Shown one piece after another: positions 1 to 64,000 of a stretch of 64,000 bases of DNA. Numbering within the stretch: the first letter of the stretch is position 1; each line of letters begins with the position of its first letter. Below the pieces are notes generated by a model, which did no database searches, was not told the DNA's origin, and worked only from the letters and a program-made list of their open reading frames with translations. The DNA is taken from NCBI GenBank assembly GCA_002269645.1, contig NIVC01001776.1, positions 337,990-401,989 of the forward strand, given 5' to 3'. Source of the DNA: Macrostomum lignano. Lineage: Eukaryota. The translations under genes and the position numbers were made by a program.

Positions 1-14
1 AGACCTGGAATGCC

Positions 15-538
15 ATCAGGGTAGAGATGCCTGCTGAGTCATTGAGTCGTGAGTAGAGGGTAGATATGCCTGCTGAGTCATTGAGTAGGTGAGTAGGGGG
101 TAGAGATGCCTGCTGAGTCATTGAGTAGGTGAGTAGGGGGTAGAGATGCCTGCTGAGTCATTGAGTAGGTGAGTAGGGGGTAGAGATGCCTGCTGAGTCA
201 TTGAGTAGGTGAGTAGGGGGTAGAGATGCCTGCTGAGTCATTGAGTAGGTGAGTAGGGGGTAGAGATGCCTGCTGAGTCATTGAGTGGTAGAGATGCCTG
301 CTGAGTCATTGAGTAGGTGAGTAGGTGGTAGAGATACCTGCTGAGTTATTGAGTGGTAGAGATGCCTGCTGAGTCATTGAGTCGTGAGTAGGGGGTAGAT
401 ATGCCTGCTGAGTCATTGAGTAGGTGAGTAGGGGGTAGAGATGCCTGCTGAGTCATTGAGTAGGTGAGTAGGGGGTAGAGATGCCTGCTGAGTCATTGAG
501 TCGTGAGTAGGGGGTAGAGATGCCTGCTGAGTCATTGA
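15..538. repeat. 40-bp minisatellite (GAGATGCCTGCTGAGTCATTGAGTAGGTGAGTAGGGGGTA), about 13 units, in intron 1 of the isochorismatase gene
   Basis: Unit recurs at 63, 103, 143 (period 40), with some shortened variants. Confidence 0.95.
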
Positions 539-602
539 AAAGGGAGAAAGACTGCAAATAGATAACTCCAATGTCAGAAATGTGAATCAATGCCACACTC
601 AC

Positions 603-795
603 CTTTGGGATACTGCTCAGTGACAAAGACTGGCATCTTTATTATCTGACAGGCTCGCAGCATCCGAGAAGAAGTGTCAACAATGGCAGGAAAGTGAGTG
701 ATTGTTTTCCGGAATTTCTCTTGCATGTCACACAAAAACAGGGCTGTGCGATTGGAGTTGAGCTTGCCAACACAGCGTACCACTGCAGATGCCAT
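603..795 (-). CDS. ISOC2: Isochorismatase domain-containing protein (ISOC1/ISOC2-like), first coding exon; rest of gene is left of the window
   Basis: MASAVVRCVGKLNSNRTALFLCDMQEKFR...VTEQYPKG matches the ISOC family motifs FLCDMQEKFR and TEQYPKG. A phase-1 GTGAGT donor follows. The short N-terminus favours ISOC2 over ISOC1. Confidence 0.85.
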
Positions 796-897
796 TGCTT
801 AGCATGCATTCAATCAGTTTGCTATAACATATTTGCAAAATGTGAAAACTGTTGAACTCATTTTAATCAGTCATCGATTTTTGAGGCACTTTTATGA

Positions 898-2790
898 ATA
901 CGAGAGAGGGCTGTCAGAAAAGTTTTGCTTATTGACCAATATATATATTTGTAAGTTACGTAACGAAATGCGGCTAAGCCCAGGCCACTGCCTGGTATAT
1001 AAAGTGCCTGTTACAAAAATGGCTTGAAATCTCGAAACCTAGCTTTACAGCAGACAATTTACAAGTCCTATTATGAACACCTCCGTTTTGCAAAAAAAGC
1101 TTCTCTAAAGAAGACAAACGAACCAGTATCAAGTTTCATAACTTGCTTGGGCTGTCTCCAACAGAGACACACGCCAGCATGCATCGAGCCATGGCATGAG
1201 ACTCTTGCCCGTCATGACACTATTCGTCGCTGGATGGCAGGTGTTCTTGACGGCAAGGAGGACGTTCATGACGAACCTCGAAGTGGAAGGCCCTGTTCAG
1301 CGCGAACAACACAGTTGGCGCAGAAGGTGGAAGCTGCTCTGCAAGAGGATCGCCGTGTCACCACTAATCAGCTGGCTGAGTCTACAGTCTACTGGCATGT
1401 CTCATGACAAAATCCATAAGGTGCTGACTGAAGCTCTTGGAGTCAGGAAGATTTGCGCGAGGTGGGTGCCTCACATCCTGTCAGAGGAGCAGAATGTCTG
1501 CTGCACACTGAGTCTACTGGCGTGTCTCATGACACAATCCATAAGGTGCTGACTGAAGATCTTGGAGTCAGGAAGATTGGCGCGAGGTGGGTGCCTCACA
1601 TCCTGTCAGAGGAGCAGAAGGTCTGCCGCACAACTCTCAGAGCAGCTCATCTGCAAAGACACAGGCGCGAGGGGCTTCAGTTTCTTCAGAGAATCGTGGC
1701 TTGTGATGAGACTTGGGCTCACTCGCGGGAGGCTGAACTGAAGCGGCAGAGCGCATCTTGGTGCCGGCCTGGCTCTCCAAGGCCAGTGAAGGCTGCGGGG
1801 AGCATTGCTCAGCTGGAAATCATGCATGTGACTTTCTTTGATCGCGAGGGCATCATCTTCGATCAGGCTGTTCCTGCCAGCCGGACAGTCAATGGTGACT
1901 ATTATCTGCAAGTGCTGCACAAGGTGCAAAGAGCCATTCGCGACAAAAGGCCAAGCTTGCACGCCCACGGCCCAATCCTGCTGCAAGACAACCAGGGTTT
2001 TTTTTTCGTCCATAATTTGGGTGCGATTTCGCACCCTGTGCTAGATTTCAGGGTGCGATTTTCAAGACCAGGATGCGCTGCACTGCTGCAGACAAAAACT
2101 GGTCTAACACTTATAGTGTGTTTCAAAGTTTCTGTCCATCCAAACCATCCAATGATGATCCAAATTCCAAACGCTTAACTTAATTGTTTGATCTCCTTAT
2201 AATTCTCCCCTCAGCCTCAGCTCAGCAGCTCAGCTTACTCAGCTGGCTAATTCTAAGAATACAAAATAATGGACTTAAGACAACCATAACACTAAATAGT
2301 GAAATCCGCATCACATCATTGCAAAAAATTATGGTGCACTTCTCACACCTTGAGTCAAATTTCAGGGTGCAATTTTTAAGACCAGGATGCTATTCGCACC
2401 CATTTGCACAAAAAACCCAGAAGACAACGCTGCTCTGCATTGCAAGAAATTGGTGATTGAAGCCTCATGGGGCTGGAAATTCTTCCACACCCACCTTATT
2501 TGCCAGATCTCAGCCCTTGCAACTTTTCCTCTTCCCTAGGATCAAGGAGACGATGTGAGGCCGACGTTTTAGCAGCAAGGAGGAAGTCAATGGGGCTTAT
2601 CGCGAAGGAATGGCAGCCACAACAAAGAGTGGCATCAGTGCCGGCATTGACAGACTCGTGTGGTGGTGGGGAAAATGCCTTGAGGCTGGCGGTTAATATT
2701 TTGAGTGATGAGATACTGATAAAGTTTTCTGATAATTGCTATCTTTTAATATGGCTTAGTTTTAATTTTACTGACAATGGTCAAAGGTCT
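898..2790 (+). mobile_element. Degenerate mariner (Tc1/mariner) transposon
   Basis: Transposase motifs across frames: DEPRSGRP, WVPHIL, ACDETW, QDN, HPPYLPDLSPCNF. Frameshifts, an internal 125-bp duplication and a MITE insertion. Ends approximate. Confidence 0.9.
1993..2420. mobile_element. 428-bp non-autonomous hAT-type MITE inserted in the mariner transposase
   Basis: Perfect 8-bp TSD AAGACAAC (1985-1992, 2421-2428). Ends CAGGGTTTTTT...AAAAAACCCAG. Removing it restores LLQDNAALH. Confidence 0.85.
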
Positions 2791-4860
2791 AATACCTCTA
2801 AAGGTAAGATGATTATATCATTCTACTAATAGCAACAAAAATGTGCTGAAAATAGGAATGGACTACTGCCTAACTTATATATATATATATATTTATATAT
2901 AAATATTTTTTCTATGATATGCCTTAAGCAAGCTTGGCTATCATATTTATAACTTGTATGTGTTAATGCAAGGTAGTCAATCTAAATCCATATGTTTTAC
3001 ACATTATTTAAAAAAATTCAAGACTAATATTAATAAATATATTAGTAAAACAATTGCTTATTTGTAGTATAAACATATGTACCAAATTAAATTGATAAAC
3101 AATGTTTATACACTTTAAATTGTTGGGGCAGAAACTCTTATTAAATTATTAAATTAAATATACAAAAACAACAATGACAGTTGTTATATATTGTTTTTGT
3201 TGAATATATATTTTATCATTTGTATTATTTTTATCATTTGTTTTTTGATTATACATATAAGAAAAACAAATGATAAAATCAGAGGTACAATTCCTATATA
3301 ACCTCTAAATAAAATTTTGTTTTACTAGTTTTAGTTTAGTTTTACTATTAACCAAAATTTATTTATCTTCTTAACTTTTTCTATTTCTATAGTATAAACA
3401 GTGGGTACTAAATCATTATAAATAAAACTGTATAAACTGAAAATATAAAGAATTTGTGAATGCAATAAAGCAATATTGCTTCTAAATATTTTCTTCTTGT
3501 CCAAGTCAAGATATCATAGTATATAACCAGATCTTTCAAATTAGTGTATAAAAATTTTAAGATAAACTTAAAAAATAATTATTTGATATATACAAGATAT
3601 GAGTAGAAATTGATGTGAAATAGATAAAGAATAATAAAAAAGCAATTCCAACAATATAAAACAAAGGACAAAGACAAAGTAATCCTATTTTTGAAAGTCT
3701 ACATATTATAAAATCTTGTCCTTATATATCTTCCATTATTTTATTATTAACATCAGTTCAAAGTGTTCTAAGTAACAAAGAAATAGGGAATGTGAATAAA
3801 TAAAATGATTTAGATTATAATGTTGCATTGATGATGCTTTTTACTCTTTCAATTAGGCAAAAAATATTTAACAACCAAAATCTGAATTGGCAATTGTATA
3901 ATTCATATTAAACCTAAACTGTACCAAAGCGCATTATATTCGGCATTCACATAAGCTGCAAGAGAAATAATTACATATAACTAAGAGTTATAGGGTTGCT
4001 TTTATATTTTAAACTAACAATCAGATACTAACAATCAGACAGAGATTGGATACAAGTTAACTGCACATAACAATAAAACACAAATCAAGACAAATCTCTT
4101 TCTCGGAAAAACGGCAAATCGAATTTTATAATTTGCAACCATCCACGGAAAAAAAAATATTAATAACGATTTTTGAACAGACTATGACAGTAAGCTTTTT
4201 AATAACTATAACTGTAAATTTTCCTCCGTTGAACTGTATTTATAAAGAGTTTATATCTATTTTACAGAAATTTTACTAACTACATTGTAGATGTGATAGC
4301 CAGAGGCACAACAACCGGATCGAGACCGCCCTTGAATTGAGACCCCGAAAGATTGTACAGGCCAAGACCAAGCGAGTTTTTTTACCAAACCAAGCGCGCC
4401 CACCTTCTCCCTCCTGTTGGTTCTGAACCCCCCCCCCACATCTACCCCCGTAGAGCAATCCAACGTCGATGACGCCGGCCGACTTATTAATTTGACGTCC
4501 AACATATGACTTCGCTGCTAAAAAGGTACTTTAAAATGATTTTCAATTTACGACGTTTGGCCGACCTATAACGTCGTTTATCCGTCGACGCAATGTAAAA
4601 AGAGATATTTGCTAGAGACATCCATCGACGTCGGGTAAGTTGACGACGGACGTCGGAATGTTGCACAGGCTCCCTCACCAAATTTCTAGTCATTTACAGC
4701 GGCTTTCTCGATCATCAGGAAAGTACATGTACATGTGATGCATAATGGTATTTATTAACAGCCATTTCAAATCTCAACGATCTAAGAATAATTCAATTGC
4801 TACACCCTATTCGGGGCGTTTTAGGCTTCACAATTAAAAATCCTCAGGCCTCACGCGCGT

Positions 4861-6660
4861 ATATATATATTTTTTTTAAGACGCAGAGGAGAGAGAACAG
4901 GCTGGAGGGGCAGGCAGCAGCAGCCTGAGGGGTCAGCGCAAGCGCCTGCAGGTCAGCGCGATGAGCAGTCCGTTATAGCTCTTATAGATTTGGCAGTGCG
5001 GGCCTGGCCGCGGCGCAATTTTGCTCGGTCGGCCCGTGCAGCATGGCCAGGGCCAGGGACGGGCGCACAGCGACCCAGGGTCCGTAGGCAGTGGCCCAGC
5101 AGCATCTGACGGCGCCGGCGCAGGATAGCGCTCAGGGGGGCGGAGTTCCAGCGCGGGCCATCAGAGCGTTAGTCGACAGGCGCTCCGGATAATGCACGCC
5201 CAGCGCGTATCTCAGCAGCGATCGGTGGAGATGGAGACAATATTGGAGGTGTGCCATTGCTGAGGAGCCTCGTTGCCTCCCAGGCTGCAGTGCTTGTTCA
5301 GCAGGCTGATAATGATTGGGGTGAGCTCCGGCAGCTTGAGGACCCCTGGGAGGGATGGCGTCCACCCCAGCGGTGGCATCAGCTCGTATGGTCAGTTGGA
5401 GAGGCGCAGTTGGAGCAGGCGCGTTGAGCACCTCGCGGTAGTGGGTGGCCAGCAGGGCCTTGCGGTGCTCGGTGGAATCAGCGCCGACGATGGTGTTGGA
5501 CCTGGGCTTCCTGCCAGTCAGCTGGTTGATGGCCCTCCAGGCAGCACTATGGCGGCAGTTGTCGGTAGCGAGTTGGATTTCGCTCACAGCCTCTTCGATG
5601 AAGGTTTCAGTCCGCTGGGCGTAGATGAGCTGCAGCTCGTCCCTGGCAGCACTGGCCTGGTCGCTGTCATGGCCGTGGAGTGCAGCAGTGCTCTGTACAT
5701 GCCGCCTTGCCTGGGAGATGATGAGATCGCGGTCCCAAAGGGGCTTTGGATGGTTTGCCTGTCTCCGTGGGAGAAGCGCTGCAGCATCCTCGACGGCGTG
5801 ATGAAGACTCGAAGTACTCGGCTGGAACAAGAGTAGCGGCAAGCAACTTGCGTAGGAAGGCCAGCCGCGTGTCCGGGTTGCCCAGAGCGGGTGAGGTGGC
5901 GCAGGCCGTAGCTTTTGCCAGTGCTGATCGAAGTCGCATGCCACCAGGCGGTCATCAGATTGAACGCAGTCGGGGCGGATGTTGAGGACTCTGCGCACCC
6001 TGGACCTCAGGGCAGTTGGGCAGAGAATCCAGTCCAGCCGAGTGGTTCGTCCGTTGGGGCCAGAGAAATTTTGAAACTTGCTGAAGCCCTGTCGCATGGT
6101 GCCATTGACAGTCATCAGCTCTCTGGCCTGGATAAAACTAGACAGAAAAGGTGATTTGGCATTGGGGATGCCACAGCTCATGAAGTCACCAGAAGTCACC
6201 CAGCAACAATGACAGTCACGAGCAGGGATGGAATCAAGCATGCAGCCCGAAGTGTCGTAAAGGGCTTCTGTCTCCGACGGATCTTCGCTAGTCCGGGGGG
6301 GGGCCGTTGGAGAATAGACGCAGATGACGTGAAGCCGCCTGTCTTTTCCGGCAAAGGAGGCGTGTCCCAGGCGCTCGGGTGGGAACCTGATGTCCAGCAG
6401 CGCTCAGGATGCGACGGGCGACAGCAGGAAGCCGATGCCTCCAATTCCCTGGGGAGTGGCTGGGGCAGCCTTGAATTGCCAGATTAGGCCCAGATCCACA
6501 GTCTGCCGCCGATGTCCTTGAACTGCCAGGATGGAGATGTTGAGGTCGGCCTGAGAGTGCTGAGAGTGCGGCAGAAGGTGGCGACCCGAATCTGGTTTTG
6601 AAGATGCGGCCGACTTGTCTCCTTCTTGGCTGTGCTTGGCTCCCTCAGTAACCAAAGTTA
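4861..6660 (-). mobile_element. RTE-like non-LTR retrotransposon with intact-looking APE region but RT core deleted
   Basis: APE motifs IRVATFCRTL, ILAVQ, GIGGIGFLL, TRLDWIL, SDDRLV. RT start AGVDAIPP/VLKLPE...WHTSNIVSI joins directly to C-terminal HRSLLRYALGV...ILRRRRQMLLGHCLR. A/(TA)n tail at about 4861-4878. Confidence 0.85.
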
Positions 6661-6899
6661 TCTAACTTCAAACATTGGTTGGCGATCTTATAGAAATATA
6701 TGGACCTCACTTATCTTTTCGAATGATTAATTACTTCTTTCAAATGTCAACTACCGGTATATTTTTAGAAATGGGTTGCCCCCCTAGCACCCATGCAACC
6801 ATTCAACTCTATTCAACCGTCAAGTGAAACGGATCGATGCCCTTAATTTTTGACAGCTGCCCCTGCAATTTTTTTGCAATGATAATTTTTTATCAACCA

Positions 6900-7677
6900 C
6901 AGGCGCCGCGTCGCCATGGATTTTATAGTGGGGGGGGGGGAAGTCAGAATTCTACGAACTACATGACTATAGATTCTTACATTATTTCGAGAACCAGGCT
7001 TTGACATTTAGCACTCATTTTGGCGCCGCAGACGGACAATCATTTTGGCGCCGCAGACGGACACTTATTTTGGCGCCGCAGACGGACAATCATTTTGGCG
7101 CCGCAGACGGACACTTATTTTGGCGCCGCAGACGGACAATCATTTTGGCGCCGCAGACGGACAATCATTTTGGTGCCGCTGGCACTCATTTTGGCGCCGC
7201 AGACGGACACTTATTTTGGCGTCACTGGAACTCATTTTGGCGCCGCAGACGGACACTCATCTTGGCGCCGCAGACGGACACTTATTTTGGCGCCGCAGAC
7301 GGACAATCATTTTGGCGCCGCAGACGGACACTTATTTTGGCGCCGCAGACGGACAATCATTTTGGCGCCGCAGACGGACACTCATCTTGGCGCCGCTGGA
7401 ACTCATTTAGGCGCCCCAGACAGACACTCATTTTGGCGCCGCTGGCATTCATTTTGGCGCCGCAAACGGACACTCATCTTGGCGCCGCTGGAACTCATTT
7501 AGGCGCCCCAGACAGACACTCATTTAGGCGCCCCAGACGGACACTCATTTTGGCGCCGCAGGCGCTATATTTTGGCACCCTAAAGCAAACTTATTGCTTT
7601 CCATATCGGGTCACAAGGTGGGGTGGAGGGGGGATTTGCATGTCCCCCACAGCTTTCCCCCGCTTGCGACGCCTCTG
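6900..7677. mobile_element. Putative hAT-like non-autonomous element carrying an internal 25-bp tandem array
   Basis: Left end CAGGCGCCGCGTCGCC and right end (reverse complement) CAGAGGCGTCGC resemble each other. Flanks ATCAACCA / ATCGAACA may be a decayed 8-bp TSD. Confidence 0.45.
7015..7580. repeat. 25-bp minisatellite ATTTTGGCGCCGCAGACGGACA(CTT/ATC), partly alternating variants
   Basis: Directly visible tandem units. The overlapping repetitive ORFs are artefacts. Confidence 0.95.
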
Positions 7678-8031
7678 ATCGAACATCTCGTGAGCCAAAA
7701 ATAACTGCAAATTTCGAAATAACTTACAGAAGCTACATGTAAATGATGAAGCAAGTAAAGAGGTTTTTAATAAGCAAACCAAACGTACCTGTTGACTAGT
7801 GCAGTTCATAAATTTAACAGTTCGACGGCGAAGACTGGAAATGGTAAATCTATAGCGCGCAACGAAGTACAGAATTTTTCAAACTTCAGGGTTAATATTT
7901 ATGAAAAAAAACTATTTACTTACAAAGTTCTACATGCATGTTTAAAATCTTTGTCGTGAACAATTCTGGCTGAATAGAAAAATATCGAATTCGCTAATCC
8001 TTGCCCACAGCTACTGGCATACTGAAGGCAA

Positions 8032-11000
8032 ATGCAGCTCTGCCAGGTACTCCAGCCAGTGCTAATTATTCTAAATCTGGGAATCGCAACGCAGTCTTTT
8101 GACTTAGACTGCTCCATTAAAAAGCACAAAAGTGAGCATTTATTAACTTAAAAATATTTGACAATTGCCTTGTGTTTTGCTTTTAGTTTTTTTAAACGCT
8201 TCAATTTTAAACACTTCAAAAGACATTAAGTAATAAAACACTTCATTTTTATTAATGGCGTTAATTTCAGTCACACTGCAGCTGAGCAGGGCTGACGTTC
8301 TGCGCACCTGGCAACCCGGCGGTGCGCACTGCCGTTGGTGGGAGAGTCGGCAGTCAGAGACAAACCGATTCCCTGCTGCTGTGCGGTCCGGGCCTCGGTG
8401 GCTTGTGATGCAGCTGAGGCAGCCGATGATGCTGGAGGCGGTGAGCGTGCGAGACTGGGGTGAGTGACGCTGACCGACTCATTCTCATGATGCATGATGA
8501 GGCAGAGGGAGTCTGGGACACAGTGTGAGACAGTGTGAGACCAGCTAGCATCTAATTAGCACTCTGAGACAGTGTGAGACCAGCTAGCATCTAATTAGCT
8601 CTCTGAGACAGTGTGAGACCAGCTAGCATCTAATTAGCACTCTGAGACAGTGTGAGACCAGCTAGCATCTAATTAGCACTCTGAGACAGTGTGAGACCAG
8701 CTAGCATCTAATTAGCACTCTGAGACAGTGTGAGACCAGCTAGCATCTAATTAGCACTCTGAGACAGTGTGAGACCAGCTAGCATCTAATTAGCACTCTG
8801 AGACAGTGTGAGACCAGCTAGCATCTAATTAGCACTCTGAGACAGTGTGAGACCAGCTAGCATCTAATTAGCACTCTGAGACAGTGTGAGACCAGCTAGC
8901 ATCTAATTAGCACTCTGAGACAGTGTGAGACCAGCTAGCATCTAATTAGCACTCTGAGACAGTGTGAGACCAGCTAGCATCTAATTAGCACTCTGAGACA
9001 GTGTGAGACCAGCTAGCAGCCAAGCACTCGTGTTGCAGATCGCCAGTGGCACACAGCAGCTCCGGTCGGCTCGCCCGTGTCAGCGGTCGGAGCCTCGAGC
9101 CTCCCGCTGGAGCTGCAGCTGGAGGACCCGTGCCGCGCCAGCTGGGAGGCCTTCGGCAGTAGCGAATTTTGGATGCAGATTAGTAGCTCTAACCAGGTAC
9201 GTCATAACTATTTATATTTGAGGCTGGTTGTTTATGCGTGAGAATAGATTCTTAGCATGTTTGCCTTCTGTTTTTTCAGAAACCGATATCCTATATTCGT
9301 CTCGCAAGTGCAAAAGAGCTCAGCTTTTCTGCAATCAATATTTCTGGTAGGAAATGGTTTTTAATCTAGCGTATTTGAACTTTTTCAAAACTGAATATGT
9401 TATTTTGAAATTTCATCTTGATCCGGTCGAACGCACAGGCTACAAACCGACCTTGAAACTCGACCCACACGATGCAACAATGACACTTTTGAAACTGAAG
9501 GAGGCAAAAACTGTAACTTTCCATCTTATGGATTCAAGTTCAAGAGGTCTATCTGTTTCATGCTTTGTTCGTCGCAATCAATTGACTTTGAGGAGGGTTG
9601 TCGTTGTCAGAGAACGGGTAAGAACCTGTGTTTGTAGCTATTATGTGACTTGACTTTCTAGACTCAGCTGCAGGGGTTCTGGGCATTCGGATAGTCTAGA
9701 GAGTCCAGTAGGTGGATTGTCGCTCGCCCGGTAGCCCTTGGGTAGCGGACGAGCTGGCAGAGATTCTCGGGCCTGAAAACGTCTGAGAGGTGTCCGGGTT
9801 TGGGGCCAGAGGTTCACAAATTAAGGGCTTTGCATTCGCGACGCCAAAGAGGCGCATTTCCCGCTACGGATTTTCCCTGGAGGTGACAATGCTTAGCAAA
9901 ACTGACTCAAACCCACCCTGACCGCCCTGATGTCCCTGCGGTTGAGTCCAAGCAGGTAGCTATTGTGTGTCGAACTCGATGATACTAGAACTCATTAAGC
10001 CATTCTGAAAGCTAATCAGTTGATCGATCAAATCTATCCATTCACAGGCTTTTCCAGGAAGATTTTCGTTTAAGCTCAAGCCAATGATGAGGTGGCAAGG
10101 TTCTGAGCTAATCTGTTGCTATGGAAACCTGTCCAGTCCGGATCGTGGCAACTGTACTATTGTCAGGACAATCAGCGTGAAGTGTCAGTTTGAATTTTTC
10201 GTTCATTGTATTTCAAAATCGATTCAGTGATAGAAGAGAAACGATATTTTTCGGCCATTTTCAGTCGTGGCCAAGCGTACGGCACTGAGCGTGCCAAAGA
10301 AGTGGCTGGTCAACTCGTCTGTGCTGGTCAACTTCACCTCCGTTGAGGAGTATCCGCCTTCCAATCATTCTTGCGTTTTTAGATATGGAAATAATGGTGC
10401 CGGGGAACGCTTGGACCAAGTGAATGAGGTAATAATTAATGTTTTATTTATCTTTATTTACAATCTTTATTTCCTGGAAGCCCAAGGAAGTGACCTTTTA
10501 AGTCTTTCGTTTCAAGTTGACTTTGACTGGAAACTTTTGTGGAGCATTGCTACGAACGCCACTCACGAAGATTATGTAGACATCCATTTGAGCATTATTT
10601 ATATCAAAACTTTTCTTGAAACTGTTGGGATATTCAAAAACTATTCCTTTGGGAATGTAGGACCTAGACTACAAACCTAACGAATACAAACCTAAAGAAT
10701 ACAAACCTAAAGAATACAAACCTAAAGAATACAAACCTAAAGAATACAAACCTAAAGAATACAAACCTAAAGAATACAAACCTAAAGAATACAAACCTAA
10801 AGAATACAAACCTAAAGAATTCAAACCTAAAGAATACAAGCCTAAAGAATTCAAACCTAAAGAATTCAAACCTAAAGAATTCAAACCTAAAGAATACAAA
10901 CCTAAAGACTACAACCTAAAGAATACAAACCTAAAGACTACAACCTAAAGAATACAAACCTAAAGACTAAAAACCTAAAGACTACAAACCTAAAGACTAA

Positions 11001-14000
11001 AAACCTAAAGACTACAAACCTAAAGAATACAAACCTAAAGAATACAAACCTAAAGAATAAAAACCTAAAGACTACAAACCTAAAGACTAAAAACCTAAAG
11101 ACTACAAACCTAAAGACTACAAACCTTTAGAGACTACAGACCTAAAGTCTTCAAACCTAAAGACTACAAACTACTCTGAGTTATAATCCAATTGTAATAC
11201 AAATATAACGTTTTGAGTGTCTCACTTGTCATGATATCGTCTCCCCTTGCCCGATCCAGTCTGTCCGAGTGACTCTGTCCAGAACGGGCTTTCCTGCCTA
11301 CACCACCATCTCCCAGTTTCTGGTGAAGGCTGACCGATCAAAGCTTGGCGGCGAGTTGTACTGTCGCTCAACAATGAGTTGGTCAATTGCTACTCTGTAC
11401 AGAACGTTCCATGTTAGCCCTTCAACTATAGTTGGTGAGCTAGATTGCGCAACACTGTGTCATATTACATGCCAACTTGTTTACAGCTTGTCTTATTGAT
11501 GAAGCGAAGAAATTCCCTGCTCAAATTTCTAGAGCCCTGTCAGGCGAGCATAAGTTTCGGCTTGAGTTCCTACTGGCTTGAGGGCGGCATTGAGAACGTT
11601 ACACTCACATCGCCGAATTGCGGCGCAATTGGTCACTCGTGCGAACTTGTCCAGAATGATTTGACTGTTCTGTCCAAGCTCAATAGAACTTATGTACGTT
11701 TTAACGATATTATTCATTTACAACATTTTATTACATCATGTTTTAAATTTGAAGTATTTTTGCTCCTACAAATACATTTATGCTCCTACACTGTAGGTCA
11801 TCGGTGACACCAGCACGCATCAACTGCAAGTGAGGCATTGGATGAGGAATCACAGAAATTGGCAAATTGTCTGCCGTGCCAACCAATCAGATCTCCATAG
11901 CAACCGAGTTTTAAGCCAAACTACCCCAATTGTGTTTTGTGAGTCATCTTCACATTGCCACATTGTTGGATAAGTGGCAAATTATGTTGAAGCTCCAGGG
12001 GGGTTTCACAAAACTTAAAAAGCGACCTTGACTGAGATCAAATTAAGCTAGATCTCAAAGAGTTTTTCCCGAAAGACGTTCTGTGTGGTAAACCCCCCGC
12101 CTCTAATGTCGGTCATAACTTGAGGGCACATAAAGGGTAGAACTCTCAATATGAATTATGAAGCGCAGCAGTCGTATTTTTGCAACTTTTGTCAAAGCTC
12201 CACATTCAAAGCACTTGATTTTCAGACAAAGGCAACCTAACAATACAATCAGCATCCAACGCTCTGAAATGGTCAGTGCAGATTCAAGAAGGTCGGCCTC
12301 AAATGTCAAACGTGAGCTGCAGTCTCACCAATGTGAGTCAACCTTGCAGAAGCTCTGATTCTAGATCCATTTTCTAAGATGAACTAAAAAGGCAAACATC
12401 CCTGGTGGCTATCTTGCAGGTAACAACGATCTCGACGTCCATCAGAAGCTACTCGGCCACGGTGAAAATCGTCTGCGTTGGCCTGCAGATGAAAAATGGC
12501 GACAAAATATTTCAAGTGACAGCGATAAAAACTATCGGAGGCGAACAGAATGCCCATAATGCTATAATAAATCATATGGAAGCGGGGAAGGGTAAGTTTC
12601 AAGGACTAATGAAAAGTATATCAATGACTGCTGGATGATAGTCCGCTTCAACTCTTCAAAACTTCAAAACCGGACCTGATGCTTCAAATAAAGTAATAAA
12701 ATAATAATGATAATGATAGTAATATTCGCTTATCTCGTACACCTGTCTCAATCGGGCCAGATGTGCAACCGACAGCTCAGCCGCAGCTATTGCGCAGCGC
12801 ATCTGAAGGCTGCGTACGGCTGTTCAGTCCAAGGACTGGGGGGTCGCCACACTCACCCTCAATTACCCCAGCTAATGCTGGCACCCATTTTACAGCTGGG
12901 TAAACTGAAGCAATGCAGAGATAAGTGTCTTGCGCAAGGACGCCAATCGTTCCAAGTGGGTCGAGAATCGAACCCCCGACCTTTCAGTCGGTAGTCCGAC
13001 GCTCTAACCACTAGGCTAAAACCCCCTTGAATGGCACCCTAACACTGTTATCTGAGAACGACAAAATTCAGTGCGATTCTGCGCGAACTTTGAGATCCAG
13101 TCCTTAGAAATCTTCATTTTTTAGCCCAACGGACGGACCATTGTACTTGAAGGGGTTGTTATTGGATCTCGCGGCGTCTCTAAACAAAGTTATCAATTGC
13201 AGTTGCTTTAAGTCGAACTTCAAGCGATGATTCCCCGTAGGTCACTCGGAGCATTATGCCTTCGAAACCGTAATACTACTAGTGCGTGCGAGACCTAACA
13301 ACCTGTCCTAATTCCCTGGCACCCTAGTATGACGGCCCCTAAACCTTACAGCCTCCCCCAAAGCAAAAACCAAGACCCAACACTAATCCTAAATTTCGCT
13401 GAATAAAAATCAACAATTTCAGAAAACAGCTTAAGCCAAAACACGCCAACTACGTGCGATACTCTCCGTCTGGTTCTGTTCACCACTGTGGTCTGCGGTT
13501 TGCTCAGCGTGGCCTCCGTGATTGGCTGTGCCACCATTATGCTCCGGCGAGCTGCGGCAGTAGCGGCTGTGAGTCTGGTTTCCTGGAATTTGGTTGCGAA
13601 AATAATTATTCTTAGGAGGCAAGTAGGCACTCTGGCGCAAAACCTGATACTGGGGAGAAGCTACTAGGGAGAAGCTACTGGGGAGAAGCTACTGAGGAGA
13701 AGCTACTGGGGAGAAGCTACTGAGGACAAGCTACTGGGGAGAAGCTACTGAGGAGAAGCTACTGAGGAGAAGCTACTGGGGAGAAGCTACTGAGGAGAAT
13801 CTACTTAGGAGAAGCTACTGGGGAGAAGCTACTAGGGAGAAGCTACTGAGGAGAAGCTACTGAGGAGAAGCTAGTGAGGAGAAGCTATTGAGGAGAAGCT
13901 ACTGAGGAGAAGTTGCTGAAGAGAAGCTACTGAGGAGAAGCTACTGAGGAGAAGCTACTGGGGAGAAGCTACTGAGGAGAAGCTACTGAGGAGAAGCTAC

Positions 14001-16024
14001 TGAGGAGAAGCTACTGAGGAGAAGCTATTGAGGAGAAGCTACTGAGGAGAAGCTACTGAGGAGAAGCTACTGAGGAGAAGCTACTGAGGAGAAGCTAATA
14101 GAAGCGCCTACTGTGGGGAAAAGGTAGTCGAAGCGGTTACTGGAGGAAAGTTGGACGAAAAATGTCCGAATATTTTAATCAAAAGCATCAATGCAAACAA
14201 GCAAAACGCACTAAAGAGAAAGAAGTTCAGGCAAAACGCAAAAATAGACGAGTATAATTTGAAATATACGAGTAAAAGCATTTAACAAGATTTCATCGGA
14301 TGGCTATTTACAAGTGCGAGACAAATTAGTGATTTGTACAATATTTATTGTTTACCATTGATGCATGATAAATTCGGAAAGTAACTATTTTTCAGTAGTT
14401 GCTCGTACTTTAGCACTATAACAATAATTTTGGGTTAGTCACACCAGGAATGTTCACTTTGAATGTTAACTAAAGCAGAAGTTCGATCTACCTGTCAGTT
14501 CAAACAAAACTCCGTTACGTGGGCAGTAAATTTTCCGGTGTTTTGTCACATGATTTTACATAGAAATCCAAGCCAACGCAGCAATTCGTGTTGCATGATG
14601 CTGGCTTGCCTAAGATGGAACTTTCACTTTTGATTTAAATTTCGATTGCGGATAGTTTATAAGAATTCACCGACTCTTTAACTCGCTGTCATGTCTTGTC
14701 AGCTGACTTTGCGCTTCGTACTACGAGCTGCTATAGATAGTTTATTAGAGAGCTTGTTTTATTAGCATTTAAGGTTGTTTGTCTAATTTGTTTAGTTCGG
14801 TTGCTTATCCGGTTTCGCGAAGCAATAGTTGAAATCGTTTTTAACTTATCAAAAACATCTGTGGTCACTGCAGCATAGTATTACAGTTTGGTCTCAACCC
14901 GGTACTGAGCTGAGGTTACTGCCTCCCAAGTGTCTCAACCCGGTACTGAGCTAAGACCTCTGCCTCCCAAGTGTCTCAACCCGGTACTGAGCTGAGGTTA
15001 CTGCCTCCCAAGTGTCTCAACCCGGTACTGAGCTGAGGTTACTGCCTCCCAAGTGTCTCAACCCGGTACTGAGCTGAGGTTACTGCCTCCCAAGTGTCTC
15101 AACCCGGTACTGAGCTGAGGCTACTGCCTCCCAAGTGTCTCAACCCGGTACTGAGCTGAGGTTACTGCCTCCCAAGTGGCTCAACTCGGTACTGAGCTGA
15201 GGCTACTGCCTCCCAAGTGTCTCAACCCGGTACTGAGCTGAGGTTACTGCCTCCCAAGTGTCTCAACCCGGTACTAAGCTAAGACCTCTGCCTCCCAAGT
15301 GTCTCAACCCGGTACTGAGCTGAGGTTACTGCCTCCCAAGTGTCTCAACTCGGTACTGAGCTGAGGCTACTGCCTCCCAAGTGTCTCAACCCGGTACTGA
15401 GCTTAGACCTCTGCCTCCCAAGTTTCTCAACCCGGTACTGAGCTGAGGTTACTGCCTCCCAAGTGTCTCAACCCGGTACTGAGCTGAGGTTACTGCCTCC
15501 CAAGTGTCTCAACCCGGTACTGAGCTGAGGCTACTGCCTCCCAAGTGTCTCAACCCGGTACTAAGCTGAGGTTACTGCCTCCCAAGTGTCTCAACCCGGT
15601 ACTAAGCTAAGACCTCTGCCTCCCAAGTGTCTCAACCCGGTACTGAGCTGAGGTTACTGCCTCCCAAGTGTCTCAACCCGGTACTGAGCTGAGACCACTG
15701 CTACCCTTAACCCTTGTCAAGTGAATTAAAAGTTTCAATTCATTACAACCTTTGGGCGGCAGAGCCACAAATTAATAACTATCCGCTGCTGTCCAAACCT
15801 CACTCTTCTAGAAGAAAGTGTCAACAGCAAAAGCACTCGGTGGCTGCAGACAATGCCATTGTCTGGCAGGTACGGTCAGAGCCGGTCCGCGGAACCAAGT
15901 TCTGGCAGCGGCGGTTCCACCTTCGCTGCGAGCATCCCTCAAGACCTGCACTGACTACGAAGACCCGGATGTGTACAGCCAGATTGGCAGCTGCCTGAAG
16001 TCGCCGTACGTCAATTATCTTTGA
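8032..16024 (+). CDS. Receptor A: 14-exon type I membrane protein (~702 aa); signal peptide, discoidin/GBD-like domain, 4 Ig-like domains, TM, Tyr-motif tail
   Basis: Exons 8032-8131, 8271-8459, 9039-9196, 9280-9346, 9439-9617, 10048-10183, 10265-10428, 11260-11434, 11533-11693, 11797-11938, 12226-12332, 12420-12591, 13423-13568, 15812-16024. All GT-AG with consistent phases, total 2109 nt. [27 protein letters not shown]; tail ...[23 protein letters not shown]. Confidence 0.8.
8520..9017. repeat. 39-bp minisatellite GAGACAGTGTGAGACCAGCTAGCATCTAATTAGCACTCT in intron 2 of receptor A (~12 units)
   Basis: Directly visible. The same unit sits in intron 2 of all five paralogs. Confidence 0.95.
10670..11170. 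repeat. 15-bp minisatellite AAACCTAAAGA(A/C)TAC in intron 7 of receptor A
   Basis: Directly visible tandem array. Confidence 0.95.
12705..13025 (-). mobile_element. tRNA-derived SINE, family 1
   Basis: Reverse strand has A box TAGCCTAGTGGTTAGAGC, B box GGTTCGATTC, body CTTCAGTTTACCCAGCTGTAAAATGGGT and an (ATT)n tail. Homologous copies at 16571, 52476 and 55822. Confidence 0.85.
13646..14100. repeat. 14-bp minisatellite GAGGAGAAGCTACT in intron 13 of receptor A
   Basis: Directly visible tandem array. Confidence 0.95.
14890..15700. repeat. 41-bp minisatellite (AAGTGTCTCAACCCGGTACTGAGCTGAGGTTACTGCCTCCC), about 20 units, in intron 13 of receptor A
   Basis: TGTCTC recurs at 14931, 14972, 15013 (period 41). 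Confidence 0.95.
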
Positions 16025-16570
16025 AATGGAACTGAAAAAGATTCTGCTACCTTACACATCAGACAGTAATCAATTTTTTATATTGAATTTTTGATAATCA
16101 TTTTTCTATTGGCCTGTAACTACTGCATCTTTATGTGGTGAATAACTTACGATTCCACTATGTTCTTTCAGTGACTACTGTAGTATAGTAGTCTGTCATT
16201 AGCAGTATTCAGGTAACAGTCATTATTTATCAAATAATTTCAACGAACTATTCTTATGCACCACAATTTTTCACTGTATTATAATTATTGCACCTAAACT
16301 TAACTATTTTATGCAACTAATGTAGGACACAATCATCCTACCATTCTATCACTTCCCTGTCGAACCAGTAAATAAACTATTCATATTCCAAATCTAAAAC
16401 TTTCAGTGTTAATAAGACTTGAAGGTTTTCGTTTTTTGTAAACTTTTAAGATAAGAAGTGTATGCTACACATACACAGGAATAGTGAGCATTTCCAGTCA
16501 AGCTCACGGTAGTTAAGGCTTCATATCAGGTCTCAGGAAACTTGGTCTAAAAAGTACCCCAATCAATGCT

Positions 16571-16790
16571 CGCATCTGAAGGCTGCGTGCGGCTGTTCAG
16601 TCCAAGGACTGGCCACACACATCCTCAATACTCCAGCTAATGCTGGTACCCATTTTACTGCTGGGTGAACTGAAGCAATGCAGAGTTAAGTGTCTTGTTC
16701 AAGGACACAAATTGTTCCGAGTGGGTCGAGAATCGAACCCCCAACCTTCAAGTCGTGAGTCCGACGCTTTAGCCAGCAAGCTACAACCTT
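16571..16790 (-). mobile_element. tRNA-derived SINE family 1, 3'-truncated copy
   Basis: Aligns by eye with 12810-13020. Confidence 0.8.
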
Positions 16791-17718
16791 AAGCTTTAAC
16801 AGGAGCAAACGATCAAATCAGAACACTGATTAACCTTATCAAACAAGAAATCAAGTCAACATCCTCCAGATCGTCGAGGCATTCAACGCTATCGAAGGTC
16901 AGATTATTTTCCAATATGCACTGCGCTTCAGTACGACCCTGCCAAGCCTTCATACTTCATCACAGGTAATCATTGCCAGTTGTAGCCGAGAAAAGACAAA
17001 ATGTAAGCGAGCTACAGTTGCAACTTAATTCGATGATCATTTCATCTGTTTCAAATGCCAAAACCATGACTTGGACAGAAAACAGTTCTGTCCTCTATCA
17101 GGGTCGCAGGGACGGTATTTGGCAGCGTGGCCCAAAGGCGCTTTCTTTAAAATTTTCCTGAAATGTTAATAATTTTTACAACGATGACTACGCTTTAATC
17201 AACGTAATTCCAAAGTGCATCAAGTGTTTACAATAAAATATTTTAATCTTGATTAACGGGCAATTAAATATGTCTGCCTAAATCTTGAAATTTAGCTAAA
17301 AATGAGTCATAAATGCCAAGAAGCAGATGCGGTCCAAACACTGCTTCGTAGTTGATAGTTCAGCTTCACCAAAGTGTAAACAATAGCGCGCCATCTCCAA
17401 AGCAGATTCACTAGCCTAGGTTGAAGTGGTGATCAAAACAGTTGAACTACATGTAGATTGTCCTCGCCATCATTTCGTATAGGCTATTCAGAGTGTACGC
17501 GCAGTTCTGTACATGACTAACCTCTCTTCGAGATAATTTATGCACAGGTACACCCTCTAGCCACAGAAAAATAAACATCGGTTGGGTAAGGCTTTCACAC
17601 TTTTAAACGCTGTATTTTCGAGGTAAGCACTGGTCCAGCAAGCTACTCGTATATGAAGCACTATCAAGTTTCGCTTATACAATTTAGCCCGACAAATCTA
17701 TTGCTCCAATTAAGTGGG

Positions 17719-20700
17719 ATGATGACTAAAGGTTTAGGAACAATTTTGTTATTAATGGCTTTATGGAAAGCTGAGGCTTTTGGCACTAAAAAATTCGGTA
17801 AGAATTTCGAATACGAGTAGCTTACCGAAAATGCAGTATCTGATGCTCATCTGTACAAGTTGTGAAGTCTTCGTTTCAGTGTCAGTGCTGCTGCGCAGGA
17901 CTGACGTTCTGCGCACCTGGCAACCCAGCGGTGCGCACTGTCGTTGGTGGGAGAGTCGGCAGTCAGAGACAAACCGATCCCCTGTTGCTGTGCGGTCCGG
18001 GCCTCGGTGGCTTGTGATGCAGCTGAGGCAGCCGATGCTGCTGCAGGTGGTGAGCGTGCGAGACTGGGGTAAGTGACGCTGACCGACTCATTCTCATGAA
18101 GCATGATGAGGCAGAGGGAGTTTGGGACACAGAGTGTGAGAGAGTGTGAGACCAGCTAGCATCTAATTAGCACTCTGAGACAGTGTGAGACCAGCTAGCA
18201 TCTAATTAGCACTCTGAGACAGTGTGAGACCAGCTAGCATCTAATTAGCACTCTGAGACAGTGTGAGACCAGCTAGTATCTAATTAGCACTCTGAGACAG
18301 TGTGAGACCAGCTAGTATCTAATTAGCACTCTGAGACAGTGTGAGACCAGCTAGTATCTAATTAGCACTCTGAGACAGTGTGAGACCAGCTAGCATCTAA
18401 TTAGCACTCTGAGACAGTGTGAGACCAGCTAGTATCTAATTAGCACTCTGAGACAGTGTGAGACCAGCTAGCATCTAATTAGCACTCTGAGACAGTGTGA
18501 GACCAGCTAGCATCTAATTAGCACTCTGAGACAGTGTGAGACCAGCTAGCATCTAATTAGCACTCTGAGACAGTGTGAGACCAGCTAGCATCTAATTAGC
18601 ACTCTGAGACAGTGTGAGACCAGCTAGCATCTAATTAGCACTCTGAGACAGTGTGAGACCAGCTAGCATCTAATTAGCACTCTGAGACAGTGTGAGACCA
18701 GCTAGCATCTAATTAGCACTCTGAGACAGTGTGAGACCAGCTAGCATCTAATTAGCACTCTGAGACAGTGTGAGACCAGCTAGCATCTAATTAGCACTCT
18801 GAGACAGTGTGAGACCAGCTAGCATCTAATTAGCACTCTGAGACAGTGTGAGACCAGCTAGCATCTAATTAGCACTCTGAGACAGTGTGAGACCAGCTAG
18901 CATCTAATTAGCACTCTGAGACTGTGTGAGACCAGCTAGCATCTAATTAGCACTCTGAGACAGTGTGAGACCAGCTAGCATCTAATTAGCACTCTGAGAC
19001 AGTGTGAGACCAGCTAGCATCTAATTAGCACTCTGAGACAGTGTGAGACCAGCTAGCATCTAATTAGCACTCTGAGACAGTGTGAGACCAGCTAGCATCT
19101 AATTAGCACTCTGAGACAGTGTGAGACCAGCTAGCATCTAATTAGCACTCTGAGACAGTGTGAGACCAGCTAGCATCTAATTAGCACTCTGAGACAGTGT
19201 GAGACCAGCTAGCATCTAATTAGCACTCTGAGACAGTGTGAGACCAGCTAGCATCTAATTAGCACTCTGAGACAGTGTGAGACCAGCTAGCATCTAATTA
19301 GCACTCTGAGACAGTGTGAGACCAGCTAGCATCTAATTAGCACTCTGAGACAGTGTGAGACCAGCTAGCATCTAATTAGCACTCTGAGACAGTGTGAGAC
19401 CAGCTAGCATCTAATTAGCACTCTGAGACAGTGTGAGACCAGCTAGCAGCCAAGCACTCGTGTTGCAGATGGCCAGTGGCACGCAGCAGCTCCGGTCGGC
19501 TCGCCCGTGTCAGCGGTCGGAGCCTCGAGCCTCCCGCTGGAGCTGCAGCTGGAGGATCCGTGCCGCGCGAGCTGGGAGGCCTTGAACGGTAGCGAATTTT
19601 GGATGCAATTTAATAGCTCTAACGAGGTACGTCATAACTATTTATATTTGAGGCTGGTTGTTTATGCGTTACTCGTAGAATAGATTTTTAGCATGTTTGC
19701 CTTCTTGTTTTTTTCAGAAACCGATATCCTATATTCGTCTGTCAAGTTCAAAAGAGCTTAGCTTTTCTCTAATCTGTATTTACGGTAGGAAAATAATTTT
19801 TAATCTAAGCGTATTTGAACTTTTAAAAAACTGAATATGTTATTTTGAAATTTCATCTTGATCCGGTCGAACGCACAGGCTACAAACCGACCTTGAAACT
19901 CGACCCACACGATGCAACAATGACACTCTTGAAACTGAAGGAGGCAAAAACTGTAACTTTCCATCTTATGGATTTAAGTTCAAGAGTTCAATCTGTTTCA
20001 TGCTTTGTTTGTCGCAATCAATTGACTTTGAGGAGGGTTGTCGTTGTCAGAGAACGGGTAAGAACCTGTGTTTGTAGCTATTATGTGACTTGACTTTCTA
20101 GACTCAGCTGCAGGGGTTCCGGGCATCGAGATACTCTGGAGAGTCCAGGCAGGAGGTGGATGGTCGCTCGCCCGGTAGCCCTTGGGTAGTGGACGAGCTG
20201 GCAAAGATTCTCGGGCCTGAAAACGTCTGAGAGGTGTCCGGGTTTGGGGCCAGAGGTTCACAAATTAAGGGCTTTGCATTCGCGACGCCAAAGAGGCGCA
20301 TTTCCCGCTACGGATTTTCCCTGGAGGTGACAATGCTTAGCAAAACTGACTCAAACCCACCCTGACCGCCCTGATGTCCCTGCGGTTGAGTCCAAGCAGG
20401 TAGCTATTGTGTGTCGAACTCGATGATACTAGAACTCATTAAGCCATTCTGAAAGCTAATCAGTTCATCGATCAAATCTATCCAGTCACAGGCTTTTCCT
20501 AGAAGATTTTCGTTTAAGCTCAAGCCAATGATGAGGTGGCAAGGTTCTGAGCTAATCTGTTGCTATGGAAACCTGTCCAGTCCGGATCGTGGCAACTGTC
20601 CCATTGTCAGGACAATTGGCGTGAAGTGTCAGTTTGAATTTTTCTTTTATTGTGTTTCAAAAGTGCATCAGTGATAGAAGAGAAACTGCATTTTTCGGCC

Positions 20701-23700
20701 ATTTTCAGTTGTGGCCAAGCGTACGGCACTGATCGGGGCTCTGTACAGTCATTCAGGGCTCTGTACAGTTTTACACCTATAAATCCATTTGTATGCACTT
20801 TTAATTGTAGTTCATGACGGAAGCTTCACTCTATCGGTCTCTCCGGTGTGGGTCTCGGGCAGGAAGATTTTCTTAGAAGCCGAAGCGCAGCGATTCTTTC
20901 CGGAGCCCAGGATTCAGTGTTCGATCAGGGCGGTGACGGAGCAGCCTTTGACAGTTGAGAGTCAGGTGAGGACAGGTGCACTGTCTTTGAGTGAGCGATA
21001 CCGCTGACAGCACGAGTTGGTCTTCAATCTGACCACCACACCACAACCCCAAGTTCCCAGTCACCGCGCCACCGCGTCACCGCGGCCTATCCTTACACAA
21101 AGCACACGTAAAATGCAGGTACCCCTCATTCTATGTCGTTTAACTTTCAGAAACGGTCTGTCGTGAAGGACAATGATAGCAGGGTTCTGCTGTCAGTGTG
21201 CTCAAGGTTCAGCTTTCACGCATCGCTCTCAATGCACGGAGGCCAAATTTTGTGCTGGGTTACTCTCACTGGGGATGAAGACTTGGTTGCTATGAAGTAC
21301 ATGTTAAATCACAGTCTAACTCAGATTAGCGGTGAGAAATGCGCGAGTTGAATTCAGACTTCCATATCTCAGTATTCTGTGTTACCTCTCCCATCACCCC
21401 TCACCCAGCTACCCCTCACCCAGCCACCCCTCACCCAGCCACTCCTCACCCAGCCACCCCTCACCCAGCCACCCCTCACCCAGCCAGCCCTCACCCAGCC
21501 ACCCCTCACCCAGCCAGCCCTCACCCAGCCACCCCTCACCCAGCCACCCCTCACCCAGCCGCTCGTTCGCACTGCAGAGCCGTGCCAGACGGCCGTATAC
21601 CTGGGCTCGAGTCCGCACTGGCAGGTGGGCCAGACCCGCCAGATCGCAGTGACCTCCAGCGCCTGCAGCATCTGGAACGTGAGCCACAGCTGCTGGCTGC
21701 TGCAGGCTGATGGCGCTTCACCCGTGCCGCTCCACAGAGTTGAAGTACGCTTGCACTGAGACTGGCCAAAGTGCTCAGAGAAGTGCAGAGCCTCACCTGT
21801 CCCAATCTGCACCCTCATTCGCATTGCAGCAGAGCAGCTTCAGCAGCGTTCACCAGCTGCTTGTGAGCAGGTCGATGGCTCACCAGAACTGGTCCGTTCG
21901 CTGCAGCGTCAACCAGTCAGGTGTGGTGTATGATGAGGCTGAGAGTCTGGAGCAGCTGCGACCGCCGATTTTCTGTGAGTGCCGGACAGTGCATGAAGCG
22001 AGTCCACTGTGAACGCTTTGCTTGAATGCGATTTCCAATTTCACTGCAGACCCGGCAAGCATTCGGGTAAATGGCACCGTTGAGAGCTCGCGACTGCACC
22101 TGGCTGTGGCTGCCTCCGACGCTCGGCCTCCGGTGTCATCTGTTGTCTGCCAGATCGCAAATTTCACTGTGGGTGTTTGATGCGAGCCCGAAAGAGGGCC
22201 GAATAAGCGCGCATGACATTAGCGTGCAGATGTATCTTTTTGCTATCATATTTTCTTTTCAAAGTTAAAATGCTGTGAGGAAAACGTTGCTTAAATGCTT
22301 ACGAGGCGCTGACTAGAGAACCCAGGTGATTGACTAGAGAACCCAGGTGATTGACTAGAGAACCCAAATGATTGACTAGAGAACCCAGGTGATTGACTAG
22401 ATAACCCAGGTGATTGACTAGAGAACCCAGGTGGTTGACTAGAGAACCCAGGTGATTGACTAGAGAACCCAAATGATTGACTAGAGAACCCAGGTGATTG
22501 ACTAGAGAACCCAGGTGGTTGATTAGAGAACCCAAATGATTGACTAGAGAACCCAGGTGGTTGACTAGAGAACCCAGGTGGTTGACTAGAGAACCCAGGT
22601 GGTTGACTAGAGAACCCAGGTGGTTGATTAGATGATTAGAGAACCCAGGTGGTTGATTAGATGATTAGAGAACCCAGGTGGTTGATTAGATGATTAGAGA
22701 ACCCAGGTGGTTGATTAGAGAACCCAAATGATTGACTAGAGAACCCAGGTGATTGACTAGAGAACCCAGGTGATTGACTAGAGAACCCAGGTGATTGACT
22801 AGAGAACCCAGGTGATTGACTAGAGAACCCAGGTGATTGACTAGAGAACCCAGGTGGTTGACTAGAGAACCCAGGTGGTTGGCTAGAGAACCCAAGTGGT
22901 TGATTTGATGATTAGAGAACCCAGGTGGTTGATTAGAGAACCCAAATGATTGACTAGAGAACCCAGGTGATTGACTAGAGAACCCAGGTGATTGACTAGA
23001 GAACCCAGGTGATTGACTAGAGAACCCAGGTGGTTGACTAGAGAACCCAGGTGACTGACTAGAGAACCCAGGTGATTGACTAGAGAACCCAGGTGATGGA
23101 CTAGCGCCCTTCTTACCCAGCCTTATTTAACCTAATATTTTAGACTATTCTGATTCTAGCAAGACTTGAACCGGCCAGGGAGAACTGCACTGACTTGACG
23201 GGAAAGCTGTAGCATAGGCCTGTGTCTTATTATTCTAACTTAAAGCCGTAGCTTTCAGATGCGCACTTGCGCCAGACTCGTGTGTTTGAGATGTGCTGCT
23301 TGCGTCGTGAGCGCCAATGTAATCTATTGGTGGGGCAATGAGTGCAGGATTGAAACCCCATCGCATCTGCTCACCAGCCAGCCCCTGTAGGACAATGAGG
23401 AGAAATGTGAATCTTGAACTCGATGTCAACTTGAGCACCGGAATGGAACCAAGCGCTCAGCTGTGGACCAAGCTGACTCATTGAACAAAATTCAAAGTCA
23501 AATCTCAATAACTGTCTTCATCCACAGAGTGTTCAACTGACGCGGATGCAAAACAGCCACACCTGGCAGGCAAACGGCAGCATTACACCACCAGCATGTG
23601 CATCGCTGAATAACGAATTGAATTTTCTCATCAACTGCACTGCTCAGCAGGACTTCAATGGCTCGACGATTTTTCAAACAAGCGATCAGGTCTTTCGAAA

Positions 23701-26700
23701 CTGCACCTCAAAGGAAACAGGTAACTTATTCTTCCTAACATCAATGGATTTTTTCCCGACATTTTGTATCTACTGTTGCATGTTCAAAACTGTATACTTA
23801 GATGTAACTGCTCAGTTGCGGGAGATGAGGCATCGACAGAGCTGAGCAATATCAGCAGCTTTGATGGAACCGCTCATCTGTGAACGTCTGCTGCTCCAGT
23901 TACCAAACCTGCACTGGATTGACCGTCTTTAAGTCTCTGCAGTGCAAATCTTTAAACCAGTAGAAAGACCATGGGGAGTGTAGTTCAAATACACACATTT
24001 TCCTTTGTCTGGAGTTCAAAAAATATTTAACCAATTGCTATGACAATCCAGAATGAACGATGAAGCAACTTCATTCATTCAGAGAATCACGAAAAATCGG
24101 CATCGTCGAGATATTCAGCGATTCTCCTCGGTGTGTCTGGTGGCAAAAACCACCAACATTGGCAACATTTTTCTGCTCACAAAATCTAACCATGAAACCA
24201 CGTCGGCTCACCAAACTATGCATATCAGTCGCAGGGGCTTTTGCTCTCAGCATCCCAGGCACCAGGGTCCCCTTCATCACCGTCTGGAGCATCGGCGGCG
24301 ACCGTCGGGACCTTCAACAAAAGCACCCGATCGGCATCTCAGAGACGGCTGCGTTCCCAAAACTGAAAAGGAAGAATCCTCTTCTGCATGCAGCATTCAG
24401 TCAGTAGACATAATCGGTGAATGAAATAGACGATGGCGACCCTCTAGGCTTACCTGCAGACATACAGGCGACCTTCGGGACCTTCAACGGAGTGCCAACA
24501 CGCGGCCTCGACGAGCTGGCACCGCCAACATAGTGATTTTTCTATCAAGGCACCAGACCAGGCATGTCTGCGTATTATACAATGGTCCTGCACCATGTTC
24601 AGCATTCAGCTCTGTCTGGACGACCTTCGGGACCTTCAACGGAGTGCCACCACGCGGCCCTGACGAGCTGGCACCGCCAACATCGTGATTTTTCGATCAA
24701 GGCACCAGACCAGACAATGCTTTTTCACCATGTTAAATTCGAAACTGCCTAAAATCGCCAGCGGACTGCCGCAACGGACAAGCTCTACGGCATCCGACGC
24801 CTGTGGGACACCTTTGTCAGTCAGCTGCGCCATCCTGTTCTTTCCGGGCCGTACCTCTGCGTCGACGAAAGTCTGGTTGTTTACTGGGGTGTGGACTGTG
24901 ACTTCACGGTATTTCTGAAGGAGAAGCCCGGTCGCAATGCTGCCAAGCTGTTCCTGCTGACATCGGCTGGGAATCCAGAGATTCAGGATGACATGGACAT
25001 CCGCTATGTGTTCAATGTGGAAATCTGCACTGGCAAAGGAACACTGCTGTCCACTACTTTTGCATCACAGGAATCCGATGCTCGGCTGGCCAAGGGCTCA
25101 GAGGTGTGGAGTGGTGAGCAGGTTATTTGCCGCTTGGCTGATCCATTCAGAGGACACTGATGCAACATCACATGTGACAGATTCTTCTCGAGTCCTGCGC
25201 TGGCCAATCTCTTGTACCGAGAAATGGGATTCATGTTTCTTGGAACAGTGATGCGCACTCATGGTGGTCTGCCACCCGATCTCAAGAATTCAACTCAAAG
25301 CATGGCACCACACACGAGCGAATTCCGGTTTGTTTTCTGAGGAGCTCACGTGCGTGTCCTACTGCCCCAAGCGTGATGTTGCTGTCCACCATGCATCACG
25401 ACAGACAATTTCTTCCCAATGGCAAGCCTGTAGCAATAGGCACGTACCAAGAGTTGGAGGTGCCAGCTTGTCAGGGCCGCGTGGTGCCACTCTGTTGAAG
25501 GTCCCGAAGGTCGTCCAGACAGAGCTGAATTCTGAACAGGACCATTGTATAATATGCAGACATGCCTGGTCTGGTGCCTTGATAGAAAAATCACGATATT
25601 GGCGGTGCCAGCTCGTCAGGGCCGCGTGTTGGCACTCCGTTGAAGGTCCCGAAAGCCTAGAGGTCCCGGTAAGCCTAGAGGGTCGCCATCGTCTATTTCA
25701 TTCACCGATTATGTCTACTAACTGAATGCTGTATGCAGAAGAGTATTCTTCCATTTCAGTTTTGGGAACGCAGCCGTCTCTGAGATGCCGATCGGGTGCT
25801 TTTGTTGAAGGTCCCGACGGTCGCCGCCGATGCTCCAGACGGTGATGAAGGGGACCCTGGTGCCTGGGATGCTGGAAAAAAAGGCCTGTACGACAGATGG
25901 ATCCAGATTATTGAGCCAATATGGATTCACCATAAAGGTTTATACAGTGTACTGTTGGTTGTCCTTGCCACCAGTGTCTTCGACAAGTATCGTTGAATAT
26001 CTCGACGATGCTGACGTCGGATGACTTTGAAAGTTAGTTCGTCGAAAAGGGCGGAAAATTTTGATCCATGTGGTGGACTTTTACGAAAATCGGTAATTCG
26101 GTTTGCGAGCTATCCTGAAATGGGTTGTGTGTATTTGTAATACATCCCGTGGTCTTTCCCCATGGGGAAAATAGCGTGGTATTTCTACTGTTAAACCAAC
26201 AGCCAGTTGGTAAAGATGGTGAGTAGTTGTTTGTGGTTAGTAATTCACAGTCATCGGGATTAAAAATGAGCAGCATTTGATCGGCTTCTATTAAGAGAAC
26301 GTCCTAGCTCTGTTGGTAGCCAGCCTTTGGTGGTTTTCTAAGAAAAGGAGTGTCCTGTCCCTCTGCCATAGTCGTCTTTGACAGGAAATTCTCAACTGGA
26401 AAGATTGGTAGACTGTAGCTGAGATATGTTTTATTAACATGGCCTAATTCACGACATGTTTCGTTTTAAAGTTGCAGCTCAGTGGGACGATCGCTCGGCA
26501 AGGTTTTTCTCACTTCTATTGGCTTCTATACTGGCTTCACTAGTTGTGGGCTTCCTTCTGTCTACAATATACCACAAATCTGGTATGCTTTTTACCTGCG
26601 AGAGAAATCCGGTGAGTCATATTTAAAATATTTCAAAATTCAATTTCAAATCTGCCAGAAAGTGTTTCACGTCATTATTTCGTACCATTTATGGTGCTGT

Positions 26701-27089
26701 GTTCATGCATACTCCATAGATCAAATTTCATAATGCATATTTCCTTAATGCTTCGACTATGAAATTGCGATTTTTAATTTATCCTTTATACATGGAATGA
26801 ATCCTGTAAGCTTGCAAAATTTCAGCCACAGAGAGGTCACACTGGACTGCGAAGTCAGCACAATGCAGGTCAGGCCGTCCCAATGCGAATACGGAACAAC
26901 TTCGCAGTGCAAAATGACTCACACGGCAGCAGTGAATACGACTATCCAACAACCGAGCAGCCAGGAAGCTGCCAAAATGAACAGTTGGGTCAAGAAGGTG
27001 CCTACACACAGGTGCTGCTGGTTCCTTTACAACAGGGACCACTGAATGAAGGTCGGGTTTACGTCAACCAGACTGAAAATGCTACTTGA
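17719..27089 (+). CDS. Receptor B: 14-exon type I membrane protein (~723 aa), mosaic of A-like and C-like exons
   Basis: Exons 17719-17797, 17880-18068, 19469-19626, 19718-19784, 19879-20057, 20492-20627, 20811-20965, 21151-21331, 21578-21744, 21830-21974, 22050-22168, 23528-23720, 26472-26611, 26826-27089; total 2172 nt, open. Signal MMTKGLGTILLLMALWKAEA; TM FFSLLLASILASLVVGFLLSTIY; tail has EYDYP, AYTQV, VYVNQ. Confidence 0.8.
18140..19447. repeat. 39-bp minisatellite in intron 2 of receptor B (~33 units)
   Basis: Same unit as 8520-9017. Confidence 0.95.
21390..21560. repeat. 15-bp minisatellite CCCTCACCCAGCCAC in intron 8 of receptor B
   Basis: Same unit and position as in receptor C (38025-38385). 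Confidence 0.95.
22310..23105. repeat. 21-bp minisatellite GACTAGAGAACCCAGGTGATT in intron 11 of receptor B
   Basis: Directly visible tandem array. Confidence 0.95.
23956..26190. mobile_element. piggyBac-derived fold-back element in intron 12 of receptor B
   Basis: Decayed transposase DKLYGIRRLWDTF...PYLCVDESLV...EKPG...NITCDRFFSS...LGTV on + (about 24770-25400). TTAA at 23952-23955 and 26191-26194. Long inverted arms about 24110-24700 vs 25440-26010. Confidence 0.8.
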
Positions 27090-27464
27090 GTCAGTTGAGA
27101 ATTCAAGTAAGAACTTGAGAGACTGTGAGATAGATTTTGACATTGTTGCTTGCCAAGTGCACCAGTGTCCAATATTCAGTCATGTGACCCATAATGAAAC
27201 ACTTCAAACCGATTCTGACTTGGCAACAAGTCGGTACTGCTATGCTTAATGATGCGACAATACTGATCACTTTGTGCACTATTTACTAGCTCTGATTTGT
27301 AGCTCTTTTTTTTTAAAAGTGATGTCAACTGAGGCCTTGGAGTTTGGAATTGAGAGACGAGGAATCGATATACGCTCGTATAATCTAATTGTGGTAAAAC
27401 GAGTGTTAATGCCACGTTTTCTGTTTTTATGCGTCTTGTCCATATATATGCATGGCTGCTGACT

Positions 27465-27713
27465 GCATAACTTCGAAGAGTATCTTCAATAACTAGAAAG
27501 CAATTTCCTAGAAAGCAAACATCAACGACGAACGGAAAGCAAGCTGTCTTTGTATTTGTCTTTGTCTTTCTGCTTTGTCTTTTGTCGAAGTTATGCATAC
27601 ATGTATAAGCCGTTTAACCAACCTCTCTGCTGCTTTGTCTTTAACTGTCATCTTGCTTTCCGTTCGTCGTTGATGTGTGCTTTCTAGGAAATTGCTTTCT
27701 AGTTATTGAAGAG
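27465..27713. repeat. Interleaved inverted repeats (MITE-like)
   Basis: CTTCAATAACTAGAAAGC...GAACGGAAAGCAAG (about 27485-27543) pairs with about 27652-27712. TGCATAACTTCGA (27465) pairs with TCGAAGTTATGCA (27585). Confidence 0.7.
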
Positions 27714-27984
27714 TTCGCTATAGCACACTAGAGAGAGGGGGAAAGAGAGAGAGAGAGAGAACAGAGAGAGAGAATTAAGTCTAGTGTCTAAACGCACGAA
27801 CTCCCACTTCCAGACCTCAAGCCTGGGAACAGAATTCAGTGATCACTTACTGCTGCCAGCTCCTCTTCTTTGTCGGGCAGGTCCGTAGAGCTTGTCTCCT
27901 CAATGTGGTCTTCCTCCGGAGTTGTCTTCTTGAATTATAAAGTCGGCCGAGTATGAGAGCTTAACAGTTTAATCCGTCGACGTC

Positions 27985-28330
27985 GATATATTCCTCGAGT
28001 GCAGAAATCCAATATATTCCTCGAGTGCAGAAAATCAATACGAGCTGTATTCCTCGAATGCAGAAAATCAATATTCCTCGAGTGCAGAAATCCAATATAT
28101 TCCTCGAGTGCAGAAATCCAATATATTCCTCGAGTGCAGAAATCCAATATATTCCTTGAGTGCAGAAATCCAATGTTTTCCTCGAGTGCAGAAATCCAAT
28201 GTATTCCTCGAGTGCAGAAATCCAATGTATTCCTCGAGTGCAGAAATCCAATGTATTCCTCGAGTGCAGAAATCCAATGTATTCCTCGAGTGCAGAAATC
28301 CAATGTATTCCTCGAGTGCAGAAATCCAAA
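27985..28330. repeat. 26-bp minisatellite TATTCCTCGAGTGCAGAAATCCAATG
   Basis: Period 26 (28201, 28227). Confidence 0.95.
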
Positions 28331-30320
28331 TCAAAGATGCGCCCTAATAAAATCAACTCTATAACAATGACGAGGTCCTCCAGAAAGGGCGTCTTCTTCT
28401 AGAAATAACAGAATCAGAGCCGTGTGCCCTTATCTGTTACTCTAGGGTACCAAATAAATCAAATCAATAATCCTTTAAGAGTATCGGAATCGGTCCGCAG
28501 ATCCTATCGAATCCCTTAAGAATAGGGAGGCTCTCAAAAATCAAACAACAAAGACTCTGACAAAGGCTTACTAATTGGTACTTGTCTCCCTCAGAGACTT
28601 AGCCTCGTTTGGCTGCTCTGGCAAAGCCCAAGATCTCTTGAGGCCGCCCGAGGCTGCTCCGAGTCTGCTCGGAGTTTTCGCTTGTACACAATTTATACAC
28701 AATTTAAGTCGACCTTTGAGCCCCCAACCGGTTTTATTGATGAGATCAAAAATTGATTTTGTCCTTTGACCGGTGAGGTTTTTGAATAGAAAAGGGTGAG
28801 ACTTGGCTCGCATTCAAGTTAACATTTACCATATTTGGAAGTAGATGTTGAAAAACCGGTTTTTCGAACGATAGAATGATCAGTCGCTGTTTTCGTGATT
28901 ACTGGTATTACTAAAAATAGAGTATGTCGCATGCTATTTTTAAATATGTGTTCATATTTTTATCTTACTACTTCTAGTAGTCTACTGTGCTTCTGAGATC
29001 TCTACACTCTTAGAAATTTGCTTTGTTTAAAGCGACTTATTCAAACGTCCCTTTCTATGATGTTATTCGAGTTCACATTTTGCCATAACAATAACAATAA
29101 TTAAACTCGATTTCTTGGTCAAGAATCCAAATATATATTTTTCCGATTCAAAATTCAGTCAACAGGTTTGTTTTCTGATGCAACTGGAAGTACTTGTAGG
29201 CCCTCTGTACCTCTGAGACGCTGAATTGATAGATGTGGTCTTTGGTTGCGGTCGGGTTCTTCTTGACGAGTAGTAGATTGAAGAGCCGGCTTATAGTATT
29301 TGTACTTTCAATAGCAGAGGCCCAATGAGATTCTGGGAAATAGCTATGTGCTCCAAGGGAAAATGAGAGGACTGCATCAAAACTCAACAATGGGCTGAAT
29401 AGCCGAGTAGTATAGGTCATTGGTTGCGTAGCTCGTATACGAATGGAGCAGATTCTTAATGTTACAGGCGGACTTATTTTTCGACGCAGGAGGGATTAGA
29501 AAAAGGATTAGAAAGTCCTGAAGGACTTATCACAGGCTTAAACGTCCTTGGAAGCACTGGGCACGCTATAGTGCTCTCCGTAAGTTTCTGTTACTCATTA
29601 GGACTGCTTGTTTACAGATGTGATAGGGAAAGCGCTTTCGGCAACCTAGTTTACTGTAAGCGTACATGATTGATGCATTTGATTGATTTCAGTTTAGGGG
29701 TTCTCTGGGTGCGCACATTATGGTAGAATAAAATTCATGCAACGATTGTTCATGTCGGTGTCTAAAGGTCAACTGAATGCTTATGTAGAGCTAACATTAG
29801 TCACATTCTATTTTCAGCATTTTTTAGATTTACAAACGCATTTTCTTACCATACTACTAGCCATACAAAAACAAATTGAATACCTGTACATTATTAAGTC
29901 GGTTTTTCTGCTGTTACTGCACTCTACATGGGTTTTTCTTGTGCTTTGGCTCGACTCTTATCTCTTTTGCTTAAAAATGTGCAGTATATGCTGAAGCTAA
30001 GATTGCAAGATAGAATTTTTGTATAAATTACAGAAAAGCCAGACACTGATACTTGATTTATAAAAAAGTAAATTGGTAAAAGCTAATACTAACTAAACTA
30101 AAGTACGGCTTTTGAATTCAAGTACGTCTTTAGTTCTTTGCGGCTCGAATCGTTTTGCAATGTCTGATAAGCTAAACAGCGGAAATTTCAAACTAACATT
30201 TGCACTTTTGAATCTGAAAGTCTTCATCTTGTTGTCATTGGTTTCAGAGTAAGAAATGAATAGAATGCTTTTTAATATCGCATCCCATTGTACCAAAGAA
30301 TTTTTTGTTCCGCATTTCAG

Positions 30321-30690
30321 ACACCATGCCGCAAATCACTATTGTGTGAGCCGACTGACGCTGAGTCTGCGACTCAACGATTTCTACCACAGGGACGAGC
30401 TCATCATTCCGCAGCTGTCAGATGAGTCTGAGCAGAGTTTGATGAAGCGCAGGATCTGTAAGTGGGCCGTCAGAGCAGACTCCAGAAGGAGGGATCTTCA
30501 ACTCGTGCTGGAAGGGCGAACAGCGGGTTTTGGGAAAAACCCTGTCAGTTGAAACATTCGCTACTCACCGGGTTCAAGAGGATGGGCGACTTCTTGCGAA
30601 TGCATAAATTACCGAAAGATGACACTGGCGAAGCGCTTGCAGCAGCTACTGCAGGAGCGTGGATATTGACCTTTATAAACAATTAAATCA
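30321..30690 (+). pseudogene. Frameshifted paralogous exon of the CUB-like/C-type lectin receptor (gene G)
   Basis: AANHYCVSRLTLSLRLNDFYHRDELIIPQL...ICKWAVR matches 43686-44003 with the same phase-2 acceptor. Frame shifts near 30515 (NSGFW vs NSSFW). Confidence 0.6.
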
Positions 30691-33429
30691 CGGGGCCTAC
30701 GTGTGTTCAGCTTGAACTTTACGGACGAGGCCTACTATTGCCCTACAAAGTGCCACGGATGTGCAAAACATCCGTTTTCGCTGGGACGCAATCCCAAACC
30801 AAGAGTTGATGCTGCCTCGGCTCGTTCAAATAGACCAGCTACCCTCTGTGCGAAGGACTGATAAACGACGAAGAGGCAGACGACATGTACCCTCCAGTGC
30901 TGGGGCCAATTAGCAATCTATCTGGCAGCCGAGCCTGCGACTTGCCTGCTGCCAGTGCTGTGGCAGAGCAACCTTCGGCTACCAGATTCTGCGCCGAGAA
31001 CAGCTGTTGCGGCTGAAAGCTCTCACCTCTGCAGCCGATTCGCGGATTCCAAGCGCTAGAGGCAACGATCAAGCGGCTGCAGCAACGATCCCGAAAGCAA
31101 CAGGCGAATCAAGCGGCTGCAGCGGCAATCCCGAAAGCGACAGGCAAATCAAGCGGCTGCAGCGGCAACTCTCGATGGTCAAGGCAAGTGCAGCGCAGTC
31201 GTGCACCCATGGACTGTGGAGGCGTGGCTAGCGCAGCTTCCAGCGGTCGACTGGGCGCTCGCAGTCAGGGGTGCTCTGGTCAAAGGATGTCATCTCATCA
31301 GCAGCTCATTGCAGCTGCACCACAAAAGTACTGCTGCTTATTGGCTGCCTGTTACGAAACCACTGAGGATTGGCTCTCCATCGGATACATCCCATTGACC
31401 TTGAAGAGGCACATTCGCCAGTTTTTTTCATCTGTTGGGCCGTGCTGAATGCTGCCTCTGAACAAAGGCGACTGGCGACCCTGTGCTTCGACAGCACGCT
31501 GCGAAAGTTTCACAAACAGATGAGCTGATTAAGATGAGAAATCTTTCTATTTTGCTACACGAATATGGAGTATATGATATAGCTCGTATTTGCTAAATAT
31601 ACAATAGTTGACTGCAATAATATAGCCTTCAATGCAATCTAAAGCATTCACAATGTTGCTTTGAATTGTAGAAAGTATAATTATAAGTTTCTTTTTGCAA
31701 AAAAATCAATACAACTGCTGCATTGCATTCATTTTGTTTTTTTATTCTTTAAAAATATAAATAACGCTAAAATGTTTTTACTACTACTAAGCAGAAAGTA
31801 GAGTAAACTGTTGTGTTGTGAAAATTAACTGGAGTGGCCTATCTAGTGTTTATAGTATCTGTGGCCTGGACCCTGGCACGCAACAAAATCCAAGTCTACC
31901 CGGCGCCGCGGGCACAGTGCAATTCAGCTTAGCGAGCGGCCGGCCAGACGACCACCACCCGGCTTGAGGGGGGGGGGGTTGTGAGGGGTCTGACAGTGAC
32001 TATAAATGAAATGTGTTTGGCGGTCGGATCTCACTTCTTTCCCTGGCTTTTGGTTTTGTTCCAACTTGCCCTTTGGTTTCGCGCTTTGAGGCGCTCGATT
32101 TCTTCACCCCGGTCCGTGTTTTACTCCCTGCCCGACCGCTTCAGTCTTATAGCGTAACGATACGGCATCAGTGTCTGAAGTCGTCGCTATCGAGCGCGGT
32201 TTAGATAGAGACTGACGGATTCGATCAAGTACGTGGCCTCGACCCCGAGGGCCTCAGTGTCACACTGAAGGGCAGCGCTGATAGAACTTAGTCAGTGCTC
32301 CGCTGAACAGTCAATTCGCCAGAGCTCTCGTTGAGAGTAGGTTCTGGGTTAGGCCAGTGGTTAGGAATATTTCTCCGTGGTTCCGTGTTCGGTTTCTTCT
32401 TCTTTAAGCTGAGATCCGCTCGCCAGTGCGTTATCTAACTATTAATTATTATTACCGTTTTTGTTCGTTTATCAGTGCTCGAAATTTAATTGCGTTGCGG
32501 ATTTGTAAGAAGGATTGTAATCAACTTGAAGTCATTTAATTAAATCGTCTGAGTCCATTACTCATTAGCTATTCTTACTAGGATTATCACTCTCTAAATC
32601 TATTCGGATCGTTTTCACCTGTGTTCTTCCTTTTCTTATACCGTACTGCGGCTATTGGAGAAAGATTGGTAGAACTCGCCGACCGGCGATAGGCAAGTAG
32701 GGCCAAGAGTTTTAAAATCTCTGAACGCTCCAAAAATAGGTCTGTCTAGGGCCTAAACTATTGCTTATCGTGCATGCTATTTATTTAATTATATTCATCA
32801 CACAAGGCTTTTTATGTCTATGGTCAAGGCTTCTTATGTGTATGGTCAAGATCAGATCTACTGCTGCCAAATGAGAATTGTCAAATTAGTTTTTGCTTCA
32901 CCTATCAACTTTTTTGTTCTGAGCTCTGCTTCAATGCTCCGTTGCTCTGGCTGCCAAGCTTCTATCGATGTATTCGAATCTATCTATAGAATTTTGTGTG
33001 TTGTACAGTTGCTGTTACCCTCGATCTGTTAGTAGTAGGTAGCCCTGATAGATGCCACTGTAGTTATCGTCAGTTATGTCATAAAAATCCTAACAGTCCT
33101 GGATCGGTAATGCAGTGCAGAATTCTACATGTGAATGTTTTAACTGAGAAGTGCAAAGTAAAGCTTTTTTAACGTGTCTCAATACTTTAATCTCTTGGAG
33201 TACATGGTCAGTTTGAATTCTCTCAGGGTTGCCTTTAATAAGCTTTGATCTGTCATTCGTCTGGATTTTGGCTTCTAACAGATCAGCCTATATATGCATA
33301 GAAAATGAGCAATGGTTAGTTAATATTGTCACAAGTACATAAGGAATAAACCATATTTTTATGAAGCATTAAATAACTGCATGATATGGTTTCAATATTA
33401 TTACGTAGGAATCATAGCACTTTTTCAAT

Positions 33430-33782
33430 AGGGGCTGTGTGCAACCATGGCGCACTTTAAGCGACATTGTCACACAACCGGCGAAGACATTGCTGCCTGC
33501 CCATTCAGCCGACTCCCCTGAGCTGCAGACACGCAAACGCGCAGATACGTACGCTGTCATACGCACAGGAACACACTCACACAGGAGTGCACAGCGGCCC
33601 TGACTTTATTTATCATTAGGCATGTACACTTCACTGCGCCTTGGGTGGTTGGCCCTCAAGGCGCGGTAAATTTCCAAACCGAGATTCCAATTGAGCCCCA
33701 AATTAATGACTGCAGCACTCGAACCCCGGCCGCAGGTACATCAGGGCTCCGCGCTGAACCTCTGGGCTACGGCCCCCTACAG
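33430..33782 (-). mobile_element. tRNA-derived SINE, family 2
   Basis: Reverse strand begins GGGGCCGTAGCCCAGAGG...GGTTCGAGT; body homologous to 40995-41362 and 50291-50690. Confidence 0.75.
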
Positions 33783-34151
33783 TAGATGTTACTTATTCCA
33801 GTATGCATGCTTCAATAATGCATGGCAACAAACTGCGGAAGTTTTAAATAACCGCGTCTAAACGTACACACGTTATTGAAGCTGATTGACGCGTGCAACT
33901 CCTGCATGCACACAGCACCTCATCGTACATGTAGCATAAACTACAAGTTAAAGCAGTGCGAGAAGCACTTCGGGTGTGTCATAAGTAATGTCACTGCATG
34001 TCTGTCAAAAGTATGCAGGCATATGCACTTGTGGGTAGTGCAGCTGCAAGGTATAGTTAGTGAAGCAATACCAGCGCATTTGAAACGTGCATAGGATGTT
34101 TGTTGCAAAACTTATCGCAAGAATTCGATAAGCAGATTTAGCAAGCGCAAC

Positions 34152-34648
34152 CATGGAGGAAAGAATAGAATGGAGTGCTAATCTGAGCCAGTTATTTTTT
34201 TCTACCTCGATCTTTACTTTTAGCATCCATTTCACCCCGTTCCTTCCTATTGGTTCGTGACAGCGATATTGCGTTCAGAGGGTGTTACTTTCACAGGGTG
34301 TTACTTTCACAGGGTGTTACTTTCAGAGGGTGTTACTTTCACAGGGTGTTACTTTCACAGGGTGTTACTTTCACAGGGTGTTACTTTCACAGGGTGTTAC
34401 TTTCAGAGGGTGTTACTTTCACAGGGTGTTACTTTCACAGGGTGTTACTTTCACAGGGTGTTACTTTCACAGGGTGTTACTTTCAGAGGGGTACGAAAAC
34501 GAACACGAGACGAAAACGACTTTGTCTATGGCAGTCACGAGCCAATATGGAGGAAATGAGGGAGGGGAAAGGGATGCTAAATGTGAAGATCGAGAGAGAC
34601 AAAAATAACTGGCTCAGATGAGCACTCCATTCTATTCTTTCCTCCATG
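34152..34648. mobile_element. 497-bp MITE with ~115-bp TIRs and an internal 16-bp tandem array (TTACTTTCACAGGGTG)
   Basis: Ends CATGGAGGAAAGAATAGAATGGAGTGCT / reverse complement. 8-bp TSD AGCGCAAC vs AGCACAAC (one mismatch). Confidence 0.85.
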
Positions 34649-34695
34649 AGCACAACGCGTTGAAAATTCGTCTATTCGGCGAACACAAATCACCA

Positions 34696-35210
34696 TGAAT
34701 CACGACAAGACGCACATCCAGTTCTACACTTTCGTTCGCTTTGAGCTTGGAAAATCTGCTGCTGAAGTAGAGGACGATCTCCGGATCCCAGTGCCAGACA
34801 GCTCAAGTCGAATTTTATAATCTACAGATGGTTCCAGGACTTCAGTAGTCATGGGTTTGAATTGGGAGATGCCCCCAGATTTGGCCGACCATGCATGCTC
34901 AACTAGGACAACAGAGAACATCGATGTCATCAGCGATCTGGTCAAGGAAGACCCACGGCAGTCTGTCAGTGAGCTAGCGGACTGCTTGGAGATTGATTTC
35001 GAGACAGTCCATCGCATCCTGACAGAGGATCTCCATCACCGCAATGTCTGCTCAGTCTGGGTGCCCCGCGACCTCACTGCGGACCAGCCGCAGCTTCTTG
35101 TGAACTGCCCCAAGCAGATGCGCAAGGTGTTCAGCAGCCGGGGCTTGAATGACATCCTAAACTGCCTGGTTGTTGAGGATGAAACCTGGCTGAGGTGGAG
35201 AAGCTGTGTG
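34696..35210 (+). mobile_element. Truncated mariner transposase remnant
   Basis: DLVKEDPRQSVSELADCLEIDFETVHRILTEDL...WVPRDLT...VVEDETW. Confidence 0.85.
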
Positions 35211-35944
35211 AGCACTACTGCCAGAGGGCGATTGAGAATGGGGGACTCTGTGTTGCTGAGTGATACAGTTTTGTTTATCTGTGATTGCAAGTTCGTCTGT
35301 TTTCACATCAGTGGCATTACTTATGACACACCCGAAGTACATTACATGTGAATTGCTAAACTCTCGTGTGTAGCTAGATGAAAACGAATTCAAAACCGTA
35401 CCAACAGCAACTGCAATCAACTATAAGTTTATATTTAGCTTTCACTTGACTATTTTAATTTGAATTACTTTTATTTGTGTTTCAGAGTTAATACCTTCAT
35501 GTTGGATACCGCAATGCACAATATACCGCAACATGCTTTCACAGGACACTCTAAATTATATAATTTTTTTAATTTGTTAAAATCTGTCCTTTCTAACTGG
35601 AAGCAGCATCTGGGCAAACGCAGGCTCTTCTGTGTTGTTTATCGGGTCACATGACAGCCACCATCCAAGAGTAGAGTTCCTATAGTTTAGTGGTAACAAA
35701 CCATAAGCATGCCAAAACTTGCATGGAAACCACACAGACAGAAGGAATAGATTGACTGCTACTGCAGTTCTGGATGCGGTCTGATATGATGGGGCTGAAG
35801 TTCTGCAGCTGCCGAACTTCTTCAAGCTATATTTAGGACCTTTAATATAAAATTAAATACCAAAGACCTGCAGTTTTAAATTTTCAAATACGAGCTAGCA
35901 AGCAAGAAGCAAAAAGGTAATCATACTAGCGTATTAAAAATACT

Positions 35945-38900
35945 ATGAAAAGTACGCTTTGGCAACTGCTGCCTCTGCTGCTGAGCATGCGAGTTGCTGC
36001 ATCACTGGACTGCTCCGCTGTAAATCGCACGGGTGAGTCAGCTGCTTTTAGGGGCAGCTCAAAGACCAGCAATGCAAGGCTGCAAATATTTTGCGATAAA
36101 CTTTCCAGTGACAGTGCAGCTGAGCAGGGCAGACGTTCTGCGCACCTGGCAACCCAGCGGTGCGCACTGCCGTTGGTGGGAGAGTCGGCAGTCAGAGACA
36201 AACCGATTCCCTGCTGCTGTGCGGTCCGGGCCTCGGTGGCTTGTGATGCAGCTGAGGCAGCCGATAATGCTGGAGGCGGTTAGCGTGCGAGACTCGAGTG
36301 AGTGACGCTGACCGACTCATTCTCATGATGCATGATGAGGCAGAGGGAGTCTGGGACACAGAATGTGAGACAGTGTGAGACCAGCTAGCATCTAATTAGC
36401 ACTCTGTGACAGTTTGAGACCAGCTACTGTAGCATTCAAGCACTTTGAGACAGTGTGAGACCAGCTACTGTAGCATTCAAGCACTCTGAGACAGTGTGAG
36501 ACCAGCTGCGTCAGCCAGCTGTGGAGGATCCGTGCAGCGCCAGCAAGGATGCCTTCTGCATCGGCCGCTTGCGGAGTCATGATGGCTCCAGTGGCACCGC
36601 CGTGGTGAGTGAAAGGGAAAATTTGCTGTTTGTACGAGCGTATGCTGCACACTGTCTTCCACATTGTGAGGAACTCTGACATTCTGAGCACCCCTCTCAC
36701 TAGCAGCCAGCGGCCTTCTTTCTGTTTAGCGGCTACATGTGCCGGCAGCCTCTCCAATGGAGCGGTCTCCTTCTGCATGGTGAGGTCTTTCAATTTAGTG
36801 CTTTGATTCGCAGGTTATTGAGTTCGTTTCGCAGCGCCGCGAAACCGCTGTTCGCTGCTCAGTGCAGCAGGCTGATGGCGCTTCATCCGCAGTAAAATTT
36901 ATTCGCAGCACCGCACCCTCAGGCCGCACGGCCCCAATGCAGCTGAAGGAGACCAGAAACCCATTCTGCCTGAACTGCGAGCCCCTCACATTGAGAAACG
37001 GAGATCGCATTGGCTTCTCAGTGAGCAGCTGCGGCTCCAAGACTCCGAACTGCTCAGTTCGACTCGCGGATGGCAGCAGGCGGGAGGCTGAGTTGGTGAG
37101 CGACTGGCCGGCCTTGACTGACAGATTTTCCACTTTGAGTCTGAGAGCTCAGGATATTTTCTGTTAATTTCAGCTGAGCTCAGGACCGGGCGCTGGTCGG
37201 ACTCGAGTCACCCATTTTGAGTACCTTGTGGAGGATAAGGAAGTTCCGCGGACTCTGACCTGCAAGCAGGGCGGGGACCCAGCGGCTCTGCAGATTGAGA
37301 GGGAAATCGCTGTGACATGCAAGTCTTGCTGGATTTGCGGGTGCAGCTGTCATTCAGGGCTCTGTACAGTTTTACACCTATAAATCCATTTGTATGCACT
37401 TTTAATTGTAGTTCATGACGGAAGCTTCACTCTATCGGTCTCTCCGGTGTGGGTCTCGGGCAGGAAGATTTTCTTAGAAGCCGAAGCGCAGCGATTCTTT
37501 CCGGAGCCCAGGATTCAGTGTTCGATCAGGGCGGTGACGGAGCAGCCTTCGAAAGTTGAGAGTCAGGTGAGGACAGGTGCACTGTCTTTGAGTGGGCGAG
37601 TTTGGGTGAGCAGGACCGCTAACAGATCACAATTTGGGGTTGAAAATCTGACCTCCACGTGATCCACCCAATTTTCCAGTCACTTGTCATCCCAAACACT
37701 TTGCCCGCAACCTATCCTCACACAGACACTTAAACTTTGGGTGCCACTTAGTTTACACGTATACGAGTATCTTGTATATTGTTCAACTTCCAGAGCCGGT
37801 CTGTAGTGAAGGACAATGAAAACAGGGTTCTGCTATCAGTTCGCTCAAAGTTCAGATTTTACGCATCGCTCTCAATGGTCGGAAGCCAAATTCTGTGCTG
37901 GGTGAATCTGACTGGAGGCGAAGATCGTGTTACGAGTACTGTGAAGATAAAATTAAATCACAATATAACGTTGATAAGCGGTGAGAAATTGAAAAAAATT
38001 TGATTTACATATTTTATAGATATGAGCCACCCAGCCACCCCTCACCCAGCCACCCCTCACCCAGCCACCCCTCACCCAGCCACCCCTCACCCAGCCTTCC
38101 CTAACCCAGCCACCCCTCACCCCGCCAACCCTCACCCAGCCACCCCTCACCCAGCCACCCCTCACCCAGCCACCCCTCACCCAGCAACCCCTCACCCAGC
38201 AACCCCTCACCCAGCAACCCCTCACCCAGCCACCCCTCACCCAGCCACCACTCACCCAGCCACCCCTCACCCAGCCACCCCTCACCCAGCCACCCCTCAC
38301 CCAGCCACCACTCACCCAGCCACCCCTCACCCAGCAACCCCTCACCCAGCCACCCCTCACCCAGCCACCCCTCACCCAGCCACTCACTCGCACTGCAGAG
38401 CCGTGCCAGACGGCCGTAGACCTGGGCTCGAGTCCGTACTGGCAGGTGAACCAAACCCGCCACATCGCAGTGACCTCCAGCGCCTGCAGCATCTGGAACG
38501 TGAGCCACAGCTGCCGGCTGCTGCAGGCTGATGGCGCTTCACCCGTGCCGCTCCACAGAGTTGAAGTACGCTTGCACTGAGATTGGCCAAAGTGCTCAGA
38601 GAAGTGCAGAGCCTCACCTGTCCCCATCTGCACCCTCATTCGCATTGCAGCAGAGCAGCTTCAGCAGCGCTCACCAGCTGCAGGTGAGCAGGTCGATGGC
38701 TCACCAGAACTGGTCCGTTCGCTGCAGCGTCAACCAGTCAGGTGTGGTGTATGATGAGGCTGAGAGTCTGGAGCAGCTGCGACCGCCAATTTTCTGTGAG
38801 TGCCGAACAGTGCATGAAGCGAGTCAAATGTGAACGCTTTGCTTGAATGCGATTTTCAATTTCACTGCAGACCCGGCAAGCATTCAGGTAAATGGCAGCA

Positions 38901-40134
38901 TTGAGAGCTCGCGACTGCACCTGGCTGTGGCTGCCTCCGACGCTCGGCCTCCGGTGACATCCGTGAAATGCTTAATTTCGAGCTCTATTGTGAGCAGTAG
39001 CTTTCATATTTGTTGTTGGTTTTTCTGCTTGAAATTATTCGCAAAAATTCGAACGACTTATTTTCTTCCTGTCACCAGCAAGCGACTCTGCACAAGCAAA
39101 GCGATGCCAACACGTGGAGTTTTGATGGCGATGGAGGTCCAATGAATGTTTTATACAGAAGGCAGCATCTCGCTGCATCGAACATCACTATCTACTGCAC
39201 TGCCCATCAGGTGTCAACGAATGGCAACCTGATATTTCAGAGTCACAGCTCGAAACAAATTTACGTAGCTGAATCGATTGGCACTACGGATCTGCCAAGC
39301 ACTCAATCAGTGAAGGCTGTTGAGTCAAAGGGTATGGGGCTTGAGCCAGACTCACTGTTCTAACATGTCTATTGAGAACATCGGAGCTAATCAACCTTCA
39401 AGAAACACACTAGCTGGTAAAATTATTGCTGCAGGTCCATTCTCAACCGTGTACGCCTTTCCACTGTCGCACCTGCTCGTTGCGTCCGCTTCGGTGATAG
39501 CCGTAATTGTGATGGTGGGCATTGCCTCAGCTGTGATTGCCTGGGTAAATAATACCTTTTATGGATAGCTTTTAGTAAGTAACTAAGTAAGTAAGTCAGT
39601 CAGTCACTCAGTCAGTCAGTCAGTCAGTCAGTCAGTCAGTCAGTCAGTCAGTCAGTCAGTCAGTCAGTTAGTCAGTCAGTCAGTCAGTCACTCAGTCAGT
39701 CAGTCAGTCAGTCAGTCAGTCAGTCAGTCAGTCAGTCAGTCAGTCAGTCAGTCAGTCAGTCAGTCAGTCAGTCAGTCAGTCAGTCAGTCAGTCAGTCAGT
39801 CAGTCAGTCAGTCAGTCAGTCAGTCAGTCAGTCAGTCAGTCAGCTGTTCACCTTGCAGAGAGTGTCCCGGTCCCGATTAGCCGGACTGGCTGCTCAGCGC
39901 AGAGGCGGCGGCGAACTTCGGATGCAGCCGCTGGCAGCCGCGGCCTCCGCGGGCGCCGGCAGCAGCGCGTACGACTACCCGTCCACGAATGCGACAGCTC
40001 AGGGCAGCAGGAGCCACAGCGAGGCCGGAGAGTCCAACAACATACCCAGTGTCTACTTGGTGCTGACTCCGTCGAGGAGGTCTCAGCATCAGCAGCAGCT
40101 GGTCAGCAGTTTTGAGCCGAGGCAGCAGAGCTGA
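35945..40134 (+). CDS. Receptor C: 14-exon type I membrane protein (~741 aa) with a canonical ITIM-consensus tail
   Basis: Exons 35945-36032, 36109-36297, 36519-36604, 36707-36779, 36863-37095, 37174-37318 (GC donor), 37412-37566, 37794-37980, 38399-38565, 38651-38795, 38871-38989, 39079-39331, 39435-39544, 39859-40134; total 2226 nt, open. Signal MKSTLWQLLPLLLSMRVAAS; TM LLVASASVIAVIVMVGIASAVIAW; tail AYDYP and SVYLVL. Confidence 0.82.
36365..36505. repeat. Short, diverged 39-bp-family array in intron 2 of receptor C
   Basis: One canonical unit plus variants with CTACTGTAGCATTCAAGCACT. Confidence 0.8.
38025..38385. repeat. 15-bp minisatellite CCCTCACCCAGCCAC in intron 8 of receptor C
   Basis: Directly visible tandem array. 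Confidence 0.95.
39590..39843. repeat. (TCAG)n microsatellite in intron 13 of receptor C
   Basis: Directly visible. Confidence 0.98.
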
Positions 40135-40994
40135 GAGATGGCTATTTTTTTAATCGTTTCCAACTCAAAAACTACAGTCTAAAAATCTCTACTTTGTCAA
40201 TTTTATAGTTCGACGGGTTAGCAGAGTTTGTAGCCGGCGAACGGGGACAAAATTATTTTTATGAGTCTTTAGTGAAATCGAGTACTTTTCTGCTCTTTAA
40301 AATGATTATTTTAACAGTAGCATTAAGTTATGATAAAAAGTAAATACAATAAAATAAATTATTGCGGAACATTTTCTTTCCAGACAAATAAAAAAGCTAA
40401 GAAAAGTTGATCAAGAAAGGAGACAGATTCTATCGCAAAATCCAAGGTGCACAAACTCCAAATTCGAGACTGAAAGCTTATTTAATAATTTCAGCTGAAG
40501 GTGCGCGTTGAACATTTTGTCTGTTACCCTCTGTCAGTAGCAGGTAGCTCTGATTATGCCAGTGTAGTTTTCGTCTATGATGACAGCAGAAACTTCAATA
40601 GCTTCGATCGGTAGCGGCAGTTGCATGTCCTTTTTGTTTGTTTGTTTGTCTGGTTCAGTAACGCAGTGCAGAATTATACATGCGAATGTTTTACATGAGC
40701 AGTGCAACAACAAGCCTCAACGTGTCTCAATATTTTGAGTTCTCGGAGAACACGGTGCTTCCAATAAGCCTCGACTAGAATTCATTCGCCTGGATTTCTG
40801 CTTGGAACAGATCGGCTTATATCTGCACCAGAAATCTCTCTGTGGAGTTTTAATGAGCCGGCGTTAAGAGTACGACATTATGAATTATGAATATTTTGAT
40901 GAAACATAGGATTAATGTTTGAGATGATTAGAGTTAGTTTTGCGTCTGGTTTCAATTTTTTTACGTTAGAATTGTACCATTTTTTATTAGAAAC

Positions 40995-41362
40995 AGGGGC
41001 TGTGTGCACCCTGGTGGCGCACTTGAAGCGTCATTGTCACACAACCGGCGAGAGGCATTGCTGCCCATTCCGCCGACTCCACTGAGCTGCAGGCACACAA
41101 GCGCGCGGATACGTACACAGTCAAACGAACAGGCACACTCTCACACGGGAGTGTACAGCGGCCCCTGACTTTATTTATCGTTAGGCATGTACACTTCACT
41201 GCGCCTTGGGGGTTGCCCTCAAGGGTGTTAATGGCTGGAGCAGAGCCAAGCCGAAATTCCATTTTAGCGACAATTATTAATGTACATGTCTGCACTTGGA
41301 ATCGAGACTGGGCCGTTGGCACATCAGAGCGCCCGCGCTAAGCCAGTGGGCTACGGCCCCCT
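40995..41362 (-). mobile_element. tRNA-derived SINE, family 2
   Basis: Homologous to 33430-33782 and 50291-50690. Confidence 0.75.
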
Positions 41363-43459
41363 TGAAATGATACCACTGTGTCATGCAGTCCTGTCGTTCT
41401 TGCGCTGAATACACAGGCTTAAAGCAGCAGTGTTTTTTTTATGATTTTGCAGTTTTTTAAGATTTTTACCTTTTGCGTTTGTCAATTTAATTTTATCAAT
41501 TATATTGGACTGTCGAGTCTTAAAATACAGCTGACTTGTTTTCCAGTTTGAAAAAACAGATAAAACTGTAAAACTGTAAAAATTGCACTGCACTATTTCA
41601 CGAAGAAAATTCATGCCCAATGTACAAATTTTTGCATAAAGTACGAACTACTCATAACATGGTCAGGTGATTTGAAGCTCATATGAGCCTGAAGGTTATT
41701 AAAAATCCATAAAAAGTCCATAATGATGTATTCAACTCCATAGTATCACGAGTGAATATTTATTTTCGAGCTCATAATCAAGTCCAGCTGCCATTATGGT
41801 AAGTTGGTAGGCACTCACAACTTGAAAGATTTGAGTATCTTACGTAATTTAAAACTATCGAAATACCTTAATAATTCCCTTTATTCTCTGATTTCGCATG
41901 TGTCAGCCAATATGTCTGCTGTCTTTCGCCACTCATTTAGAACTGATTGATGAATGATGCTCTCAGTTGAGTGCATTTTGGTAAAGTTTGTGTCTTGTTC
42001 AGTGCTTTCAGTAATATTTTGTGGTTTCTGCTTGATTTATTAGTCACTGATCGTTGTGAACGTACTCATGCTTGGATTCTTATTAATACGAGCAGTGACT
42101 GTAAAAGCGTTGTTAATTGTTTGTTTGAGATTTGAGATCTGAGATTGCGATTGAGACTTTAGGGACTTGCTGAGATGTCAAGGCTTATGGCTGAATTTAT
42201 GGCTGAATTTCTGAGATGTGAAGGCTGAGGTCAAAAGCTGATTTGACCACTGATACTATAAACACCGCGTTTATGGTAATCGGTGGATTTGACCAGGAAA
42301 TTGAGCAGAAATTTGAGCAGGAATTTGAGCAGGAATTTGAGCACATGTTGTTAAGTAAAAAAATTTTAACTCTTTGTTGGCTCCCCAAGGTGGGGCGCTA
42401 ATTGCTAATTTGGAATATAGTTAGATAGTCTGACAGCACTGGCAGCAATGGAGCCCGCTCAGAGCTAGGCAGAGTGCCTTTATTATATACTCAGCAGCAA
42501 CACTGAAAAGTCGCCACTCTATGCGCCAGTGAGCAATTTCTCTTGGACTGTTCTGAAATAAAAGATACGAGAAAACTGATCGGGGCAGCTTTAATCCGTC
42601 CAACCCTCGCACACCGCTCCCCCCACCTTATTCCTCAACTCAAGTCTGCCGCGGTGTAGCTGAGTTGCGTCACTCGCAAAGATTGAGAGACTTACCTGCA
42701 CTCTCAAAAGTGGCGACCACAGACGGAGTCTTCTGTGATGGCGACTTTTCGATGTTGCTGAGCATACAATATCCAAACAAGAATTCAGTACCGGGTCTCA
42801 CTAGGAAATCGCCCAGACTCCATCATCTCGAGAGTGCGTTTTAGTTCTTAATTTGTTAGTTTCAGTTATTTGTACTCATTCAATGTGTGCTGAGCTGCAG
42901 GAAATGTTCCAATTATTCTTAGAAAAGGTACTTCTGGTGCGCCCAATCCTCGAAGTACGATTATGTAAAGATGTACAAGCAAATGCCAATGATTTAGTCA
43001 GTTGAATCACTAGGGATCTCAAAATCCGCTCTAGACAACATCTGCTTCATCTGGAAAATAAATCATGGCCAATGCGACAGCTAAATAGTTTTAACTTCGA
43101 GTACAAGTAGTGCATAGCTTACCTGTTCACAGTTTCTTACTGCATAATCGATGTCTGTATTGTAAATATGGAATTAGAGAGACTATATATCCACAAGACT
43201 TCTATATGACGTGCAAAGACCATATCTTCTGATCTTGGTAATTACTCGTAGATCGTTGAATTACCATCAAGCTAAGTTAAGGGGTCTCTTGCAAAACTGC
43301 AGAGAGCAGTAATTCTATCTGTGTAGCTCAGCACATTCAGTTGAGTTGTTTGAATCGCCCATTTGCAGAACTTCGAATTCCATTTTCTGTTGGTCGGTCT
43401 ACTGGTATCGGCATTGCAGTGAGTAGTGCGAATTTCATCAAGTTTGTTCTCGGAAAGAT

Positions 43460-43492
<33 letters not shown>

Positions 43493-43519
43493 AAGACACT
43501 AAGACTGACAGACAGACAC

Positions 43520-43608
<89 letters not shown>

Positions 43609-43632
43609 AAGACAGACACCAAGACAGACAGA
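43460..43632. repeat. (GACA)n microsatellite
   Basis: Directly visible. Confidence 0.98.
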
Positions 43633-43685
43633 CCCCACCTAAACTGCAATAATTTTAACTCAAAACTAAACAGAATTTCAATCAG

Positions 43686-44777
43686 AATCGAAGCCGCCAA
43701 TCACTACTGCGTGAACCAGCTGACGCTAAAAATCAGTCTGGACGATTTCTATCACCGAGACGAGATTTTGATTCCGCAACTGCCGCACGAGACTGGGGTC
43801 AGTCAGGTGCGGCATCGCAAGTGCAGGTGGATTGTCAGCTTCAACACCGGCAGCAAATGCACGCAGCTGGTACTGGCTGGGTTGCCAGCTCAGGGAAACT
43901 CCAGTTTCTGGTCGACTGACAGCCGTTTAAGACTCACCTCGATGTCGAATGTCGAAACGACCGTCTTACCTGGAATATTCCAGGTCGTCCCGTTAGAGAG
44001 CAAGTACGTTACCTGTAGTCAGCGCTTTCCGCTTCATGATTTCGCCCAACACAAGTGAAATGGGAAGTTTGCATAAAGACCCTCTACGGGGAGGCGGCCT
44101 CTCCTGCCCTGCCCTGTGCTCTGTGCTGATTGGCTGCGGCCAGCCCGTCTGTGACACGAGGGCTGCGTCCTGCCCCATGCGGGGTTCTGATTGGCTGGCC
44201 CTTTGCGCTGTTGGCGAGCTTCGCCGATGGGGCCGCCTGCCGCCCCGCCCCATTGTAAGGGTTTTTCTTTATTATTTAGTACTTTTTTTGCTTCCCGGTG
44301 GTTCTTGATGCCATGGTGACAACTCGCTCAGGGTAGCTGACTTTGGGGTCAGGTAAGCAGCCTATTCAGCTGTGTCAAACCGAGGCCAACTCTGCTTAAC
44401 CTGCAGCGTTAACGACCCTTCAGACTAATTTTCATGCGAAATTTAATTGACATGTACAAATATAAAACAAAACAAAAATACTAACTTTTTCGCTACACAC
44501 CGTTTGCAGCAAAATCTTTCTGGTGGAGGCCAGCTGGGATCCGCGAACTGATGGCCAAAACGCGGCAAACTTGAGATTTCTGCTGCCACTTCCCAGCATC
44601 TGCAGCCGCGACATGCTGAGCTACCGGAACAGCTGCTTTGCCGTTGGCTCACTTCAGCAGAGCTTGACAGATGCGCTGTCCAGCATCCGGGGTGACGCTC
44701 AACTAGCCAGCTTCGCCAGTTGGTCCGAGATAGAGGAGTTCATTGAATCCAGTGAGTGTTCTTTACATGTAGATAGG

Positions 44778-44876
<99 letters not shown>

Positions 44877-44933
44877 GTAGGTAGATAGATAGATAGATAG
44901 ATAGGTAAATAGATAGATAGATAGATAGATACG

Positions 44934-44967
<34 letters not shown>

Positions 44968-44985
44968 CGTAGATAGATAGATAGG

Positions 44986-45076
<91 letters not shown>

Positions 45077-46173
45077 GTAAATAGATAGATACGTAGATAG
45101 ATAGATAGATAGATAGATAGGTAGATAGATAGATTCAAACTTGCTTTTCTCAGATGAAAGCGGTAATTTTGGGTGCATTCGATGCCTCCCTTTGAATTTC
45201 AGACCAAGCCAGAGCGCATAAATTTCCATACAGGCAGCCGCTGAGCTTTGACCAGCCAGTTCGTCTTGGCATGTTTCGTAACGTCTCCAATGACGGCTTG
45301 CTGTCCATCGCTAGGACTCCATCGGGCTGTGAATTGCAGCCTGCGTCTGTGTGAGTCCAATTCAGCTCTGGTGGCTCTCACGCATGAAAAAATAAATAGA
45401 AGAACTCTACTTTGAAATACATGAGCAACATAGGAATTTGCATGTTTGTTTAGCAGAGCAAGCATGTATTTTGTTCGAGGTCAATTCCCAAGTGCTTTTT
45501 ACATAGCACTAAGTGAGTAAAGACACTGGGGAGATATGAAATCGTGAAAAACTTGCTGGAAGACGGAAGTTTATCAAGTCGAAATTCCAGAAAGAGAGGA
45601 TTGTCAACTAGTGTTAAAACTAGAAATAAAGGCCTCCAGCGAAAATCACACGGCTTGCTAGTCCAGAAGTCCTTATGTTTGAGTTGTTCATGCTCCCAAC
45701 AGTTATCACACAGAAAGTCGCATCAACATTTCAGTAAGATCGCAGATGCCTTTGGCGGCAACTGTGTTTCGTTGAGAGCCGACTCAAACGGACCTGTTAT
45801 TGCCTTTGTTAACTGCATCATCCCCATGCTGTCGCTAGTCAGCTTCCCAGAGACTCATTCCGGTCTCAGCCAGTTGGACTGCAATCTATCAAACAGATTG
45901 TCTGACCTGTTTTCCGCGAATGAGGCTGTGAACCAGGCGAAAGCGGATGCTTCAATGAAGTTGCAGAGTGATGAAGAAGAGCAGGTGCCACCACGAGTGT
46001 CAACTTTCGAGCTCAATGCAGATACGATAGTGTCTGAGAATCAACCTTTAGCCAGCAAGGCTGCCCTTGTCATACCGGACATTGCGGCAATAATAATCGT
46101 TTTTATTCTACTGTTAGTCACACGCTTACTCGCATTTATGCCGCCTCTACATTGCGATACCGCCTCTGCATAG
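43686..46173 (+). CDS. Gene F: CUB-like + C-type-lectin-like single-pass membrane protein (3' exons; 5' exons not identified)
   Basis: Phase-consistent exons 43686-44003, 44510-44751, 45203-45350, 45714-46173. CTLD-like [15 protein letters not shown]...[25 protein letters not shown] and GGNCVSL...NC. CUB-like ILIPQL...KCRWIV...QLVL. C-terminal [22 protein letters not shown]. Confidence 0.65.
44770..45132. repeat. (GATA)n microsatellite in an intron of gene F
   Basis: Directly visible. Confidence 0.98.
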
Positions 46174-46923
46174 TTGCATGCTGCGAGGGTAATTATTCTC
46201 AATTATCAACGTTAAGGCACTAAAGACTAAGATAAGTAGAAAAGGCGATACAATACAATGTGGTCAGCCATGATTTGTTTAATTGCTCGTTACGTGAATA
46301 GCTAGTATTAAATCTAAAATGATTATGTTTATAAAGTATTGATTTTTAATTTTAGTGCCAATCATTTGCCGTTTATCACGAGGCAGTTGGTGTTTATCAA
46401 TCCTTTTTTTCACCGAACACACAACTTCACTTCACCTTTACAGTGTAAGCGAGTTCACTTTTCTTTATTAGCTTGTAAAGTATTCGAAGCACTGAGAGAA
46501 ACCATATATTGCAACTGTAATTTCGTCCTCACGCGACAGTTTACTACTATCGCGAACATGCTTGGCTTGAAGTAAAACAAATTGAAGAAAAATATCTTGA
46601 CTGCTGTGTCAGTTGCTTTGGATATTACAAAATACAGGAGTTACAGAGTTTTAAATAAGCCCAACTGATTGAAGTCAAATGTAAGGATTTAAATATTCAC
46701 TTGAGTACTTAAAAATAGCCTTAGTTAAAACAGTCCATTTTTCATGGACATTAACTGTAGCAGCAGTTCAAGGCAATCGCCAGAGAGCGGCATTTGATGT
46801 AAACAAAGCAGGCAGTCATTAAATCTTCAAGTCTCGAGGCTGCATCCATCGCACACAGCATAAAATATCTGTCAGAAAAGCAACATCGGTTAAAGTTTTC
46901 TTTACCTGAATATTCTACTTTAA

Positions 46924-49900
46924 ATGAAGGATTTTTACAAAATTTTGCTGTGGCTGCTGCTCTGCAACACGAAATTCACCGCCGGCAACTCAGACTGCTC
47001 CTCCACGCGCCAAGCCGGTGAGGCAAGCGAAATTGAAATGCATATCAACTCCAGCTAACAGGAAGACTGAAAGTAAGCAGTGTCTACTACATTTTCCAGT
47101 GACAGTGCAGCTGAGCAGGGCTGACGTTCTGCGCACCTGGCAACCCAGCGGTGCGAACTGCCGTTGGTGGGAGAGTCGGCAGTCAGAGACAAACCGATTC
47201 CCTGCTGCTGTGCGGTCCGGGCCTCGGTGGCTTGTGATGCAGCTGAGGCAGCCGATGATGCTGGAGGCGGTGAGCGTACGAGACTGGGGTGAGTGACGCT
47301 GACCGACTCATTCTCATGATGCATGATGAGGCAGAGGGAGTCTGGAACACACAGTGTGAGACAGTGTGAGACCAGCTAGCATCTAATTAGCTCTCTGAGA
47401 CAGTGTCAGACCAGCTAGCATCTAATTAGCACTCTGAGACAGTGTGAGACCAGCTAGCATCTAATTAGCACTCTGAGACAGTGTGAGACCAGCTAGCATC
47501 TAATTAGCACTCTGAGACAGTGGGAGACCAGCTAGCAGCCAAGCACTCTGAGACAGTGTGAGACCAGCTAGCAGCCAAGCACTCGTGTTGCAGATGGCCA
47601 GTGGCTCGCAGCAGCTCCGGTCGGCTCGCCCGAGTCAGCGGTCGGAGCCTCGAGCCTCCCGCTGGAGCTGCAGCTGGAGGATCCGTGCCGCGCCAGCTGG
47701 GAGGCCTTCGGCAGCAGCGACCGCTGGAGGCAGATTGGGGTGAACGGAGTAGATCAAGTAAGCTGCTTCATTTAAACTATCTTAGCCTAATAATGCAATT
47801 AATAAATCCATCCATTTTACACTTCAGCCCGTAGTTCGTTTCCTTGTGCTAAGTAGCTTGAGAACTGCTGGACTGAGCTGGAGGGCCGTCTCATTAACAG
47901 GTCTCTGAGAAATTTTGAAATTTTGAAGCAATCACTAAATCATAGCTTATTGTGAATTAAGTGCTTTAGAAGCAGGTGCATTTTTTCTTGTAGGGCGCTT
48001 TCTACCGCTGAGCCTCACGGTAACTGACAACCGTTTTTGCCCTCTGAGAGACCTGTCCGCCTTGCACGATGGAGTTGAAGCCTGCTTCTCTGTTTCAAGA
48101 TGTACCAGCGGATCGATTCGATGCTTCTTTAACCTAAGCAATGGCGCAACTCTGGAGCCGAGACTGGTCTGCTCAACTCTTCTTTATAGCGAGCTATCAA
48201 TACTTCTTCTTGCACTGACTTCATACAAAATTCGCTTTTTCAGCTACGAAGCCAAAAGCAGCAAGCTGAATACGAATTTCTGGCTGCACGGAGCACTGCT
48301 CATTTGTCTTCTGTCTGATCGCCCAGGGATTCGAATCGAGCAGACCATTGGAATCGTTGGTGAGAAAGAAGTGTCTGCCTGAGTTAAAAAATGTATTATA
48401 AGTCCGCTTTGAAGATTACAAAGCGAAACATGCACTTTTCAGTCACACCAAGTGTTGAACTGTCGTTATCAACCGTGTGGGTGATTGGTCGCAGAGCCAA
48501 GGTGCACTTTGTCTCAAGCCCGGCTTATCCTCCTCAGCAGCACAGGTGCCAAATTATCTCTGGCAGCAGCACCTGGGAACTGACTGAGTATTCTAGCAAG
48601 GTTAGTATAGTATTACATTACTGTTGAACTCGCTAATGCGTTGCTGATTCGTCTATAGTTTTCCATGATATATAATGTATTTAAACTTTCAGATGAGACA
48701 AGTTTACGTCAGGAACAGCATCAACATGTCGCTAACTGAAGTGAAGTCTGAATTTGTAGTCACAGTCACGTCAGCCATGCTGAATGGCACCGTGAGATGC
48801 AGTAGCAACCATAAAAGTACAAGTCAAGAAGTCAAGAAGGATATCGTTATTTCAAGCATCAGCGGTAAGTGCTTGCATTAGAGAATCTCCTATACGCCCG
48901 ATTGGAAGAGCCATAAAGATCTCCTCATTTCAGAGCCTTGCAGAACTGCCATTCGTGTAGACAACATCCAGTACTCGTATCAGGTTGTACAAGTGACGTC
49001 ACTGAGATGCAGCATTTGGAATGTTCAGCACAGCTGCTGGCTTGTCAAGCCCAAAGAAGATATCACACAGCGTCTAATTAAGCTATCTGTACGATTTTTG
49101 CTATTGTAATAATTCTTATTATTCAGAATTTACTGCAACAATATCTGATCTCTTCTATTGCAGCAAGACGGCTTCAGCAGCACTCACAGGTTGAATATTA
49201 TGAAACAAGAGCAGAAAACAGACTGGCTAGTGAGATGCAGCGTTAATCAGTCGGGAGTGACGTACCCGGATGTGGAAACTGAGTTAGCAAGCGATGATGA
49301 CAGTGAGTCAAGATTTAAAGGTTTTTTTACCACTTTAATCTACACTGCACGTTGCTGCGTTTATATTATTAACGAGCTTATACAGCTTGTATTCGTTAGT
49401 ATTCTGTTTATCGTCATTTGTGCGACTTTTGGTAGCACTTGGGTAGCGAGTAGGCCATCTAAACTGGCCAGTCCACTGACATCTTAAACAACTATCCTTA
49501 ATCGTAAAATTGTCAGGAATTGCATTGTGTAACTCTTGCGAGCCTAAGGGTTCGATGTGTAACTAACTCTGCCACTTACTAACCCCACTTTCTTCAGCTT
49601 TCTACTATCAGTGGGGACTGAGTTGCATAATTTTGCTGATTTTATCTGCCCTCGGCCTCATCCTGAGCTGCATGATTATTCGAAGAATTCGCCGCGCTAA
49701 ATCAGCAAAGCCAAACTCGACTTCAAGTAGAAGTTCGACATTCCCAGGACGACGTACCCTCCTCTCGAGTGCGGCCACCTCGCCGCAGGCACAGGTAGGG
49801 CTAGCCACAGATTTAGTTTGTACATTAGGGCACGCATGTAAGTGTCAAATACTGGTGTTTTGATGAAGAATAGCTTTAAACTAAAAGAAAATTCTAGCTA

Positions 49901-51126
49901 CCATGGGTTGTCTTGGCTATTCGCTCAAGCACTTTTGCTACTGGCTTTTGCCTGAAAGTGAAGCTCTTTCTTAGAATAGCCTGGACACAGATTGCCTGGT
50001 AAATAGCGCTGCTTATCTGATCAGAATTCAGGTGTGCACAGAAGCACAGTTCTAATTTGAACTTCTCTCAGCCTGAACCGCGATATACCTAAGTCCATGT
50101 GACTGTAAAATTCAGCAGTGAATTCCGATGCATCTAATACCAGCTTTTCAGAGCTAGATCCACTTTTGTTTCGTTAAAAGTTTAATTCCCATTCTAAATA
50201 GTAATACAGAAGAGATATTCTGTTGAGTTTGTGAAATGAATTGCGATCGCTTTCACTCAAGCGTGCTATGGCCTGTACGAGTATTCTATGAAGCCGTAGC
50301 CCATTGGTCAATCATGGATGAATAAAACCTTTGGTCTAGTGCGGCGCTCTGATGTTCCAACATTGGTCCAGGCTCGATTCCAAGTGCAGTCACTAATTTG
50401 GGGCTAAATTGGAATCTCGGCTTGGCTCTGCTCATGCAATTAATGACCCTGAGGGTCAATCCCCAAGGCACAGTGAAGTGTACATGTCTAACGATAGATA
50501 AAGTTAGGGCCGCTGTGCATTCCTGTGTGAGTGTGTGCCTGTGCGTTTGACTGCGTACGTATCCGTGCGTTTGTGTGCCTGCAGCTCAGGGGAGTCGGCG
50601 CAATGGGCAGCAATGCCTCTCGCCGGTTGTGTGACAATGTCGCCTAAAGTGCACCAGGGTGCACACAGGTCCCTGCCTGCAACTAGAACTACCCCTGTAT
50701 TCCATAGCCCCATGCAGAATCATGAGCAGGCTGAACTGCTAAAAAGACAACAAATGACTTGGTATGCTCAAAGTAATCTCTTAACATTCTCGTCTTTAAG
50801 GCCTACTAAAGTATCACCTTAAAATACTTCGAAAGAAACGACTCTGAATAACATTTATCAATTGTTTCCACCCTCAGCGACCGGCACCACAGCCCAATCA
50901 TCATCAGTTCAGTTCCTCGCAGTCAGTGAGCAGAGGCGGTCCACCACCTGCAGAAAGCAGCAGCCGCGGCAATGAAAACGAGCCAACCAGCAGTCAAGAG
51001 ACCGACCCAGTCTACGAAGAAGTGTCTTTGTGTGTCTACAGGCCGGTGCACCCGCTGCCGCGGTACCCACGGCAGTTCTCAGAAAAACATTGTCGACGCG
51101 CCCACGACTCCAGTCGGTTTGATTGA
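46924..51126 (+). CDS. Receptor D: 12-exon paralog with only 3 Ig-like domains; 11-nt deletion in exon 6 (possible pseudogene)
   Basis: Exons 46924-47017, 47100-47288, 47594-47757, 47828-47900, 47994-48166, 48244-48359 (116 nt vs 127 in E), 48443-48600, 48693-48864, 48934-49088, 49164-49302, 49598-49794, 50878-51126. Signal MKDFYKILLWLLLCNTKFTAG; TM WGLSCIILLILSALGLILSCMII; tail PVYEEVSLCVYRPV. Confidence 0.72.
47350..47575. repeat. 39-bp minisatellite in intron 2 of receptor D (~5-6 units)
   Basis: Same unit as in A and B. Confidence 0.95.
50291..50690 (+). mobile_element. tRNA-derived SINE, family 2
   Basis: GCCGTAGCCCATTGG...GGCTCGATTCC head; body homologous to the two minus-strand copies. 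Confidence 0.75.
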
Positions 51127-52475
51127 GACTCTTGAGCACATTCTGTAGGAACCATTGAATGGAATGCACTGCAAACGGAACTGTGTTCAGTAAATATTCT
51201 GATTCCAGATTTCAAATCAAACAAAGTACAGATCGCTTCATCGCTTTTGTTGTTAAATATTTTGTATTATTAATTTCCTCATAATCAAATGCGCACACCC
51301 AGTTTCCTGAGTTATAATTTTTTACGATATTATTTGAGACAAACTATAACAAACACAGCAAAATAAGAAATTAGAAAAAAGCTTGTGTATAATGTTCTTT
51401 GACGCAATTCTAAACTTAAAATAAAATTTTATGTGCAAAAAAGTATTCGAGATTCTTTTCGGTACAGTTATGACGCTTCAGGAGAGGAGATAGAAAAGAG
51501 AAGAGAGGAGAGAGAGTAGAGGAGAGAAGAGACGAGAGAAGGGAGCTGAGAAGAGACAAAAGCCTTGTGCGGACTGGATTGCTATTTAAAGTTTCAAAGG
51601 ACCCTGATTTCTGAATAGAGAGACTTCGCAGGCCACATGTGACCCGGGGGCTCTATAGAGTCATTAGGTAAAAAAATTATCCTCTGTAGCAAGTTTTTTA
51701 AATTCGAAACTGTATCACAGATTTTCAGTTCAAACTTATCACGGGGAGGCACTATATAAGCACCAACTGCACTTAAGAAACAAGGAGTGAACTTCCCTTT
51801 CTCCCACCACATGGCACTTTGGGCAGGTCTTATTCTAGTATGGGAGGGGATCTTTGGACTCGCAGTTCTCATTGTTTCGCAGACCAGTTTATGGTTTGTA
51901 ACAGCTAGGTTGCGCCAGAATTCTGGATTGTAAATTTCTAGAAAATATTGTACCTTTATGCAGTTGAGTAGTACCATTTGAAGCTTTAGTAAAAGTGACT
52001 TTGCAGAGTTCTCTACTCTTTAATTGTCTCCAGTGTCTCGTGAATTCCAGTTCAAAACCAGCTTTGTGCTTACTGATTGATTTCGCTACTCATCCATACG
52101 TTTTTTTTAAGTTTCGCATCATTTCGCTGTTTATTTCAGTTTTTAAGCCAACCTCACTGTTAGCGATTTGCTAGAGAGACCCGGTACTGAATAATTATCT
52201 CCTCAATATTTCATATTAAAGAGTCTGCCCAGCTCTGAACGGCCTCAGCTACTGTCAGTATTATGGCTAACTTGTCAAATTGCCTAGCAAGATCTGAAAT
52301 TCATCCATTTAGTTCAACTTCCGTCGGTCCAAGGGTCCCCACGTCGTCGAAGGCTAAGAGGAAATTATGACATAAAATTTTGATTCCGGAAATTTGAGAT
52401 GCCAGAAAACATCACACAGGCCCATAGAACATTAATATGATTGGTTTCATGTTCTGCAGCTATAGTGTTAGCCTA

Positions 52476-52790
52476 GGGGTGTAGCCTAGTGATTAGAGTT
52501 TCAGACTCACGACTGCAAGGTCGGGGGTTCGATTCCCGATTATACTAGAACAACTGGTGTTCTTGAAAAAGACACTTAACTCTATATTGCTTTAGTTCAC
52601 CCAGCTTTAAAATGGGTGCCAGCATTAGCTGGGTGATTAAGGGTGGGTGTGGCGACCCCCACCCAGTCCTTGGACTGAACAGCCGTACGCAGCCTTCAGA
52701 TGCGCAACGCAATAGCTGCGGCTGAGCTGTCGGTTGCACATCTGGCCATTCGGGCAGGTGTAATCAATATTATCATTATTAATTATTAAT
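52476..52790 (+). mobile_element. tRNA-derived SINE, family 1
   Basis: GGGGTGTAGCCTAGTGATTAGAG...GGTTCGATTCC head and AT-rich tail. Confidence 0.85.
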
Positions 52791-53954
52791 TACATACATA
52801 TAGTTGTACGTAGTATCAACTGTTATCTGAAGACTCGATCATAGCAACTGAAATTTTTCGAGTTTTTTCAACTCGGTTGTGCACTGCATTGCAGATAACA
52901 TCCATCTACTCGTATTCTAGTATCGTCTAAAGCTTTCAATATACCACAATAGAAAATGCGTATGTAATTTTCATCTTTTTGAACGTAAATTGGTTCAGAG
53001 ACAACCTCAAAGTCGTATAGTAGAATTTTTTTAAATTCAAGATGCCATCAAGCTTGATTGTACAGCAGCGTTAGGTTTAGGTAATTTAAGCGCTTAACTC
53101 GTTTCTGCGGAATCTGAACTTAGATTACTACATTATAGTGGTCCCTGAAGAACTTGGAAGACCGTATTCTCAAATAAAAACCTTCTCTGACGCACCTGCA
53201 ATTGGCTCCAATACTGTCGGACAGCGCAACGGCGATTTTAATCAAATTTAAGACCACAACAGAAATGTGGCGTCTCTCGTCAAAGCGTACAACCAGAGAT
53301 TCAGTTTCGTCTCTCCTGCCTCGATGCTGCTTCCGGATGAATGGTTGTTTAACACTCTGTGCCAATCTGTGTCACAAACAGAAGCATCTGTTAAAACAAG
53401 AAACACTGAACTTCGCTAGCTCCAGGTAAATTTAAGGCTCGAAAAACTTCTACAACTACAAAATATTAACAGCTGAAAAACATAATCCAACAAGCCAATT
53501 TGCTCAACAAGAAGCGAAAACGAATACCAGATGAATAACGATCTTGAATTCATTCTGCTGCTGTTGCTGAGCTCAAAACTTGCATGCAATGCTCTGGTCT
53601 GCACTGATGCAAGTCACAAGGGTCAGTCGAGTTACTCACTGCCTTTTGAGACTTTTCTTCATGCCTCATCCGAGTAAAACTAAGCGAATCTTTGGGGATG
53701 AATATTTCAGTGACAGTGCAGCTGAGCAGGGCTGACGTTCTGCGCACCTGGCAACCCAGCGGTGCGCACTGCTGTTGGTGGGAGAGTCGGCAGTCAGAGA
53801 CAAACCTCTGCTGCTGTGCGGTCCGGGCCTCGGTGGCTTGTGATGCAGCTGAGGCAGCCGATGATGCTGGAGGCGGTGAGCGTACGAGACTGGGGTGAGT
53901 GACGCTGACCGACTCATTCTCATGATGCATGATGAGGCAGAGGGAGTCTGGGAC

Positions 53955-54258
53955 ACAGAGTGTGAGACAATGTGAGACCAGCTAGCATCTAATTAGCACT
54001 CTGAGACAGTGTGAGACCAGCTAGCATCCAATTAGCACTCTGAGACAGTGTGAGACCAGCTAGCATTTAATTAGCACTCTGAGACAGTGTGAGACCAGCT
54101 AGCATCTAATTAGCACTCTGAGACAGTGTGAGACCAGCTAGCATCTAATTAGCACTCTGAGACAGTGTGAGACCAGCTAGCATCTAATTAGCACTCTGAG
54201 ACAGTGTGAGACCAGCTAGCATCTAATTAGCACTCTGAGACAGTGTGAGACCAGCTAG
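53955..54258. repeat. 39-bp minisatellite in intron 2 of receptor E (~8 units)
   Basis: Same unit as in A and B. Confidence 0.95.
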
Positions 54259-55821
54259 CAGCCAAGCACTCGTGTTGCAGATGGCCAGTGGCACACAGCA
54301 GCTCCGGTCGGCTCGCCCGTGTCAGCGGTCGGAGCCTCGAGCCTCCCGCTGGAGCTGCAGCTGGAGGATCCGTGCCGCGCCAGCTGGGAGGCCTTCGGCA
54401 GCAGCGACCGGTGGAGGCACCTCGGAAGAGCTTGCAATGAAGTAGCAACGTTTGCCTTGAACCTGTAGTGTACCTATGCATGATCGGATTATATATTGAA
54501 AGTAAAAAGCAAGTGCTTTTTTCTGCTCCAGAGCACAGTCCGGTACATACTGGTCAGGAGCTGGACGAATGTTCCGCTAAGTTGGAGTGCCATGAAACTG
54601 TCAGGTCTTTATTAAAATATTTACAGTCTGCCTACTTCTAACTGATGCGTTGATTTTTAAAACAATCGTGTGACAGGACGTGACGATTTTTTAGGTCCTG
54701 TTGCTCCACTGAACCTCACCGTGATGAACAGTTCCCAATGTCCGCTTAAAAACTTGCAACTCATGAAGGCTGGGGACTTGGCGTGCCTCACAGTTTCGAG
54801 CTGTCTTGACGGCTCGCTTGGCTGTCTATTGAAGTATAGCAACGGGTTAACTCATCAACTGAGACAGGTGCGTTCATCTTTTTAAATAGATTTCGAATTG
54901 TGTGGAGCTTTGCAAAATTTTCTTATAAAACTCTCCACCACGGCAGCTGACCAGCCAGGCACAGCCTGCCGTGTTCGAACTCAGAGCCACCTCGACAATG
55001 CACGATGCGACACTCAGCTGCTTTCTGACAGACCGACCTGCTGAGCGCATTGAGTAGACTATTGGGATTTTATGTGAGAGAATTTTAATGAGAATGGGTT
55101 TTCTGGAAGCTGATATTGCATTTACTTCATCATGCTTATGTTTCAGTTCGCCCTGCCCACCTGTCAGTATCGGTGTCACCCGTGTGGGTCAGCGGCAGCA
55201 GCGTCACTGTGAATGTCACATCAGCTCCGACTTACCCAGCACTGCATCACAGCTGCAGCATCAGTTCTGCCAGCTCTGAGTGGCGTCTGGATGAAATTCG
55301 CACAAATGTGAGATGAACTCATGACTTCTCTTTCTACAGGACACTCCTGTGAGATCAGGTGTGCCTGACAGTTCTACTCTACTGTTGCTCATTGTTGACC
55401 TTCAAACAACTTCCAGGTAAAAACGGCTGTCGCAAAAGATGACAAAAATCAGGCCTTTGTGGTCGTGGCGTCTCAGTTCAGATTCCAGGTCAGCGCCGCG
55501 ATGCTGAACGGCACGTTGGAATGCGAGGGCAGGTTTGGAGTCCCAGCGAGGGAACACGTTGCAGTGCAGACCAATGAGCGCTTTTTCATATCAGCAATAA
55601 GTGGTGAGCTTTTTCCGAAAATCGTTTCCATTGTTGAATCTGTAAATTCCATTGTTGAATTGCATTTTTGTTTGCAATTCAGCTTTCTAATTTCGAACCA
55701 TTTGATTCCCTGTCTGCCTACATAAGATTCGAACTCCAAATATTTTCAAACTGCTTTTTAATCCCTGAAGAACTGGGACAGTTGACAGATATTATTGGGT
55801 CAATCGTACATTCCAAATGTC

Positions 55822-56125
55822 CGGGTTTGTAGCCTAGTGTTTAGAGCATCGGAATCACAACTTGAAGAACGGGGGTTCAATTCTCGATCACACTGGAACA
55901 ATTTGTATCCTTGAGCAAGACACTTAACTCTGCATTACTTCAGTTCACCCAGCTGTAAAATGGGTGCCAGCATTAGCTGGGGTAATTGAGGGTGTGTGGC
56001 GACCCCCCAGTCCTTGGACTAAACAGCCGTACGCAGCCTTCAGACTCGCCGCGCAATAGCTGCGGCTGAGCTGTCGGTTGCACATCTGCCTGTTAGGGCA
56101 AGGTGTACTCAATTATTATTATTAC
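55822..56125 (+). mobile_element. tRNA-derived SINE family 1 in intron 8 of receptor E
   Basis: A/B-box head and (ATT)n tail; homologous to 52476-52790. Confidence 0.85.
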
Positions 56126-56843
56126 ATTCCAAGCAAAATGCTAATCGCTGCAGAGCCCTGCTTGACGGTCATCCACCTGATCAGTGTCCACCATCGATGG
56201 CTCAAAGTCAGAGTGACGTCACAGCAGTGCAGCGTATGGAATGTCAGCCACAACTGCTGGCTAACCGAAGTCGGTGGAGGTGCAACGGCCCGCAGTAGTA
56301 GGTAAAAAGACGCCTACAGACCCAGAGCACTTTTTAAATAGCAGTTTTAAGGGTCTAGAGGGGGGACACGGGGGGTAAATAAAAAAACACATCTAAACAC
56401 CCTTAACACATCTAATCACCCATAAACACATCTAATCACCCTTAATACCAAAAAGCAATATAACCCACCCCCAACACCCCCAACACTCCCCCTCGTGTCC
56501 CCCCTCTGGAACCTTATAAACGGCCATTAAAAAAGGTCTGATCTGTAAGCGTCGTTTTACCTACTACTACACAACCCAACACTCCCCAACACTTCTAACA
56601 CTTCCAAATCTCTATAACCCCTCGCACGCGCCGCAGGCGCGAAGGGTCTTTTTCTGTAGTATGAAACTTCATACTAGCCCATTCATGAAGAGGAGGCATA
56701 ATACCATATATGGCAGCGAGAGTTTCATTCATAAGTTATAAATCGTCTCTTTTTCTTATACCACCCACTGTTCTATTATTCTACCCCAACCTATTGTGCT
56801 TCCACTTCGTCTCTTTTTTCTGTTACTAAAAATAGAACAAAAA

Positions 56844-57254
56844 ATGACACACGTTACACATATGCAAAATCTGAACGAATTGCAGGTAGGAGACCCAATT
56901 GAATACCGAGGTGAGGGGCTTTTTGATGTGGTTGGTACAGCAGCGAATTTCGTTAAAGACAATATGGGTCTTATAGGCCAAGCAGGCTCTGCAGCAGGTT
57001 CTATAACAAACGCTGTAAAGGGCGGAATCGAAGCAGCGAGGGCAGTAGAAGAACTAAAGAAATTGAGAGAATTTAACGACACCCTCTCACAAATAAAAGC
57101 AATAAAAGATTTGAAACTAGCGCAGGAAACAACTCAAGCCGCACAACCAACAGAAACCCCCACGAAAAGCGCGCCAATAAGTAATAAAGATATTCAGGAT
57201 TTTAATAAAATGTTAACCACAATTAAAGGCGGAAAAGGATTAAAGAAATTTTAA
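56844..57254 (+). CDS. Polinton small protein with a GEG-led amphipathic segment (putative virion core/membrane-active protein)
   Basis: GEGLFDVVGTAANFVKDNMGLIG... The start is taken at the first ATG within the longer tracked ORF. Confidence 0.6.
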   Translation: MTHVTHMQNLNELQVGDPIEYRGEGLFDVVGTAANFVKDNMGLIGQAGSAAGSITNAVKGGIEAARAVEELKKLREFNDTLSQIKAIKDLKLAQETTQAAQPTETPTKSAPISNKDIQDFNKMLTTIKGGKGLKKF

Positions 57255-57264
57255 CAATATAAAA

Positions 57265-58251
57265 ATGGACACAGATAACGACCGCTTATATTTTATAGGA
57301 GAAATTGTAGATACTTTAGATCTAGATGATAATAAAAATAGCCACACAATGTTAAAAAGATTGGATCGTTTAGGTAAAAAACTTGACTACGATATCGATA
57401 CATTTAAACTTGCTGCAAAATATGCACAAGAAGGAAGGCCAATATCCTTTAAGAATCATGGCAGAAATTATAGGCTGACAGACTCTGATGTAAAATTTTT
57501 ATTGGAGACTCACACTAAAAAAGACGGTGGGTTGTTACCTATTTTACCAATTCTTTTAGGCCTCGGAGCAGCCGGAGCAGCCGGTTTAGCAGGCAAAAGA
57601 ATTCATGATAACCGAAAACAGTTAGCAGAATTAAAAGCAAAACAAGGGGGGATATTGCCACTAGCAACTTTATTACCAATAATTTTTGCAGGAATAGGAG
57701 CAGCTGGTGGAATAGCAGGTGGCGCAGCTGGAATCACAAAAGCAGTAAATGATAAAAAAGCTGCGGATGAAAAAGCTAAACGAGATGCAGAATTTCAAAG
57801 ACAGCAAATAACACAGGACGCACAATTCAAACAGAAACTTATTGATACCATTAATAGTAGTTCAGCAACAGCAGAGCAAAAAAGAAATGCAGAAGCTAGG
57901 TTAGCAGCCGGAAAAGGTTTACTCTTGCAAGGAACAAATCACGGGAATGGTTTGGTTTTAAAAGGAACAACCCAAGGAAGTGGAGTTGTAGCAGATAAAC
58001 TACATGAATTTGGCCAAACTTTAGAAAAAACGGGTGAGAAAGCTAAAGGATTTTTTGACAATATTGGAGCTAATTTTAGACCAGCTGTTCAGAAAATTTT
58101 TAATAAATTAGGAAAAGATTTTAACATCATTGAAAAACACGACGGAAGCGGATTATATCTCGAAATGAGACCAAAAGCAGGATCAGGAATTTTCTTAAAT
58201 TCAAACGTTATGGGCAATGGATTGCTATTACCAAAAGCAGATCTCGAATAG
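57265..58251 (+). CDS. Adenovirus pX-like Polinton core protein (two GG[L/I]LP motifs)
   Basis: DGGLLPILPILLGLGAAG and QGGILPLATLLPIIFAGIGAAG resemble adenoviral pX GGILPLLIPLIAAAIGA. Repeated GxG-hydrophobic motifs in the C-terminal half. Confidence 0.7.
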   Translation: MDTDNDRLYFIGEIVDTLDLDDNKNSHTMLKRLDRLGKKLDYDIDTFKLAAKYAQEGRPISFKNHGRNYRLTDSDVKFLLETHTKKDGGLLPILPILLGLGAAGAAGLAGKRIHDNRKQLAELKAKQGGILPLATLLPIIFAGIGAAGGIAGGAAGITKAVNDKKAADEKAKRDAEFQRQQITQDAQFKQKLIDTINSSSATAEQKRNAEARLAAGKGLLLQGTNHGNGLVLKGTTQGSGVVADKLHEFGQTLEKTGEKAKGFFDNIGANFRPAVQKIFNKLGKDFNIIEKHDGSGLYLEMRPKAGSGIFLNSNVMGNGLLLPKADLE

Positions 58252-58334
58252 GCTCCTGGGGGGTGGGTCTGGACACCAAAAACGCAAATTAAAAAATCAA
58301 TAATTCAAATACTATATAAATTATATTCTATAAA

Positions 58335-61300
58335 ATGGAAGCAATTTTAGCTCAAATCGACAACCCCGAACTTAGAGCACAATTAATAGCTCAAATCGAA
58401 GCACAACGAATTGCCGATAGGGCTGAAATAGAAGCTAGAATTAGGGCAGAAAATGAGATACGTTTAGAAAGACAATTAAATGATATTGATAACCCCCAAC
58501 CACAAGGACAAAATGGAGCTGAAGTAATATATATAGATATAGATATAAATACAAATTATAAAGAATATTTTAAACAAATGAAAGATAAAATAAAGACCAT
58601 ATTAGATAACTATACTATAAGACCAAATAACAAACGACAGCCAATTAAGTATAAAATAGAAGTTGAAACAGAATTTAAAAAACCAAATATACTTAATGCA
58701 AATTCAGAAATTGAAGTAATAAATAACTTTTCACAAGAATCATATAAGACATTACTATCAATGGGGAATTACAACAATCAATTCGATCAAATAGAAGCTG
58801 AGTTTGATGAATGGATAGATAAGATGACAGAAAACGGATCTGGGTTTATATTTGTTTCATGTAATTCAGCAACAGTAAAGATTGTTCCTATTGAAATTCT
58901 TAAAGGGCGATCACACATGACACCATTATTTAAATCACATATGATTATAAATCCAGACAATAAAGATAATAAATGTTTATTATGGTGTTTATTAATTCAT
59001 AAATATCACAAACAAGTAGAATCCCACACTAATAAAATATATAATTATAAACAATATGAGGATGAAATAATAATGAAAAACATCACATACCCAGTAGCAA
59101 TAGATGATATATATAAGATTGAAAAAATGAATGGTTTAAATATTAATGTGTTTACAATTGAAGAACCAGGAGATCTAGAAGTAATTCTAGCCGACCCAGA
59201 ATGGTATAAGAAAAGGTGTTATCTTGTTAAGCCAGCAACTGATATAACAGCACCAGATCAAATCGACCTTTTGTACATACAGCGTGAAAATGAAACACAT
59301 TATATATACATAAAGGACATTAGTTCCTTTTTAAGAGAAAATAGAAATAGATATCCACTATGTAGAAATTGTTTCACATTTAAAAAGGATGAAAAAGCTC
59401 TTAAAAATCATCAACGATTTTGTTTAGATCATAAATTTACTAATGTTGTACTGCCAGCATCTGAAGATGCAACCCTAAAGTTCCAACAACATTATATGGC
59501 AATTAAAAAACCAATAGTAATATATGCTGATTTTGAAGCAACAAATGTTCCCTTAAAAGAATCACAGACGGTATCTGATGATGGAGAATGCACAAAAAAA
59601 TTAGCACAACAGTTTCCGAATAGTTATTGTATATATGTACACTCCGTAGCTGATCATATATTTAAATCAAGGATGATTACTTACCACGGTAAGGATGCAG
59701 CAAAACACATGGCAGAATCATTAGTAAATGCATTTGAATATATTCAAAATCAATATGATAAATTATCAAAAAATATTATTATGACAGATAAGGATAGAGA
59801 CAATTATAAAAATGCAACAAATTGTTTTATGTGCAAAAGAGATTTAAGTGGGAAAAATAAGATACGAGAACATTGTCATCTAACGGGAATTTATCGAGGG
59901 GCAGCATGTAGATCATGTAACGCAAAAGAAGGAAAAGGATGTAAGGAAATACCAGTATTTTTTCATAATGGTTCCGGATATGACTTTCATTTCCTAGTTC
60001 GAGAATTGCTTCATTTAGGTAGGGATGAATATGAATTAAATATATTACCTAAAACATCAGAAAATTACATATCAATAACATATGGTAAGAAATACTCCCA
60101 TCTAGTTTTTCTAGATTCCTTGAGATTCTTATCAACATCTTTAGCAAATGTTGTTTCATCATTAGTTCCAAAACCATGGGATTTAGAAATAGTAAAGAAA
60201 AACTTTACAATACTATTGAATCAATTCAAAAAAGAAAAACTATCCGAGGAAGAACTAATGCTATTAACTCGCAAGGGCATCTACCCATATGAATATGTAA
60301 CATCTGAAGACGTATTTTTTCATACCGAATTACCCCCAATTGAAAAGTTTTATTCAACATTATCACAAACAAACATAAGTGAATCGGATTATGAACACGC
60401 TCAAAAAGTATGGAAATATTTTAATTGTAAAACATTTAAAGATTATCATAATCTATATCTTAAAGCAGATGTTCTCCTTTTAGCTGATGCATTTGAAAAC
60501 TTTAGGAATCATACATATGAGAACTTTAAAATTGATCCCGCTTATTGTTTCAGTGCACCCGGATTAACATGGGCATGTGGTTTGAAATACACAGATGTTG
60601 AGATTGATTTACTAACTGATCATGATATGTTGTTAATGATTGAGAGAGGAATTCGCGGTGGGTTCTCGGGGGTACTAGGAGATAGATATACTAAAGTAAA
60701 TAATAAATATCTACCAAATTAAAATTATAAAAGAAAAATCATCATATGTATTATATCTAGATGCAAACAATTTATATGGTGGTTGTATGAAACAAAAATT
60801 ACCAATAGCTAATTTCAAATTGGAAGATGACCCCGATTATTACAAAAATATTCCCGAAGGAAGGGGCTGTATCGTAGAAGTGGATTTGCAATATACTCGG
60901 GAAGCAAAAGCAAAAACATATAAATATCCTTTAGCTCCAGAGCATTGTTCAGTTAATGAAGATGATTTATCACAAACACAAAAAGATTATCTTAAAGTAG
61001 ATAATGCAAAACATCTAGCAACAAAAAAATTAATATTAAATTTACATGATAAGAAAAACTATGTAGTGCATTATAAGCTTCTACAATTTTATGAAAAGCA
61101 GGGATTAAAAGTGTCTAAAGTACATCGAATAATATCGTTTATTGAGGAAGATTGGTTAGCTAAATATATTGACTTTAATTCAAATCAGAGACAGATGTCA
61201 AAAACTAATTTTGAGAAAGATTATTGGAAATTAATGAATAATGCTTTTTATGGAAAAACGGTTGAAAATATTAGAGATAGAACCCAATTCCATTTAGAAA

Positions 61301-62295
61301 AGGATATTGATAAAGCAAAGAAATATTTCTCAAAACCTAACTTTAAAGATTTTATAAAATTTGATGATAACTTTATGGGCATTCATATGAGAAATAAAAC
61401 AACAAAATTTCTTAAACCAATATTTATTGGAATGGTTGTTTTAGATTATGCAAAGCTAGTAATGTATGAATATTATTATGATGTTATAAATAAAACATGG
61501 CCAGATAACTATCCAATATATGCAGACACCGACAGTTTGGTATTTAAGGTTGAAACACCAGATCGTGCAAAGCACGCGAACCAAGGGTTCGATGTCTATA
61601 AAGATATGGAAAAAATTAAGGATACATTGGACACATCAGACTATCCAGATAACCATCCCTTAAAATCGAATCAAAATAAGAAAGTTGTACTTAAAATGAA
61701 AGATGAATTAAATAGTAAAATCATAACCGAGTTTATAGCAATAAGATCAAAATGCTATGCATTTAAAGTTTTAGGACAGGAGGGAGAGGTAAAAAAAATA
61801 AAAGGGGTATCAAGGGCAGCAGTTAAAAAGATAACATTTGATGATTATAAAAACGTACTTTTAGATTACCTTAATACAATTGAAAATTATCATGCTCCAC
61901 AATATCGATTAAATTCAGATAAGCATCAAATGTTTGTCATCGAGACAGATAAAAAAACATTAAGTCCATTTGATGATAAAAGATATTTAGATGATAAAAT
62001 TAAAACATATCCATATGGTTTAAAAGAAGAGATAAAAAATATGATAAAAGATAAAAAACAAAAAGAAGATATAATAAGCAAATATAATGAATACAAAGCA
62101 GCAATAAATAATTATTATTACGATTGTGATTGTGAATCCGAATGTGAATGTGAATATAATACATTTCTAGAATATGAAAAAGATATAGATAATTATACTG
62201 CAACATTTCCAAAAGAACTTAAAAAATTAAACAAGGAAAAAGTCTTGGATAACTGGAAGAGATTAACAGAAAAACTAATAATGGTAAAAAACTAA
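58335..62295 (+). CDS. Protein-primed family B DNA polymerase (pPolB), split by a frameshift at about 60720
   Basis: YADFEA, HCHLTGIYRGAACRSCN, FFHNGSGYDFH, RKGIYPYEY, YLKADVLLLAD, GIRGG, YLDANNLYG, KLMNNAFYGKT, YADTDS, FIAIRSKCY, KIKGV, LSPFDDKRY. Confidence 0.95.
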
Positions 62296-62679
62296 AGCAT
62301 GTAATTGTTTAAGCATAATATCCATTTCAATTTCATATTTTATTGAGCACCAATTGTCCTCACAGTCGGTGGGGTAACTTAAACATTCTTTTACTTTTTT
62401 CCTAAGTACTTTTATTCGTCTAACCAACCTATCTATTTCGATTTCAATTACTGTTTCAGCATAAGCAATTGCAGATTTAATAAAACGTTTTCTTTTATCT
62501 ATCTCATATCGGATGGGAAACATATCATCGTGCCACTGGCACGCGGACTCCGTCCGATCCCCATAATCACTATAAAACATTTTATTTAATTTTTTATTAA
62601 TATCATTAAGTTCACGCTCTTTAGTGATAAGGATTTTTATCGTATCATCGATACGCGTGTTTTGCACGATCGTCTCCAT
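62275..62679 (-). CDS. Hypothetical Polinton protein (coiled-coil-like)
   Basis: 134-aa ORF with an A-rich start context, tightly packed between neighbours. Confidence 0.6.
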   Translation of the reverse strand: METIVQNTRIDDTIKILITKERELNDINKKLNKMFYSDYGDRTESACQWHDDMFPIRYEIDKRKRFIKSAIAYAETVIEIEIDRLVRRIKVLRKKVKECLSYPTDCEDNWCSIKYEIEMDIMLKQLHALVFYHY

Positions 62680-62694
62680 TTTCTTATAAAAAAT

Positions 62695-63027
62695 TTAGTC
62701 TTCGGAGTCATCCTCCCAAACAGCCGCCAATTTTACAGTCCTGTCACTCTTTTTATTATTTGTTTGTTTTAGTTTAAATTGTAACCCACCCTCCATACTG
62801 TATTTCATAACAAACGCTTTAGGTTTATTAATAACTAAAACTGGAAAATTTTTAACATCATTCCCACTTAGACATAGTATTGTTTGTCCATCTAATTGTA
62901 AAAATATCGATTGAAGTCCAATAAATTTAACCTGTCTTAAACATATAATATTATATTCTTTATTCTCCAACATATTGGGTGTGAGATAATTAATTACATT
63001 AGAATCGGTTTTGAACGAGCTCTCCAT
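62695..63027 (-). CDS. Hypothetical Polinton protein with acidic C-terminus (WEDDSED)
   Basis: Likely start MESSFK at 63027. An acidic tail is common in ssDNA-binding proteins (inference). Confidence 0.55.
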   Translation of the reverse strand: MESSFKTDSNVINYLTPNMLENKEYNIICLRQVKFIGLQSIFLQLDGQTILCLSGNDVKNFPVLVINKPKAFVMKYSMEGGLQFKLKQTNNKKSDRTVKLAAVWEDDSED

Positions 63028-63052
63028 TTTTAATCTAAAAAATAACAAAAAA

Positions 63053-63565
63053 ATGAAAGACATTTATGATTGTAATAAATGTAACGTGACTATGCACAGA
63101 GCTCAAACAGCAAACGGAGATATATATCATATGTGTTATTCATGTTCTAAAATATATCAATTTGAAAAAACAAAAAAGATTGAAAACTCATATTACTATT
63201 TTAAAAACACAATTTTAAGAAATCTTACAAGAGACATTTCTAATCCAATTTTAATTCCAGGAAATAATGTTTATTTATATAATAACTTTTTCCATTTAAA
63301 TAAAGGAAAGGGATTAAGTTCGAAAGACTCTGAAAGGATTTTAATTTTAGTTGGATATTATTTTAATTTTCTTATTCGGGAGAATACAAAGTTTATAAGG
63401 ATAGGTAACATACCTAACGAAATGTTATTGAAAAAGTCATTGGAATTTTTATGTATTGATAAAAAATTTAAACCTAGGATCAGAAGAGAGTTACCACTTT
63501 GGGAAGAATATATAACATATGCATTAAATAAATTAAACAACATTAAGTTCTACAGTACTACCTGA
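63053..63565 (+). CDS. Hypothetical Polinton protein with N-terminal CxxC...CxxC zinc ribbon
   Basis: MKDIYDCNKC...HMCYSC; likely start at 63053. Confidence 0.55.
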   Translation: MKDIYDCNKCNVTMHRAQTANGDIYHMCYSCSKIYQFEKTKKIENSYYYFKNTILRNLTRDISNPILIPGNNVYLYNNFFHLNKGKGLSSKDSERILILVGYYFNFLIRENTKFIRIGNIPNEMLLKKSLEFLCIDKKFKPRIRRELPLWEEYITYALNKLNNIKFYSTT

Positions 63566-64000
63566 CCGCGGGCTTTGTACACCAGTACCTGTAGTTTCAG
63601 GTTCGTAAATACCTAATGTATCTATAGGTGGAGCTTTGGGTTTGTCCAAACGTAATTCTTTTAATTCTATATCGGTAAAAGTTTCAACATCTAAAATTCT
63701 ATTTCTATCTTTTAAATATTTTTCATATAACTCAACCGCAGTTGATAATTCATGAATCGTTATCTCTCCATCATCCAATATTTTTTGCACATATAAATAT
63801 AACTGATTTTTATATTGTTTAGCAATATCTCTTAATGATTTATATTTTTCCTTTCTTTTTTTAAGATATAATTTAATTGCTAAAAGTATTGATAAGTTTC
63901 TGATTAATTCAAAACCTGATATTGAGCCAATTGAAATACCTAAAAATAATTGAGATAAATTAAGAGTTGGAATAGATTGTAAAATACCTAAAACGATTAC
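63533..64000 (-). CDS. Polinton/adintovirus conserved transmembrane protein (gasderminX-like), 5'-incomplete
   Basis: Open to the window edge: hydrophobic VIVLGILQS...LFLGISIGSISG, then KKRKEKYKSLRDIAK...KILDDGEITIHEL...LYEKY, resembling the conserved Maverick TM protein pattern. Confidence 0.6.
   Translation of the reverse strand, partial: VIVLGILQSIPTLNLSQLFLGISIGSISGFELIRNLSILLAIKLYLKKRKEKYKSLRDIAKQYKNQLYLYVQKILDDGEITIHELSTAVELYEKYLKDRNRILDVETFTDIELKELRLDKPKAPPIDTLGIYEPETTGTGVQSPRSGSTVELNVV

What the first reader, a model, noticed from the sequence alone, without database searches (positions are those of the whole stretch)
8032..56293. Tandem cluster of five divergent Ig-like, Tyr-motif receptors: candidate undescribed immune/allorecognition-type locus
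None of these genes appears as a long ORF. Spliced by hand, five paralogs share one exon-phase blueprint: signal exon (L/S)DCS, a discoidin/GBD-like domain over exons 2-4 ([11 protein letters not shown]...VSVRD; ends [10 protein letters not shown] / LSWRAVSLTG), paired 1-0-1 exons for each Ig-like domain, then in A-D a TM exon and a tail exon. Ectodomains are highly diverged outside exons 2-3, and the cluster shows chimerism, domain loss and pseudogenes. This birth-and-death pattern recalls Hydractinia Alr, vertebrate paired receptors and snail resistance-locus TM genes (analogy only). An expanded nephrin/Kirrel-like adhesion family is the main alternative.
Basis: partly seen in the sequence, partly recalled or inferred. 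Interest (0 to 1): 0.92.

Follow-up and report, generated by a model that had tools for sequence, protein, structure and literature searches.

The report
Flatworm-specific Ig-like receptor gene cluster
The window holds five tandem copies, two or three of them broken, of a Macrostomum lignano-only family of membrane receptors with Ig-like domains, whose first domain is kept almost identical in every copy by gene conversion; the genes are real, but an immune or allorecognition role is not shown.

Summary
The window is Macrostomum lignano contig NIVC01001776.1. It carries five + strand paralogs, A to E, with one exon-phase blueprint and GT-AG at every junction. The layout is a signal exon, a roughly 140-aa N-terminal domain on exons 2-4, Ig-like domains each split 1-0-1 over two exons, a TM exon and a tail exon. 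Gene A (14 exons, 702 aa) is 698/702 identical to the transcript-derived NCBI model BOX15_Mlig025426g1. B is an A/C chimera. C has lost half of exon 3 in frame. D carries an 11-nt frameshift in Ig1. E is a pseudogene with a 5-bp deletion, a stop codon and a Maverick-like insertion.

AlphaFold plus Foldseek support Ig folds. The "discoidin-like" N-domain is not confirmed: there is no Pfam hit and pLDDT is about 30. An exhaustive HMM search found 38 relatives, and all but one weak metagenome hit are M. lignano. No orthology to nephrin/Kirrel was found.

The most unusual feature is that exon 2, intron 2 (with a 39-bp minisatellite) and most of exon 3 are 88-100% identical as DNA in four copies (C has lost the exon-3 part). 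Between distant copies the other exons cannot be aligned as DNA. This points to gene conversion.

An immune or allorecognition function is untested. It is also disfavoured, because the membrane-distal domain is the constant part. This is an undescribed variant of a known kind of locus, of moderate interest.

The parts
8032..16024 (+). Gene A, apparently intact, 702 aa. Exons: 8032-8131, 8271-8459, 9039-9196, 9280-9346, 9439-9617, 10048-10183, 10265-10428, 11260-11434, 11533-11693, 11797-11938, 12226-12332, 12420-12591, 13423-13568 (TM), 15812-16024 (tail). Layout: signal peptide, N-domain, 4 Ig-like domains, TM, 78-aa tail with DYEDP, YSQI and YVNY.
   Evidence: all junctions are GT-AG and the model is 698/702 identical to P0011 (BOX15_Mlig025426g1). 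TM and tail motifs.
17719..27089 (+). Gene B, a chimera of about 710 aa. Exons: 17719-17797, 17880-18068, 19469-19626, 19718-19784, 19879-20057, 20492-20627, 20811-20965, 21151-21331, 21578-21744, 21830-21974, 22050-22168, 23528-23720, 26472-26582 (TM), 26836-27089 (tail). The last four exons are less certain. There is no DCS motif in exon 1.
   Evidence: 8526-10291 matches 18956-20735 at 95.6%, and 20748-22143 matches 37349-38964 at 80-95%.
20735..20748 (+). Recombination breakpoint of chimera B. A-like sequence ends inside the remnant of the A-type Ig2a exon, and C-like intron and Ig2a sequence begins.
35945..40134 (+). Gene C, 736-aa open frame. Exons: 35945-36032, 36109-36297, 36519-36604 (truncated exon 3), 36707-36779, 36923-37095, 37174-37363, 37412-37566, 37794-37980, 38399-38565, 38651-38795, 38871-38989, 39079-39331, 39435-39544 (TM), 39859-40134 (tail with AYDYP and the ITIM-like SVYLVL).
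36507..36519 (+). Deletion in gene C. The normal exon-3 acceptor and the first ~24 codons of exon 3 are replaced by the end of the minisatellite. A cryptic phase-1 acceptor at 36519 keeps the frame.
46924..51126 (+). Gene D, about 651 aa if exon 5 is read through. Exons: 46924-47017, 47100-47288, 47594-47757, 47828-47900, 47994-48359 (Ig1), 48443-48600, 48693-48864, 48934-49088, 49164-49302, 49598-49794 (TM), 50878-51126 (tail with PVYEEV and CVYRPV). It has only three Ig-like domains.
   Evidence: Exons 1-3 and the tail are 98-100% identical to P0005.
48280..48283 (+). Site of an 11-nt deficit in D's second Ig1 half, relative to paralog models P0001/P0004/P0008. Canonical splicing (donor 48167, acceptor 48244) would give a premature stop. 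The frame stays open only if the 77-nt intron is retained.
   Evidence: This is an inference from the sequence.
53531..56293 (+). Gene E, a pseudogene that is cut by the window. It comprises exon 1 from 53531, exon 2 at 53711-53894, exon 3 from 54281, exon 4 at ~54490-54606, Ig1 at ~54700-55072, Ig2 at ~55150-55605 and Ig3a at ~56170-56293. Its next exon lies outside the window (L001 76092-76313).
53805..53806 (+). 5-bp deletion (CGATT) in exon 2 of E, causing a frameshift.
55055..55057 (+). In-frame stop codon in the second Ig1 half of E (..AERIE*TIGIL; paralogs have Q).
8264..9181 (+). Homogenised block in copy A: exon 2, all of intron 2 and most of exon 3. The equivalent blocks are 17874-19611 (B), 36102-36507 (C, truncated), 47091-47736 (D) and 53702-54426 (E).
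   Evidence: exon 2 is 92-98% identical, the intron 5' part 93-100% and exon 3 86-92% (A, B, D, E), while the 100 nt upstream are 44-66%; block dS is about 0.05.
8526..9018 (+). 39-bp minisatellite (TGAGACAGTGTGAGACCAGCTAGCATCTAATTAGCACTC) in intron 2 of A, 12.6 units. Also 18137-19448 (33.6 units), 36366-36507 (~3.6), 47357-47573 (5.6) and 53963-54260 (7.6).
   Evidence: It is also present in family genes on two other contigs.

Best explanation
This is part of a larger tandem array of a Macrostomum lignano-restricted family of type I membrane proteins of the immunoglobulin superfamily.

Each intact gene encodes, in order:
- a signal peptide;
- a roughly 140-aa beta-rich N-terminal cap domain of unassigned fold;
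- three or four Ig-like domains;
- one uncharged TM helix;
- a 78-130-aa cytoplasmic tail whose tyrosines sit in acidic Y-[DE]-x-P, YxN, YEEV or ITIM-like contexts.

I take the proteins to be cell-surface receptors or adhesion receptors. On this reading the cap engages a common partner, and engagement is relayed by tyrosine phosphorylation of the tail to SH2 adaptors. This functional step is inferred, not shown.

What is shown is how the locus evolves:
- Repeated tandem duplication.
- Unequal or ectopic recombination that made the A/C chimera B.
- Decay of copies. E is dead, D is very probably dead, and C is damaged in the cap.
- Ongoing gene conversion that keeps one DNA tract nearly identical in all copies. 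The tract covers exon 2, intron 2 with its 39-bp minisatellite, and most of exon 3. The rest of the genes has drifted to 25-40% protein identity.

The minisatellite inside the tract is a plausible initiator of the conversion, but this is also inferred.
For: Gene structures and phases. Gene A agrees with a model derived from RNA-seq (annotation method in PMC5730564).

Ig fold: AlphaFold gives pLDDT 70-84 for residues 280-470 of P0011, with an all-beta pattern and a TM helix at 597-633. Foldseek hits to multi-Ig ectodomains reach E 4.5e-9 with probability 1.0. Distant paralogs reach Pfam C2-set_2 at about its threshold.

TM segments and tyrosine motifs.

Taxonomic restriction: the word-index searches returned 27, 32 and 14 hits, all M. 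lignano. The exhaustive profile search of 1.84 billion representatives gave 38 hits. Every one is named as M. lignano except one weak metagenome protein (E 3.7e-5).

Conversion:
- Identity of the block is 92-98% in exon 2, 93-100% in the intron and 86-92% in exon 3 (A, B, D, E). The 100 nt upstream are at 44-66%.
- dS in the block is about 0.05 for A-D and A-C, although only 2 of 14 (A-D) and 1 of 14 (A-C) exons can be found by blastn between those genes.
- The same minisatellite lies in intron 2 of a family gene on contig NIVC01000958.1, and is also present near the family gene on NIVC01001089.1.
- Family members with a diverged cap exist (P0041/P0065 and P0047). Near-identity is therefore not an intrinsic need of the fold.

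Chimera and decay.
Against: No expression, localisation, ligand or phosphorylation data exist for any member, so the receptor function is an inference from architecture alone.

The cap has no confident fold (pLDDT 30-34) and no family match.

Tyrosine content of the tails (3-5 per 80-120 aa) is not above average, and only C has a consensus ITIM. There is no ITAM and no charged TM residue.

dN/dS of 0.3-1.5 on few substitutions, together with two or three damaged copies out of five, is also compatible with much of the array being under weak constraint.

M. lignano is a recent polyploid with a redundant assembly (PMC5730564). Some 'paralogs' on other contigs may therefore be homeologues or haplotypes.
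Confidence: 0.7

Rival explanations
1. An immune or allorecognition receptor locus. On this view the diversified Ig ectodomains recognise microbes or non-self tissue. The different tails (ITIM-like in C, YxN in A and B) would give inhibitory and activating outputs, as in vertebrate paired receptors.
For: - Tandem array with birth-and-death dynamics.
- Restriction to one lineage.
- Non-homologous tails behind a shared ectodomain cap, one with a consensus ITIM.
- Homogenisation of the N-terminal part by conversion, which is known for Siglec-11/16 and Siglec-5/14 (PMC5701461, PMC4042635).
Against: - The membrane-distal domain is the invariant part. In Alr, KIR or FREP-type systems, as I recall them, the distal domain carries the variation.
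- There is no ITAM, and no charged TM residue for an adaptor.
- There is no clear excess of nonsynonymous change.
- No polymorphism or expression data exist.
- As far as I know, no allorecognition phenomenon is known in this solitary worm.
Confidence: 0.12
2. An expanded family of cell-adhesion or neuronal or epithelial recognition molecules, functionally like nephrin/Kirrel, nectins or Dpr/DIP. The Ig domains would mediate homophilic or heterophilic contacts, and the tail would link to the cytoskeleton.
For: - The best structural matches include ICAM-5, SYG-2 (nephrin), SYG-1/Rst (Kirrel), nectin-1 and Necl-4.
- Acidic YDxP/YDxV-like motifs recall, from my own knowledge, the Nck-binding tyrosines of nephrin.
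Against: - There is no sequence homology to those families, no FN3 domain, and a non-Ig N-terminal cap.
- Foldseek matches are generic for tandem Ig domains, and immune receptors score equally well.
- In my understanding, conserved adhesion families do not normally show 2-3 broken copies in 5.
Confidence: 0.25
3. Gamete or mating-related recognition proteins. Reproduction-related genes evolve fast in Macrostomum, a hermaphrodite genus studied for sexual selection, and could generate such a lineage-specific, rapidly turning-over array.
For: - Rapid evolution of reproduction-related genes in Macrostomum is documented (PMC7336406, title and abstract).
- The family is species- or genus-restricted and divergent.
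Against: - There is no expression evidence.
- The gene identifiers were not found in the supplements of the two papers searched. One re-analyses germline and neoblast transcriptional signatures; the other is a differential-expression study under ploidy change.
Confidence: 0.08
4. Largely decaying duplicates. The array would be a by-product of segmental duplication in a repeat-rich neopolyploid genome. One or two functional genes would be surrounded by non-functional copies, and the similarity in exons 2-3 would be maintained passively by conversion.
For: - E is dead, D is frameshifted, C is deleted in the cap and A' is partial.
- Omega in the converted block is 0.5-1.5.
- Transposons fill the introns.
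- The assembly is known to be redundant.
Against: - A, B and C keep 700-aa reading frames across 14 exons with intact splice sites.
- Several family members on other contigs have transcript-derived full-length models (P0007, P0012, P0016, P0065).
Confidence: 0.2

Closest known systems
Vertebrate multigene IgSF receptor clusters with paired members (Siglec-5/14, Siglec-11/16, CEACAM, LILR/PirB, KIR)
   Same: - Tandem arrays of type I membrane proteins with several Ig-like domains.
- Birth-and-death turnover with pseudogenes and chimeras.
- Gene conversion that keeps the N-terminal ligand-binding part alike while the tails differ (PMC5701461, PMC4042635, PMC2832619).
- PirB/LILRB3 and SIRP-gamma are among the structural matches.
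- Gene C has an ITIM-like SVYLVL motif.
   Different: - No sequence homology.
- The N-terminal domain is not an Ig V-set domain but an unassigned ~140-aa domain.
- No member has a charged TM residue or an ITAM, so no activating/inhibitory pairing is evident.
- The conversion tract includes a whole intron with a minisatellite and is shared by dozens of paralogs rather than by a pair.
Nephrin/Kirrel (SYG-2/SYG-1) and nectin-type adhesion IgSF
   Same: Single-pass proteins with tandem Ig domains and tyrosine-containing tails. They give the top Foldseek matches.
   Different: - HMMER and Pfam detect no relationship.
- No FN3 domain is present.
- There is an extra N-terminal cap.
- The family is restricted to one species rather than conserved one-to-one across bilaterians.
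Hydractinia Alr1/Alr2 allorecognition complex and snail FREP or resistance-locus genes
   Same: Invertebrate clusters of divergent IgSF membrane or secreted genes with pseudogenes and chimeric members (from my own knowledge; analogy only).
   Different: There, as I recall, variation concentrates in the membrane-distal domain and is allelic. Here the distal domain is the constant part, and allelic variation is unknown. No homology was found.
Discoidin (F5/8 type C) or other galactose-binding-domain-like modules
   Same: By eye, W-L-x-x-x-L...V-S-V and a C-terminal hydrophobic strand pair resemble the discoidin/F-lectin pattern. Partial beta-strand prediction agrees.
   Different: - No Pfam hit even at E 10.
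- No PDB profile hit.
- No confident model and no fold match.
- A true F5/8 type C domain scored 7.6e-12 with the same tool, in the neighbouring Maverick ORF.

Membership tests
Immunoglobulin superfamily (Ig-like beta-sandwich domains) | Ig-like fold of the repeated ~100-aa domains | tested here: met
   AlphaFold model of P0011 (gene A, 698/702 identical): domains 2-3 have pLDDT 70-84 and are all-beta. Foldseek against PDB gave 1354 matches at E<=0.001, the top being ICAM-5 D1-D4, SYG-2, PirB and nectin. Domains 1 and 4 are of lower confidence (35-67).
Immunoglobulin superfamily (Ig-like beta-sandwich domains) | Match to Pfam Ig-family HMMs | tested here: not met
   No Ig family hit for P0011, P0007, P0016, P0002 or P0024 at E<=1. 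Only distant M. lignano relatives reach C2-set_2 or C2-set_3 at about threshold.
Discoidin / F5_F8_type_C (galactose-binding-domain-like) | Sequence match to the family profile | tested here: not met
   hmmscan of three N-domains at E<=10 gave 0 families. The PDB profile search gave nothing relevant.
Discoidin / F5_F8_type_C (galactose-binding-domain-like) | Jelly-roll beta-sandwich fold | tested here: inconclusive
   pLDDT was about 30 in the full-length model and 34.4 in the domain-only model, with 7 strands predicted. Foldseek gave no hit with E<1.
Nephrin/Kirrel adhesion family | Detectable orthology or sequence homology, and FN3 domain (nephrin) | tested here: not met
   The profile search of 1.84 billion representatives returned only M. 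lignano family members plus one weak metagenome hit. No FN3 or I-set Pfam hit was found.
Paired activating/inhibitory immune receptors | ITIM in the tail of inhibitory members | tested here: inconclusive
   A consensus [SIVL]xYxx[ILV] motif occurs only in C (SVYLVL) and in the distant relative P0047 (VVYAQV). A, B and D have none.
Paired activating/inhibitory immune receptors | Activating members with a short tail and a charged TM residue, or an ITAM | tested here: not met
   The TM segments of A-D are uncharged, all tails are 78-120 aa, and no YxxL/I(6-12)YxxL/I motif is present.
Paired activating/inhibitory immune receptors | Ectodomain similarity maintained by gene conversion | tested here: met
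   The block from exon 2 through intron 2 to exon 3 is 86-100% identical, including the intron. Flanks are at 44-66%. Block dS is about 0.05.
Allorecognition loci (Alr-type) | High allelic polymorphism concentrated in the distal domain; a fusion/rejection phenotype | not testable with these tools
   Only one assembly is available. Between paralogs, the distal domain is the least variable part.

The most novel reading that the evidence does not exclude
A flatworm-specific surface-receptor system in which one ligand-binding N-terminal cap of a new fold is kept identical across some 30 or more paralogs. The mechanism would be minisatellite-driven gene conversion of a tract covering exon 2, intron 2 and exon 3. 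Ig stalks and signalling tails (ITIM-like, YxN, YxxP) would diversify freely. This would be an invertebrate, many-membered analogue of paired receptors, used for immune or self/non-self sensing.
Probability: 0.12. Interest if true: 0.8.

Novelty: new variant of a known kind. Interest (0 to 1): 0.45.

Why it matters
Lineage-specific Ig-superfamily receptor arrays are the raw material of immune, allorecognition and cell-recognition systems, and to my knowledge almost nothing is known about them in flatworms. This locus gives a clean, annotatable example in a transgenic, RNAi-amenable model. It has intact, chimeric and dead copies side by side, and a sharply bounded conversion tract that contains a minisatellite. 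That makes it useful for two things: studying how conversion and divergence partition within one gene, and as a starting point for asking what the constant cap binds. It also corrects the public annotation. The NCBI model for gene A is stitched across 77 kb from two copies.

Tried and rejected
- Pfam on full-length proteins and on the isolated N-domain found nothing.
- PDB sequence and profile searches found nothing.
- A second AlphaFold job on the N-domain alone, using an alignment that included the diverged caps of P0041 and P0047, gave pLDDT 34. Its Foldseek search was empty. The GBD-like idea could therefore be neither confirmed nor excluded.
- The UniRef names of hits (SHR-BD, Vitellogenin, RHD, 'F5/8 type C', 'NPHN' and others) were checked and rejected as evidence. 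P0044 and P0040 have no such Pfam domain.
- Splitting D's Ig1 into two exons like its paralogs gives a premature stop. I kept the read-through exon only as the sole open frame and flagged D as probably dead.
- Literature and supplement searches for the gene identifiers, or for a described Macrostomum Ig family, found nothing.
- I considered that the conserved block might be a mobile cassette or an assembly artefact, and rejected both. Its start coincides with the exon-2 acceptor, and exon 4 is homologous but diverged in all copies. The five copies in one contig differ by 2-14% across the block's exons.
- dN/dS was computed but rests on too few substitutions to claim positive selection.
Full report
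**Source.** The window is eukaryotic. Every protein hit is from the free-living flatworm Macrostomum lignano. The window is 100% identical to NIVC01001776.1 (assembly Mlig_3_7, GCA_002269645.1), positions 337,990-401,989.

**Observation.** A six-frame scan finds the peptide ..[16 protein letters not shown].. five times on the + strand. A DNA self-comparison shows three things:
- A tract starting about 6 nt before exon 2 and ending about 15-30 nt before the end of exon 3 is shared by four copies at 94-96%. C matches at about 90-92% and only up to the minisatellite.
- 8526-10291 equals 18956-20735 at 95.6%.
- 20748-22143 equals 37349-38964 at 80-95%.

**Gene models.** I used the M. lignano proteins as guides and required GT-AG and an open frame.

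- **Gene A** (8032-16024) has 14 exons and encodes 702 aa. It is 698/702 identical to P0011, which is BOX15_Mlig025426g1. That annotation comes from a genome-guided RNA-seq assembly (PMC5730564), so A's junctions have indirect transcript support. The four mismatches arise because the NCBI model spans 77 kb. It takes its last three exons from a partial copy, A', that lies beyond the window.
The signal exon ends in phase 1, exon 2 is 1->1, exon 3 is 1->0 and exon 4 is 0->1. Four exon pairs of 1->0 and 0->1 follow, then the TM exon (1->0) and the tail exon.
- **Gene B** (17719-27089) can be spliced to about 710 aa. Its first six exons are A-like and its Ig2-Ig4a exons are C-like. The switch at 20735-20748 lies inside the remnant of an A-type Ig2a exon, so B is a recombinant. 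A degenerate piggyBac-type element with 560-bp inverted repeats lies in the long intron before B's TM exon.
- **Gene C** (35945-40134) keeps a 736-aa frame. However, the acceptor and the first ~24 codons of exon 3 are gone and are replaced by the end of the minisatellite. Only a cryptic acceptor at 36519 saves the frame.
- **Gene D** (46924-51126) has three Ig-like domains, a TM exon and a tail. Compared with the paralog models P0001, P0004 and P0008, its second Ig1 half lacks 11 nt. Canonical splicing would therefore hit a stop, and the frame is open only with the 77-nt intron retained. D is probably a pseudogene.
- **Gene E** (from 53531) has three lesions: a 5-bp deletion in exon 2, a stop at 55055-55057, and an AT-rich element of about 17 kb after its Ig3a exon (ending at 56293). 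Its next exon lies at L001 76092-76313, outside the window.

The array continues beyond the window with A' (L001 80.2-87.2 kb) and a further C-like gene from L001 89.3 kb. Another contig also carries two family genes in tandem.

**What the proteins are.**
- Pfam finds nothing in five family proteins, and a phmmer search of P0011 against PDB sequences finds nothing.
- An AlphaFold model of P0011 with a 17-sequence alignment is poor overall (pLDDT 49.5). It is confident (70-84) and all-beta for residues 280-470, and it has a TM helix at 597-633.
- Foldseek places the model among multi-Ig ectodomains: ICAM-5 D1-D4, SYG-2, PirB/LILRB3, nectin-1, Necl-4 and SIRP-gamma, with E down to 4.5e-9.
- More distant M. 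lignano relatives touch the Pfam C2-set models.

The Ig assignment therefore stands.

The N-terminal domain does not yield:
- pLDDT is about 30 in the full model and 34 in a dedicated run that included diverged caps.
- Foldseek finds no match.
- Pfam finds no hit at E 10.
- The PDB profile search finds no relevant hit.

Its resemblance to discoidin or F-lectin motifs is an impression only.

All of A-D have an uncharged TM segment and a 78-120-aa tail. The tail tyrosines sit in these contexts:
- DYEDP, YSQI and YVNY in A;
- EYDYP, YTQV and YVNQ in B;
- AYDYP and SVYLVL in C;
- YEEV and YRPV in D.

A Y-[DE]-x-P motif recurs in otherwise unalignable tails, including those of P0007, P0017 and P0028. 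There is one consensus ITIM and no ITAM.

**Distribution.** Three word-index searches and one exhaustive profile search of 1.84 billion representatives gave only M. lignano proteins, apart from a weak 1712-aa metagenome hit. No one-to-one orthology to a conserved family exists in these data. No paper found here mentions the genes.

**The unusual feature.**
- Among the five copies, exon 2 is 92-98% identical. The unique 5' part of intron 2 is 93-100% identical. Exon 3 is 86-92% identical in A, B, D and E. The 100 nt upstream of exon 2 are at random level, 44-66%.
- Synonymous divergence in the block is about 0.05 between A and D, or A and C. These are gene pairs in which blastn finds only 2 or 1 of 14 exons.
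- Across the family the same peptide is nearly invariant, while the rest is 25-40% identical.
- Intron 2 always holds a 39-bp minisatellite of 3.6 to 33.6 units. The same minisatellite occurs in intron 2 of a family gene on a second contig and near a family gene on a third.
- Members with a diverged cap exist (P0065/P0041 and P0047).

The simplest reading is recurrent gene conversion of a bounded tract, possibly seeded by the minisatellite, and not merely protein-level constraint. Omega within the block is 0.5-1.5, on few changes.

**Interpretation.** What is shown is a lineage-restricted IgSF membrane-protein array that evolves by duplication, recombination, conversion and decay. What is inferred is receptor signalling through phosphotyrosine. 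The immune or allorecognition reading is not excluded, but it has no direct support. The constant distal domain argues against an Alr-like logic. It fits better with a shared ligand or partner, as in Siglec pairs homogenised by conversion (PMC5701461, PMC4042635), although the charged-TM/ITAM hallmark of paired receptors is missing. Adhesion or wiring, reproductive recognition, and largely decaying duplicates remain open rivals. Expression data would separate them.

**Verdict.** The functional headline is speculative and the fold of the first domain is unverified. I rate novelty as a new variant of a known kind, and interest at 0.45.

Noticed in passing
window 56700-64000, continuing to L001 ~75500: A roughly 17-kb AT-rich (26-37% GC) Maverick/Polinton-like element sits inside an intron of pseudogene E. 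It has long intronless ORFs with protein-primed family-B polymerase motifs read by eye (58335-60722 and 60787-62295, split by a stop or frameshift; Pfam sees only an Endonuclease VII insert). Outside the window it carries a Pox_A32-type packaging ATPase, an rve integrase and an ORF with a genuine F5/8 type C domain.
   Followed up: partly
window 24097-26014: A degenerate piggyBac-type transposon (PF13843 hit at 24753-25157), flanked by ~560-bp inverted repeats (24097-24681 and 25453-26014), lies in the long intron before gene B's TM exon.
   Followed up: partly
window 1024-2829: Mariner/Tc1-type transposase remnants (PF01359 in 1453-2178) with an internal 125-bp duplication. A 40-bp minisatellite lies at 19-538.
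   Followed up: partly
window 12737-13024 (+), 16571-16795 (+), 52470-52778 (-), 55823-56124 (-): A roughly 290-bp dispersed repeat (79-88% identical, SINE-like) is present in introns or flanks of A, D and E. The copy at 55823-56124 lies just upstream of E's Ig3a exon.
   Followed up: no
L001 10001-87216 (window 8032 onward): The NCBI gene model BOX15_Mlig025426g1 spans 77 kb. It joins exons 1-11 of gene A to the last three exons of a partial downstream copy (A', L001 80.2-87.2 kb), skipping genes B-E. This is an annotation artefact of mapping a transcript onto near-identical paralogs.
   Followed up: yes
window 21395-21560 and 38028-38383; 39586-39843; 10666-11171; 13648-14097; 14891-15693; 22310-23104: Introns of the family genes are packed with micro- and minisatellites (15-bp CACCCCTCACCCAGC-type arrays, (AGTC)n, and 14-, 15-, 21- and 41-bp arrays). 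These create long spurious ORFs such as PSPSHPSPSH or VSQSVSQS in the ORF list.
   Followed up: no
window 5132-6241 (-) and 7012-7561: A 369-aa ORF on the minus strand has no Pfam match. A 25-bp tandem array lies upstream of gene A. Nature unknown.
   Followed up: no
L003 4543-4917: The family's 39-bp intron-2 minisatellite also occurs about 5 kb upstream of the P0007 gene on contig NIVC01001089.1, where tblastn saw no exon 2. This may be a relic of another decayed copy.
   Followed up: no

What the first reader, a model, noticed from the sequence alone, without database searches (positions are those of the whole stretch)
8271..54420. Exons 2-3 and their intron are homogenised across paralogs whose other exons are highly diverged
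A block starting exactly at the exon-2 acceptor and ending late in exon 3 is nearly identical in A, B, D and E (exon 2 also in C). Exon 1, intron 1 and exon 4 onward are hard to align at the DNA level among A, C, D and E. The block contains the 39-bp VNTR (about 12, 33, 3-4, 5-6 and 8 units). This suggests recurrent gene conversion, possibly promoted by the VNTR, keeping a shared N-terminal binding domain on variable stalks and tails.
Basis: partly seen in the sequence, partly recalled or inferred. Interest (0 to 1): 0.75.

Follow-up and report, generated by a model that had tools for sequence, protein, structure and literature searches.

The report
Two exons homogenised across flatworm paralogs
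In a tandem cluster of orphan receptor-like genes of the flatworm Macrostomum lignano, a small module (exon 2, a repeat-filled intron and most of exon 3) is kept about 97% identical among gene copies that are otherwise diverged beyond DNA alignment. This is a clear but conceptually familiar case of gene conversion, in which the module also serves as a crossover point that reshuffles gene halves.

Summary
Five same-strand paralogs (A-E) share a block that begins within 6 nt of the exon-2 acceptor and ends about 130-147 nt into exon 3. It contains the same 39-bp VNTR (3.5-33.6 units). Upstream identity equals that of shuffled sequence. Inside the block identity is 93-99%, in the intron as well as the exons. 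Synonymous differences are 0-7% in exon 2 and 58-93% (saturated) in other homologous exons, so this is homogenisation, not protein-level constraint. The organism is Macrostomum lignano. The family is species-restricted in the databases searched, has no Pfam domain, and encodes signal peptide, N-terminal domain, body, TM and tail. Five more block copies on two other contigs have the same boundaries. Support for recurrent interlocus conversion: a star-like block tree that conflicts with the flank trees, and a local GC3 spike (0.73-0.86 against 0.32-0.56). Comparing two copies of the cluster shows 5' exons and gene bodies recombined at the block. B is a recent A/C chimera, and C and E carry disabling deletions. 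A causal role for the VNTR is unproven because tandem repeats fill most introns here. The 'binding domain' label is untested. Verdict: real, a new member of a known kind, moderate interest.

The parts
8032..8131 (+). Gene A exon 1. It encodes a signal peptide ([33 protein letters not shown]), is followed by a phase-1 intron, and lies outside the block.
   Evidence: Found in the scan. It is identical to residues 1-33 of P0028 = PAA64192.1, BOX15_Mlig025426g1.
8271..8459 (+). Gene A exon 2 (189 nt), the start of the block.
8526..9018 (+). Gene A intron-2 VNTR: 39-bp unit, 12.6 copies.
9039..9196 (+). Gene A exon 3. The block ends at about 9170-9181.
17719..17797 (+). Gene B exon 1. This is its own signal-peptide type (MMTKGLGTILLLMALWKAEAFGTKKF).
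   Evidence: sequence. It matches the N-terminus of P0046.
17880..19626 (+). Gene B block: exon 2 at 17880-18068, VNTR at 18137-19448 (33.6 units), exon 3 at 19469-19626. This is the most diverged copy, with 13 private substitutions in the 5' part.
20732..20748 (+). Chimeric junction in gene B. The A-like sequence ends and the C-like sequence begins, with a short duplication (GGGCTCTGTACAG) at the join.
35945..36032 (+). Gene C exon 1 (signal peptide).
36109..36606 (+). Gene C: exon 2 at 36109-36297, a degenerate VNTR remnant at 36366-36507, then a truncated exon-3 remnant. The exon-3 acceptor and first ~100 nt are deleted, so C is probably a pseudogene.
46924..47017 (+). Gene D exon 1 (signal peptide).
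   Evidence: P0003 matches it at 100%.
47100..47757 (+). Gene D block: exon 2 at 47100-47288, VNTR at 47357-47573 (5.6 units), exon 3 at 47594-47757. The block ends at about 47736.
47828..47901 (+). Gene D exon 4. It encodes the C-terminal strands of the same N-terminal domain. It is homologous to A exon 4 (9280-9347) at the protein level but only 33% identical at the DNA level.
53531..53621 (+). Gene E exon 1 (signal peptide).
   Evidence: It resembles the N-terminus of P0004.
53711..54441 (+). Gene E block: exon 2 at 53711-53894 with a 5-bp deletion (frameshift leading to a stop in exon 3), VNTR at 53963-54260 (7.6 units), exon 3 at 54281-54441.

Best explanation
The window holds a tandem cluster of a Macrostomum lignano-specific family of type I membrane proteins. 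Each has a signal peptide, an N-terminal domain of about 140 aa, a cysteine-containing body (UniProt labels family members Ig-like), a TM segment and a tyrosine-containing tail.

The paralogs are old: silent sites are saturated everywhere else in the genes. One module of about 0.45 kb of unique sequence is repeatedly overwritten between paralogs by homology-dependent interlocus gene conversion. The module is exon 2, intron 2 with its 39-bp VNTR, and the first ~135 nt of exon 3. It therefore evolves in concert.

Conversion can only run where donor and recipient are still alike, so the island sustains itself and its edges are frozen. The 5' edge sits where constraint begins, at the splice acceptor and exon. 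The 3' edge sits where subfamily-specific coding sequence begins.

Long-term conversion has left a local GC enrichment. The same island is the only long stretch of identity between diverged paralogs. It therefore also serves as the substrate for unequal crossing-over, which joins the promoter and exon 1 of one gene to the body of another.

Shown: homogenisation, its boundaries, tree incongruence, the GC spike, and the different 5'/body combinations in two assembled copies of the cluster.

Inferred: that conversion is ongoing rather than a few sweeps, that the edges are set by homology dependence plus constraint, that the rearrangements arose by crossing-over within the block, and any role of the VNTR as an initiator.
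For: 1. In exon 2, pS is 0.00-0.07 and pN is 0.02-0.08, and the 66-68 nt intron flank is 93-100% identical. In three other homologous exons, pS is 0.58-0.93 among the A, C/B3', D and E lineages.

2. The identity step occurs within 6 nt of the acceptor in six independent upstream types. The 3' end falls at the same place in nine copies.

3. Differences inside the block are almost all private, giving a star tree.

4. Over the 250-nt 5' part of the block, A differs from D and E by 6 nt and from a gene on another contig (L2_b) by 2 nt. It differs from B by 16 nt. Yet outside the block B is A's closest relative, at 4.7% divergence.

5. W_B and L001-G2 share an upstream region that is 7.2% diverged. 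Their block differences are split very unevenly, as expected if the G2 copy was overwritten.

6. Block exons have GC 0.64-0.73 and GC3 0.73-0.86. Other exons of the same genes have GC 0.40-0.53 and GC3 0.32-0.56. Exon 1 is mixed: GC3 is 0.55 in A and 0.77 in D.

7. In the family-wide protein alignment the block is nearly invariant, while the remainder is about 30-40% identical between subfamilies.

8. Distant M. lignano paralogs (P0037, P0043, P0042, P0040) carry a diverged version of the same domain. The intron-2 position is conserved in P0043, the only one whose genomic locus was examined. Exons 2-3 are therefore ancestral and not inserted.

9. The second cluster copy, L001, carries [A-type exon 1 + block + different body], [B-type exon 1 + block + A body] and [C-type exon 1 + block + C-like body]. 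The window carries [A-type exon 1 + block + A body]. The block of window A is G1-like at its 5' end and G2-like at its 3' end.
Against: - No formal GENECONV/RDP run was possible because the flanks cannot be aligned.
- Sites shared between paralogs that pass a four-gamete check (my reading) include CpG transitions, so mosaic tracts are not proven.
- The number and timing of conversion events are unknown.
[quoted passage not shown] The L001-versus-window rearrangement could be partly an assembly artefact at a 0.6-2 kb repeat. Short-read polishing could also have pulled the copies slightly towards each other.
- B has not been homogenised despite its long VNTR.
- dN/dS of about 1.3 for departures from the consensus gives no sign that selection maintains the sequence. 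Why this island exists at this domain is therefore unexplained.
Confidence: 0.78

Rival explanations
1. The block was recently spread as a mobile cassette, such as an exonised transposon or transduplicated exon pair, inserted into unrelated or pre-existing genes.
For: The 5' edge is very sharp and identical in all ten copies. The block tree is star-like.
Against: - There are no terminal inverted repeats at the block ends, and no target-site duplication is evident in the boundary alignments.
- Every protein with the block is a family member or a fused gene model containing one.
- Exon 4, which completes the same domain, is homologous but saturated at the DNA level.
- Distant paralogs have a diverged version of the same domain at the same place, with the intron-2 position conserved in the one examined. 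The recipient genes therefore already had these exons.
Confidence: 0.05
2. The similarity reflects extreme purifying selection on the protein or RNA, with no sequence exchange.
For: The block peptide is almost invariant across more than 30 gene models.
Against: - The intron flanks and the VNTR are as conserved as the exons, and synonymous sites are as conserved as replacement sites.
- Departures from the consensus are 56 nonsynonymous to 14 synonymous, which is about neutral.
- Copies with disabling deletions (C, E) are still 96-98% identical to the others.
- The block tree conflicts with the flank trees.
Confidence: 0.03
3. The near-identity, or the different 5'/body combinations, are artefacts of assembly or of consensus polishing in a repeat-rich, partly duplicated genome.
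For: In Mlig_3_7, 63.95% of bases are error-free by REAPR, and the assembly holds 180 Mb of duplicated blocks (PMC5730564). The block plus VNTR is a 0.6-2 kb repeat.
Against: - Polishing cannot create 97% identity from sequence that is otherwise unalignable.
- Each copy keeps private substitutions and its own VNTR variant map.
- Proteins predicted from the independent ML2-based annotation (UniProt A0A1I8...) show the same invariant block on different bodies.
- The NCBI annotation lists both Mlig025426g1 and g2, which have different first exons on the same body.
Confidence: 0.05
4. Conversion is real but is a selected device. The N-terminal domain must be identical in all family members, either for a common ligand or for homotypic contact, so converted alleles are favoured. 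This would parallel vertebrate paired receptors.
For: - The homogenised part is the distal extracellular module, while bodies, TM segments and tails differ.
- In the Siglec-11/16 paired receptors, repeated conversion of the exons that include the binding domain coincides with similar ligand preference (PMC5701461).
Against: - dN/dS is about 1.3 for private changes.
- Pseudogenised copies are homogenised too.
- The function and fold of the domain are unknown.
- The GC spike fits biased conversion without selection.
Confidence: 0.3

Closest known systems
Paired-receptor gene conversion in primates: SIGLEC11/SIGLEC16 (PMC5701461), also SIGLEC5/14 (PMC4042635) and CEACAM families (PMC2832619)
   Same: - Repeated interlocus conversion homogenises the exons, with their introns, that encode the distal extracellular domain of neighbouring membrane-receptor genes. 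The rest of each gene differs.
- Constraint on the converted exons looks relaxed.
- A copy disabled by a small deletion in exon 2 takes part (SIGLEC16P has a 4-bp deletion; gene E here has a 5-bp deletion).
- A simple repeat sits at a boundary: (GAAT)n in the Siglec case.
   Different: - Here many paralogs on at least three contigs are involved, not a pair.
- The domain is not a recognisable Ig V-set domain or lectin; it has no Pfam hit.
- The converted tract excludes the promoter and exon 1.
- The non-converted parts are saturated at silent sites rather than moderately diverged.
- An activating/inhibitory pairing has not been shown.
Human fetal G-gamma/A-gamma globin gene conversion bounded by simple sequence in IVS2 (Slightom, Blechl & Smithies 1980; recalled from memory, not read here)
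   Same: A conversion tract covers 5' exons plus part of an intron between tandem paralogs, and an intronic simple repeat is proposed as the initiating or limiting site.
   Different: The globin case involves two young duplicates. Here the repeat is a 39-bp minisatellite in the middle of the tract rather than at its edge, and many old paralogs are involved.
Minisatellite-associated recombination and conversion hot spots in humans (general knowledge, not tested here)
   Same: An array that is hypervariable in length (2-43 units among ten copies), with internal variant maps showing turnover, lies at the centre of a region of exchange.
   Different: No polarity or gradient of conversion around the array could be demonstrated. 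Tandem repeats are present in most introns of this genome without homogenised flanks.

Membership tests
Interlocus gene conversion / concerted evolution of a gene segment | A segment is far more similar between paralogs than the flanking homologous sequence is. | tested here: met
   The block is 93-99% identical, against 32-61% nucleotide identity in other homologous exons and random-level identity in intron 1.
Interlocus gene conversion / concerted evolution of a gene segment | The similarity extends equally to synonymous sites and to non-coding sequence. | tested here: met
   In exon 2, pS is 0.00-0.07 and pN is 0.02-0.08. The intron flank is 93-100% identical.
Interlocus gene conversion / concerted evolution of a gene segment | The tree of the segment is incongruent with the tree of the flanks. 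| tested here: met
   In the block, A is closer to D, E and L2_b (2-6 differences in 250 nt) than to B (16 differences). Outside the block only B aligns with A, at 4.7% divergence.
Interlocus gene conversion / concerted evolution of a gene segment | Mosaic tracts or shared polymorphisms exist between paralogs (a GENECONV-type signal). | tested here: inconclusive
   Variants are shared across non-orthologous copies: R21C, V59V, and H67L/A68T. By my reading of those calls they give all four gametes. Two of the sites are CpG transitions, so recurrent mutation is possible. No formal test was run.
Interlocus gene conversion / concerted evolution of a gene segment | Within a species, paralogs share substitutions that orthologs in sister species lack. 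| not testable with these tools
   No sequence from another Macrostomum species was retrievable. All database hits are M. lignano.
GC-biased gene conversion footprint | GC and GC3 are locally elevated, and the elevation is confined to the converted tract. | tested here: met
   Block exons have GC3 of 0.73-0.86. Other exons of genes A and D have GC3 of 0.32-0.56. Exon 1 is mixed (0.55 in A, 0.77 in D).
Exonised transposon / mobile cassette | Terminal inverted repeats or target-site duplications lie at the block ends. | tested here: not met
   Only weak internal inverted matches were found, none at the ends. The flanks of ten copies show no duplicated target.
Exonised transposon / mobile cassette | Copies occur at loci unrelated to the gene family. 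| tested here: not met
   All proteins carrying the block are family members or fused gene models. A whole-genome DNA scan could not be run.
Minisatellite-driven recombination hot spot | The array is hypervariable and shows internal turnover. | tested here: met
   The ten copies hold 2-43 units, each with a different variant map. L001-G3 shows an internal higher-order duplication.
Minisatellite-driven recombination hot spot | Exchange is initiated at or polarised towards the array. | tested here: inconclusive
   For: the block is roughly centred on the array (255 nt upstream, about 160 nt downstream) and differences are densest at the outer edges. The two copies with collapsed or degenerate arrays (C, L2_a) are somewhat more diverged. 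Against: B, with 34 units, is the most diverged copy. Other intronic tandem repeats have no homogenised flanks.
Paired activating/inhibitory receptors | A shared ectodomain is combined with opposing signalling tails: an ITIM against a charged TM residue with an adaptor. | not tested
   The tails differ and contain tyrosines, for example DPVYEEV in D and IPSVYLVL in the C-type protein P0021. No systematic motif or TM-charge analysis was done, and there are no expression data.
Galactose-binding-like / discoidin-type beta-sandwich domain (my impression from the sequence pattern) | A recognisable profile or fold match. | tested here: not met
   No hits in Pfam. The PDB profile search gave only a chance hit at E = 0.55. 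The AlphaFold2 models have pLDDT 37 and 52. Foldseek found nothing below E = 3.

The most novel reading that the evidence does not exclude
The block is not just a passive conversion island. It is a dedicated 'constant-region plus recombination cassette' of a lineage-specific receptor system. A break-prone minisatellite intron directs exchange so that one invariant distal domain is kept on every family member. Crossovers at the same site continually create new combinations of promoter/signal exon and receptor body. This would be a germline combinatorial diversification device in a flatworm.
Probability: 0.1. Interest if true: 0.8.

Novelty: new member of a known kind. Interest (0 to 1): 0.45.

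Why it matters
This is a very clean natural example of segment-limited concerted evolution. A 0.45-kb island stays 97-99% identical inside genes that are otherwise saturated at silent sites. Its edge is sharp to within 6 nt, it carries a GC footprint, and there is direct evidence that the island doubles as a crossover site that shuffles first exons and gene bodies.

It also flags an uncharacterised, species-restricted membrane-protein family with more than 30 gene models in a regeneration and sexual-selection model organism. The invariant distal domain of that family invites a functional test.

There is a practical consequence too. Many gene models in public M. lignano annotations are truncated or fused at this block and its VNTR. 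Read mapping, RNAi and knock-out designs against exons 2-3 will hit the whole family.

Tried and rejected
- The look-up of encoding contigs failed for the UniRef-only proteins P0005 and P0011. It worked for the NCBI-annotated P0046, P0026 and P0043.
- Pfam scans of the block peptide and of nine family proteins returned nothing.
- Rfam found nothing in the window.
- Two AlphaFold2 runs on the N-terminal region gave pLDDT 37 and 52.
- Foldseek against the PDB found nothing below E = 3.
- The PDB profile search gave only a chance hit. The fold, and my 'galactose-binding-like' impression, remain unsupported.
- A second large protein search with the 105-aa block peptide returned only seven short gene models and did not enumerate the family.
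- W_B and L001-G1 have VNTR arrays of identical length (1339 bp). I suspected a shared array. Their variant maps differ, so this is coincidence.
- Purifying selection as the cause was rejected.
- A transposon origin was rejected.
- Literature searches found no description of this family or of this conversion in M. lignano.
- For the AT-rich end of the window, Pfam, PHROGs, PDB and IMG/VR searches did not confirm the polymerase motifs I read by eye.
Full report
**What is in the sequence**

Tandem Repeats Finder recovers the five 39-bp arrays at the stated places with 12.6, 33.6, 3.5, 5.6 and 7.6 units. Self-BLAST of the window shows one family of cross-matches on the + strand. These run A 8264-9181, B 17874-19583, C 36102-36507, D 47093-47736 and E 53704-54420.

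Alignment of the 5' ends shows that similarity begins at the TTYCAG acceptor of exon 2. Alignment of the 3' ends shows that it fades about 130-147 nt into the 158-164 nt exon 3.

Apart from the block, only two other paralog relationships are detectable at the DNA level. A and B continue at 95.8% identity to 10288/20732. B and C share 20748-20998 with 37349-37599 (98.8%) and 21385-22140 with 38205-38961 (95.5%). Nothing else aligns among A, C, D and E.

**Gene structure and organism**

Exon 1 of each gene encodes a signal peptide and ends in phase 1, 75-139 nt upstream of exon 2. The coordinates are A 8032-8131, B 17719-17797, C 35945-36032, D 46924-47017 and E 53531-53621. Exon 1, exon 2 and exon 3 join in frame.

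A protein search identifies the organism as Macrostomum lignano. It returns only M. lignano proteins, 23 clusters in all. An exhaustive profile search finds 33 representatives, again all M. lignano where a name is available.

Gene A is the annotated PAA64192.1 (BOX15_Mlig025426g1, 702 aa). The proteins have a signal peptide, an N-terminal domain of about 140 aa (exons 2-4), a cysteine-containing body, a TM segment and a tyrosine-containing tail. No Pfam family matches any part. The UniProt names of members are mutually inconsistent.

**The block is homogenised, not merely conserved**

In exon 2 the proportion of synonymous differences between paralogs is 0.00-0.07 and the proportion of nonsynonymous differences is 0.02-0.08. 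The 66-68 nt of intron between the donor and the VNTR is 93-100% identical.

In three other exons that are homologous at the protein level, pS is 0.58-0.93 among the A, C/B3', D and E lineages. That is saturation, and nucleotide identity there is 0.32-0.61. One of these is exon 4, which completes the same domain.

Relative to the block consensus, ten copies carry 56 nonsynonymous and 14 synonymous departures. The ratio of sites is about 3.1 to 1, so dN/dS is near 1.3. Individual copies drift neutrally until they are overwritten.

**Edges**

I compared six independent upstream types. Mean pairwise identity is 0.29-0.31 from -80 to -7. Gapped identity there is 0.58, the same as after shuffling. 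Identity is 0.91 at -6 to -1 and 0.95-0.98 inside exon 2. The first 25 nt of exon 2 and the last part of the block carry the highest density of differences, as expected for eroding tract ends.

My reading, which is inference, is as follows. Conversion needs homology on both sides, so it cannot extend into sequence that has already diverged, and the island's edges can only move inward. On the 5' side the edge has settled where constraint begins, at the acceptor and coding sequence. On the 3' side it has settled where subfamily-specific residues begin.

**Beyond the window**

Two further loci from assembly GCA_002269645.1 were retrieved. L001 is a second copy of this cluster. L002 is a different family locus on another contig. 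They hold three and two more block copies. All have the same 5' and 3' limits and the same VNTR unit, with 2 to 43 copies. Each array has its own variant map.

Over the 250-nt 5' part of the block, copy A of the window differs by only 2 nt from L2_b, whose body belongs to another subfamily. It differs by 6 nt from D and E, and by 16 nt from B. Outside the block, B is the only copy that aligns with A, at 4.7% divergence. The block tree and the flank trees therefore disagree.

W_B and L001-G2 share an upstream region that is 7.2% diverged. Their 16 block differences are split very unevenly between the two lineages, as expected if G2 has been overwritten since they separated.

**GC footprint**

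Block exons have GC 0.64-0.73 and GC3 0.73-0.86. Other exons of genes A and D have GC 0.40-0.53 and GC3 0.32-0.56. Exon 1 is mixed, with GC3 of 0.55 in A and 0.77 in D. Intron 1 of A has GC 0.24. A tract-limited GC rise is what GC-biased conversion is expected to produce.

**The domain is ancestral and the cassette idea fails**

Distant M. lignano paralogs (P0037, P0043, P0042, P0040) align over the whole N-terminal domain at about 15-31% identity to the block-bearing sequence.

In the locus of P0043 (L003), exon 2 ends at the position equivalent to the exon 2/3 junction. The intron there holds a different repeat, (TCTG)79. The genes therefore had these exons and this intron before homogenisation.

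No inverted repeats sit at the block ends, and no target duplications appear in the boundary alignments. All block-bearing proteins are family members or fused models.

**The block as a crossover site**

Tiling L001 against the window and annotating it with family proteins gives three genes:
- G1: A-type upstream region and exon 1 (97-98% identical to window A), then the block, then a body that is absent from the window.
- G2: B-type exon 1, then the block, then the A body (98% identical). This is the annotated PAA51874.1, Mlig025426g2.
- G3: C-type exon 1, then the block, then a C-like body.

The window has A-type exon 1, the block and the A body. Window A's block is G1-like at its 5' end (2 differences in 250 nt) and closer to G2 at its 3' end (6 against 11 differences in 162 nt). 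The simplest reading is an unequal crossover inside the block or VNTR that deleted the G1 body and the G2 5' end, or the reciprocal duplication.

This would also explain why A/B similarity starts exactly at the block edge.

One caveat applies. Mlig_3_7 comes from a line with extra chromosomes, holds 180 Mb of duplicated blocks, and has many flagged errors (PMC5730564). The arrangement needs confirmation from long reads.

**State of the five genes**
- A is annotated as intact.
- B is a chimera. A-like sequence stops 25 nt into an A-type exon and is joined to C-type intron sequence with a 13-bp duplication. Its block carries 13 private substitutions, mostly nonsynonymous.
- C has lost the 3' part of the VNTR, the exon-3 acceptor and about 100 nt of exon 3. 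Its exon 4/5 region is fused and shortened.
- D looks largely intact, although I could not find an in-frame splice for one internal intron.
- E has a 5-bp deletion in exon 2 that leads to a stop in exon 3. A sequencing error cannot be excluded.

The cluster is thus a birth-and-death array in which damaged copies still belong to the homogenised set.

**The VNTR**

The array is hypervariable and sits in the middle of the tract. The two copies with collapsed or degenerate arrays (C, L2_a) are somewhat more diverged.

Against a causal role, tandem repeats fill nearly every intron of these genes and of the non-homogenised paralog. Simple and tandem repeats make up 15% of this genome. B, with 34 units, is the least homogenised copy. 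A causal role is therefore possible but not shown.

**The domain**

Two AlphaFold2 runs gave pLDDT 37 and 52. Foldseek and PDB profile searches gave nothing. The models are all-beta or mostly beta. By eye the sequence pattern reminds me of galactose-binding-like sandwiches, but that impression failed every test I could run. 'Binding domain' remains an assumption.

**Comparison with known systems**

The closest documented analogues are vertebrate paired receptors. In SIGLEC11/16, repeated conversion homogenises the exons that include the ligand-binding domain. Constraint on those exons is relaxed, a copy with a 4-bp deletion in exon 2 acts as a donor, and a (GAAT)n tract marks a boundary (PMC5701461). 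Related cases are SIGLEC5/14 and the CEACAM families.

The present case works like these but differs in several ways. It is a many-member, species-restricted orphan family in a flatworm. The tract excludes the promoter and exon 1. The unconverted parts are saturated at silent sites.

No paper on this family, or on conversion in M. lignano, was found.

**Verdict**

The finding is a new member of a known kind, of moderate interest.

Noticed in passing
window 57200-64000: GC drops abruptly to 27-30%. The stretch holds long intron-less ORFs at 57265-58251, 58335-60722 and 60787-62295 on the + strand, plus smaller ones. The 795-aa ORF has an Endonuclease VII hit (Pfam E = 4e-7, also PHROGs). By eye, the 795-aa and 502-aa ORFs carry family-B, protein-primed polymerase-like motifs: YADFEA, HNGSGYDFHF, YLDANNLYGG, KLMNNAFYGK, YADTDSL. 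No Pfam, PHROGs, PDB or IMG/VR search confirmed a polymerase. This may be a Maverick/Polinton-like or virus-derived insertion, cut off by the end of the window.
   Followed up: partly
window 17880-22300 (junction 20732-20748): Gene B is a recent chimera. An A-like 5' part (95-96% identical to A) is joined non-homologously, with a 13-bp duplication, to a C-like 3' part (95-99% identical to C).
   Followed up: yes
window 23785-23859 and 26829-27086: These are isolated exon-like pieces of another subfamily. The second matches the C-terminal 86 aa of P0019 at 94%. They lie between B and C without a block of their own. They could be remnants of a sixth member or the 3' end of the B chimera.
   Followed up: no
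window 10666-11171, 13648-14097, 14891-15693, 21395-21560, 22310-23104, 38028-38383; L003 4322-14244: Nearly every intron of these genes, and of a distant paralog on another contig, is filled by its own tandem repeat (period 4-54 bp, up to about 300 copies). Intronic VNTRs are the rule here and not a peculiarity of the block.
   Followed up: partly
window 1386-2175: A mariner-type transposase fragment (PF01359, E = 2.8e-10), with a 125-bp tandem duplication at 1386-1632.
   Followed up: no
window 12738-13025, 16571-16788, 52476-52778 (-), 55823-56124 (-); also 33387-33714, 40947-41340, 50337-50675 (-): Two families of dispersed repeats of about 220-350 bp at 82-89% identity lie in introns and spacers of the cluster. 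They look like SINE/MITE-type elements and were not classified.
   Followed up: no
window 30253-30576: An ORF fragment (HHAANHYCVSRLTLSLRLNDFYHRDELIIPQLSDESE...) lies between B and C. It reappears inside the fused gene model P0025 and weakly matches the N-terminal extension of P0010. This shows that public gene models merge neighbouring genes with family members.
   Followed up: partly
window 24238-24681 and 25453-25883: A 440-bp inverted repeat at 92% identity flanks about 770 bp. It may be a foldback or TIR element in the B-C spacer.
   Followed up: no
L001 23677-25333: The 43-unit VNTR of L001-G3 contains the terminal-type unit (normally next to the exon-3 acceptor) twice inside the array, each followed by the same variant pattern. 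This is evidence for a higher-order internal duplication by unequal exchange.
   Followed up: partly
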